Positions 1 through 64,000 of a DNA stretch of 64,000 bases are shown one piece after another. Below the pieces are notes generated by a model. It made no database searches, was not told where the DNA came from, and saw only the letters and a program-made list of their open reading frames with translations. The stretch is taken from positions 682,001-746,000 of the forward strand of contig RSEE01000010.1 of NCBI GenBank assembly GCA_003971905.1, given 5' to 3'. Made by a program: the position numbers and the translations under genes. Each line of letters starts with the position of its first letter. Within the stretch, counting starts at the first letter, position 1. This DNA is from Moniliella sp. 'wahieum'. Its lineage: Eukaryota.

Positions 1-549
1 GACGGGGCAGCGGCTTGGTGTTGTATTGGAGGTTCATTACATTCATGTCCCTGCTAACCCTCTGTAGGTGGCGTGGACTTATAAAGGCAGCTGTCGAGGA
101 GGGGGGGGGGGAGTGATGCTCTTGAGCTTGTGCCCGGATAATGCTAACTATAGGGTGCAGCAATATGCAGCATGGCTTAGAGGGAGGACTCTGCCACAAC
201 GAGGTACACCAAGTATTCGTGTCCATCCAATCCTCCTCGTTTTCCTCATCAAAATATCTTCTTGGTCTAAAACGTTGCCGGGAGTTGATAAGATGTTCTT
301 CCGCCACTGTGCCCTCGATCTTTCCAAGTCCTCCACAGGCCCCGTCGTAATGTTCGAAAAGAAGACTTGCGTCTGTGGGGTCTTTGGCCGTTTTGACGGC
401 CGAGGTGGAGGCAATAACAAAGAAATTTCTACTCTGACTAAAGGATGGAAGAGTAACCGAATCTCCCCGACGGTCTCCAAAAGGGGAATTGCTTGAAAGA
501 GGGGTTGCTTTGGATGCCGAGATGTTCCGCGGTAAACAAAACGCGTGAT

Positions 550-568
550 ACACACACACACACACACA
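550..568. repeat. (AC)n microsatellite
   Basis: Direct reading: acacacacacacacacaca. Confidence 0.9.
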
Positions 569-639
569 AAGGGGTTAGAAAGATGTAGAGAAGTAGGGTC
601 ATATGCACAGCTGGTGTGAGCATTATGCGTGTGTGGCAG

Positions 640-2782
640 GTCAAACCTTCACGGTGTGTGATCTTTGGGCACCAAATTGGATGGACCGTCTGGCGTATGG
701 TGTGGCGTAGTACACCAACAAAGGTTTCATCGCAGTCGACGAGGATAATAACGTCACGAGACTTGTTGGCACATGATAAGACCCATATTTGATGCATTCT
801 GAGCTTCTCTTGGGCGTGTTGCTGACGGCATCCATGAATTGACATGAATGTTGCCCCTTTGCCCTCATGGTCTTTTAGTACGGATGGGAAGCAGAGGAGG
901 GGGGGTATAATATCATGGTGATATAGGCAGCAGAGGACAACAGAGGACGCCAAGAGCAATGTATAAGAAGATCAGCGTTAAAGAGAGTTACAATCCTTGG
1001 CTTCGTTAACGCAAAACATACCATCCTTTTGGCCTGATCAGGCCAGGTTATGTATCTTCTTTTGTAAACATGTGGTTTACAGAGAACGCCGGGACAAAGA
1101 AGCGTGCTAAACCTAAACCGACGTGCTCATCCGATGTGTATTGCTTGTTGGCGACAAACCCATTTAGGAAACGAGACAAACCTACCAGCATATCAAGACT
1201 TCTGCCGTCGGCCATCCGTCCCCATACCCGACTCGTGTGAATAGACGAATGAATCAAGAAGTAGACACCCGAACGGTGAACCATCTCCATTGAGACTCAG
1301 TAGTCAATAATTCTTTCCGTGGCGCCCAAACATCGATTCTTGCTCGCTATATTTTGGTGCCATAGTATCCTCGCGTCGTCAGAACCGAAGGGAAGAAGAA
1401 GGGTTTGGGGGCGTCCCTGATACTTGGTTTTCTTTTGCCATCGCTGCATTCTACGTGTTTTCCTGCATCCGAGCAGCAGCTCTCTTCCCGGCGTTCTAAA
1501 GATGCCGCGATATTCTCGTATAACACTCTGTTGTGGTACGCAGTCTTCATCGCCTCCTGCTTTCCCGAACCCCGCAACGTGTGTGGTACACCTCCATTCC
1601 TGATCCTCCGTATGCTCTACAAGTCCCATCACACTCTGTAGTCAGCACGCTTCGCCTTCTTCCCACGCCTCGTCCCATGCTCTTCCTCCCCAGTCAACTC
1701 GTTGGGATGTAGGTGTTAGGATGAAGCGCACGAGCTGGAGAATGAGCACCCGCACCACCTCGTGCAATGCACCGAATTTGGACCAGGTGCGAGTGCAAGA
1801 CATGTGCCAACCGAGAACATCATACCCCACACTTCTATATACGCTGCGTGGAACGGCACAAGATGCGGAGCTGAACACCAACCTGACCCCGCTTGTCAGT
1901 GAGCCGGAGGCAAGCAGCTGATGGGATGGAGGAGAGCCAAGTGTGGTTGAGTGCGTCGCTGTGTTCGACCACGTCGCCACCCTGGGTATCGTCAAGCTTC
2001 TTTGAGCATTCATGTTGACTTTTCTCCCAATCCCCCGGCAGCGCTTGCATGGCGTCGTAAAAATGCGTTTGTCGTGCGTTCTTCCAAGGGGGCAACATAA
2101 GTGGTATAAGATCATTGACCTCATTGGCCGCAGCGTGCGTGGGGCGCAATATATATGAGTCTAGGGGCTAAAGCATCTTCTCCCGTCCGGGGAGGCAGAG
2201 GTTCATGAGCGTCAAAGTGATCGTCTTCTGCGTGCTTGAGAGGTCCTTATCGCCCCGATACGTCTGAACTCCATGTAGATGGAGGCATCAATCTAGGCCA
2301 GCACATCATCCAGTTCGCCCACGCCATCATAATAGCACGAGGCGTCCGTGACGGGTGATGCCATCAACCTTGGGTGTGTCCTACCTCAGGCTGGCCAGTT
2401 GGTGTCGGAGCCACGATCAGTGACAGTCCTCCCCTCTCACGTAAGTACCCGGGCCTTGAGTCCATCCTCCCGAATCTGGTTTTGGTCCCGTTCGACACAT
2501 TTGCTGTACACAGGTTGAGGGCGAGGCTGGACTTGTCTTCTTCCAAAATCTCCGCAGCTCGGGCGGTAATGCCTGTCTCTTGTCCGAAAATGATGTAATG
2601 TCGTCCATCAGGTAAGCCATCACGAGGTGCCCCCCCCAGTTTGTCTTGTAACTTCTAAAGTGGGCCACACTGCAACATGGAGAAGAAGAACGAGACGGAT
2701 CGCCCTGTCCGACGCCTCCTTTGCCGACATGACACCATCTCATTTCCGCCCGACGCAACCCAAAGCTCGGTGGGGGTGCCAT
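640..2782 (-). other. Possible fragmented orphan gene or degenerate element; product unknown
   Basis: Chain of overlapping minus-strand ORF fragments with protein-like composition (e.g. EVNDLIPLMLPPWKNARQTHFYDAMQALPGDWEK; VYFLIHSSIHTSRVWGRMADGRSLDMLVGLSRFLNGFV). A TATA-like site lies at about 3084. No family recognised. Confidence 0.25.
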
Positions 2783-3159
2783 AGATCCACCGGCTCAAGT
2801 AAAGGAGAGCGGGGGCATAACGGTGGGGCGTTGGCGAGTGTGTGACGGTTTAAAACATGGTGTTTTGAAAGCGTTTTTAGTAAAATGGAGCTTGGCGAGA
2901 CGACTTATGGGGTTGAAAACATCCCACAACAGTTCCGCTTCGTCCTCCTCAACATCGCCGTTGTCATACGCTCCGTCATCCGCACGATAGGCTCAACTCT
3001 GGCTACTGTATCATCTATCATCTCTCTTCCGCGCACCTTACAGCGGACGCGTGGATGGGTATACGACAGCATATGTGTCTGTTCTATAAAGGGCCGGTGG
3101 CTTACTTCAAGCTTCTCTCAGATCTTCTAACCCCCGCCCAAGACGAGTTGTGAACAGAC

Positions 3160-5240
3160 CATTCAGTTCAGACGGTTGAACGTGTTGAACGTTGGGCGTT
3201 GAGCCTCAGCGTTCAGGCTGAGCGTTCAGCTGAACTGGCAAATGCTAATGGCGATTGGATGGTACGAGCCGGCTTGGGATGAGACTATGGGGTGGCACGG
3301 ATACTCCCCAAAAGGACACCAGTCATCGAGTACACGTTGAGTTGCCCAGAATGCACCGTGTTCCCACACGTTGGTATGGGCCGCAGTCACCGGTGACGCA
3401 CCCTGAGGCCTCAGCCTGAGGCCTGACGTGTGACATGTGATGGCCACCGGTCGCCGGACAGGCCAGAACTTGATGATCGATGATCGATGATCTGTGACAT
3501 GCGATCGGTGATCTCACCGGTCACCCGATCAGAGTATTTGTGACATTGATTGTTGAGATGTTGACACGTTGAATGGCTGGCATATTCACGCCTCGGCGTC
3601 ATGCATCAGCTGAGCGCTGAGCCTCAGCAGGGCTGAGCTGGAGCATAGCAGCTATATCGCCAGCCCACCGCCATGGAACCCAGGGTACAATATCGTTCGT
3701 TAATCGGGCTCTCCAATCTCTTACTGTTAGTGAAGCGCCAAAAGACAGCCTAGGCTAGGCGAGTATGTAGGTGACAGTGTAGTATCGGGTGTCGGATTGT
3801 TAGATCTCAAATGCTTGTCAGAGTTCGAGAACGTGGGGCGACGCACGTGGGAGCCCCAGGTTGTGTGTTCGATGATCGATGAATTGGTAAACGAGCACGT
3901 ACTTTAAGATCTAAGATCTAAGAGCATGAGAGTACTCGTACTGAGTACCTGAGAATACAAATGTACTAGCTTGTACTAGCTGGAGTACAGCTAGTTGAGA
4001 CGCACATACACTCCGTGTTCCACTTCTTCATCGAGACGAGGTATGTCGTTCCCGCGGTTTCGTGCTTTCCACAGCCCTGGCTACTCTGACGCTCTCAGAT
4101 ATCAATATATGAATGCGCAGTGCCCGGGGGATCCTAGCACTCTCCTTGTCCGAGGCCCATGGGAGGCGCACTGCCGCGCCGTCCGCCACGTCCAACCGGG
4201 GTGGATGGAGCCACCCTCCAATGAATATTGAATAACCAAGTAAGCGAACACCGTGAACCCTATATCGAAGCACCCTGCCTGGGAAGAAACAGGGTGACTG
4301 TACTGACATGCATGATGCATGACATGTACGAGTACACAGAGTACTCAGACTGAGTAACTGAGTACTGACATTACTGGCATTGAACATGCGACAATGTCAC
4401 AGGTTTTATGGACATGCAACAGGACAGTGCCCCGAAAAGGCTGTAGCTATGCCAGTGCTGTGCCAGTGCTGTGTAGGCTGTGCCTGGACAACGTACACGT
4501 GCTGCTGATAAGGTCGCACACTGCCCCACCGATGCGGGTGCCCACAGAACCCGTAACTTGGGCGAGCGTGGAATCGGGGACGGGGTTGTGGCAGGGTGTG
4601 GCTTGACTTGGTTGTGGCACAATGTTACTGATGCAGATTTTAGTAGTGAATGGCTGGTGGCGGCAGTGGTTTTCGATTGTCGCTTCCCGGTTAATCTTAA
4701 ATGCGGCGATGACATGCCGAAACGCCACAGTTTGTGCTGTTTGTCTCCACACCCGCCACAGCAGACCAGCGGATGGGACACATGTCATTGTCACACATCA
4801 GGACGTCAGGGTGTCAGCACTCAGCATGCCAGCGCCGAGCTGCTGAGGCTCAGGCTGAGCTCCCTACAGCACCCTTGCGGTGATCTAGTCCCGATTCCGC
4901 GGCACCGCCCATTGCACGCAGACGTGGGACACTAATAGTGGCTAGTTGCTATAGTTACTAGTTACTAGTTAAGCTAGTTACCGGTGACGCGGTTATGGCC
5001 GGTTACCGTTATCCCGTTACGCGTTACGCGTTACCGCGTTACAGGCCGGCGAAGTTATGCTTAATACTCTATAGGTACCGGTTAAACACTAACCTTCAAA
5101 CGATAACAAACGTCAGCTGCTTGTTTAGTTCAGCTAGATCGGAGGCGGGGAGGGGGACATTGACGTGTGACGCGCCGAGTACCTGGTACTTAGTCTAGAA
5201 GTGGCGACTAGTGTGATGCGTGATCATGCGTCATACATGT
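3160..5240. repeat. Intergenic island of 7-bp TNA+4 palindromic lattice upstream of SREBP
   Basis: TGA-TCGA-TGA-TCGA-TGA (3474-3490), TAA-GATC-TAA-GATC-TAA (3905-3921), TGA-TGCA-TGA-CATG (4313), TGA-GTAC-TGA (about 4359), TTA-CTAG-TTA-CTAG-TTA (4955-4971), TTA-CGCG-TTA-CGCG-TTA (about 5017-5033). Confidence 0.85.
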
Positions 5241-5384
5241 TCGTTCGCCCGTATCCCCTCGCTCTGCCTCAGCCGCCAGCCCCGGCGGATTGTTGCTATC
5301 GATACCTTTCGCGCCTCTCCTCCGTGGCCCGCCGGGGCTTCTCCACACCTCTCCACCACCACCACTGTGGCTCTTCTCGCCCCC

Positions 5385-8300
5385 ATGGCCGCCCCTGTCC
5401 AGCAGCAGCCGGCGTACGATGGGTCGCTGGCCATGTACCTCAACAGCGTCGCTCTCAACGGTGGTACTCTGAGCCCGCCAGGCCAGGCGTCTGGCGCAGA
5501 GGGCGCACCGTTTCAGGCCTTGCTCTTCCCCGCTCCGTCGCAGCCCTCGCCACCCGACTGTGACTCCGCTGGACAAGCCCCCGTCAATCCCTGCATGATG
5601 CCTCCCACGCAGCTCCAGACGCCCGGCAGAGTATCCGTTAACACCCCGCCCGGCAGCCCCGGCAACCTGCATGAGTTTGGCACTCCTGCGTTTTCTTCTC
5701 ACTCAGCGTCGGAGCCATCATATGGAATGTCGCTCTCCCCGGGCCCGTCTCCCTCCGATGCTTCAGGCGGCTCCTATCCTTTCCAGCAAACCGTAGGAAC
5801 CGATCGCTTTGGGCCGGGCGGTAAGCCAGTCCATGAGGGCCAGTACCCGCAGCTCGGTTTAGACGTTACCACACTGCTCAGCACATACAGCCCATCTGGG
5901 GGAGAGGACCAACAGCAGCATGTGATGGGTTCTTTCCCTTATTCCGATGCTCCTCCGCAGCCGCAGTCTGAGTTCGGGTCCCAACCTCAGTATTCTCAGA
6001 GCATGAGCGGGCTACAACCAGGTTCTGTTGCTCATTGGTCACAGCCAGCGACTGATGCGTCTTCCGGCGATTCAACTCCTTCCCACCCTTTTTCATTTAC
6101 CTCGGCCGGTCCGTTCGGTTATGATCGTGCTTCCAACTCGGGGGTGGATGCACAAGGCACCGCGGCTGGCGCAGTACAATCCAACATCAGCATTCCCCAG
6201 ATGATTCCTTATGGTGGTACTAAGCAGTTTCCATCGGTTACAGAGTCCATGCCATTTCCCCTCGACCTTCCCCACTTCGCTCGCAACGCCCCCTTTCTCT
6301 CTCCCTTTCGAATATCCAAGATGAACCGACAGTCTCCAACTATTTTGGCAGAGTTCCCTTCCAGGGCAGCCGGCCGTCAAGTCACCACTTTCGGCCACCT
6401 TTGCTCCTGATTTGTCTGTCTGGCAATCAATACAGCCAAAAAGGAACAGGCATCACCGCATTCTCCTTCTTCCTCGAGCCCGCCCCTCGTGGAAACTTGC
6501 CGTTTTCGGAAGCCTCTTCGGGCCATGCCCCTCTTCGTGGAAATGTTGGTCCGATCCGCCGTGGTCGTGGCCGGGCCGCGACCCTTGACGGTACGCCTAA
6601 GGACTTGGCCTTAAAACATCATCTCTCCAAACAGACACCGCAAGACGTCGAGGCGAACAAACGTATCAAGTCCGACACTTCATTGGCCCATAAACTTACT
6701 ATTCGCGCCAAGAACATGGTCAAGATCGAAGAACAGAACGACAAGATGAAGTGGGGCATCCTGCCGCCGGGAGGTACGTTTGTTTCTCACTTTCGATTAT
6801 GATTATCATGGATCATGTGGGTTTCAAGTATATTAAGGCTTGCCATACTGACCCTCCATTTCCGGCAGCGTTTGATAACATCAACGCAATCATGATGCAA
6901 TTGCACTATCGGCAGCAAACTCGCCTCATGCAGCAATCCAACCATCCAACACTCTTTCAAGTGCAAGAAGAGGCTGATGAATCTGAACAAACGACGCGAC
7001 GTCGCAACCGACGCAAGGGCTCGGACCCTGACGAGGCAGCGAGGAACAAGGTACCGCACAACGCGATCGAGCGCCGGTACCGTAACAACATCAATGACCG
7101 CATTGCAAGCCTTCGCAATGCAGTTCCAGCCCTGCGCTACCTCAACCCTAAGAACAATGGGGGCTCTACCCCTCTGCTCCCGCGTAAACCGCGGAAAAAG
7201 GGGGAGCCGGAGGACCTAGTGGACGGCATCAGTGTAGCTACCAAACTCAACAAAGCAACCATTTTGGGCAAAGCGACCGAGTACATTCATCACCTCAAGA
7301 AGCGCGAGCTTCATCTGTCGTCCGAGGTGGAGGGATTGAAGGAGCTCATCCGCTCGTTCCGGGGAGGGGACGATGTGCTAATTGTGTGGCTGCACGAGAT
7401 GGAGCAGACGCGACGGGAACGGGATGCTGAGGAGGCCCGGCTCGCCGCTCTGCGGCCCATCAAAGAGGAGGACAAGTCAGACGATCCCATGGATGACTTG
7501 CTACTTGATTCAGAAGATGATTTAGATGATGTTTCGCCCACCGCCTCTGCCTCTGTTGAAGGCTCGTTTGGGGCAGCTCAGTCCACTGGGTCGTATGTGA
7601 TGGCAGCATTCCTCGGTTTCACTCTTATGGGGACCAACCCGACCTGCACCGTCCTGGTTTAACCGCCCACCCTGGGGCGCGCTTTGGGGGCTTCTAAGCA
7701 ACTTTGGAAGCGTTCCTCTCCCTTCACTTCGACCGGGGTGCACGACGACCACATTTCAACTTGGACCCTCGTCTTCGAGGTGGTCCGCTTCCTCACGTTC
7801 ATAACGTGTGCCCTCTTGACGCTTTACCCAATTTCCGCACGATATTCCAGCAATCTTCCACCTACACAAGACCTCTACTGATCGAGGAAAGCGTAATACG
7901 CTTCGCAATCGCCGTATCGCGTTGGACGCGGCCTTGGCCCTTCCCACATTGACTCCGGTTGCGGTGGATCAGGCCCTTCGGTCCTTTGTTTCAGCACCTC
8001 AATCAGTGCTGGGCGTTCTAACTCGTTTAACCGTGACTTATATCGGTTGGCGATGGAGCAGATTCGTTCCACACGATGGCCCTTCAACCTCTATTGGCGG
8101 CCTCCAACCACCACGTCTTCTTTCCACGTTGGCAGCACGAGCGGAGGCGGATGTGTGGACTCGTTTGCTGGGACTCGAGACAGCCTGGGGCGCCTTTGTT
8201 CAACGTTCCCTGTTCCACAAGGTGCACACTCTCCTTCAAGTAGTTCTGATTGCTCGCGCTGTGGACGAGAAGGAGGAACAACTCAGCAACGGGCCTGACG

Positions 8301-9661
8301 CGATGGAGACCGAGGATGAAGAGGAGACATATATAGTCTCCAGCGACTCAATGGCTGCCCGTTTGCATGGTCTCTTGGCTCTCGCCTTGGCCGCTTGGGC
8401 TCGCCTGCGCATGCCGTAGGTTACCTGATCCGGAAGTACGCCTGTGCCCATTGGAACCGAGCGCAAGCGGGACCGTTTCAGGCCGACTGGCTTACGGGTG
8501 TACTTTCCTTGCCGTTGGAGGACGCGCTGGATCTACTTCCCTCGGAGGCCGAAACATCGAGAGCAGCAGCGTTGGTTGGGGGCGACAAGGATTCGCTGCT
8601 GTTCTTAGGTCGCCCCTTTTTTGGTTGCTAACACCTTAAACATGGCCGATCTCTATGCCATTTGGTCGACCCTCTTTCCCTACCTTATCACTTCGGCCAG
8701 CCCAACCACGTTCAGCGCCCGAGTTCGGCGCGAGAAGGAGTACGCTTTCTCTCCTTCCGGGGGTGCCAGACCAGTGCAGAGGGCAAATCACAGCTACCCG
8801 CCGTCGAGCAGGCGAGCGTCCCTGGTGGGGGAGCAGACGTGAATGCCTTCTTGCGCGATTTTTTATTCGGATGCGCCGTGGCCTCGTCAAGGTTGATCTC
8901 ATTACTTCCTCTTCCTCGCGGACTGCCGAAATCCGAGCAGTACTGGAAGCCCTTCTGGACCAGCTGGAAGCGAAGGCTGTTCAACCCACCCCTGCCTATT
9001 ACCTATTCAGATCACCCTCGCCACCTGGTCATTCCTCCATGCCGACGCGGGCACAGCGGAGGCCTATGCTCGCCCCCTCCTCAACGAGCTCCAGTCTGGC
9101 TCGCCTATGCTGGGAGCGCGGGCAACTGCGACTGCGTGTGTCGACCTCGTCTTTGGTCCCAGCGCCTTGGCTGGCTCCATCTCCCCCTCCAACACGGCCG
9201 CCACTACCGCGAGCCTTGCTGACCGCGCCATCTTTTCGCTAGCTCAAGCGGGCCTGCAGTGGCTCTCCTTTCTGCGCCATTTGGGGCTCAATCGCTCCAT
9301 CTTCCAAGGCGGCCCTTGTGACCCCGTGGTAACCACCACTTGCTCGAGCGCGCGCTTGCTCTTCGCCGGACCCTCACCCGGACCGTTCCACCCCAGTTGC
9401 GTGTCAGGGTGCCTAGCCTAGGGAACGGTGAAGAAGAGCGAGATATGGTCCAATGCCGGCCTTGGACTTGCGGAAGCCCAGGAGGCTGCCACGGACGTGC
9501 TGGGCGATTTTTGTCGCTTTCTCAGCCGACGTGCGGCCGAGGTCCAGCCGATTCCCGGGTGGGAATTGAATGGACGCCCTTTGCCCTCTTCCTCGGGTGG
9601 ATTGAGCGACCTGGTCTGGATCCCCGAGGTGTCGGACAGCGGGCTCATCGACTTGGACTGA
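5385..9661 (+). CDS. SRE1: SREBP-family membrane-tethered bHLH-ZIP transcription factor (Sre1/SrbA-like); several frameshifts; intron about 6774-6868
   Basis: Basic region KVPHNAIERRYRNNINDRI has the SREBP-diagnostic Tyr; helix 2 KLNKATILGKATEYIHHL. Two hydrophobic segments follow (YVMAAFLGFTLMG at about 7590; WTLVFEVVRFLTFITCALLTLYPI at about 7760-7830), then a long C-terminal domain. The N-terminus is Pro/Ser/Gln-rich. Ends are approximate. Confidence 0.85.
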
Positions 9662-10367
9662 TACCAAAAAAAGGCCTATCAGTCTCCCTCCCCACCATTT
9701 TTTCCATTGTTTTATCGTTCCTCTGTGTGACCTTGTATCCCCCAGCAGGGGTCAGCCGGTGTTGGTTACAGGGAGAACCATCTCTGCGCTATTCTGCTTC
9801 ATTTGTTTTTTGCTCTTACGATCCCACCCCCACCCGCCTGCCCGCCCGCCATATATGGGACCCTTTTGTTCCCTATGATTTTCGCACCAAAACCCGCCGG
9901 CTCTGACTCTCCCTCTGGTCATCTTCAATACTTCGCTAATAATTCTCCTTTCACAACTCTGTACCCACGTTTGCAACTATTAATAACTTCTCATTTTATT
10001 CTTCCACTGCGCCTCAAAAAACATTGCTTGGGTCTTATAACCCCTCTATAGCCCGGAATGAGTATATTTATAGTCCGGTATAGGAGGTGAACAATAACAA
10101 CTCGGTCTATTAGTTTTGTCATGGATGAAGAGATGTGAGCAGTGCTATTATGCGTAGAACTGCATTATAGTGATGTACTACGGCAGACAGACAGCGCAGC
10201 GGTCTGAGCTACCAGATTCTGATGAGCGCGAGAACAAAGTAACGAGTTGAGCGAAGAGGTGGGGGTGGTAAGGAAGGATAGAGTGGAAAGCGCCAGCGGT
10301 CTACGAATACTGGTACAAGCGTGGCTTGCAATTACAAAGTCAAGGCCACAAAAGTTATCACCATGAC

Positions 10368-10454
10368 TCCTCAATGGTCCAACGGCTATGATGTCACGCT
10401 TTCAAGCCGTAAGGCAGAACCGTGAAGACCCGGGTTCGACTCCCGGTTGGGGAA
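10368..10454 (+). tRNA. tRNA-Glu(UUC) with a 15-nt intron (10405-10419)
   Basis: Acceptor stem TCCTCAA/TTGGGGA; anticodon arm TCACG-CT-TTC-A-[intron]-C-CGTGA; T-arm CCGGG-TTCGACT-CCCGG. Closely resembles yeast tRNA-Glu(UUC). Confidence 0.93.
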
Positions 10455-10456
10455 CA

Positions 10457-10462
10457 TTTTTT
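10457..10462 (+). terminator. RNA polymerase III oligo(T) terminator
   Basis: T6 run beginning 3 nt after the tRNA discriminator base. Confidence 0.8.
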
Positions 10463-11351
10463 GCCGGTTATTTACGACAAGGAGGCACTGGGCTGCGCAA
10501 GTGGCATAATGTCTACTATCGCACAAGAAGTGCTTCGCCTTTTACAGTGGCTCCTCAATATCCGGTGGAAAAAGGTATCACTCGCGCATCAAAAGTAAGA
10601 AAACGGGGGAGGTGTTGTTGTCACAATCGGGGCTATATAGAAACTATGAGACCAGAGTCGAGACCAATACGCCAAGGGATGTAGCAATGGTTCGTGGGGA
10701 GGAAGCAAGAGCAGAGGACATGGTGCGAAGCGGAAGAAAAAGAGAAGGAGGGAGATGCTCGGGACGAGAGAAATTGGAAATGAGCCTGGCGAGATCACCA
10801 AACTATGACAGTGGTCCCGGGAGGATGCGACACGCACAAGAACGTTTTGTAGGCGTCTCTCGCCAAGTGAGAATATCGAACACGTTTTGAACACATTACA
10901 CCGACGACTTCTACTCCTTTTCTTCCGGCGTTCTACACAAAACTAAGGCGTGTGTTGCCGTCTGCTCGTGTACCACCTTCTGGTACGCAGTCTTGGCCGC
11001 ATTTGTATCAGAGAGCCTCAGACCGTGCGGGTACACTTCCATCTCTGTTCCTCCTAACTCACTTCACTGTTGTAAGTGCTCCTTGCATGACGCGTGACGG
11101 AGGACTGATTACAGCGTATGTGACAGCTACGGGGCACTTCAAGTATAATTGTTGAATTCATATATCGATGGTTGAGCATCGGTGCGAAGACGGTCGACGA
11201 ATATCAGGATAAAGGCGGGGGGAGCAGTTGGTTGGCACTACTGGAAATGGCAAAAGAGCAAAGGGAAAGAGAGCCACAAAAGCCCAAAGGAACAACGGCA
11301 TAGAGCATGGGATCAAAACATATGTGGGATGGAGGTCATGCTTGCGTGCAC

Positions 11352-13374
11352 TTAACCCACCCCGTCGCAGCCAACCCAGCCGCGCTGCGGACGAACCTTC
11401 ATGTTGCCCAACGCGCACGGCTGCATTTGGATGCCTCCACCACGAGCCAGGCCCAATCCGACCATCGTGTGGTACTGGCGCACCTGACCCTTCGAGACGA
11501 GACGGTCAAAGCTCTGGTGGGAGTTGGTGAGCATACCGCGCTGGGCTTCTTCGATGCCCGGGTTCTTTTCGTCCTTTTCCTGGACAATCTTGGCCACCTC
11601 GCGGTCAAGAACGATGCGCTGCTCATGAGCGCGCTCGCCCGCCTGGCGGACGTCGTCCACCAGTTGCTTTGCCAGCTCAGCCTGGCCGGCCTCAACGAGA
11701 CGGGGATGGGTCAAAAGAGCTTGGTCGTCCGCCGGCGACCAGGTCGCGTAGACCTCATCCAGCACTTTCAGAACAGTGGCCAGGTTGTTCGGCAGGTAGC
11801 GCAAAATGTTGCTGCCTCCCGTCGCAAGGGAAAAGTCGGAGTTGTTGATGATGTACTTGCGAGTAAACTGCCAGTGGCGGTGACGGAATTCGCGGACCTG
11901 GTCCGTCAGCAAAATGTACAAAGCCTTTAGAAGGGGTGAGTTGCCCTTGTCGGTGCAGAAAGAACGGACACCCAACTGTGAAGCACGCGCCTCCAGGTGG
12001 GCTAGGTACTCGCGCTGGTCTAAGTAAAGAGAAAATGTTGTCAGTCTCCGCGAGGGCCAAGTAGCTGTTGAAAGATGACTTACTCTTAGGGCGGTAGCGA
12101 CGGAAGTCACGCAGGGTGCGAGTAAACTCGTTGTTTGGCATTTCAGCAGTGAGCTCAAGGAGATTGTCCGCCAACGGAATAATCGAATCATTGGCTCCAC
12201 TTTCCCCACGGAAGTTGGACATGGGGACATCCTCGCCGTTGGGGCCAGCTCCCTGGTACGTAACGCCATTGGGGAACATGGCATTGGCCTTCTGAGTAGG
12301 GGCTCCCTTGGTACCGTAAATGTAGGTACGGAAGTCCAGGTAAGCTTGGGCAAAGAACGGTTCCACATCGACGACATGGATTCCTGCACCTCGCGGAAAG
12401 CAGCCAGAGTGACATAAATGCCCGCTCAGCTTCCTCAACCTTACCAGCCTCGGTGGCTAGAAGCATGTCCTCGGCCGCAGAAAGGAGACGCGCAGAAAAC
12501 GCCAGCATTTCAACATGGACCAAAATGAAGCCCCCTCTGAACCAGCGGGGTTCTGGAAGGCGCGGATCAACTTGAGATTGTCAAATGCGTAGCGCCCCGG
12601 ACCTGTCTTGACGGACAACTCGTGACCAAACTGGCCATCCGCCTGGGCCGACTGCTTAGAAGCAAGCTGGGCCGGGCTGGGGATGTCCTTGTTCTTGAAC
12701 TCATAGTTTTGCAACGCGTACGAAGAAGAGTACTCCATGAAAGGGAAATGACCCAACTCGGTAGCCAATGCAACCAGAGGCTGCGCAATCGCGGCCGGCA
12801 ACAGATCGCGACCCGGTGCATACAGCCCCGTCGCACGGAAAGCCTGATCGGTGGGCTCGAGCAAGTATGCCGAAGTCAGGAAGCACAGATCACGGAACAG
12901 AGCCGAGAGAAGGTGGGTACGATCCACCCCCGGCACGGTGAGCTTGCCGGCAATGACGTCCTGCACCGCCTGCAGGAGAGCAGCGCCATTGGCCGCCCTC
13001 CGGCCCATCAATCAAGGCCTTGTGCACGGCCGGGCCAAACTCCCCCTTGGCCAGCAGTCCCGATGCGGTCGCATCAGTCTCCCCGGGCTGAACGATGGTC
13101 ATGCGGTCCAGGAGCGTGCTGAGCACGTGGAACTCTTTGGGAAGCTGGGCAGCGGGCAGCGGATCCGAACGCGGAAGGAAGCCATGAGCGCGACCAAGAG
13201 TGAATTGGGGAGCTTGGACTGCTCTGAGGCGGGCAGCTCCTCAACGAAGAAAGCGCTGCCCTTGATGGTGTCGCCATTGGCAGCAGCGGCAGTGGCGAGG
13301 TGGCGAGAGAGCCCGGTGGGAACGCGGACCCGAAGAAGGGCAGCCCAGCGAGTAGCGTGCGCGATGGTAGACAT
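11352..13374 (-). CDS. Indoleamine 2,3-dioxygenase-family heme protein (fungal IDO-gamma type); intron about 12020-12083; frameshifted
   Basis: Motifs FRGESGANDSIIP, LRDFRRYRP, EFRHRHWQFTRKYII...ATGGS, LFRDLCFLTSAYLLEP and PFMEYSSSYAL match IDO-gamma-type proteins. ATG at 13374 (MSTIAHATRW). Confidence 0.85.
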
Positions 13375-14801
13375 GGTTGTAAAAGTGGCGATGGCGATGA
13401 GAGAGGCAAAAGAAAGCGAGGAGAAAGGGGAAGTAAGGAGGAGGGGGGGGGGGGGTGGAGGGAGTGGGGTGGGGGTGTCGTCGAGCGGCAGCCCGGGCAG
13501 CATATTTATACCACTTCTTCCATTCCATATCGCTCACCGCTCACCTGTCTGGTTACACTCCACTAGGACGATAAGAAGAACTGGCACTGGGGCAGTGTCA
13601 TGGGCTGTATCTCTATCGCTGTGGTGGTCGATCATTGATCGATCAACGCAATTAGTAACCCCAGCCGGCCATCCACCTCGCTTTCACAGCGCTGCTGCCG
13701 CCAAGAACTATAACCGGTAACCCACCTCGCCTGCCCGTGAGCGCAGCATCGACTATGGTTGAGGCGCTGCGCCCCGCAACGAGGGACGCCGCCACCACCC
13801 AGGTCCTCAACGTCCCTACCACCTCCCCAACGTCCTCAGCATCCTGCCCCATCCGGTCCCCGGATATGCGCTCTGACACGGCCCTTGCTGGCTTGGCCCG
13901 CGGAAACGGTGAGAAATTAAACATACATGGCCGGCGCCGGCCTGCGGCGCCGGCCTCAAGTTAGTTTCATCTGCGTAATATATTGAACCTTGAATCTACC
14001 GGCGATGTAGGTGGTGGGCAACTTCAACTCATTGTCGTCTCTACACAACATATATACGACTGACAGCGCGGGACCGGCAGTTGCACTGCATTCAGCTTCT
14101 CATCCATATGTCAATCTCATCTCTTAGATCAGGTCGTTGGTCACAACCACGTATAGCGATATAGGAGGCTTCATCCAGGTTAACATTACACCTCTCACAT
14201 ATTCTATTGCCAGAAAAAGCTAGTCTGTCCAAAGAGCCTGACATCCCCTTACAGATGCTGATGCGAGATAACGAAGTGACGAGTTCAGAGAGATAGCCAG
14301 CGGGCGAGCTTGCATAATGCATTGTGATGACGCGTGTGCTGATGTGTTTTCCCACTAATTGGCACTGTGCGGCTCTCATCGACGAGGGGGAGACTGAAGA
14401 GAGACGCTGGCGGTGATCACCCGATCTACTGACGAGAAACGGTGGAATACTGCTACAGTGCGCTGCTGTGACGTTCATGAACACATATATCCACGAAGCT
14501 GAAAGTATAGGAGTGGTATAAGCCTCGCCCAGTGGAAATGAAAAGGCATTTCATTGGGCTTTCATGCAATCTGTAGGAGAAGCCACTGACTACGTGAAAG
14601 AGGACGAAGCCATACTGGATGGATTTGTTTGGACGAAACAATAATGAGAAAGGGCGCTGGGAGGAAACCTGATAGGTATACCGGCCATAGAAAGTCAAAC
14701 ATGATGAAGTGGTCGTCGCAACGATGTATGGATGGCATCGATGACAGTGGACTCAGGGGTAGGAGATTGTGGCTCGACACATTCAAAGAAGCGAACAAAA
14801 A

Positions 14802-16425
<1,624 letters not shown>

Positions 16426-17317
16426 TGCAGAGAGAGAGAGGAAGGCGAGGGGCGATGGAGTGGTAGTGGATGTGTGCTGGATGAGGGGTGGAGGTGGGGT
16501 GCTTCCTGAAGGAGCTGGTGGTGGCATGCAGGAAAAGGAAGAAGATGGTATATATATAGCCCCAGAAAGTGCCAGGTAAAGAAAGAGATGGGGAGGGGGG
16601 ATACACTACAATACGTTTTGCCTATAGCGCGATGGTGGCTCTCGGGTGCCAAAGCATGCATCTGCCGCAGCCAGCAGCCCAGTATGATACTGATGCATGG
16701 CGCGACATACTGTATCCCCACACATGCCGCGTGAGACCCTTTCTGGCAGCAGCGTGCTATTCCGTATATGCGCCCCACAACAGTGACTATTTCTAAAGGA
16801 CTTCTAGCTGGTCGCTTGTGTTTGCGGGGCAAAAATGTTACCGCCGAAGCCCAGAGCCGCAGGGGTATAGACAGGATGATGATGTTATTGCGCCAACAAA
16901 GAGCGCGAGAGCCGCGATGGGGAGACGGGGGGGGTTAGGAGGGGTTAGGGCGGAAGAGGGGACCCCAAGGTGGCTAGTAGTTATAATAATCCTGCTGCGA
17001 TGACGCGGGAGAGTTTCGCTGTGGCTGCGGCGAGGTCGACAGCGACTATCTCTTCACACAGCACGACGACTGTGGTATAATCGGTAGTGTAGTCGCGCCA
17101 ACAGCGAGAGGAGGCGGGAGAGGCCGCCAACATGTTACCCCCGCCCCACTGCGCAGCAGACGGTCCTCGTGCCAACGGCTCCCGGTGCTACATACCAACT
17201 ACTACTGCGACCGGCTCCGGTTCAATGATCCCGACGGCTCCTGGCGCTCTTCTCTTTTGCCCATTCCTTTCACCTTATATTTTCAGGCACAGCCCATTTA
17301 CCCCAGATCAAGCAGGC

Positions 17318-17350
17318 ACTAGTCACGCGTCACGCGTCACGCGCCATCAT
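17318..17350. repeat. TNA+4 lattice patch (TCACGCG)3 upstream of ALDH
   Basis: ACTAG-TCA-CGCG-TCA-CGCG-TCA-CGCG with TCA at 17323, 17330 and 17337. Confidence 0.8.
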
Positions 17351-18097
17351 CGAGGCGGATGGGCTGACGGAGCCCACCAACAGGAGCGAGGGAACAGAGA
17401 AGCGTCAGCGCATGTGTCGGCTTATTAGTCCACTGTACTGAGCCCCACACGATCTACTCTTGACCAGAACCCGTGGCGGCAATAAGCCAATTCAATCGGC
17501 TCCGCCACCGGCTTCTGTTTCTCCAGCACAGCCAAGGCCAGGGGCTTTTCCCTCCTATAACAGACAGACGCCTTCTCACCGGCGCCACCCCACATATGCA
17601 CATTTTTTTTCAGAGGTATCGCAAAACCCTTGCGCAAAATACTTCGAGTACACCACAGCTGCTTCAGCACGAGCAAAGGCCGGGGCAGGGATGAGAGAAA
17701 CGCGTCGCCTATCCTGATACTGCATAATATACTTAGTTCATCTTTTCTCAGTCCCACCACTACATAGTTGTTGCTTGTGCGCATCAACTAGCCAACGTTC
17801 CGATACGCGGAATCATGTTTTCTATTATACCGCAATGACCTGGCGCGGTCGAGGGAAGAGCGCTATATATTCAATTGACAGCACATGAACTGCATGAACG
17901 ACGCGCTCACACTCTCACGTCCAAAAGTGCGAACAGGTCATTGGCAGCTGAGGAGAAAAGTAACATGTATAACGACAATATATGGGCATATGAAAGACAG
18001 AAACAATACCCCCGTCTTGATGAAGAGAAGGGGGGGGAGGGCGGGAGCAAAACAAACCGGCGGCCATAGTCGGACGGTGGTGTGAACGGTTGGTGTA

Positions 18098-20240
18098 TTA
18101 GAAGAAAAAGTCGACAATCTTTTTCCAGAGAGGCAGTTGGCGGTATGCCTCGCGCTCCGCCTCCAGTTCCTCAAGCGTGGGTGCATCTCGGCGGCCAGTA
18201 TCAATGTCAATGTCTTCCTGCTTGACCCAGAAGGGACCACCAACGACGCGGACCATACCAGACAGGGAAGCGACCGATGTGTTTGACCTCCCAGTGGGAA
18301 CGGAAGACCGCGTCCCAGTCCATCTCGCCAAAAAGAGGAAACAATCACTACTAACTGCGAGGTAAGCTTGGAAGAACGTCACGGCACGTTCACTACCCGC
18401 CATGCCATCAGCACCAATGGGGGCAATGGCAATGATGGCTTGGAAGATAAGCACAAGCACGTTACTGTCCAGAAAAAAGGAGCCGAGTCAGTATCACCTC
18501 AACCCAGAAGGAAAGCATGCGCACATCAAGAGACCGTAGCGGCACCGATAATTCCGACGGGGAGCGCCAGGGAATGAGTTCAACCGGACGGCCGGCTGCC
18601 TTCCAGCGGCACGGAAGCGAATGTGGCAGATGCAAATAGTGCCTAAAGAAATCGGAAGCTGTCAGTATTTGCTGGCATCATCAGCAGCTCAAGAAAGAAA
18701 CGCACCCCAGGAGAAGATAACGGCCAAGCCACTGAGGGAAAAGCCAGTTGAAGACGTCTAATGGATTCGCGAGTATACAAGGAACCCGAGGAAACCACAC
18801 GCCAGGGACAAGGCCACCGCAGGCATAGGCCGCCCTTCCTTGTCAACGTAAGCAAACCAACGCGGGGCTTGACCGTTCTGTGCGAGCGCAACAAGTGTAC
18901 TGGAAAGGAGAGAGGTCAGGGTATCGGAAGGGAATACAGGGAAAAAGACCGGAAGTTCACATACCGGCTGGCCCCATATGTCGAAGTGTTGCCCACAGAA
19001 AGGGATGAATCAGAATGACTGCGTTCACGATAGACGGTAATGCGTGGATGCGGGCATGCTTAATGACGAGTACAAAGGGAGAGCTGTTGGGGTCATTGCT
19101 GCTACCGCTAACCAGCGCTTTCTCGTGGGGCTGATGTTGAGGGTGATAATAAAGAGGAGCCAACGTAAAGAGCATGATCCGCATGAAGATTTGACGGGAC
19201 GCCTTCGGCACCGACTTGCGCGGGTTGATTGTCTCGGCCGCGGTGATCCCAATCATCTCAGTGCCCGAAAAACTGAATGCGGCGCTGACCAAGACGGAGC
19301 AGAAACCCTTGAAGCCGTTAAGGAAGGCACCGTCATGGTCCCAGTACCGCAGCCCCACTGCATCATGTTGGGTGCACCGCCAGCCGAGATGACAATACCG
19401 GCCACAATGAAACCCAAGGTCATGCTAACAAAGAAAGTGAGTCAACTGATGGTTCATGATGGAAGAGCAAGACATACATAATCTTGAGGACCGATCCAAA
19501 CACCTCAAAGTCACCGTAGCCACGGACACCAAAAACGTTGATAACAGCAATGATAACCCAGCATATAATGACCCACACGCCGGGCGAGACGTGTTGGTGC
19601 GGGTCCCAGAAAGCAATGATAATTGTAGCCGCGACCATTTCCAGCGGAAGAGTAACGAACCATTCCATCCAGTCTGAACAGGGCCAACTTGTGTAAACAT
19701 GCGAGAACAGGCGATACTAAAAGAGAGAAGGAATACATACAGTTCCAGCCCATGGCAAAGCCCCACGCGGGCGAGATAAAACGGGTCGAGTATGTCGAGA
19801 AGGAGCCAGAACGGGAAAAATAACAGCAAGTTCACCTAAGCACATGACGACGCAGTATAGCATCGATCCAATCAAGCAGTAGTCGAGAATGAGAAAGCCG
19901 GGTCCACCACTGGCATATACTGAGCCAGAACCAATGTAGAGACCAGCCGATGCTACCGCCGAAAGCGATCATCTGGATGTGGAATTGGTTCAGCTTGCGC
20001 TTGAGACCAGTCATCTCCGTGAATGTCCTCGTGGAAGGAGGAGGTGCCAGCGGCCTTCACTATCCCATCAGCCTTTCCCGAGGTGCCAACGCTTTCATCG
20101 AGCGACGTCTTTTCAACAACACGGTCATCTGAAGTGGTGGCCTTGCTAATATCAGGATAGTTACCCGGCTGAGCGCGCGCCGCTGCCGACTCGGGCGTGT
20201 CGATCAGAGGCGCTTGTGCAGCTTGAAGCTGTCCAGCCAT
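18098..20240 (-). CDS. Amino-acid permease (APC superfamily, YAT/Gap1-like); several introns; frameshifted
   Basis: LKRKLNQFHIQMIAFGGSIG, NGFKGFCSVLVSAAFSFSGTEMIGITAAETINPRKSVPKASRQIFMRI, SPFVLVIKHA..LPSIVNAVIL, and C-terminal DIDTGRR...WKKIVDFFF. Confidence 0.92.
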
Positions 20241-20587
20241 TCTTTGACGATGCCCATGATCGATGGGCCAAATGGTGGCGAGGGATGGTGGGAAGAGAAG
20301 GCCGAGAGAAGACTGGGAGTGAGAGGGTCGCGCGATTATACAACGACCGCAACGGGCGATAATCGATAAAGTGAGGTTAGAGACCTTATAGGTAACGAGG
20401 AACTTGGCTTTCCTCAGGCCCAGAAAACACAAACTAGCCGTACGGCGGGAGTGTGAATGCCATCGACCGTTCATGTGTTGGGCGAGAAGATCAAACAGGC
20501 GGCAGCACCAGACATTACTAGTCACTCTGATAAAGGGAGGAATAAAGAATCGTCGCGGTCCGTCTGTGTTCTGGTGACGGATGCCGA

Positions 20588-21990
20588 AGCTCACGCGTCA
20601 CACATCACGCGCTAGTGACTAGTGCTAGTGATGCCTCAGCCTGAGGCTAGCGAGTCCGGGGCCCAGGAGGTCAAATTTAAAGGCCTCAAAGTCAAGCTTC
20701 GAGCTTCGAGGACTAGTGATGCATTCTGGCGTTCACCACGTTCACCCAAGGTCTATTATAGCCTGAAGGACCGCCAGGAGGAGGGGGTGAGAATTATAAT
20801 AGGCAGAAAACGTTTTGGATGTTGACGTTGAAGCTTTGAAGCTTGGAAGCTTGACGTCGATGAACATTATCGATGTTTATCGTTTGACGTTTAAGACGTT
20901 TAAGCTTTAGCTCGATGATTCATCTTGGCCTTCTCCGCTCGGCCAGCCGCTCAGCTTGAGGCCAATGGGCAGCATATCGTCACTAGTCACTCGCGGCCTA
21001 AGATCTAAGAGATCTCCATGTCACATGTCACATGTCACAGGCCGCAGTCACTACTCACCGGCGGTCACATGTCACACATCACGTGCTTCTGAATACTCGG
21101 TACTCGGGCTGTACCAGGCCATATGCTGTACCGTTTCTAAGTTCCGCCCGTCGCCACCTTCCCACACTCAGTTGCATATATTCATCCACACACCCCATCC
21201 CAGACTAGAGGTACCAGCGCGGCGCAATCCAATCTCAAAAACAGCCGACACCAGTCACTAGCACTAGTACTAGTCACTAGTCACCGGTCACAGGTCATCG
21301 GTATATATGAATCATGCACTTTGCAATCAGGATCATTGAACGGCACGGACGCAAAACTGGATGAAAGGCAATGGTGTGGGGTTTTTGGTAAAGGGTGCAT
21401 GTAGCTGGAGTCGGAGGGTGGACAGAAGGAGCGCAGACCGTGGATGGACCGTGGGTGCAATCTTCTTGCACAGATATACGGTCGTCGAGAGTGTTGAGCG
21501 ACACGAGCAGTAAGATGTTGACGCGTTGACGACGCGATTGATCGTTTTCAATTTCCAACTCTCGATAGATCAGGCACGAAAGTCTCTTTTGCGTGCGCGT
21601 CACCTGTCCCTCCTCCCACTGTGTTACCATTTACCCCGTCTTTGGCCTGACTCTGGCCTCTCGTTTTAACGTTTCGGCCGGAGTGCCAGGCCCTCGGCCA
21701 ATTACTGTGGAGATGGAGATATGCCCGGCCGTTTGATGCACGAGCACAAACCGGTGGCAGTGGCCAATGCGGAGTTGAAATCGAAACACGTTGGTTACGT
21801 ACGCCCGCCGCTCTGCTGGCGCCTGCTGGCGCTGAGGCGCTGGGCTGGGGGAGTACTGGGTGAGCCGATCCGATGAAGAGTGATTAATGATCAAGTGATT
21901 GCTGATGCATGTGGTGCATGAGCGCATGATGCATGGCGCATGATGCATGAGCGCATGGGCCTCCGAGGCTGAGGCTCAGCGGGCGCTTAC
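20588..21990. repeat. TNA+4 lattice island in the divergent permease/DHODH intergenic region
   Basis: TCA-CATG-TCA-CATG-TCA (21021-21037), TCA-CTAG-TCA-CCGG-TCA-CAGG-TCA (21274-21297), TGA-TTAA-TGA (21881), repeated TGATGCA/TGAGCGCA (21900-21957) and AAGCTT units (20829-20854). Confidence 0.85.
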
Positions 21991-22088
21991 TAATACACTG
22001 AAGCCAGGAGTTCTGGCCTGTTCTGGCTCGCTGGCGGGCCACCTTCTGTTCTCTTGACAACTCTTGGCCTCTCCCGACGACCTGGGCC

Positions 22089-23852
22089 ATGCTGCGTATC
22101 AAGTGCGACACCCGCGTGGTACTCCCCACGGTCCGGGCCGCTACGGCCTCTCCTTTGCTCCGGACGGCTGTACCGGCTCGCACCCTCTTCACCCGCCGCC
22201 ACGTGTCGGCTCCTCGCAATGGGGCGTGCGGGCCGCCTTGGCTGTCGGCTCGGTGGTGGGGTTGGCGTACTACTTTGATTCCCGTTCGGCGGTGCACCAG
22301 TATGTGTTGACCCCGCTGGTACGCAATCTGTTCGATGCCGAGACGGCACACCGACTCGCGGTGCTTACATTTGCATCGGGCCTTGGATCGCGCGACTTGG
22401 TCGCCGACGATCCTGTGCTGGCCACCAGCCTGTTTGGCAAGCCGCTCTCCAACCCCATTGGCGTTGCGGCCGGGTTTGACAAGAATGCTGAGGCGATCGA
22501 CGGGTTGTTTAATGTCGGGTTTGGTCTGGTGGAAGGGGGAGCGTGACGCCGGTAGCACAGCCGGGCAACCCCAAACCGCGCTTCTTCCGCCTCCCGGCCG
22601 ATCAGGCGGTTATCAACCGGTATGGATTCAACTCGGATGGCATCCCCCCGGTCCTGGCCCGCCTCGAGGCGCGAGTGGGCTTGGCTCCGCCGTACGGCCT
22701 CCGCCTCCGACCCCAGCATTGTCGGGACGTTTGACTGGCCAGGCACGATTGACAAGGTGGTGCCGGATGCGTCTGGTGCTGCGGCCGCGCTTGTCGATGC
22801 GGCCGGAGCCCCCGCAGCCTGCGCCCTAATCACCTGCTGGCGATCAATTTGGGCAAGAACAAGGTGTCGGCTGAGGAGGACGTGAGCGACTACGTGCGTG
22901 GTGTCAAGACCCTTGGACCATTTGCCGACTTGGTGGTGATCAATGTGTCTTCGCCCAACACCCCGGGGCTGCGCAAGTTGCAGCGCAAGGGTGTGCTCAA
23001 CGACTACTCAAGCAAGTCGTTGCGGCTCGGGACGAGATGGTGGCTCAAGCTGGCTTTGCGCCCGCACCTATTGAAACGGCACCAGTGGGCACCGTGCTGG
23101 GGCCAAGGGCATCGTCCCACTCTTGGTTAAAATTGCACCTGACCTCAGTCGGGAGAGCTGGCGGACTTGGCGGATGCGGCTGTTGAGGCAGGCGTGGATG
23201 GGATCATTGTGAGCAATACGACGATCCAGCGCCCTGCGTCGTTGATCCCTTCAGAATGGATGAAGTAGGAGGCTTGTCAGGTGCTCCTCTCAAACCGCTC
23301 TCTCTCCAGGCCCTGCGCACCGTACGGGAACGTGTGGGCCCCACCATGACTCTGATCGGTTGCGGAGGGATTCGGACGGGTCAGGATGCGCTGGACTTTG
23401 CCCATGCGGGCGCATCGGCGGTGGAGCTCTACACATCGTTTGGGTACGAGGGCGTGGGCCTACCGCGGCGTGTGAAGGACGAATTGACGGCACTTTTGCA
23501 CGCAAAAACACCACTTGGGCCGCCGAGGTGGGGCGAAATGCTTCCGGCCGGTTCCGCTGCCACGACTGCAGAGGGCAAGGACCTGAACGCAGCAGCTATG
23601 CAGGATGTGTACCAGAAGAACCAGGCGCAGCTGCAGCAGGGCATCAAGAAGTTACGCGAGGCCGTGCTTGGCCCAGTGACAAGGAGGCGATGGCGGTGCG
23701 TGAGGCGACGAAGCAGCAAGGAGTGGACGCTCTTGAGCCGTTCCGGTCCAAGGCGCGTGCCCTTCCGTTTGGGCCGACCGATGGTTCCTACGTCGAGCTT
23801 TGGCCCAGGCAAACCAGGCGATCGCGTCCTAGAAAGCATAGCAGGAATTTGA
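22089..23852 (+). CDS. URA9: Mitochondrial dihydroorotate dehydrogenase (quinone), class 2; frameshifted
   Basis: Arg-rich presequence plus TM segment, then [82 protein letters not shown] and IGCGGI. Confidence 0.93.
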
Positions 23853-23999
23853 CTCCGGGATGCGTTTCAAAACAAATGCAAAACGTGCAATGCACAAATC
23901 AAGGCCAAATATACTTCAACTAATGCTACGTTGGAGAGGAATCCCGGAGGTGCCTCAAGCTCTTTCTTGGTAGCGGCGTGTGATGATGCAGTAGACACT

Positions 24000-25310
24000 G
24001 GACACCCGATCATCGATCATCAGTCGCTAGCATCACTGAATTCACCGGTCACTTGGACATCCGTTGTGGAGGGCCAACTTTCAAATGCAAAAGAGAGAAT
24101 TACAATTGGTCACGGGGACCCATGCGATGCATGATGGGCGACTTTGAAATTTGACCAGATTAGCCGCTGTTCTGTCCACACACTTGGGTTCAGCAAGTGT
24201 TCAGCCAAGTTGGATCACAAGCGCAGCGGGCAATGCCCAAGTAGGCCGACTCATTCGCAAACATTGCCGTGGTCTGCAATAATCGAATGTCGAGGTAGTG
24301 TTACTTCAAGCTTCAAGAAATTCAAGCTAGCTTCAAGCTTCAAGCTTGACTTGAAACGCGTCCCATTCCAATTTTCACATGTCACGCGTCACGCATCATG
24401 CAACGTTTAATTCAATTAACGTGTTTTAATAGACAGACAGTTCACTACGTCCGACCTGGTCCAACCCAACAATAAGCTCACGGTTCGGACTCGGCCACCG
24501 GGACCGAGGGACCGCCATCAATATTATTTCTTCACCCTCTCGACCATCAGCTTCCAGTCAGTCCGTCGGCGAAGCGTTGACTCAGTGGCGCGTGGGCGCG
24601 TGAGGTCCTGCGATTGCTTTGATGTGCTATCCACAGTTCCACACAGGTAACTTGGTGGCAGCAGGGGTGTGGCTTGGTTTTGATTGTGTGAGACCAGGTG
24701 GCCCCATCCGCCTGGCCCGACGTTGTCTGTGTACACGTGCGATTCGATGAACTGAACTCCCGCCAACATGCAGCACCCCACCCAAGTACCGCCCGGGGAG
24801 TAGGGTGGTGTGGTTGAAGTTGAAGGTTCAAGTTGAACGTTGTTGAAGCCGTGCTGGGAGACGGGAGCGCCACGATCTCAGGAGCGCGTCATGCACGTCA
24901 TGCATCCTCGTGCGTCCAATGATTTCCAAGCCCATTCCAGCACCCAGGCCCTTCCAAGCTCCAAGCCTCGTCTCGGCCGGGAACGGGGAAAGCGGGGAAT
25001 CCAGCGAGTGTGATGATGATGCTGATGCATGGTGCATGATGATGGCCGATGGGTGCGAGCGATGACGTGCATGACGCGTGCAGGTGACGCGTGACGCGTG
25101 ACGTCTGAATAAAGGCCGCAACATGGCGCTCAGCTGAGCCGCTGACATATGACACTGCAGCGCCAGTGCCCTGCTGTGCGGTGCCCGGACAGAGGAGGGC
25201 GACGAGAGGGGCCTGCGGAGGCGGGGTGATGGCAAGCAGCGAGTGCGGCGTCGTGCTTCGTCTGAGTTGGGGGTCTGCATGTCATTGATCAGATCGATCA
25301 TCGATATCCC
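24000..25310. repeat. TNA+4 lattice island upstream of SRPK
   Basis: TCA-AGCT-TCA-AGCT-TGA (about 24333-24349), TCA-CATG-TCA-CGCG-TCA (24375-24391), TGA-CGCG-TGA-CGCG-TGA (25085-25101), TGA-AATT-TGA (24145). Confidence 0.85.
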
Positions 25311-25506
25311 GGGAGAACCATACCGCGTACCGAGTGCCGTTCGCGGTGGCCGTCGCTGTGGCTGTGGCCCTCCACCAGCCACTGCATCCCGGTGCCACAT
25401 CTCTGTGGAGGTTGTGTTGTGTGTGCCTTGCCACCGCCGCTGCAGCGCCACCACCGTCACCACCCACCACCACACACCACCGCAACTGATCCGCTTGGCA
25501 CGCAGG

Positions 25507-28143
<2,637 letters not shown>

Positions 28144-28809
28144 AGGTGCACAGGCGCCCAGACGTGGGTCGCGCAAGTAGCGGAGAGCGGGTAGGTTAGC
28201 TACGGTGGGGGCCTCTAGGGTGGGGGATGGGGGATGCAGAATGCAGGATGATCGAGATGACCATGGTGATCGCCGGTGAGGAGCTTGATCGGTAGGTCCC
28301 CTGTCCGGGCGGATTGCGAATACGAGGGGGCTCAATGTCCGGCATTGGCCAGACACGCGTCCGCGGCGGACATGCGGACATGGCATGGGCAAAGCAAGCA
28401 GCTGCAGCCACTTCTCCAGCATGGCAGCTTGCATATATTCCACTGGGTTCGCCGACATCACGCATCCTTCACCCGTCGCGCATCGCGTCTGGGCACTGGG
28501 CAGATTTCAATGTTGAACGCATCTGTAGTACTGTGCCCGACTGCGCCTGGCTTTCCGTTCCGACTGCCGGAGCAAGCCGGCCGTAATGCCTATAGCGAGA
28601 GGCCAGGGAGAAGGGGGTGTTATACGATCCGGTGTATATTTTCCCCTGCTTTCCAGTGGTGATCCCGAACGTGCCAGTCCTTTATAAGCCTGGACGTACC
28701 GGCCACCTAGCAGAAACCCCAAGCACCTTCAGCCGGTTTCCTATACCCTTTCCACCTCTCAATCCTCACCATCGAAACTTATATTTAGTGCCCACACGAC
28801 CTTGCTACC

Positions 28810-29694
28810 ATGTCTAAGTTCATCAAGAAGCTGTTCCGCAAGTCGAAACAAAACCTGTCAGGCTCCGTCGCAGGTTCTCGGGAGTCCCCCTCTTCGCCCT
28901 CTCCTGCGACTAAACCGTCTACCCCCACCTCGGTTTCTTCTACCAAACCAGAGGCCCGTACTGCGGTGGCCCTCAAGGCTGGGAACCCCGCCAAGATTGC
29001 CATTATTGGTCACTCGGTATGTTTTCGGCCCTTCTCTGATTTGGGTTCGTGTGCAAAAGGTAGCAGACATGCTAACCCGGTTACCTCACTTCTACTTGTC
29101 TCAACATGCTCATTGTAGCTTTGGGGCCACATTGACACCCTAGTCAAGTCTGCCGCCGAGGGGATCAAGTCGACGGGAGCTACGGTGGAGATTTTCAGTT
29201 TTGGCGAAACGCTGCCGGCCGAGGTGCTGGCCAAAATGCATGCTGCTGAAAAACAACCTTACCCCGCCATCACGCCCCAGGCGCTCAAGGAATTTGATGG
29301 CTTCCTCCTGGCTGCTGGCACCCGCTTTGGACGCTTGCCGGCCCAAGTGGACAACTTTTTTGATGCTACGGGGGGCTTATGGGCATGGAGCTCTGGTGGG
29401 CAAGTTTGCCGGTCTCATCACCTCCACCAGTGGCAACACGGTGGCCAAGAAACCACGTTTGTCACGACGCTGCCGTGGTTGGTGCACCATGGAATCAACT
29501 ATGTCCCGATCGGATTCCGATTCGAGGAGATGTCCAACATGGATGTCGTGCAGGGTGGCACCCCTTGGGGTGCCTCGACGTTGTCCAAGCAGACGGGTCG
29601 GCGCCAGGTCACCTCAAATGAAAAGATGATAGCCCAAAAGCAAGGTGTTTACTTTGCTACCATTGTTGGCACCTTAAGAAGGGCACCTGCTTAA
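28810..29694 (+). CDS. Flavodoxin-like NAD(P)H:quinone oxidoreductase (WrbA/Pst2/Ycp4 family); intron about 29017-29118
   Basis: The spliced product reads IAIIGHSLWGHI, then FDGFLLAAGTRFG, FFDATGGLW, QHGGQETT, HHG and GGTPWGAST. Confidence 0.9.
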
Positions 29695-30174
29695 TTACCA
29701 CACCCTTTGGCCCCAATAAACAATCACAACCCCACGGTCTTGCCTGCACCCAGGATGTTGTATTAGCAATGGAACCCTCTCGGGCGGACATGGAAGGGTG
29801 TAAAAGAGGGCTGCGTACACCGGCTTTTGGGCCTGGATGTCAATTGACTGTATTCAGATACCGATATCACTCCGCGCAAAACATGTCGCGCTTTTGCTTC
29901 CCATTCTCCGTTTGTTCTCCGGTTTCCGCTCCTGTTTCGTGTGTCCCGAAAGTTGCGCCCGTCTGAGTGGCCTGTTCTGCTCTTGCGTGTTAGCGTCATA
30001 TTGGACCGCTGCGATATTCCATGTAGTTTCTCCCTCATGCTGAGCCAATAAGTAGTAGCCTATCTTAGGTCCGACCGGACGAAAAAAAAATATGCAAATT
30101 GAAAAGCACGAGGCGGGCAAAGCAATGAGACAGGGGATTGTCCCTGAGGGAGTTCGAGAGGTGAGTTGGCCCAA

Positions 30175-30761
30175 TCAAGCTGTGCGAAGGATAACATGGG
30201 TACCCGACTCGGTTTGGACCACACCGCTGATGCTCCCGACGGGCAAGCTGAATGCAGCATCCTCAAATGGCTTCTGCATCTGCCCCGCTGAAATACACCC
30301 AAATCTCCCCGGCGCGCGCAGAGGAGCAGTCACTGTAGAAAAACAAAGATCGGTCGTTTTGTCAGAGGGGCTGGAGACCGCTAGAGAAGGCAGATGTGGA
30401 CGCAGACAGGAGACATACCTATTTTCCGACGCCAACTTGGCAAATAAGGCCGGGTCTGGGGTGGGACCGAGCTGCTGTATAAAGCCTTGAATCGTTGCTT
30501 CAGCCTCCTGTGGGGAGCGGGTAATGACTTGTTGACGGTGAGATGAAGGCCGACGTGATTGGGCATGTTTGACAAGGAGGTGGGAGGCGCGCACGCTGCT
30601 CGGCTGGTGGAGGTATTGGGCAGCGCCAGGGAGGGCGTTGATGGCTTCGGGCGTGAGACCGGCGGGTTTCTCCCAGCTGCTGACGTGGTTTGCAGCATCG
30701 TATAGAAGTAAGGCATCTGCCGTGTCTTGCTCATTCGCACTTCCCACAGAGGCGCCGACAT
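30175..30761 (-). CDS. ESS1: Peptidyl-prolyl cis-trans isomerase Pin1/Ess1 (WW plus parvulin); intron about 30333-30418
   Basis: WW domain WEVRMSKTRQMPYFY...SSWEKP; VRASHLLVKHAQSRRPSS; GQMQKPFEDAAFSL; VQTESGTHVILRTA. Confidence 0.93.
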
Positions 30762-31039
30762 GGTGGCCGTGGTGGGGTGGTGATTGCAGTGGTGCTGGGT
30801 TGCCCTAGCAGCCAACGGTGCACGCACAGACAGAAAACATTTTGGAGTCGGTAGACGTGCTTCAGTCAGTACGTACGTAATAGCCTCCAAGTCGCTCTTT
30901 CCGTTCCGCACCGTTCCTTCCGCTGTGATGTGGCGCAACATGCAACAGCTCGCAGATCTGACGAGCAACCTGTGTGACGCGGGTTAGGATTCCGCTGAAA
31001 GGGGATATGCGTTGTGAGATAGATCTGACACGTGAGGTG

Positions 31040-32015
31040 GTGAAGCAATCCTTAACCAGGTGAAGCTTCAACTTGAAGTTCAAGCAGCACGGAGACACAA
31101 CAAGGAGGGGCGGAACAGAGGCGGAGCGGGGCCGCCGCGGCGCCACCTACATCCACACCAACCACACCGCAAGCGCTCGGTGGCCCAGCACACTACATAC
31201 TTACGTACGTTGCGCAAATTTCAAACACGTTTTGCGGGTCCGACGCAGATTGTTTGAATGGGGCCTACTGTGGCCTACTGCGGCTTCCAAGGTCTAGTGA
31301 CTAGTGTACTAGTGTAGTGGCAGTGATGTCATGCATGTCAGGCTCAGCGATGCGGGATGGGTGATGCATGGCAGCGCTATTTGCTGGCATGAATTGAACG
31401 TTGGACGTTGGACGTTGGGCGCTGGGCAGAGGGAGTGCCGGTTGGGCCGCGTGTGGGTCTGCCACCACACGCCGCAACAGGGTGCGACACGGCACTGCCA
31501 CACGCATACGCGGCAAGGCGGAGGGGTCCTAGCGCCTAGCGCCTAGGGACCACGGGGTAAGGTAGGGCAAGGCAGGGCAAGGCAGGGCAAGGCAGGGCAA
31601 GGCAGGGCAAGGCAGGGCAAGGCTATGCTGGCTCCATGGCAGTGATCGAGTGATCGATGATCCCAAATACAAAGCCTCGGCCTGCTGCCCTGGCTGCCCT
31701 GGCCCGGCCGAGCGGAGAGGCGGTCGGAATGAGCAAAGGTTTTAAGTCGAGTGGATTCGTTTGGACCGCATTTTCTTGCCAGACAGAAAAATGGATGGCA
31801 TGGAGCTGCGCCGTATTAGCGCTTAGTCTTTCGCTTTTAAGCGTTGCGCTTTGGCGCTTAGCGCTTAGCGCTAGCAGCGCTGTAGTGCCCTCCAGTGCGC
31901 TGATTCGATGCATCTTCACATCCCTGCGCCTGCTGGTGCCGAGAGCTGTAGGGATTGGCACGTGCTAAGTAGCCGAAGAGTGCTACCTTCTGCAGTAGTC
32001 ACTAGTCATCGATCA
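31040..32015. repeat. TNA+4 lattice island in the divergent Pin1/CENP-B-like intergenic region
   Basis: TGA-AGCT-TCA-ACT-TGA (31061), CTAG-TGA-CTAG-TG-TA-CTAG (31294-31313), TTGGACG repeats (31395-31417), TAGCGCC/TAGCGCT repeats (31530-31546, 31816-31875). Confidence 0.8.
31556..31623. repeat. Decamer minisatellite (GGCAGGGCAA)n, about 6 copies
   Basis: Direct reading: ggtagggcaa followed by five perfect ggcagggcaa units and ggc. Confidence 0.92.
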
Positions 32016-32434
32016 TCCCTCTTGCACCCTCTGCACCATCCTGCATCCCCGCCATTCCGTTGCCATCACCACCGCCATCCCATCCCCATCCCATCACCGT
32101 CACCACCCCTCCCCTGCCGTCTCCCGCGTCCATCTTATCACCGTCACCCCGCCCCCACCTGTCTCCTGACCGACGTCTTGGTGTCTGCTGGCGGCCTCTA
32201 TTGCTGCATCCCAGCTCCGTGCTTGCCTTCCCCCGTCCTCTCCCTCTCACGCGCCCACGCTCAGACGCCCTGCGACCGTCCGCGGAGCTTGAAACGTGCG
32301 TCCTGGAAACTTGGTCTTGACCAAACTTGGCGCCTTCAGCCACAACCGTGCCGTCTGTCCCGCGCTCATCCAGTACGAGGATTAGTTGCCGCTGGCTGCT
32401 TCCCGCTTCCCGCTCCCCGCCTGTCCCCGCATCC

Positions 32435-34198
32435 ATGCCCCTCGCTACCCCCGACGCGACGCCGGCCACAAAGGTGAGTTTTCAGGCTCAGTGCTGGGTG
32501 CCAGTGCAGGTGGCACTCCTACTGCGTCCTTGTGCCCATCTCCCACCCGTCCCATCTTCTCGCTGTCCCAGTCCCTTCTTTATGCGTTACGCGTTACGCG
32601 TTACGGCGCGTCCTGTGATTGTGATCTTGCCTGGGCCGATATACTGACCTCGTCTTGCTTTACAGACTGCGACCCCTTCTAGGTTGCCGTCTCGCTCGGT
32701 TGCCGATGGTCTTCCTCCCGCCCCCGCTCCTGTCCGGGCTCCGCTGCCCCACCCGTATTTTGGGACGACGATGCTCGTCACAGTCGGTCGCACCACCACA
32801 ACCCTCCGGCTTGCCCCTCGTCAAGGCCATGGACGCCAGCACCGTCCGGGGCTACCCGCCCAACTGGCGTTCTGACTTTTCACCGGTACGTTCTACTCTA
32901 GATCGCGTCTCCCCAACTCTCATCTTGATCTACCCTGGCGCCCGTCTTGGCCGCGACACCAGGTATGGTGCATTCACGTACAGTGGAAATGCACCTGCCT
33001 CGAACTCGTCCTCAGGCCTCATCCTACAGTCTTTCGCAGTCTGCTCGCCCACTGAGCAGGCCTACCAGACTCGGATACCGCTCCTCCCCTCTTCCAAACG
33101 GAGCACCGTGCACAGCTCTCTAGCCGAACTCAACCGCACGCCGCACCATGCTGCTTGGGTAGATCATTGGGGTTCGCTTTGCAATGAGCAATTCAGCTTT
33201 AAGTTGTGCATATACGTGATGCTAACCGTTTCCATTTTTTTGTATTTCCTTGCTTTGCTTTTCCCTCCTCTTGCTTCATGCTGGTGCACTACCACCTTTT
33301 AGTTGATGGAGACCAATATGCTCCCACGAGGACAGGCCCCAGGAGACTGGAGTGCATCAAGTTCCCCACGCTACAATATGGCGGCCCCTCCACCAGCGCC
33401 TTCGTTCGCTGGAATGGGTGACCCCCATGCTGCAACGCAATCGTCCATGGCGCCTCAGGGCGCGTACGCCAGCTATGGTGCTCACTTTGGTCCTTACTCG
33501 CCGTCGTCAACACGACCTCCTCCTTCTCTTTATCCACCCGAGCAGGGCGAGCGGAACTTGGCTCTACATCCTAGCCCTTACCTCGCTGGCAGCTATGGTG
33601 CGGCCCTCCTTCTGTCCCCACATCTTCGTATGGCACGTACCCTCCTTCATCTGGGCCCCTTCCTCGACCGGATCGAAGGGGGGTGCCCGGGCCCGAGGGG
33701 CCCGGGGGGCTAGCACCCTTGCATCCATACGGGAGCAACAAGGTGCCCGACCCGCCTTCCTTTGAAGGTGGATCCTCGCTCGTTATGCCTCCCACGGTGA
33801 CTCACAAGCGCCCCAAGTCCAAGATTGACGGTAACATGCGCAAGCAGATTTGCCGCTATGCCGAGCAACACCCCGACTTGCGTCAATCGGACATTGCAGC
33901 AGTGTACCAAGTGGAACGATCGACGGTAAGCAAGATCCTGAAGCAAAAGTACAAATGGCTTGCTCTTCCGGTGGCGGAGGAAGCACCATTGGTGGCCACC
34001 GTTCCACCACCATGCTTCGATCCAAGATCAAGCATGGTCGCACTTCCTCCGCCTCGCCCGGCTCCACCACAGGCTCCTCTATGCCCTCCCCGCACCCAGG
34101 TGTTCCCGCTTCCTTGCAGTCCACCCGACAGGATGATGTTGCCCCGGCATCGGTCAGCACGACTGCCTGCCCTGCTGGATCGGGGGAAGCAACGCTAG
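32435..34198 (+). CDS. Pro-rich protein with a CENP-B/Abp1 N-terminal (psq-type) HTH DNA-binding domain; multi-exon, structure uncertain
   Basis: KIDGNMRKQICRYAEQHPDLRQSDIAAVYQVERSTVSKILKQKYKWL (about 33820-33965) matches the CENP-B N-terminal HTH pattern. GT-AG introns are visible at about 32474-32665 and from 32886. Confidence 0.7.
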
Positions 34199-34458
34199 GT
34201 ACAGCGGCCCCCTGTCTTAAGCAGCGGCACCTCGATAGAATTCTATTCTCTCACTTCCTATATTTGACGCACCTCGTGCGACCTCTTGTTCTCTTTTTTG
34301 GAGCTGCCTAAGTACGACGGCAGCACGTGCTATTGGGAACAATCCTTATTCTACTTTGATACATGAAGCGCAAGGGTGTGGTTCGGTCACTGATTAGATT
34401 CTCTTGTGCACCCCTTGATAGACGATAGTTCTTCAGACCAAATGTGGAATCAACCTCC

Positions 34459-37400
34459 TTAGGTTAGATACTGGTCCATCGGCTCGCCAAGGACCTTTTC
34501 GATTGCCTTGACCAAGTCCTGAGTTGCCTCGACCACTCGGCGTTGGGGTTGCCCAACAGCTCGGACAAGAACGGTGCTGATTCCGGAACGAGACCCAGCA
34601 GATCATCTCCCGTTTCAGTCCAAAGATGCTGCAGCACCTCCAGGGCCGCTGCCGCCACTTCGGTCGACGTCGCTCGCCGTGCTTTATCGAGCAAGGCGCG
34701 GTTGACAGACTTTTGAACCCCTTCCTCGGCAACCGCGCTGACGATGCCCGTTAAGGATTGAGCCACCTTGGTTGCCACCTCGGCCGAGGGAATGGAGCCG
34801 GCACCGACCAAGTCGAGCGCGTCAGTCAAGATGGACACGGCGTGCGGCCGGGTAGCGTTCCAGAAGCCCCCTGGTCGTACTGGCCGACTTGGCGATCGAC
34901 GCTTGCACCTCGTTCCACAGCTCGGGGTCATTCACCGTGCCTTGGCGCTGAGCCTCGAGAATCTCGAGTTTGAGGTCAAGTACCGTAGCGTCGTAGGAGG
35001 AGATGAGTTGCTTGAGTGTATCCTGCATGCGGTTGTAGAAGCGGAAGAAGGTGAGCAGACGAGCACGTACGCCCTTGTCCACACGGGCGTCTCGTCCTCG
35101 GCCAAGTCCAGCGCGGCCCAGTCGTAAAAGCGGAGGAAGAGCGGGCGGAAGAGCGTTTCGTTGAGCTTGAGAATGACTTGCAGGAACGCCGCATTCGCCG
35201 CATCCTCGATCGCCGCCACCGCTGCCTTGTCCAGCGCCCCACCGCGCATCACCGCCTTGCGCCGCGTGTCGAAGGCCTCGAGCACAGACGGAAAAACTGG
35301 CTTGTAAATCTTCACCACCGTCTTGCGATCCTTCTTGGCCACCAAGCGACGGACCAGGTCCAGCAACGCCGTCATCCGTCCCGCGTGCGCTCCATCGCCA
35401 TTCGCCACCTGCGCCGCTGCGACCGCCACCACGTCCTCAGCAGCAAACTGGTTGATCACGTGCCGACCAAGAGCGAGGGCGGCCAGCATGGCGCACGGTC
35501 AACTCCACTGCCAAGCTCACCAAGGTGGCCAAGTGGCTCGCCATGAACGACGGAAGCGAATGGGCCAGCTTGCCCAGCAACGCGATACACGCCTTTCCGT
35601 CTCGGTGGGCACCGTGTCGATTGCCAAGGTGCTCCGCACCGCCTCCACAATTGGGACAGTGAAAGGGATCATCCGTGGACCCAACGGACCAGCCAGGTTG
35701 GCTAGCAAGCCAAACAAGGCTGCCTGTACCTCGGGGTGAGATGAAGTGGCTTGGATGGTGCCCAGCACCGAGGGGACCGCCGTTGTCCAGGCAACAAGTG
35801 CCGTATCGGGCAGGTCGGTAGCCAAGGTTTGAAGAATGCCCAAACAACGGGGGCCAGGTCGGCGGTGGGGCCGGCGGGCACGGTGGCCGGGATCAAAGCG
35901 GGAAGGAACAGCTCGGCATACCGGCCCAAAGCTTCGCCTCGCCCCTGGCGTGCCTGCAGCTGGCGGACCGACAAGGCAAAGTGCGACTTGAGATTGGCCG
36001 AGACAAACGCAACAAACTCGTCCGTTGGCATCCGCTCAGCCGCCGCGTCGACGACCTGAGCAGCATGCATCGACACGGCTGGGGCGAGTAGGCGAGCGCG
36101 CGCACAGCCAGCGGTCAGCGCGCTGAACTCCGCTGGGCAAGCTTTGAATCGAGGCGGCGATGAATGCGAGTAGGGCACTGGCCTGCTTGGGGCGTCATCC
36201 GTTGAGGTCGAGTGTTCGTCACTGCTCTCGGCCAAGCGGTCGAGGAAGATGTGCGAGGAGCTGCCACGGCATCCATGGGGCCAACCGACAGCAGCCGATC
36301 CACCTCATCCAGTGTCTGGAAGAGCGCGGTCAGATGGGCAGGCTTGACAAAACTGCCCCCACACACTGAGGGGCAAGTCAAGGATGATGGAGGAAACCGA
36401 GGCACGGGCTTGGCCACTTTTTTGAATTGGTGATCGACAAACAGCATGCAGACCGGACCAAGGAATTGATCCGCACCCAAGACCCGCACCAACAGCTTGA
36501 AGAACGAGACACGACGGTACTTGGGCATGTACTTGGCGCGCCAGTGAAGATACGAAGGAGGTCGCGGCAGCGTAGTAGAAGAGCAAATTCATCACCTTCG
36601 GGAGCCTGAGCCTTGTAATCCGTCACCAAAGCCGGAACAATATCCCGAATGACCATCTCGACCATAGAGAAGGAGCCACGGTCGTCACGGGACAAGAACG
36701 AGGATCCGACAAAGGTGAAGATGGGCATGATGTTGTGCACCACCGTCTCTGGTGCCACTTGGGCCACTTGGGCCAACAGCTGCAGAACAGAGTGGATGGA
36801 AGACACACTGAGGGGAAGCTTGATGATGCTCAGCAGTACGTCAACCCTGAAGTGAGTCCACAGCAGCGCATCCTTGCGACCCTGAGAGGCAGTGTGGGAC
36901 AGAGTCTGCACGGCGTACTTGATCACCAATTCCGTGTTAAACAGCCCCGACGAACGGAGGTCATTGACCAACTTCATCACGTCAAAGTACTCGGCCACCA
37001 GGTCAACAGACAACGCCATATTGCGAGCATGCGCACCCAAGAGGATGGTGAGCGCCCCTGCCTGGACCATCTTGTCGTCAGAGCCAGGCTCAGTGCGCCG
37101 ACTGCGTTGCAGGCAGGGGGAACGACCTCCGAGCTTCCCTCGGTCCCAGACTCGAGGCTGGTGCGCAACTCGTCCAGAGCAGACAAGAAGTCTGGTCGCC
37201 AATCCGAAGGGCATGCAACGCATCTACATTCTGACGAGCATGCTCGTCGTTCGCTGTGGCCCCACTGGTGGCAAGCTTGAGGACCAACTCAAGCTGCATG
37301 GGGGACTGGATGACACGGAAGATGCGAACGGCAGCTTTGCACGCATCCTGACGCACACGACCTAGACGCATACTAGGTTAGTATACTGGCTCCTAAACGG

Positions 37401-40400
37401 AAACGAACGAAACATACCAGAGAACTACTCAGCCCCATCTTCAAGACCCGCCACGGTTCAGACGAGCTAGTCATCTTGTCGGACGAGGCAGTGTCATACG
37501 AAGCGAACATGAGGTCGACCACTCGTTCCACCTGCGCCGTTTCTTTCTCGTCGGAAGAGGGGACAGCAAGCGATTCAGTAGGTCACCCAGAGCCGGAGCG
37601 AGACGCTGCACCTTACGGCTGGACTGAGCGGCAGCGAACACGGCCAAGAGATCAGCCGTACCTTGCCACGAGGGCCAGGCTACCGCATGAGACAGGAGGT
37701 TCTCTAGAGCCGAATGCTTAAAGTGCACCACCTTCTTCGAGTCCTTCTCGTCGCCTTTGCGGACGACAGTCAAGACCTGACCCAAATGTTGCACGATGTT
37801 CTGCGCCCCAGCCACAATCGCGCCGGCATGTTCGACCAAGCGCGCTACGAGGGACGCAGCATCCTCCACTTGGAGATAGAGGATTTGCTTCGACCGCTCC
37901 GCGCCATAAACAGCGTCGAATGCAAAAATCCCCTCCACTTCCTTGCGCACCGCGTACAGGCTGGCAACGGCTTGCAGAGCACCTGTCCCGCCAGCCGCAC
38001 GCTCTCCTCCTTGTCCGCCAGAGGAATGAGCAGGGCAGGCAGGAGGGTTTGCATGTCGAGCTTTTTGCCCTTGGCAGTGTATGCCATGAAGAGAGCACTG
38101 GCGTGTTGCAGTGCCAAAGCGGGTGGGGGCAGCAACGGAGACGTCCGTCCAGACCCCAGCCAACACGGTGGCTAGGGCGGGACCCAAGGCCTCCATCAGT
38201 TGGAGGAGCAGCTTCTTGGCCCCGGGGGCTCCAAGCACGCCCGAAGCCAGGTTAAGATACACGTCCGAGCTAGCTTAGATGCATGCGAGGCATCGCCAAT
38301 GAAATACTGCTTGCCAATCGTCCTTTCCGACCCGCGCGGCACGGCCCCACCGCAGCTTGGAACACAGCCGAGGCAAGTTCAGCGGTAACGAGAGGAGACG
38401 GGCCCTTGGATTGCAACGCCTGGGCCGCATGGGAGAGGCCGACGGCCTTGTCCAACGCAGGAAGAGCGAGCAGCAGTTCAGAACTGGACTGCACAATGGC
38501 CTCCCAGCGAGCCCAACCGATTGGCTCGTCAGCTTGTTCTGGTCCACGTATGCGCCCAGGACCAGCAGCGCGAGACCATTCGATGGCGAGGGCGAATGCC
38601 GTGCTTGCGTGGCGGCAGAAAGAAGGAAGGAGAAGACGGCCTCCGTCTCAGGAGCGGCATCGTGCTGAATGAGGAAGGCAGCAATGGCTTTGGGCACCTC
38701 AACCGCATCGTTCCCACCCTTCTGGCATGCCCGTAGGAGGGAAGACCAGTACTTCCCCTTACCGAACTGGGCCTTAGCTAGTTCTTGCGCAGTGCAGTAG
38801 CCACCGCTTTCGTTTCAGGCGTCGGGACCAGGTAAGGGAAGAGGACGGTGGTGAACACGCTTTGCCGCAGAGTTCCTGCTCCAAGGGCAGCAGAGGCAGG
38901 GCAACTGTTGAAGGAAGGCGGCATGGAGGCTAGCGGCGGTGGCCTGGGCGCTGGTGAACTGCTGCTGGGCAAAGATGGCAACAATGGACGAGATAACCTC
39001 CTCGGCCTTGGCCAGACGAAGAAGAACGCCATCTTTTCCCCCTTCGTACACCACCTCTAGAACCTGGGGGCATGGTCGACCAACGCCGAGGAGGAGCTCT
39101 TTGACGGCGCTAGGTTCGTCCGACGATTGAACCAACTCCTTTAGAGCCAACACTCGTTCCGAGACTTGGTCCGAGTGGGCAGCAAGCCACAAGTGATCGT
39201 CTGTCGACGCGCCGTGGAGCACAAAGGAAGACTGGGCAATGAGTGCGGTAAGCAGGACGACGTCTCCTTCGATTGCTGAGAAAGCTGCTTTTGGTGCTCC
39301 AGCGCCTGAGCAAAAGACGGATGCAGCTGGCGCACCTTGGCCAATACATCGACAAGGCCCGCTGAGCCGAGAAGAGACGGTCCTTTCCGCCAACCAGGAC
39401 ACCGATCGACGTGTTGACAGTTTCTTGACGGCTCGTCTCGGGAAGACTAGGGGAGAGCAGTAGCAACTCGAGTGCAGTCTCTGCGTTGGGGCCATGCGTG
39501 GCGGGGTCAAACTCGGCCCAGTTAAGAACGATTGTGGTCATCAAGTAAGTAAGGAAAACCGAGATGTCCGAAACGGCCATAGTCGCCTGCATAGAGCTGA
39601 CAGCGCCCGGGAGAGAGAAGGGCGCGCACATGGGCAACAGAGAGGACGCGCGATTTCGGGTTGTAAGGGGCGTTGGCCGAGAGAGAGTAGCAAGCGAGAA
39701 GCACGGCCCCCATGGTCTGCTCACCAAGTTTTTGGGGAATGGGCTCCTCGAGCAAACTGTCAAAAGAAGCCGAGATGGCCTGAGAAGTGAGGTCAAAGCA
39801 ACCTGCTGGTGGAAAATAGAATCGAGGCAGTCATCAGGGCATCCTTCCACCCGGAGAGCGTGGACTTGGACCCGCCCTTTTCGAGGCGACGCTTCGACTG
39901 ACCGGCCAATGCTGAAGCAGCAGGCAAGAGCACCGAAAGGTAGGTGGATGCATCTTTGGGAGCCAGCGTTGCAGTCACCTTGGCCCCCGGGACTGAAGCG
40001 AAGAGAGAGAGTCGCTGGGCTGGTTTGAGCAAAGGACGCTAAAATGGACCAACGTCGAGAGCCAAAAGCTGGCCAGGGCACGGTGGGGAGGAAGACCAGC
40101 CAGCGACTTGTCCACCGACAGCACTGTTGAGGAAGGATGGATGAGCGATGCGATCCAGCGCAACAGTTGGACGGCATGCGTAGTCTCGGTGGCGCTGCTG
40201 AGGCTGGAGATCAGCGAAGCAAGAGGGAAGGCACGCGTTTCTGAAGTACCCAGACGCCAGCGGACGTAGATGATTGAATCTGGCGCTGGTATGGCTTGAG
40301 GAAAAATGCCATGAGCGGAGCCTTGTCCAAGTTGGAATTTGGACAATGCGGGCGAAATGGGGGGTTTCATGGAAGGGAATGAATGTAGCGATGAGGGTCT

Positions 40401-40823
40401 GAACGTTGAACTCGTGCACTCGGAAGCGGCGGACAAGCCATTCCACCTTGGCTACGTGGCGATCTGTGATCAGGTGCGCAAGACGCAGAAACCACACATC
40501 GAGGTAGGCGTCAAGTTGCCGGTTGTCCTCGACGGAGAGTGGGTTGCGGGTCGCGGGCAAGACTACTGTTGCCAAGGAGGTAAGAAACAACGGGTGCACC
40601 TGTTCTGACTCGGCCCAGTCTGCTAGTCGGGGTGCTCGAGGCAGACTTCATCCCAGCCATTGGCAGCGATGGAGTGGACGGTGCGCAAGTCTTGGAAGCC
40701 GGCCTCGCGGGCCGAGTAGAGGTAAGAGGTGACGACGTGAGCGTACTTGTCCTGGGCAGAGGTGGCGAGACGCTGCGCGTTGAGCGAGCGCAGGTTGGAC
40801 AGCTGCGACGCCAACGACGACAT
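34459..40823 (-). CDS. UTP10: U3 snoRNA-associated protein 10 (HEAT-repeat, BAP28/HEATR1); heavily frameshifted
   Basis: N-terminal MSSLASQLSNLRS...SYLYSAREA, EWLVRRFRVHEFN, FIPFHET; VHNIMPIFTFVG; BP28CT-like LKLNETLFRPLFLRFYDWA; C-terminal LVPESAPFLSELL...GEPMDQYLT. Confidence 0.93.
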
Positions 40824-41384
40824 GGCGGAAGCAATGCCTGTGCCGTGGGGGGGGGGGGAGGGGGGGGGGAAGGGGGGGTGGTGGTGAGGGACTGCGCGGG
40901 TGGACACCGAACGAAAGTATACGCCAAGGTCGAAAAAAAAAGGGGCGGAATCAGGTGACGAAATGTCGCATATTCCGCTCAACGCCCCCTCCCCCCCCGT
41001 GGCATCGAGGATTGAATATTGAATGGCGATTGCCGCCAAAGAGCCCTATCGTGCCGGATCTGCCGCATTTGGTACACTATACGGTCCCTTCTTCGATTCG
41101 ATCTACTCAGCATATGGCCCCGCGATAGTTGTGTGCACCAAGTTATAGCACACCGTCATCTGTCCTGGTTTCCATCTTGAACACGACCACCTTCTTGTAC
41201 TCATCGTTGCTAGTGCTATTGGCCAGAGGGTGAGAACGTGCTTACGTTCCGCCGACTTGTTTCAAAATTCCCATCGTAATCCTCCCAGGGCCTCCAGCCG
41301 CCCGCCAGCCACAACAGAGCTGTAGATCAGATCAATCAGAGGCTGTGTTGTGGTCCCACCAACTTCATCTTACGCCTTCGCGTT

Positions 41385-42534
41385 ATGGCCGGACCCCTAA
41401 CTCTGCAAACAGCAATCCCCCTGTCCGATGGGCATGCCATACCTCAACTTGGGCTCGGTGTCTACCTGAGCCGAGGCAGCGATGGTGTGGAATCGTGAAA
41501 CGCGCTTTGGGCCTCGGCGTTCGCCATATCGACACGGCCGTGTGGTATGGGAACGAAGCGACGGTGGGCGAAGGGCTGCACAGTTTTCTCAGCGATCCAA
41601 ACAAGAATACACAGGGCCTCAAGCGTGAGGACGTATTCATCACGTCTAAGATTTGGGACGACCAGCATGAAGGTGCACTCGAAGCGGTTAAGGAGAGCGT
41701 GGCAAAGATTGGCTCCTACCTGGATCTCATGCTCATTCACAGTCCCAACCCTGGGAAAGAAGCGCGGCTCAAGGCGTGGGCCGGATTGATGGAGGCCAAG
41801 AAGCAAGGTTGGTCAAGTCCATTGGTGTGTCGTACGTTAGCTCTCTGCATTGACCATGCTGATGCACCCAGCCGACCTCGTCAGGATGACGAAGCTGACG
41901 ATTTTTTGCAGCAACTATGGTGTGCATCACCTCGAAGAACTGGTTGCTGCTTATCCAAACGAGTGAGTCTGGGGTCCTCTGTGTTTGAATGTTCGAGCTC
42001 ACCTAAATATCGTCTAGTCCTCCTGTTGTCAACCAGATCGAGGTGTCTCCCTTTTTCCAGCGCAAGGATATCATTTCGTCCGCCGTCGTGGCCAAGTACA
42101 AGATTGTCATCGAGGCGTACTCTCCTCTTGGGAAGGGAAAGCATATCGAAGCCCCTGAGATCCATGCTGTGGGACGGGTACGTTGATCCTGTTACTGTAA
42201 CCCATACCCCACTTACTAATCCTGCATTCTGCCTCTCTTTGTGCTGGCGAGCAGAAGCTGGGAAAGACTCCGGCTCAAGTGCTAATTCGCTGGTCGCTCC
42301 AAAAGGGCTACGTGTTATTCCCAAGGGAACCGGGCAGCATGTTGATGAGAATGCAAATGTGTTTGATTTTGCTCTCAGCCCGGATGACATGCGTTTCCTC
42401 GATACTCTGGAGACGGGCGAAGGCGTAACCTGGAATCGTATGTATCGCTGAGCGTGTGTGTGTGTGATTTTGGCCTTGGTGCCCCTTACTGACACGTTTG
42501 TTTTGCCTTGGACCTAGCTTGCCTTGTCCCTTAG
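41385..42534 (+). CDS. Aldo-keto reductase (AKR); several introns
   Basis: IPQLGLGVY, GVRHIDTAVWYGNEATVGEGL, REDVFITSKIW, YLDLMLIHSP, SIGVSNY (spliced), NQIE, AYSPLG, VIPK, ENANVFDFAL. Confidence 0.92.
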
Positions 42535-42699
42535 GATGGTCCTCTGGGCGCCGCTTCGGCGGCTGTATGGGCAGGGTGGAGGAGGTCGAGTACCTTGTCC
42601 AAGGTTCCACCCGTCATCACCTGCGCGTGGATGGGAGGTGGAGACAAGAGGGATCCATCGTTTATCGATTATCTCCCACCTGTGGTCAACCAATCTAGC

Positions 42700-43560
42700 T
42701 GGTCGATGATGATTATCGAGATTATCTATCCCTCTGCTGTGCCATTGCCGAATGCATCATGCCGACTATGATTATCGCCGAGCTTAGCGCTCAGCGCGAG
42801 CACTCGTCGAGACCACAGGGTCATGGTTATTCCTGTTATCGCTCGCTCGCTCGAACAACCACCACTGGCTGCGGGCTTGGTGCTGCGCAAGGCTGCGGAA
42901 GACAAGCGCGTCGGAGTTGCGGCAGACCCTATTGAGGGGCGGAAAGTGGCTGTGACCCAGGCGACTACGCAGCGAACACATCGCCTGTCTGTCCGCAGCT
43001 CAAAGCAGTGTAGGGTGATGGGTGATGGGTGATGGGTGATGGGTGATGGGTGATGGGTGATGGGTGATCGATTGTTGATCGATGTACGAGCTGCTCTTCT
43101 GTGTCCAGATGTGATGCATGTGACATGTGACATGCGACATGTGACATGGACATGTGATAGGCGGGAAGCTGCCTTGCACGGCATGGACCAGCAAGCCTGC
43201 TGCAGCTAGGCTACGCTTGGCAGGCCTGGTTCCGCCCTGGGCACTAGGCACTAGGCACTAACCGGTAACCGGCAACCTGTCAGGCCTTGGCTAAGGCCTT
43301 CGGCCTCCCGCAGGCCTGAGCCTGAGCCTCAGGCCGTAGGCCAAGCCGCGCGTCACGCGTGTCACGCGTCACGCGCCACCAGTCAGGCCATGCATCATGC
43401 ATCGGCTAGGGCCCAGATGCCACCTGCCCAGTGTTGTCCAGCCTGGCCCAGCACAGCCAGGTACAGCAGACACGCCCCGCACGCGCCAGGTGCTGCATGG
43501 TGCACTGCTGCGGACCGTCGGAGGCAGACATGATGCATGATGCATGATGCGTGACGACGT
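42700..43560. repeat. TNA+4 lattice island upstream of annexin, including (TGATGGG)7
   Basis: TGA at 43016, 43023 ... 43065 (8 in register); TGA-CATG-TGA-CATG (43121); TAA-CCGG-TAA (43259); CACGCGT units (43350-43375); TGA-TGCA-TGA-TGCA-TGA-TGCG-TGA (43531-43554). Confidence 0.88.
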
Positions 43561-43667
43561 TCGCGGCGCGTGCATCGCAATACTTAAGTCGCGCCGCCCC
43601 GCCCTCTCGCGCCTGCTCCTCCCCACCCCCCACCCCCACCCCCACGCGCCCGCTGCACCTATCTACC

Positions 43668-45203
43668 ATGTCTGCAAATCCCGGCGGCTACCCCCCCCAG
43701 GGCCCGCCCTACCCCAACTCCGGCTATCCGTCCCAGGCCCCGTCCTACCCCCCGGCCGGCTATCCGTCTCAGGCCCCGCCTACCCCCAGTGGCTACCCCC
43801 AACAGGGCGCCAACCACGGTTTGCTCCCCCTTCCGGCCTTCCTCCCTAACCACCAAACCGGCGGTTACGGCGGCGGCTACCCTCTGGTCCTCCTCAACAG
43901 GGATATGGAGCTCCTCAACAGGGATATGGAGCTCCTCCTGGTCCTCCTCTCATCAAGGATACGGGGCTCCCTCTGGTCCGCCCCCTCATCAAGGATACGG
44001 GCTCCCCCTGGTCCTCCTCAACATGGATACGGAGCACCCTCCGGTCCTCCTCAACAAGGGTACGGTGCGCCCCATGGCCCTCCGCCTCAGCAAGGATACG
44101 GCGCGCCCCCTGGCCCTCCGCATGGGCACCCTGGTAGCTATGGTCCAGGGCAAGGCGCTGCCCCTGCCCATGGCCACGCGGCCGGTGGAACTGGATATAC
44201 GTACCTCGGGATTCCAGTGCCGCCTCCGCCGCCGCACCAAGGGCTGCCCCTGCGCCAGCAATGGATGTATCGGGCAAGGTGGAGCGGATCTACAAGGCGA
44301 TGAAAGGGTTCGGTACGGACGACAACGCTCATCCGCGAACTTTGCTCCCAGCATGATCCCTTTGTCATTGATGCGGTGCGAACGGGTTACAAGCAGTACA
44401 AGGGTAAAGATTTGATGAAGGCGGTGGAGGGGGATGTGAGCGGATGGTACGAGGCGGTGCTGCGCTGGCAAGTGTATGGCCCAGTGATGGGCGATGTGGT
44501 GGCGCTGAAGCGGGCGATGAAGGGAGCTGGGACGGACGAGTCGGTGCTGACCGAGATTCTTTTGGGGCGGTCCAACTCGGATATGCACTTGCTCAAATCG
44601 GCCTACCAAGCCACGTACAGCAAGCGTCTTGAGGATGACGTGTCGGGCGAGCTGTCGTTCAAGACCAATCGTATGTTTGCCCAGGCGTTGGCCGGGGCAC
44701 GGGAGGAACACGCGCCTGTTGACCCTCAACGCGTTGAGGCAGATGTGCGCCAACTGTACACGGCGATGCGCGGAGCAGGCACCGACGAGGATGCTATCAC
44801 TTCCATCCTGCTCTCCCGCAGTGATGCCCAATTGGTCGCGATCGCTCAGCGCTACAGGCAAGTCCACAACAAGGCCCTCTCGTCCGCCTTGGAGGGTGAC
44901 TTTAGTGGGCACATGAAGGAAGGCATTCTCTACATTGTCACTGGAGCCGAAGACCCTGCAGGAGTGCAAGGCTATGGGATCCAGCGCGATGCCAACCTCA
45001 TCTTCAAAGCATTTGATGGTGCTGGCACTAAGGACCGCGACTTGGTTCGGCGTGTGTGTCGTGCGTCGTGGAACCGGGCGCGGTTCCAGGCTGTCAAGCA
45101 GGCGTACCGCCGACTGCACAAGCACGATATCTCGGTTCGCATCAAGCGCGAGACGTCCGGCAACTACGAACAAGCTCTTGTCACTGTTGTTGATACGGCT
45201 TGA
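43668..45203 (+). CDS. Annexin with a long Pro/Gly/Tyr/Gln-rich N-terminus (annexin A7/A11-like fungal annexin)
   Basis: Annexin repeats AMKGFGTD, AMKGAGTDESVLTEILLGRSN, AMRGAGTDEDAITSILLSRS, AFDGAGTKD and ETSGNY. The N-terminus carries GYGAPPGPP repeats. Confidence 0.93.
43885..44120 (+). repeat. Coding tandem repeats (GPPQ/HQGYGAP units) in the annexin N-terminus
   Basis: Recurring ggtcctcctcaacagggata/caaggatacggggctcc units about 21-33 nt long. Confidence 0.75.
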
Positions 45204-46399
45204 AGCTTGAGCTCACAATTTTTCCTCTTTGCTATTTCGTCTGAATGATGTTGATTCATGGAGTGGGCTACCTAGAACCCATCCTGATGGGAGTGTGCAT
45301 CGCCCTGTACCGGATACTGTGAGATATGATGGATCGATTCCCAGACCGGAGCCCATCGGGGACAGAACAGGGGAGAGTCGTGACGCGTGATAGGACGGCA
45401 TCGAAGGTAATGCCGGTAATGTGCAATTAGCTGCATGCATCGTGGCGTTGATATGCTGTGGCTCACATGTCGCCTGTCACATCAGCGCACCAGCGTTCAA
45501 CATATCGCGAGTGGATGCTTTTCATGTCAGCTGCAGATAGATTGGATGCTACAGGACAGAGTGTTGACAAAAAGTTTCTTATGAAGGGTCTTGTCTTTGT
45601 CCAGCCTAGTCGCTCGTGGATTCTCAAGCGCTCGCACCAGGGCAACCTCAGGTGGGGCCGGTGATGAATAATTGCGGGAGGTACTAGTTGCAGTGGCTGT
45701 TGAGCCAGGTGGCTCGTGCTTTGGCCAATGTCCCTTCAGTTCCTCCTCAGGCCTAGGAGTTCCGTTGTTTTTTTTCTCTCCTGTTTTTCCTTGTTCCGCA
45801 GCTTAGCCCCTGGTGGCGACTCGCTGCTTGGTGTTCCTCAGTAGGCGTTGCTGGTTGGCTTAGACCACCACCACCACCACTAATGCGATTGCATCACCCT
45901 CGAGGACCATCTGGACTCCAGGTCTCATCAGTGGCGGTATACTGGTCCCAAGCGACAGGCGGAATGCTTGTGTTTGCGATGGAAGCCAGCTGGCTCGCAG
46001 CATCATGCTTGAAGCTTGCAGAGGCCAATGCAGAAGACTGCCCAACACCCGCTCGTGAAAGTCAAAGTTTGCTGTGTGGACCACAGTTTGCGTTGGGGTG
46101 CGGCGTTCGCCGCGTCCTGCATGCATGCATGTATGCCGCTGCTGGGACGGCTTGGTGCGTCGGAGCGTATCCCAAGCACCCGCCGTTGGCACTCGCATCA
46201 CCCCCACCACCAGTCACCACACACCCGACACATCCAGACCAGCGTGTGCGCCCGTGCTGAGGCAAGACATTCTCCCACACCCCCAAGCAACCAGCTGAGT
46301 ACTCGAGTCAGGCTGCGCCTCCAAGATCCAAGCCCCAAGCTCCCACCTCCTCTCATTTACACGCACACACACACCACCACCCCACCCCGCACTTGACCC

Positions 46400-47428
46400 A
46401 TGCCTGAATTCTCCTTACGGTCCAGCGCCGCTTCGGCTCCAAAAAGCCTGGTGTCACTAACCTCAAGCCCTCCAAGTTCCCCTGCTGCTTTACCTTTGCT
46501 ACACCGCACCCACGGTGGGCGAGCTCAAGGCGGCCATTGCCCAACGCACCCGCCGAGCCGTCTCGCGCCAACGTCTTTGCACACTCCAACCTGGAGGCCA
46601 TCCCACTGCTCGATGACAGTGCCAAGCTCGACGAATACATCCCCAACGGTGGATGCCTCGACATCGAGGACCTGGGTCCGCAGGTCGCCTGGCGCACCGT
46701 CTTCCTCACTGAATATGCTGGTCCTCTTTTCATTCACCCCGCTCTCTACCTCGGGGCCACGCGCCTCTGGCACACCGAGTTCCAGCATGGCCAAATGCAG
46801 CGCCTCGCATTGGGGCTCGTAACGGGCCACTATGCCAAGCGCATATTGGAAACCGTTCTTGTCCACCGCTTTTCTAATGCTACAATGCCGCGCTTTGCTT
46901 TGCTCAAAAACTCAGCACATTACTGGCTTCTTTCTGGCATCCTCCTTGCCCTTGGTGTGTATGGTCCTGGGAAAGGACAGGTGGCGCAGCAGATGGTCTG
47001 CGCGCGGACGGATCCAACTGGAACACCTTTTGGGCTTCGGCCATGGTGGTGGCAGAACTGGGCAACCTGGTGTGCCATGTGATGCTGTCCAAGTTGCGTC
47101 CGTCCGGTACGCGCGTGCGCAAAATTCCTCGCGGTTTATGTTGATCTAGTTAGCTGCCCGCACTACTTGTTCGAGGTATGGACCACCTCCCCTTCTTTTC
47201 GAGTTTCCAGCATACTTACCCCCCTCCCTCCCTCCCCCTCCGTGCCTGTTCCAGACTCTTTCATGGACCTGCTTCACTTTCTTGACAGGCGCGCCCATCG
47301 CCTTGCTCTTCACCGCCGTCTCAACTGCGCAGATGGTATCGTCGGCTCTCAAGAGGCACGATGCCTATCGCAACGAGTTCAAGGAGTACCCTCCCAAGCG
47401 TAAGGCCATCTTCCCCTTCGTTCTCTAA
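46400..47428 (+). CDS. TSC13: Very-long-chain trans-2-enoyl-CoA reductase (steroid 5-alpha-reductase C-terminal family)
   Basis: DLGPQVAWRTVFLTEYAGPL, HYAKRILETVLVHRFSNATMP...KNSAHYW, LRPSGTRVRKIPRG, VSCPHYLFE; ends EFKEYPPKRKAIFPFVL. Confidence 0.93.
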
Positions 47429-48110
47429 CTCTGCAGGGTTCGTTGGGTCCCGGGAATAAGTGGCGTGCACAGCGCCATCAGTGCAGCAATGATGAGACAA
47501 GGTTAAACCTCTTACCCTCCAGTTGTGGCGACAGGACCGATGTCGGCGACAATTCTAGGATCAGTGTGATGGATGTAGCAAGGCTATATCTGTAGAAAGG
47601 AGGGTTGATCATGGGCAATTGCTCTGTTCTGCACTTGCCCGATGGGACCAGGTGCGCCACGCCGGCAACATCGCCCCGCGCCGCCAAACACAAGAAATCC
47701 CACAAGGTCGCGTTCCCGCCCGTATTGGCGGATCGATCAAGGGTACTCCAATCGCGGTGTGAAGGTTGTGTACCTTGGCAATGGTGCTGGCGCCCCCCCA
47801 AACGGCTTTTGCGGTGGCGACTTGCCAAGCAACTCGCCAAGAACGATGAAGATTGCGTTATCATGTAAATCAGGTTGATCATCCGGTATAGTATAGGCAG
47901 CAGGCAGTGTCGTATACATGTTATCTCCCGCTATGGTATTTGCCTAACCCTTCGCCTGGGCTACGTGAGAGGGATAGGGTCTTGCAGTTCATACTGTACA
48001 TTATCTCTTCGCTCGCCTCCGCAGGGGCGGCCCACCTCTTTCGAATGGCACCGGCAGTCCATTTCAGATCCCAAGGCTCCAAGAACAGCTTGGAAGTATT
48101 TGGACAGTCC

Positions 48111-51100
48111 TCACGATTCGACTGCCGACTGGTCGTCATCTTGGCTACCAATCAGGCCGGCAAACGAGGGGTCTTGCGCCACCTTGTCCCATTCCGCGTC
48201 CCACGCCTTTTGCAGCTGCGCCGCGTCTTCCCACACCCAACTTCCCTCTTCGTTGTAGGTCTGCGCATTGCGGCACATGAGATGACATCGTTCTTGGCTT
48301 CGAGCAGAGTAAGGTACGTTGCCCGTTCAATCCGTCGTTTGATCTGGCGCATGCTGATCGGCTGCTGAATGATGGTGCGGTAGTCGGGGTAAAGCTTCGC
48401 GCTAGGGAGATCCAGAAACAGGTCGGCCCTTGCCCGGCCCTTTGCATCCTTGCACGCTTCGAGTGCCGCATAACAGACTCGCAGCGCCCCACGCACTTTA
48501 GCTCGTTCCGAAAAGAGCCCGCGATCCGGCTGGGTCGCAGGTTTGATCCGCTTCGTGGCATGTTCAGACCCATCGCTCGCTTCGTACGCCTCCTCCTCAT
48601 CCCCGCCCTCCGTCGCAGCTCGTTTCCTCTTGGAATGCACAGCGCGAGAGGACGTAGAGCGGCGCGAACGAGAGTGTTTTCCATTCAGCACCACGGTATC
48701 ATCCGCATTTTCGGTACTCTCATCGTCCCCGGCTTCCTCCTCTTCCTCCTCCTCAACCGAAACAAACTTCTTGGACTTTTTACGCTCTCCCCGCGCGCGT
48801 AAGGCAAGCGCCACCTCACTTGGATCTTGATCGTTTTCAAGCGCGGCAATGAACTGAGCCTCGGTCAATTCGTCATTGTACCGCACGGGCGCCGTCCGAC
48901 GGCGACGAGGGAGAGTACTGTCATCGGCAGTATGGTTGGCCTTGGCCTCCTCCATAGCCACATACTTGTCCTCATACGACTGCTGAAATTGCTCGGGAGT
49001 TCTGCCTCGGTAATGAGCCGTGGAGGTGCAGGGCCTTCTTTTCCGGACGCTTCCCAATCAGCTTGATCTCGTGCTGGACGTTGCTCGTCCATCTCACCGA
49101 AAATAGTTTCTTCCTCGGGGGTGCGGGCAAGGATCGCGTTGATCTCCTCATCAGTCATGTCGCCTTGCTCTGTTGCGTCCTCGTCGACGTTTTCAAGCAT
49201 CGCGCGCAGAAGATTGTCTCGCTCCTCATTCGTCGCCGATTCATGAAAGCGACCCGCCTGGATGACCTTGCCGTCCATATCGAGCTTGCGATGGGCAATC
49301 TCGAGGATTTTTTCCTCAACTGACTTTTCTGTCACAAGCCGGAAGATGCGCACCTCCATCTTTTGGCCAATACGATGGCACGGTCTTGGGCTTGCAAGTC
49401 TTGGTGGGGATTAAAGTCCGAATCAAAGATAATCACGTGTCGGCGGTTTGAAGGTTTAGGCCCAGCCCACCGGCGCGGGTAGAGAGGATAAACATAAAGT
49501 AAGGAGAGTCGGGTTTGTTGAACTCATGTAGCATCTGGCCGCGGTCGTCTTGCTTAGTCGCGCCGTCAAGACGGAGGTAAGCGAGGTCACGGTACCGAAG
49601 ATAATCCTCCATAATGTCCATGATGTGCGTCATCTGGAAAAACATGAGCACCCGATGCCCCGTCGCCTTGAGTTTGGGAAGGATGCGATCCAACAGCTCG
49701 AATTTGCCTGACACACGGTACAAGTCGGGCCCGGTTGCCTTGGTCGGATTAACCACTGCCTCGACCTCTTCAAACACGTAGGGATGCTGGCAGATTTTGC
49801 GCAGCTGCATCAGCATATTCTGCAATCCGCGCAGCCCCCCGTCTGAACCACATTGGTCGTTCCCCCCAATTCGTTTCCGGTGAAGATTGTCTTGTACTTG
49901 GTCATCTGCCCGTACATCTTTGCCTGCAGCGCCGACTTGGCGCACTTGATCACCTTCTCCACCTTGTCCGGTAGCTCAGACTCAACGTCTTTCTTGAGCC
50001 TACGCAGCAAGAAGGGACGGAGGACCTTGTGCAAACGTTTGATAATCAAGAGCTGTTCTTCTTCGTTGAGCTGCATCGTCGCATCGCCTCCACCGGCATT
50101 GGCAAAAGGGGTATTGAACCACTCGTCAAAACTTTGGGCCGAGTTGAACACCTTGGGCAGCACGAAGTTAAGCAGGGCCCAGAGCTCGGGTAGGTTGTTT
50201 TGCAGCGGCGTTCCCGTCAGCAAAAGGCGGTATTGGCTGTAGTAAAATTGTGTCAGGGTGAGCGAGAGCTTAGACTCCGCATTTTTCATCCGGTGGCCCT
50301 CGTCAATGATCATGTGCACCCATTTGACCTTGCTCAATACATGCTTGTCTTTGATGATGAACTCGTAGGTCGTTAACAAAACTTGCCAGTTGCCGGCACG
50401 CACCCGCAATGCCAAATCCTTGCGCTCGTTGGGCCCGCCCTTGTACACTAGCACGCTGACGCTTGGTGCCCACTTGTGGAACTCGTTAACCCAGTTTTGG
50501 AGCGTCGAGAGCGGGACAATAACCAGGTAAGGAGACCGTTGGCGTTTCTTCTCGATCAAATAGGTGATCAAGCTGATGGTTTGGATCGTTTTCCCCAAGC
50601 CCATCTCATCAGCCAAGATTCCATTGAGATGGTTGTTGTAGAGCGACACCATCCACTGAAGGCCCTTGATCTGGTAGTCCTTCAGCTTGCCGCCTACCAA
50701 GAGTGATGATTGTGCTTCCACAGTCTCGTGAATACGATGGGCAATGCTGTAGTAGTCGGCCTTGCCTTTGTCCTCTTCCTCCCCATCTTGGCGGGAAGCA
50801 CCAAATGCGGATTCGTCCACTTGGCGGGGAGGGAAAGAATGGTCGTTCTGCTGCTCCCGCACGGCAAGGGCCAAGTTGTCCAGGTATTTGTCCGTTTGTG
50901 CCAAAAGATGGGCAATACGGGTATCCTTAGCAGTATCAATCAGTTTCAGGTAGGCCTCTTCATCGTCAGCCTTGAGCGCATTGAGACGCTCCTTGGCCAG
51001 CCGTTCAATCCGCTTCGCCTCCTCCCGCTCGGCCTCTGCATGAAAGCGGGTTAAATTACGAGCCAAACGAGCGGCTGTATCGCGCACCCCTGCCTGTCCT

Positions 51101-52117
51101 TGGATGAGGCGCTTGGTTTGGCTGAATATGGCCGAAATGTGACCCCAATGGCGTTGCCGCTCCTTGGTTTGCGTGTCGTCTCGCTGTTTGCGCGCCAGCG
51201 CCTCGGTGGCGCGAATGGGGATCACCGCACTTTTCTTAGCCTTTCGCAGTGCCATCCGATCCACTTCGGGTTGGAGCGTTGAGGCCTGCCCATTCTCAGC
51301 AACGTATTGCCGATACGCGCGTTGACGGGGCAAGAGTTGAAGCGACCGCAGTTCCACCAACGCGTCCAACTTGGGATTCGTGCTAGGCTGCGGCGGACGA
51401 AGCCAGCTGGGCACTTGGGGGGAGGAGGAAGCGGAAGCTCCTTGGGAAAGGTTAGCAGGGAGAGACTCGAGTTCAGCCATGCGCTGATTGATACGGGCTT
51501 GGATGTAACGGTCCCGCTCTTCCTCTGCCAAGAGCAGATCGCCCTCAGCCGGTACCAGGCTCGGGGACCGCGACAAGGGGACACGGGCGGATTAAGGTAC
51601 TGGTATGGGTCATCAATGGCCGGTTGGAGGCGAGACGGGACAGGCTGTCCCAACGCAAGGGCGCGGTAGGCCTCGGTCTGGGCCTGCAGCAGACGCATTT
51701 GACCCTGCGGCACGATCGGGCCAGGAGCGGAGGGCGGGTGGAGGTGGGGTACTGGAGAGTGGCGAGCGCCGCCTGCAGTTGGCTGTGTTCCTGCGATCCC
51801 GTCTGTCCGGTTTCCTGGAGGTGCGAAAACCGCTGGAAAAACACGTGCGTCAGCAACAAGCCAGCACATGCATCCTTCGTTGGCAGGGATGGGACGTACG
51901 CGCACCATGAGGCGCACCTCGTCTGCGGACCAGCATTCGGCGATCCGCAGCAAATGCGCCGCGGGCGGGGGCGGCGGGGGCGGCAGGGTGGCAGCAGAGG
52001 CGGCCGGCATGCGATCCAATCGCGTCTTCGCGCAGCGACGAGGAGAGACGGGGATGGTGGCGGAGGCGGTGGCGGCGGCCGAAGACGATGGATGCGCCTG
52101 GGCGACGCAGCTTCCAT
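48111..52117 (-). CDS. SNF21: SWI/SNF-RSC catalytic ATPase (Snf2/Sth1/Snf21 family): QLQ, HSA, SNF2 ATPase, SnAC, bromodomain; start uncertain (52010 or 52117)
   Basis: QLQ-like [18 protein letters not shown] ...[85 protein letters not shown]; bromodomain [15 protein letters not shown]...NAQTYN. Confidence 0.93.
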
Positions 52118-52502
52118 CGCCGCCGCCCGCGTGTCGACGGCGACGCGTGCCGGACGCACCAGCAACCCGAGGGTCGCCACAGGACACTGCCCCCGTGCGC
52201 AACGCCGCAACCCTAGTGCGCGCTCGTGCCTCGCTTCCAGTCGCGCCCGCGGCCGACGCTTGCAATTAATAAGGCTCCTGCGGCTGACCGACGATCTATA
52301 CAGCTCTGGCAAAACAGGGGCATCCGTCGCATTCGGCCCCTTCGCAGGAGGCTCCCTGCCGTGTCCACCCCCACACGGTTCGGCCTGATACATATGCTCG
52401 TCTATGCAAGCCAAGAGCGCCTGCTCCCGCCCTATACTCACACCGCAAGTGCAGCAACATACATTGCGTGTGCTGCTGATCAGCAACCGCGGCCGGCAGT
52501 CG

Positions 52503-55423
52503 TTATGAGTCGGGGTCAGGGATGGGGATCCACTGGGCACCCTGACGGTCTGAAGGAAGATCTCGGCGTTCTCGTCTGGTCCACGCCACGATCCCGGTGC
52601 CGATGGGTGGACATTCGAAACGAGGAAGCAGGCACCAACACGCAGAGAATTGAGCTGTCCAGCATCCCAGACAGTCATTTGGGCCGTACGTGGGGTGGAG
52701 CGAGCCTTGATCGCTTGGGATACCAACAAGCCAGGTCGGCCCGGCGGTGCATGGGGTGGAACGGGGGGGATGGCGTCTTCGCACCTGACGACTCGGAACG
52801 CTCGCACACGGCGTGGCGGTACCCGCTCGTCTAGCTCGGCCTCCATTTCGTGCTGGGCTTCTTGTAGAAATGCATCGTGGCGTTCGCGAGCGCCTTGGAC
52901 AAAAGCAGCGGTTATCCCTTGACCGCCAGGGCAAATATGAGCAAGAGCCGTGCCCGGATCGGGGGCTTCAAATAGCTGATCAGCTTGTCGGCCATCGCTG
53001 CCTCTCCGTCCTCCTCCGTTCCTCCTCCAGCTCTGAAGCTGCGACGGAGCCCATCGTGTCAACAACTGCCTGCAGCGCCTGCTGGGCCCGGATCAGGCGT
53101 TCACTCCATTCTTGCTCCAATTGATCCCGTGCATCGCTCCGATCCTTCTCCCACTGCGATTGCAGCTCCGCCTCCTCGGGTGCAGAGTGAACCGAGCCGC
53201 GCTCTTGTGCATTGCCATCCAGGTACCCCAGGTCAAATGTTTGAGTAATTCGGATCCGAACCAGCCCCACTTTACCCCCCTCAGGGCTGAGCGAGCGTAG
53301 AGAGCTGACCCATGGCGAAGGGCGGAAGCCGAGCTTGACGTCCCATGGCGCGAGCTGTGTTCCGTTCGCATGGAGAGTGAGAGTGATTGTGCTGAAGCCC
53401 TCGAGCGCTTCAACGGGTCCACCTTCACACTGGTAACAAAAATCAGATTAGCTCTCCAACTGCCATGATACAAAGCGAACGAAAACATACCTTGGCACCC
53501 AGGATGCACAACTTGTTTCCTACGCGAATCCTGCCGCGATGTAGCGCATCAAAGAGCGTGTCGTCCAACCGGGCTCGGACAGTGTACCATCCATCGGTGA
53601 GGACAATGATTGGTTGAAGTAGGGATTCATGCCCGCTGGCATGTGTCCTGATCATGCACCTCATTTCCTTCTTCCGGACCCCACTCAAGCTGGTAGACAC
53701 ATAAAACCATTGGTTGACTTGGCGGTGAATCATGCTGTTTGATGCGGTTGATTGCGGACCGCTGCCCAGCATTGACCTCCCGTTCGTAACGATAACGCAA
53801 CTGCCGGATCACCTGGTCCCAAGACCACCACTCTTCTGCACGTTCGGGCTGGTGCCGTGACATGGCAGCCAACTTCCAAAGGATCATCCCCCAGTGATGC
53901 CGGACCCATTTTAGGCTTAGATGGGATGCCCCCAGCTGCTGAAGCACCCGCAAAGCTTCGGTTGGTCGTATTGGAAGGCATGAGAAATTCAAATTCTCAC
54001 CCATCCAAGGTGCATTAAGCACCGTAATCGCCTCTTTGGGGCACCCCCGCTTGATCGCCTCAGAAACGAGACAGACTCGGTCGTCGATCCGGGATTGAAG
54101 CAATGTGTGACGAGGTGGCGCGCGATTTGGATTCAAGTCAAACAGAGAAGCGTAACAGAGGTTGTGGAGGGATGGCACCACGTGAGGGATGTCTCGATGC
54201 GCGGCTTGGTGTCCAACGACACATCGCCAGGGTGAAAAGCGAACGGGAGAGACAGAGGCTGCTTGAATAGTCACTGGTGTATGGGAGAATTTCGGCCTGG
54301 CGTCACTGCGGGGCGTGGGGCAGATTTGAAGGGGGTTTTGAACGCTTTCCTCCTCGTGACTGGCTTGGCGAACCAGTTGGGCGCACGCCCAACGAACGGC
54401 GGGACATACTGGAATTAGTGCCGGACGCGCCATTGGCAGGGTGTTGGACGCTGGCGTCTGACCCGTAGCACGCGAACGCGAGCGCAAAGCGGGGGAGTTA
54501 CAACTTCCCCTTCAGGTGCTTGGCGCTGTTTCGCGTGGTGAAAGAACTACTGAGCGCGCGGGCTGGGGAAGCAAACCCTGTCGTAATGGCTGATACCAAC
54601 GTAGACGAGTGGTTCGGAGCGGAGACAGAGCGTTGTGAAGGGCCCGTGAGCGTGGAGGCATGTAGAGGGGTGGGTAAACGAGCCGCAGGAGAGAAGCAGC
54701 GGGCGAGCATGGGAGACATATCACTTTTCGTTTTCCTTGGCAAGATGGCAGGGAGGTCGATGCAGAATTGCCATTCGAAGCGCTGGCCGCACGCTGATCG
54801 TCTTGCTCCCAAGCGTCCATCTTGGCTTTGGCTGCCTTCAGTGCCTCATCACTCAAGGCTGGGAGAGAATGCCCCTTGGCCGTTACAAACGTGCCCAACG
54901 GTAAAGTATCAAGAAATGGTGGGGGTGATGGTGCACGAGACGTGTCCTCCTCCAAGGAGAAGGGGCTGTGGTCTTGACGCGCAGCGTTAGCCGAACCCGG
55001 ACCCGCTGTCCCGCCCTCTATTTAATGATAGTGGCAGGGGCTGCGTCGAAGGATTGCACTCTTGGGTGAGATCCGCTTGGGCAAGGAGAAAATCTTCCTC
55101 GCAAAGCTGGTCCAGGAAGCTGTCGCCGAACTCGTCATCATCAAAGGCCTCGTCCCTGTCGCTCGCTGGGAGCACTCGGGACGAGGAGGATGGTTTGGTA
55201 TTGGCATCGTGCTTGTCGCATCCGGTGGGGTGGGGATGCTCGATGAGCGTTGATGTCGGGCATGGCAAGAACAGGGGTGGATGGGAGGGGGCTGGGCATG
55301 AGGATGGGTATATGCTGGGCAGGCGAGGCCGGCCGCGGGTCGGCTGGGAGCGTGGCTTGTGGAGCGGCGCGTGCATGGATCAGCCAGCGGCGCTGCCGAT
55401 GGGGCGGAGGAGGAGGGGCGCAT
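52503..55423 (-). CDS. BRH2: BRCA2 orthologue (Brh2-type); frameshifted
   Basis: Single BRC motif GTFVTAKGHSLPALSDEALKAAKAKM; PhePP-like KAFKTPFK (54321-54350); helical domain WVRHHWGMILWKLA...QLRYRYEREVN.GQRSAI; OB1 LTDGWYTVRARLD...GRIRVGNKL; OB2 ending QMTVWDA...SNVHP...QWIP. Confidence 0.9.
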
Positions 55424-55832
55424 GAGAGCGGGGCCTGATATGGGCGCAGGCGCGAGAGCAGCGGGATGGCGCGCCTGAGCACGGGTGGGGGCGGGGCGAG
55501 GGGGGCGAGGAGGCGGAGCGGCGGCGGGGCATCCAGCAAGCTTCAAGGGGTTGGACCCAAGGGGGCGCGCCCCGCCCCAGCAGCCGCGAGCGTGCCACGG
55601 GGCACCGCGGTCAGCCTCAAAGTACGCGTGTTGATTTCAATTGGGCAGAAATGCATCCGAGGATTCTACGTTGTTTCAATTGCGCTTCAAACGTTCAGCC
55701 GTTCAGCTCCAAGCTTCAAGCATGGCGCTCATGCATCACGCCTGGGAGTGCCTACTCAGCAGGAACGCCTTGCACCAGCCGCTCCCATCGCAATCTTACC
55801 ACCAGCCCTCCTTCATCTGCACATTTCGACTC

Positions 55833-56910
55833 ATGTGGGCCGCTAATTCTCGCCGCATACTGCCCTGGGCTGCATCTTCAACTCACCTCCGCCCCCTCCC
55901 GCTCCTCCGCTGCTTTACCACTGCGCCCCCGACTGGCCAAACAGTCCCTCTTGCGTTTGACCACTACCCCCTGCCTCTGGTGATGGCCCATCCACGGTCC
56001 GGGACGCTGGCGTGGGTTCGGTTGTCCTAGCACATGGCCTCTTTGGGTCTAAGCAAAATTGGCGGAGCGTGGCGCGTGACATGGCTAAGCGCTTTGGCGT
56101 GCCAATCTACGCGGTCGACCTGCGCAACCATGGCCAGAGCCCTGTGATCGATGGCATGAACTATGTCGACATGGCGTCAGATCTTGTTCGCTTTTTTAAA
56201 GAACGTTCGCTGGAGCAGGTACTATTGGTGGGCCACTCAATGGGGGTAAAGCCGCCTTGTCCACTGGCTTGAGCCCTCGTCTCTCTACTGGTGTCCTTTC
56301 GGGGCTGGTCAGCGTCGACATGGCTCCTTCCCGGGGAACTCTCAGCAACGACTTCGTGGTATGTGCAGTGTGGTCATTTGCTTCTTGTCTGACGCTCTAT
56401 TCCTGCCCAGGCGTATCTGGACGCTATGATCACCATCCGCGATGCCAAAGTAGCCACTCGCAAGCAAGCGGACGAGATTTTGGCCAAAACCGAATCGGCG
56501 GTAGGCATCCGCCAATTCCTCCTGACAAACCTGGAGCGCAACCCGCCTGATTCCCAGCATTGGTCCTTCCGCATTCCCTTGGACATTCTGAAGCGTCATT
56601 TGGATCAAATTGGTGATTTCCCATATGAGCCTGGCAAAGTTTCGCCCTCACAAGGGCGAACTCTGTTCATCAAAGGGGAACGAAGCAAGTACGTTGTCTG
56701 TTATTGCTCCCATTGGCCCTTGACCACTTATGCCATACTCACCTTTCTGTGCACAGCTATATCAACAAGAACAACGTCCCTGTTTGCAACACTCTCTTCC
56801 CACACAACAGCATTACTACTCTACCCACCGGCCACTGGGTTCACGCCGAACAACCGCGCGCGTTTATCGATACCGTTGAGGCCTTCGCACTGGGGAAACC
56901 ATCTATCTGA
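55833..56910 (+). CDS. Mitochondrial alpha/beta-hydrolase, ABHD11/Imo32-like; introns at about 56359-56410 and 56689-56756
   Basis: HGLFGSKQNWRS, VDLRNHGQSP, nucleophile GHSMG, VDMAP, IRQFLLTN, TLFIKG, GHWVHAEQP. Confidence 0.9.
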
Positions 56911-57049
56911 CCCCATCTTCACTCGATTAATCTAATCTTGCATCGCTTCCACGTTGACAGTCCCGAGTCAAGTCACGCAGCCAACGAGCTCTCTTTGTTG
57001 GTGGGGTGGGGAGAAGTGTGTCAGTAGCCAGTAAAAGTAAATGGGGCGC

Positions 57050-57210
57050 AGGCCTAGCGCGCCTAGCACCACCCATACTCTTCGATTGCGCGCAGTAGAG
57101 ATGGCAGGCCTACAGTCGCTCAGCCTGAGAGCTTGAATCAACACGTTCAATGTTCAATGTTCAATTTTCAATTTTCAATGTTCAATATCCCATGTGAACG
57201 TTACGTAACA
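57050..57210. repeat. TNA+4 lattice patch (TCAATGT/TCAATTT)n upstream of YOS1
   Basis: TCA at 57147, 57154, 57161, 57168, 57175 and 57182. Confidence 0.85.
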
Positions 57211-57378
57211 TGGCCAGCTCCACAGCCATGAGCTGGTGGCCGCGAGCCTCACACGCCCCAGGGTGTCAGATCGAGAGAGCAGGTAGAGCGGCCGCCAGGC
57301 AAGGTAACCTGCCAGTGCCGCCACCACCACCGGCTCCGCCCCTTGGGTCTCCTACAACACTCCTTGGGAGGTCCTGCC

Positions 57379-57762
57379 ATGTCTATCCTCGAGTTTTTCG
57401 GTGATATCTTTACCATTGGCGTCCTGCTCGTCAATTCGATTGCCATCCTCAACGAGGAACGCTTCCTCGTCCCAGGTGCGTCCCCCAAGTCTCCCACACA
57501 CGGTCACTGACTTTCTGTCTCGGCTTCTCCAGTTGGCTGGTCTGCGACGAGCCAGAACCAAATGTACAGTGAAGCATACGGTCAGCAGCAAGAAGAGTCC
57601 GTAAAAGTCCGCCTTATCCACCTGATCAGTGCGGTGCGCATGCTGCTTCGAGGTATGTTAACTCTCTGCCTAGTTGGCTTCGGCACTGACATGTCTGTCT
57701 TGATCTCAGTGCCACTCATTGCGGTCAATGCTCTTCTCGTCGCCAAGTTAATCATCTTCTGA
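57379..57762 (+). CDS. YOS1: Yos1/IER3IP1 small ER-Golgi membrane protein; introns at about 57476-57531 and 57653-57708
   Basis: MSILEFFGDIFTIGVLLVNSIAILNEERFL.../GW.../SVKVRLIHLISAVRMLLR/PLIAVN matches the Yos1 family pattern. Confidence 0.88.
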
Positions 57763-59851
57763 GCCAAAGATGATCAAACTTGCACGCACGCATGCTAGAG
57801 CTGAGCGCTGGCTCTTAATGCTTGTGGTGCGCCTTGTAAAACCCAACCAGAGGCCCCCTGACGGCACTCGAAAATGCTGAAATGACATGGCACGAGAGGC
57901 AAGCGAAGAGTGTACAGGGCGTGGGAAAGGGTCATTACCTATTCCCTGGCAAATCCTTCTATCGATGTCAATGTGCCGGGGGTATTGGTGTGGCGTGTCA
58001 AACGCTCGGCCAGGGAAACATCATTCATGGCATCAGGATATGAAGATGATATGCATGCCATCGCGATTCCAAAGATATATCCCCATTCAGCGAAAGAGGT
58101 AATGGTTGTGGAATGGGCTTGCCCTCTCGGTTGTCAGTGATACAGCTCCGATCCCATCCTGCACCCCATGCCCGGCTCACAAACCACTACCAGAACTACG
58201 CAAGCGGCGGGCGTGCTCCCCTTCTACACTAATAGACGCTTTCTTGCCTCAGGGCGTCATAATTCTTCCTGAGCTACAGCAACGTGGCATCATGCCTTTT
58301 TTCTGGGCAGTCGATCTGAAAACAGTGCTCCCTTACTCTGGCGAGGATACTATCGGATCCAGAATCCAATGACCGTCAATCCAGCGTAGCTGGAAGAATA
58401 ACATAACGCTCCTCATGTCATGCAGATGTAATCGTGACCGGCATTATCACCATCTTCCCTACAGGTGGCGTGCACATGCATCCCCAACAGTCCATGACAA
58501 GGCTTTGTAAGACCGGAGGAACCTAAGGATTTGGGTAGAGAACCTCTGGGAATGTAGAGCAACGCAATCGCGGTGGTGGTGGTCAAGGTCTAAGCCTTAT
58601 GCCACACCTAGAGGAGACAGGGGTTCCAACAAGCCAGAGTATACACGTGGAGACTTCAGAAGTGAAATAAGGGGCAAAGGGTGATAAGGCAGGCGCCTTG
58701 GCCTATGTAAGGGACCGCCGGTCCCAACAGGCTTGTGCCTCCGCAAGAATGCCCGCACAGCCTCTGCCATGTCGAAAACTCAAGCAGTAACAGCGATATA
58801 CCTGGTACCACTGGCAAGGCGCTCAGGATGTGGGAGCTTGAGCTGCAAGTGAGCCTACATCCCGACTACGCAACCGATTCGGAGTGCAAAATAAAAGCAT
58901 GACCAGGATTCCAATACGAATTGTGTCGGGCGCCAGCGCCTTCCGACCTGATGGAAATCCACAGGCCAGAAGTCACAAGGAAGGTGCACCAGCAGGAAGA
59001 ACATCGCTCTAGGTCTCCGCGAGCGCCTGCATCCGCCACTGAAGGGAGGGCAAGTGACTCTAAAGCAGAGACCATATTCAGTAGGGAAAAGAGTCAAGCT
59101 CGACTGGGCTGCACCGCCCGCTTTATACCATGGCGGAAAGGGCAACATCCAAACTCGGCGCAATATAACCGCAGTAACCCTATTGGTTTACATTACACCA
59201 TAAGCGTAACCTATTTTAACCCCGCTTGGCGTCCACAGGCTTGATGGTGGCGGTGACCCAGCAAGCCGCGAGCCTGTAAGTGCGGTGGCGATGTAAAAAA
59301 AACTGTCGTTTAACCCCCCACGGTATCTCCCTCCCCCCCGGCGTGGCTAGGCGCTCATCTCACCTCCCCGTCGTTTGTCGCCTCCGTCCGGCTGCCATTG
59401 CGCCCTTCCTAAGCACTCTCACCCTTCCCTTGGCCTGGTGCGCCCACGTCATGCACATCTAAGTTCTCCGGCAACCACGGTCTCAAGTTTTTGTCTGCAG
59501 TTATTGGTCTTTGCGTTTTTGATTTCTCTCGGTTCTGGCTAGGCCTGCTTTTTGTTTACACCCAAACTTTGAGTCAGCCCTTCCTGCCTCTACATCTCTT
59601 CATCCGTTCGATTCGCTTCGACACGGTTAGTAGTACGGCGGTTCGTTTTCTCAGCTTGGCTTGCAAGAGCACCTTTAACACCCCCTCTCCTCGGTACCGC
59701 TTACACCTGCCGTCTCACCGACTGGCGTGTACCTTCCATATATTCTACCGTACCAGTTTGCACTCGGTTCGTGCATCTCGGTGTATCCCTGCTTTGGTCC
59801 GGTCCATCTGTTGTCGACGGTTGGATTTGGGCTCTCCTTATTTCTTTCAGC

Positions 59852-61549
59852 ATGACTGCTGTTGCGACGACCGTGTCAGCATTACCTTCGCTACACCTGG
59901 TCTCTTCTCCTCTTTCTATCCCCAAATCATCTTCGTCCCCTCATTGGCTGGATCGCCTACCGACTCTGCTCAGTGTGACGATGATGGCGGCGCAGGTCAA
60001 AAGACTCGCGTCTCGGCCTTTGTCCGTAAGCTACGGAGTAAGTCAAACTAGTCCGTTTTTGGCCATTGGAAGGTTTGTTAACATGATCTCCGTTATCAGC
60101 ATGATTGACAACGATACTATCCACAACATTCACTGGACACCAGATGGTGAAGCGTTTCGTGTCCTTGATCGGTCAACTTCTCGCGTGATGTGTTGCCCAA
60201 GTGTGCGTCTTCTTCCATGTTCGTTCGCGAAACGAAGCGACTGACTGATGACTTTCTCAGATTTTAAGCACAACAACTGGCATCCTTCATCCCTCAACTC
60301 AACATATACGGCTTCGTCAAACTGACCGAAACTCCTGCCCAATCCCACACCACTGGCTCCCCATCCCCTCCCACACCCCAGTTGGAATGGTCATTCAAAC
60401 ACCCCCTCTTTCTCGTAATGCCTGATGCTATGGAAGAAATCAAGCGGAGGACACCCAAGACCAGCAAATCAACTGAAATGGACGATGCTGTTGGGAACAA
60501 AAAGGCCAAGGCGGGAGTCCCCGGACGGGTCCCAAACCTCCTCGCCTCAAAGCAGCAAATCGACAAAGCCCAGTTGTCTTCCATCCATGCCCGGCCACAT
60601 ACTGCCAATCCGCGTGGTCTTCCCCTGTTCCCCTCCGGCATGCCCTTTCATGGTGTGAACATGCCCAACAATATGGCTACTGCCGCCGCCGCTGCCGCAT
60701 TGCCGCTGGGATGAATCCTGCCGCAGCCGTTGCAGCCCTGGGCCTCTCTGGTCAAGCTGGTCGTCCACCCGTGACGGCATCGCCAGCTGGGACCAACCCC
60801 AATCTGCCATGAAGCCCTCTGCCAACAATGCTTCCATGGTACCTCCTATGGTGCCTCCTGTGGCCCCATCTTTCCAGGTTGTATGATGATTCCTTCGCCC
60901 CCTGTCCCCACTCCAAGCACAGCCTTGGCCAAACCAAGTTCGAACACAGGCGCCTCTTCCTCCAAGACCAAGGTCCATTCTGCTCCTGTTCGTTCTACTG
61001 CCTCATCAGCCAGCTCAAGTTCTAGTGGGACAACGTTGGCCGAAAAAATCTCAGACGAGTCAGAGGCGGTGCGACTACGGTCAGAGATGTCGCATTGCAA
61101 ACCCGGCTGGAGGCGTTGCGGCGCCACATGCAGGACATGGACGATATCCAAGCCCGGGCCATGTCGCACATGATGCAAGTTTTGTCCACGCAGGCTCGGA
61201 ACGATTGTCCCCTCTCCACGGTGACTGAGTTGCAAGACTGTTTGGATACGTGGCGCCACATGTCGGAGGTCACGGCCTCCCTCCTTCCCGCGGAGGCCGC
61301 TTGCAACGATAGTGAGGCCCCACAGCCGATGACTCCTTGCCTGACTGGGATGCCCACTCGACCAACCCCCTTTTCCCTGATGCTGGAGTGGAACCGGCCA
61401 TGCTTCTTCTCCACGGTCCTAGTCTCATCGCGTCGCCGATCGATGCGATGCACGACTATGATATGTCGTTTGACGACTCGGCCACGCTGAGCGGAGCAGA
61501 CGAGAGGACACTCGATGGTCCTCCTGCCAAGCGCCGTCGCAGCAATTAG
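59852..61549 (+). CDS. HSF-type DNA-binding-domain transcription factor; introns at about 60038-60099 and 60201-60260; frameshifted
   Basis: SAFVRKL/..MID...IHWTPDGEAFRV, FKHNNWHPS..QLNIYGFVK, WSFKHPLFL...EEIKRR; coiled-coil-like segment at about 61060-61200; C-terminal basic PPAKRRR. Confidence 0.85.
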
Positions 61550-62388
61550 GGTGTCTCCTCCCCCCATCCCCGCGCCTACGGTTACAGGTTTGCGTTGGCC
61601 TTTGCACCGCGCTGTAAATCAGTGCCCATCCGCCGCGTTGCCCCTGTAGATAGACTGCGTTTTGTTCGCCCTCTGTCTCGTGAACGCCACCTGTATGCTC
61701 TATTGCTCCATTTGCTCGGGCTCGGTCGCCCTCGATGTCCTTTCGCTTTGAACACCCATATCCGCAACGCACCCCTTGCGCGCGGTAAGACCCAAAACAT
61801 GTACACTATTCTTCGCTGTATGTAGATTGTTTGCCCATGTACGTCATTTGCCGTGCCCCGAGACGAGTGTGGGATTGATAGCAGTAGGGGACGCCACCGG
61901 GGCCGAGGCCAAGCATGCTGGATTGAGCACGACGCATGGCGACGGAGAAGCGAGTGGAAGCGGAGGCATGAGGAGGCATCGTCGGCGATTGATATTTGAA
62001 ACCACGCCCACACCGCTTGGCCGGCTGCCCGTGGTTGGCGCCCAGGCACAGGGGGAGAGAAAGAGATAGGCACAGTGGCTGCTGCTGGCCAGTGTACTGC
62101 GAGCAGCGGGCCAGTGCCACGTGGTCTGGCAGCCTGCCAACCCTAGCATACTGGCTCCACTGCAGACTGCAGCCTACTGCAGCCCTGTTGGCTGGCAAGC
62201 GGACCGGGCTCTGACGATAGCAGCCCGGACAGTTGAGTTTGTGCGACCACCTGCCCACCAGCGCGCCTTGTCTCTGCTCCGGCCCTCCGCCTGTTCTGTT
62301 CTGCTCCACTCAGCCGCCTTCCCTTCTCGTCGCTTCTGCCAACCCCGCCCCCCGTTGCCCGTGTCTTCTCTCACTTCCCCCCTTCATC

Positions 62389-63330
62389 ATGGGTCTCTCC
62401 GTCTCCAAGCTTCTCAGCGGCCTTTTTGGCAAGAAGGAAATGCGTACGTTGCCTTCCATCCCCAACTCGTTTCTCCCATCCCTTTCATCGTTGCTCCCGT
62501 TTTCTCGCGAGATGCGCAGCCCAGAAACCTTCGCTCCCGGCTGTCTCCCCTCCTGCGCTCTCGTGCGGCTCTGCGACCACGTCGCGCCTGCACTGTGGCT
62601 GATCACCTCAACTTGGGCATCGTGTCCTCATTCCTGAGGGAGACATTGGCATGCTGTTGCTACATTTGCTTAGCGAAAGAAATGAGGGATGGTGCATTTA
62701 ACGTGACACGGCAGGTGCTACTCGCCACGCCACGTTATGCACAACGTGTCTGGAGTGGGGCCGCGGAGAGTGGGAGGGGTTAACATGTCAAGGAAGCCCA
62801 CATGCCATGGACTTGGTACTTACTGCGATTCATTCTCATCCAGGTATCCTCATGGTCGGTCTCGACGCTGCGGTAAGACGACGATTTGTACAACTCAAGC
62901 TGGGCGAGATTGTGACGACCATCCCGACCATTGGCTTCAACGTCGAAACGGTCGAATACAAGAACATCTCTTTCACCGTCTGGGATGTGGGTGGACAAGA
63001 CAAGATCCGTCCTCTCTGGCGCCACTACTATCAGAATACCCAGGGGATCATCTTGTCGTCGACTCGAACGACCGGCAGCGTATTTCCGAAGTACGGGAGG
63101 AGCTGCAACGTATGCTCAACGAGGATGAATTGCGTGATGCGCTCTTGCTCGTGTACGCCAACAAGCAGGATCTTCCCAATGCGATGAACGCTGCTGAGAT
63201 CACGGATAAGCTGGGTCTGCACTCGCTGCGCAACCGCCAATGGTACATCCAGGCTGCTTGCGCCACTTCCGGTGACGGTCTGTACGAGGGTCTGGAATGG
63301 CTCTCCACCAACCTCAAGCGCCGCGCGTAA
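62389..63330 (+). CDS. ARF1: ADP-ribosylation factor Arf1; 400-nt intron at 62444-62843
   Basis: [32 protein letters not shown] (frameshifted), [59 protein letters not shown]. Confidence 0.96.
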
Positions 63331-64000
63331 TTCATGTCAGTCTACCATCCAAGCCCCTGTACATTTGCATTTCCCCACGAGCTTCCGTGCTGTACTCGCA
63401 CGAGCGGGCAGATTGCTTTTGTTTCAGCTTGGTCGCCAACCAAGAGCTCGTGGATTTGTCGAAAAGGGTGGAGGGGTTGATGCGCGAGACGCAGGTCGAG
63501 CCGTATTGTGTGAACAGGTTTTCATTGTGCTTGCTGTTTTGCTCTCGAGCGTTGAAACTATAGCTGCAATACTTGCTGGATCTCGTAGGCGACGACGGTT
63601 CCCTTCCATCTCTAAGGCTGCATCATGGAGGGTGCGTGCGCGGACTGCGACTCGCCGTCGCGGCAGAAGTTTTGTATTCTAAAAAAGTAGTCCCCTCCCC
63701 GATAGGTCTGATGGGATCTGGGGAAGGTGGCTGGGCGCTGGCTGCTCTGCCAAGTAGAATAAGGTTGCTAGGGGCCTAGCGCCTGTTCACCAGTGGTGAT
63801 CGAACGAGCCGAATCACATTCATCACAGTGCCTATACCGAGCTACGGCTGGCGAGGGACGCGTGGACCACGGAGTATCAGACTGCGTGTACTGATGATCT
63901 GCGCGCCTGGCCGGCTCAACCAGCGCAGACTGCGCTGCCGGGGGGCCGGAGAACTGGCGCAAGCGCACTAGGGTTGGTGCATCATGCGTCTGGCGTCACG

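Follow-up and report, generated by a model that had tools for sequence, protein, structure and literature searches.

The window, by which we mean the whole 64-kb stretch of DNA that was analysed, comes from a smut-related fungus of the Ustilaginomycotina. In places its non-coding DNA is built from T-N-A triplets set 7 bp apart, with a 4-bp core between one triplet and the next that is often a palindrome (TNA-core-TNA). Upstream positions were judged against a Pfam-based gene map, from a run on the 219 ORFs of the window. Island A (2795..5216) is ORF-poor, lies upstream of a gene with a bHLH domain match (5217-7659, + strand) and holds 21 TNA-core-TNA matches. It includes the densest stretch (3384..3530), where TCA-CCGG-TGA, TGA-GGCC-TCA and TGA-GGCC-TGA-CGTG-TGA-CATG-TGA chains are accompanied by (GATGATC)x3 at 3472-3492, as well as (TAAGATC)x2.7 at 3905..3923, whose unit is TCT-A-AGA, and a TTA-centred chain at 4952..5042 made up of (TAGTTAC)x2.9, TTA-CCGG-TGA and (CGTTACG)x2.9. 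The array (GTCACGC)x3.1 at 17322..17343 has the unit CGT-C-ACG, which recurs at 24381, at 25084 (with the opposite centre base) and at 43361.

Island B (20598..22057) occupies the gap between a divergent pair of genes, for an amino-acid permease (- strand) and a dihydroorotate dehydrogenase (+ strand), and contains (CATGTCA)x3.3 at 21017-21039, a CACTAGT/GTCACCG chain at 21249-21302 and TGCATGA/GCGCATGA at 21912-21958. Upstream of a protein kinase gene (+ strand) lies island C (23850..25542), with (CGATCAT)x2.1 at 24007, (CTTCAAG) arrays at 24304-24347 and (GTGACGC)x2.9 at 25084-25103. Island D (30984..32624), between a Pin1-type rotamase gene (- strand) and a + strand ORF, carries (GCGCTTA)x2.7 at 31854, TCA-CTAG-TCA-TCGA-TCA at 31999 and (GCGTTAC)x3.1 at 32584. 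Island E (42449..43668), upstream of an annexin gene (+ strand), holds a non-palindromic (GGGTGAT)x8 array at 43013-43068, (CATGTGA)x6 at 43117-43157, (TAACCGG)x2 at 43259, (GTCACGC) at 43361, (CATGCAT) at 43389 and (CATGATG)x3.1 at 43529-43550. A further period-7 array, (GTTCAAT/TTCAATT)x6 at 57145..57186, contains TCA between arms that are not palindromic.

There are 206 TNA pairs at a lag of 7 (20 block dinucleotide shuffles give 136.6), and the whole-window autocorrelation of TNA at this lag is 1.79x, so that the 7-bp periodicity proposed in a first-pass annotation of this DNA does stand above shuffled background. Within the upstream islands (10 kb) the value rises to 3.54x, compared with 1.3-2.4x for the 15 remaining xNy classes there, and the lag-3 autocorrelation of TNA is not raised (0.74). 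The palindrome enrichment that the annotation also proposed is borne out for the TNA class alone among the 16: 74 of the 206 pairs (36%) enclose a palindromic core, with 8.7 expected, and just 3.5-9% of cores are palindromic in the other 15 classes. The 14 core sites it had listed were all recovered, namely GGCC (3404), TCGA (3474), GCGC (3611), GATC (3905), ATAT (4222), TGCA (4313), GTAC (4359), CTAG (4955), CCGG (4978), CGCG (17323), CATG (21021), TTAA (21881), AATT (24145) and AGCT (24333). Fifteen of the 16 possible palindromic cores occur between TNA pairs, the fifteenth being ACGT at 40400, within a long ORF; TATA is absent from the TNA-core-TNA matches of the whole window.

Eight upstream regions, 10.5 kb in total, hold 61 of the 74 palindromic-core matches, and the arrays avoid coding DNA. 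Exact period-7 runs cover only 6.2% of the bases in these eight regions, most chains have two or three units, and just nine chains have at least four TNA at lag 7. Several ORF-free stretches (57658-58857, for example) are without any match. The "window-wide lattice" first described is thus a real and specific pattern, but it does not extend across the window.

Exact period-7 arrays of at least two copies number 41, compared with 4.3 +/- 2.1 in 30 shuffles and about 8 predicted from how densely they occur in 503 kb of natural controls; most have two or three copies. The repeat unit is an odd pseudo-palindrome in 24 of the 41, and 23 of these 24 are TNA-centred. By a hand sort of the array list the pseudo-palindromic units fall into 13 arm classes, and with the 23 TNA-centred arrays spread over so many, the earlier view that the invariant is geometry and not one motif holds. 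Whatever the sequence of one arm, the other varies with it, and the T..A pair alone is fixed: among 11-mers of the form d-e-f-g-g'-f'-e'-d-e-f-g, 43 have A at position e (1.2 in shuffled DNA), and C, G and T occur there once each. T-N-A-centred 7-mers number 270 against 187 in shuffled DNA, isolated 9-mers with a TNA centre 82 against 48, and A-N-T-centred 7-mers are not enriched (194 against 204). TNA is also not enriched in non-palindromic period-7 arrays (5 of 17, on our own reading of the array list), and TNA preference and palindromy therefore do not separate into a target preference plus symmetrisation. Arms that covary without any sequence preference are a mark of strand-copying or base-pairing and not of a protein consensus; covariation that extends over no fewer than 13 types of unit speaks for an origin by copying or through structure, and against a single protein site.

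The natural controls were 38 eukaryotic, mostly fungal, metagenome loci (503 kb in total), in which 162 of 2313 cores (7.0%) are palindromic, against 36% in the window. Their 65 period-7 arrays include five that are pseudo-palindromic, one of them TNA-centred. The pattern is absent from this other DNA, and the contrast suggests that promoter DNA is written or used here in a way not yet described. No description of such TNA-centred heptamer palindromes was found in the literature searched, nor any confirmation there of the ATTCACG heptamer repeats that the annotation had attributed to U. maydis, a fungus to which the source of this DNA is indeed related at the level of subphylum. An error of sequencing, assembly or polishing is highly improbable as the source, given that the coding regions adjoining the arrays are intact (SNF2 and aldehyde dehydrogenase domain matches at 1.2e-94 and 2.2e-71), that coding DNA is spared, and that there are many different units with point-mutated copies among them. 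We know of no platform error that produces sequence-diverse palindromic heptamers.

Neighbouring units are direct repeats, with the centre base identical in 63 of 74 cases and complementary in five, and in none of 35 triples does a core alternate with its reverse complement. Adjacent unlike cores are mostly one or two substitutions apart, which suggests neutral decay. Partly duplicated forms are common, the flank matching on the left only in 18 cases and on the right only in another 18, and these fit a duplication of five bases plus two inverted bases. The orientation of the centre base with respect to neighbouring genes is mixed, on our own reading of the match lists.

The strong concentration of matches upstream of genes, divergent gaps included, is what would be expected of a selected promoter architecture, in which arrays are kept for nucleosome exclusion, as small cruciforms, or as homotypic clusters of palindromic hexamers (ACGCGT, ACATGT, ATGCAT, ATCGAT and others) to which a number of dimeric factors could bind in either orientation of a divergent promoter. 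Identical units and short composite blocks do recur at unlinked promoters, as in the CGT-S-ACG arrays at 17322, 24381, 25084 and 43361, and the flanks of recurring blocks are up to 84% similar over 31 nt (76% over 38 nt for 20584 and 21058). ACGCGT and TCACGTG-like words are presumably akin to known cell-cycle and Cbf1-type sites of fungi, and unstable promoter repeats with a role in tuning expression are known from yeast. Fifteen different palindromic cores, however, are beyond any single protein, same-centre direct repeats give no inverted half-sites, and bZIP-type A-S-T-centred heptamers are not enriched; the units decay through point mutation, certain long stretches that are upstream or ORF-free lack them altogether, and the genes downstream of the arrays are functionally unrelated. 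We consider selection of this kind distinctly improbable as the origin of the pattern. The more specific proposal of a lattice read by an oligomeric protein, though conceivable, found no direct support; the chains are short, the units diverse, their orientation mixed, and some upstream DNA array-free.

Arm covariation could also come from replication with no dedicated nuclease, if short self-complementary stretches folded in displaced flaps or nascent strands, evaded flap removal or caused template switching, and so were duplicated; quasi-palindrome correction would hold the arms symmetric, and weak flap or hairpin processing in this lineage would make the process frequent. Folded as single-stranded DNA, stretches rich in arrays do somewhat better than shuffles, often with TNA in triloops: z ranges from -1.1 to -4.9 over six such stretches, two of which beat all 200 shuffles, and is -2.1 for the densest stretch (3384..3530). 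Exact palindromic arrays reach 3.3 copies at most while non-palindromic ones reach eight, as instability of long near-palindromes would predict. Periods 8 (11 arrays against 1.0 in shuffles) and 9 (9 against 0.3) are in excess too, some period-8 units being an A-core-T hexamer plus two bases, and rad27/FEN1 defects characteristically leave duplications with short repeats at their borders. Such an origin nevertheless leaves without reason the sharp preference for 7 bp, the absolute requirement for T...A among four symmetric triplets, and the favouring of upstream over other ORF-free DNA; nor does it explain the first duplication, since a lone 7-mer with 3-bp arms can form no stable hairpin. On balance we regard it as rather unlikely.

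The most likely reading, which we put forward tentatively, is that the pattern was left by a mutational process specific to this lineage, the repair of hairpin-forming symmetric breaks, and is not a family of protein sites. A 7-bp tandem duplication would arise at a short odd palindrome, XY-T-N-A-Y'X', or while that palindrome is being created, with accessible DNA upstream of genes as the substrate. Double-strand breaks of two-fold symmetry that form hairpins would be repaired there, and the breaks may come from a cut-and-paste transposon with a target duplication of about 7 bp (hAT7-like or Kyakuja-like, as in Basidiomycota) or from a nuclease derived from one. Opening of the hairpin would copy the flank across a single apex base and so give odd palindromes of any sequence, while the target duplication would set the 7-bp period. 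Clusters would build up as such events recurred locally in promoter DNA free of nucleosomes, and the copies would afterwards decay by point mutation. hAT elements prefer nucleosome-free 5' regions and hop locally, which would yield promoter clusters. The statistics, the arm covariation, the direct repeats, the upstream clustering and the absence of the pattern from other fungal loci are observed; the breaks, the hairpins and the enzyme are inferred.

A mutational scar left by hairpin repair had already been suggested in the first-pass annotation, and in outline that suggestion gives the best fit to the direct duplications, the decay-like changes and the hAT-like odd palindromes. The enzymes it named do not fit: PIF/Harbinger and IS5-type enzymes make a 3-bp duplication, against 7 bp here, TNA is not raised at lag 3, and Pfam found no transposase domain among the 219 ORFs. 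A TIR-plus-duplication scan of the window likewise found no TIR-bounded element with a 7-bp target duplication. Against break and repair it must be said that in places dozens of independent events per 150 bp would be needed. That the agent is an undescribed nuclease or transposase-derived enzyme of two-fold symmetry, which recognises T-N-A in accessible promoter DNA and whose repair products (a 7-bp duplication with strand-copied arms) continuously rewrite upstream regions, is possible although somewhat doubtful.

If the pattern is a mutational signature, one specific chemistry of break and repair would largely have shaped the promoter DNA of this eukaryote, and the unit, arm and centre base would be a read-out from which the cut geometry of the enzyme could be deduced. 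If the T-N-A enzyme is real, its action would be a new kind of endogenous mutational signature, one that creates promoter sequence de novo and has perhaps been co-opted for regulation. If the pattern is instead selected, it would be a promoter grammar of DNA symmetry and spacing, not of particular words. The palindromic fraction of lag-7 TNA cores (36% here against 7% in controls) is a simple test for any fungal genome and would map the origin of the process.

Several known systems share part of this description. Fungal promoter microsatellites and unstable tandem repeats are likewise head-to-tail, upstream, of low copy number and subject to decay by point mutation; microsatellites, however, have periods of 1-6, and classical slippage of a 1-6 bp unit does not account for 7-bp, near-palindromic units of many types with a fixed T-N-A centre, mostly in two or three copies. 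Bacterial heptamer hairpin repeats (cyanobacterial STRR, Xanthomonas GGGAATC arrays) have in common a 7-base period, an intergenic position and hairpin potential. In those an array is followed by its inverted array, giving a long perfect hairpin, whereas the arrays of this fungus are direct and their units are near-palindromes in themselves. The sites of bZIP factors (AP-1/Gcn4 TGA-S-TCA, Yap TTA-S-TAA) are also TGA/TCA-rich 7-bp odd palindromes with a free centre base, but their inner triplet is A-S-T, a class that is not enriched here, and the present arms vary freely in direct repeats without inverted half-sites.

The excision footprints of hAT elements are a further close parallel. The canonical hAT target, nTnnnnAn, predicts an A-N-T palindrome centre, whereas the excess here is in T-N-A. 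In the hAT model the apex is the complement of a flanking base, so that adjacent centres should differ, whereas here most are identical; nor is the alternation of core and reverse-complement core predicted by a variant of the model seen in any of the 35 triples. Multi-copy exact arrays are not typical of hAT footprints. Such footprints imply hAT transposase or TIR-bounded elements in the genome; the period-7 duplications here are tied to no element, and the window itself showed neither an element nor a transposase. According to PMC5873905, hAT footprints are palindromic P-nucleotide insertions about a single-base centre, produced by repair of excision hairpins, with arms of at least 3 nt in 47% of those in S. 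cerevisiae. They lie within a short direct duplication, classically of 8 bp, and PMC12730594 describes 7-bp target duplications for hAT7 in Pucciniales and Kyakuja in Laccaria; period 7 dominates here. Like the footprints of Ac/Ds, Tam3 and Hermes (PMC5873905), 24 of the 41 units, in 13 arm classes, are inverted flank repeats about one base, odd palindromes of arbitrary sequence.

The 7-bp spacing was compared with block-wise dinucleotide shuffles of the window sequence. Pairs of T-any base-A (TNA) triplets at lag 7 numbered 206, against 136.6 in the shuffles, and 74 of these pairs enclosed a palindromic 4-bp core, against 8.7 in the shuffles. Both the TNA periodicity and the core palindromy proposed by the first-pass annotation are therefore borne out, and all 14 of the core sites it cited are among the 74 TNA-core-TNA matches. 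A fifteenth palindromic core, ACGT, occurs at 40400; no match in the window has a TATA core. TNA alone stands out among the 16 xNy triplet classes at this lag, the others having palindromic cores in 3.5-9% of pairs. Exact period-7 arrays of at least two copies were found 41 times (4.3 ± 2.1 in shuffles); at periods 8 and 9 the counts were 11 versus 1.0 and 9 versus 0.3, respectively. The repeating unit of 24 of the 41 is, in some rotation, a pseudo-palindrome XYZ-N-Z'Y'X' (primes denote complementary bases), and Z is T in 23 of these 24. Isolated TNA-centred 7-mers (234, with 187 expected) and 9-mers (82, with 48 expected) are likewise in excess, and 6-base palindromes of the A....T class number 287 (183 ± 17 in shuffles), with the T....A, C....G and G....C classes at the expected level. 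Direct inspection of 3100-5100, 20560-22000, 23950-25150 and 42900-43700 showed closely spaced short runs: GATGATC x3, CATGTCA x3.3, GTCACGC x3.1, CGTTACG x2.9, TAAGATC x2.7 and CATGATG x3.1.

The view that geometry, not one motif, is the invariant held up on closer analysis: arm sequence is free but the arms match each other, and only the T and A flanking the centre are fixed. Matched arms of arbitrary sequence amount to covariation, which argues for strand-copying or base-pairing and against a protein consensus, because a consensus yields a palindromic logo and not palindromic individual sites. The centre base was C in 56 cases, G in 54, T in 24 and A in 14. Among A-core-T hexamers, 47% have T at -2, 38% have A at +2 and 37% have G at -3, and roughly two thirds have G or C at ±1. 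The 11-mer signature d-e-f-g-g'-f'-e'-d-e-f-g occurs 43 times with A at e (1.2 times in shuffles) and a single time with each of C, G and T; the base preceding the e=A form is T in 37 of the 43. P-nucleotide models admitting any apex-flanking base were rejected on this confinement to e=A, and a model in which the ends of transposons leave 2+2 bases between duplicated TNA triplets was rejected since the 15 cores would require 15 families. When folded as single-stranded DNA, the dense stretches fare moderately better than shuffles (z -1.1 to -4.9), with TNA often forming the triloop. That the units arose through replication or flap hairpins is a somewhat doubtful proposition.

The units are direct repeats: the paired centre bases agree in 63 of the 74 matches, are complementary in 5 and differ in some other way in 6. 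Single-factor readings, including bZIP and CRP-like sites, are contradicted by this direct orientation and by the diversity of the units. Unlike adjacent cores are mostly one or two substitutions apart, and three pairs consist of two different palindromes. No unlike adjacent pair joins a core to its reverse complement, and such alternation was found in 0 of 35 triples, on which footprints of that kind were dismissed. The repeat continues into both flanks in 21 matches, into the right only in 18, the left only in 18 and neither in 17, so that partly duplicated forms are common. Exact palindromic arrays reach at most 3.3 copies, and non-palindromic period-7 arrays up to 8. The two longest, (GGGTGAT)x8 at 43013-43068 and (GTTCAAT/TTCAATT)x6 at 57145-57186, contain TGA and TCA respectively and have non-palindromic arms, and period-7 expansion thus extends beyond the palindromic units; by a hand reading of the array list, TNA is present in 5 of 17 non-palindromic period-7 arrays, approximately the chance level. 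Some units are shared by unlinked promoters, together with a little common flank. Short composite blocks, TCAC-GCG/ATG-TCACACATCACG-C/T-GC and CGYGTCACGCGTCACGCGCCAYCA, also recur across different upstream regions with 76-84% identity (20584-20621 versus 21058-21095; 17326-17356 versus 43358-43388), and these blocks could be shared cis-elements or the outcome of one common process. A separate array at 31555-31623, in the match-rich region at 30984-32624, consists of about 6.9 copies of (GGGCAAGGCA) at period 10 with 96% matches (alternatively GGCAA x11.6) and bears no relation to the TNA units.

The pattern is not window-wide, as had been proposed, since 61 of the 74 matches are confined to eight upstream regions totalling 10.5 kb. 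Exact period-7 runs make up 6.2% of the bases of these regions versus 0.17% elsewhere, and some ORF-free stretches (e.g. 57658-58857, 10049-10366 and 972-1299) have no matches. Nor is the lattice extended for the most part: chains at 7-bp spacing are mostly two or three TNA long, although nine reach at least four, against 0-1 at lags of 5, 6, 8, 9 and 10. The Pfam-based gene map, in which "upstream" is defined by ORFs and domains only, places the islands 5' of genes or in the gaps of divergent pairs: islands precede the bHLH, kinase and annexin genes, and others separate the permease gene from that for dihydroorotate dehydrogenase and the Pin1-type gene (minus strand) from a plus-strand ORF. 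Selection for a promoter architecture is an unlikely account of these arrays. The TNA triplets are TGA and TAA plus the reverse complement of each, and a 7-bp period is not divisible by 3; TNA arrays therefore cannot persist in coding DNA, which explains their absence from exons under any origin. An all-frame stop-codon barrier does account for this exclusion, since period 7 covers three frames; it was rejected as it leaves the palindromic cores and mixed strand orientation unexplained.

The window has 57% G+C and ordinary eukaryotic gene content. Its Pfam-based map includes genes for a bHLH factor, an indoleamine dioxygenase-like protein, aldehyde dehydrogenase, an amino-acid permease, dihydroorotate dehydrogenase, a protein kinase, a Pin1-type rotamase, a UTP10/BP28 protein, an aldo-keto reductase, an annexin, a Snf2/Sth1 ATPase, BRCA2, an HSF-type factor and an Arf GTPase. 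The sole Rfam match is a plus-strand tRNA gene at 10368-10454 (RF00005, 45.8 bits), in the gap separating the bHLH-side genes from the dioxygenase-like one; it probably contains an intron, as its 87 nt exceed the 71-position model. In the annexin gene, Pro/Gln/Gly/Tyr-rich coding repeats of 33-36 bp lie in the N-terminal region (43685-44119), upstream of the annexin domains (44304-45200). A pair of G-rich tracts, each about 32 nt of long G runs with a few interruptions, occurs at 13443-13475 and 40847-40878, close to where minus-strand genes have their 5' ends; the tracts are 72% identical over 54 nt. The Snf2 exon has 59-64% identity to proteins of Tilletiaria, Pseudozyma, Thecaphora, Malassezia, Ustilago, Tilletia and Exobasidium, which places the host in the Ustilaginomycotina, with no close named relative in the database searched. 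The nearest match, an assembly-derived protein with 81% identity versus at most 64% for named species, shows that a sequenced relative exists.

The Snf2 exon query also supplied natural controls, namely 38 eukaryotic, mostly fungal, metagenome loci (503 kb; 28-70% identity). Here TNA..TNA cores were palindromic in 162 of 2313 cases (7.0%), the 11-mer signature occurred 15 times (0.03 per kb versus 0.67 per kb in the window), and of 65 period-7 arrays 5 were pseudo-palindromic and one was TNA-centred. The pattern is therefore general neither to fungal DNA nor to period-7 repeats. The sequence architecture is real, highly significant and lineage-restricted, and an origin in sequencing or assembly error is very improbable.

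Taken together, the evidence suggests that the origin is probably mutational rather than selected. Transposons of the hAT superfamily prefer 5' regions free of nucleosomes and transpose over short distances. We tentatively favour hAT-type excision with hairpin-end repair, in which repair of hairpin-capped ends, as left by transposon excision, would give odd palindromes of the TNA-unit type. PMC5873905 describes odd palindromes produced by such repair, and PMC12730594 reports a 7-bp target duplication for Basidiomycete hAT7 and Kyakuja elements. Our preference is held no more firmly because two specific predictions fail and no element lies in the window. The model requires the two copies to carry complementary centre bases, which here are predominantly the same. 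A canonical hAT target would give A-N-T palindrome centres; in the window the TNA-centred class is enriched instead. A window scan for TIR-bounded elements with 5-9-bp duplications gave chance-level matches or the arrays themselves.

The architecture is most accurately summarised as short direct arrays, clustered in upstream DNA, whose 7-bp near-palindromic units centre on T-N-A, and it merits follow-up at the level of the whole genome and its relatives. TNA-centred heptamer arrays in fungi were not described in any paper retrieved by a full-text literature search, which also did not confirm the heptamer repeats that the first-pass annotation attributed to Ustilago maydis; the repeats described in PMC3152781 and PMC7218506 are of other kinds.
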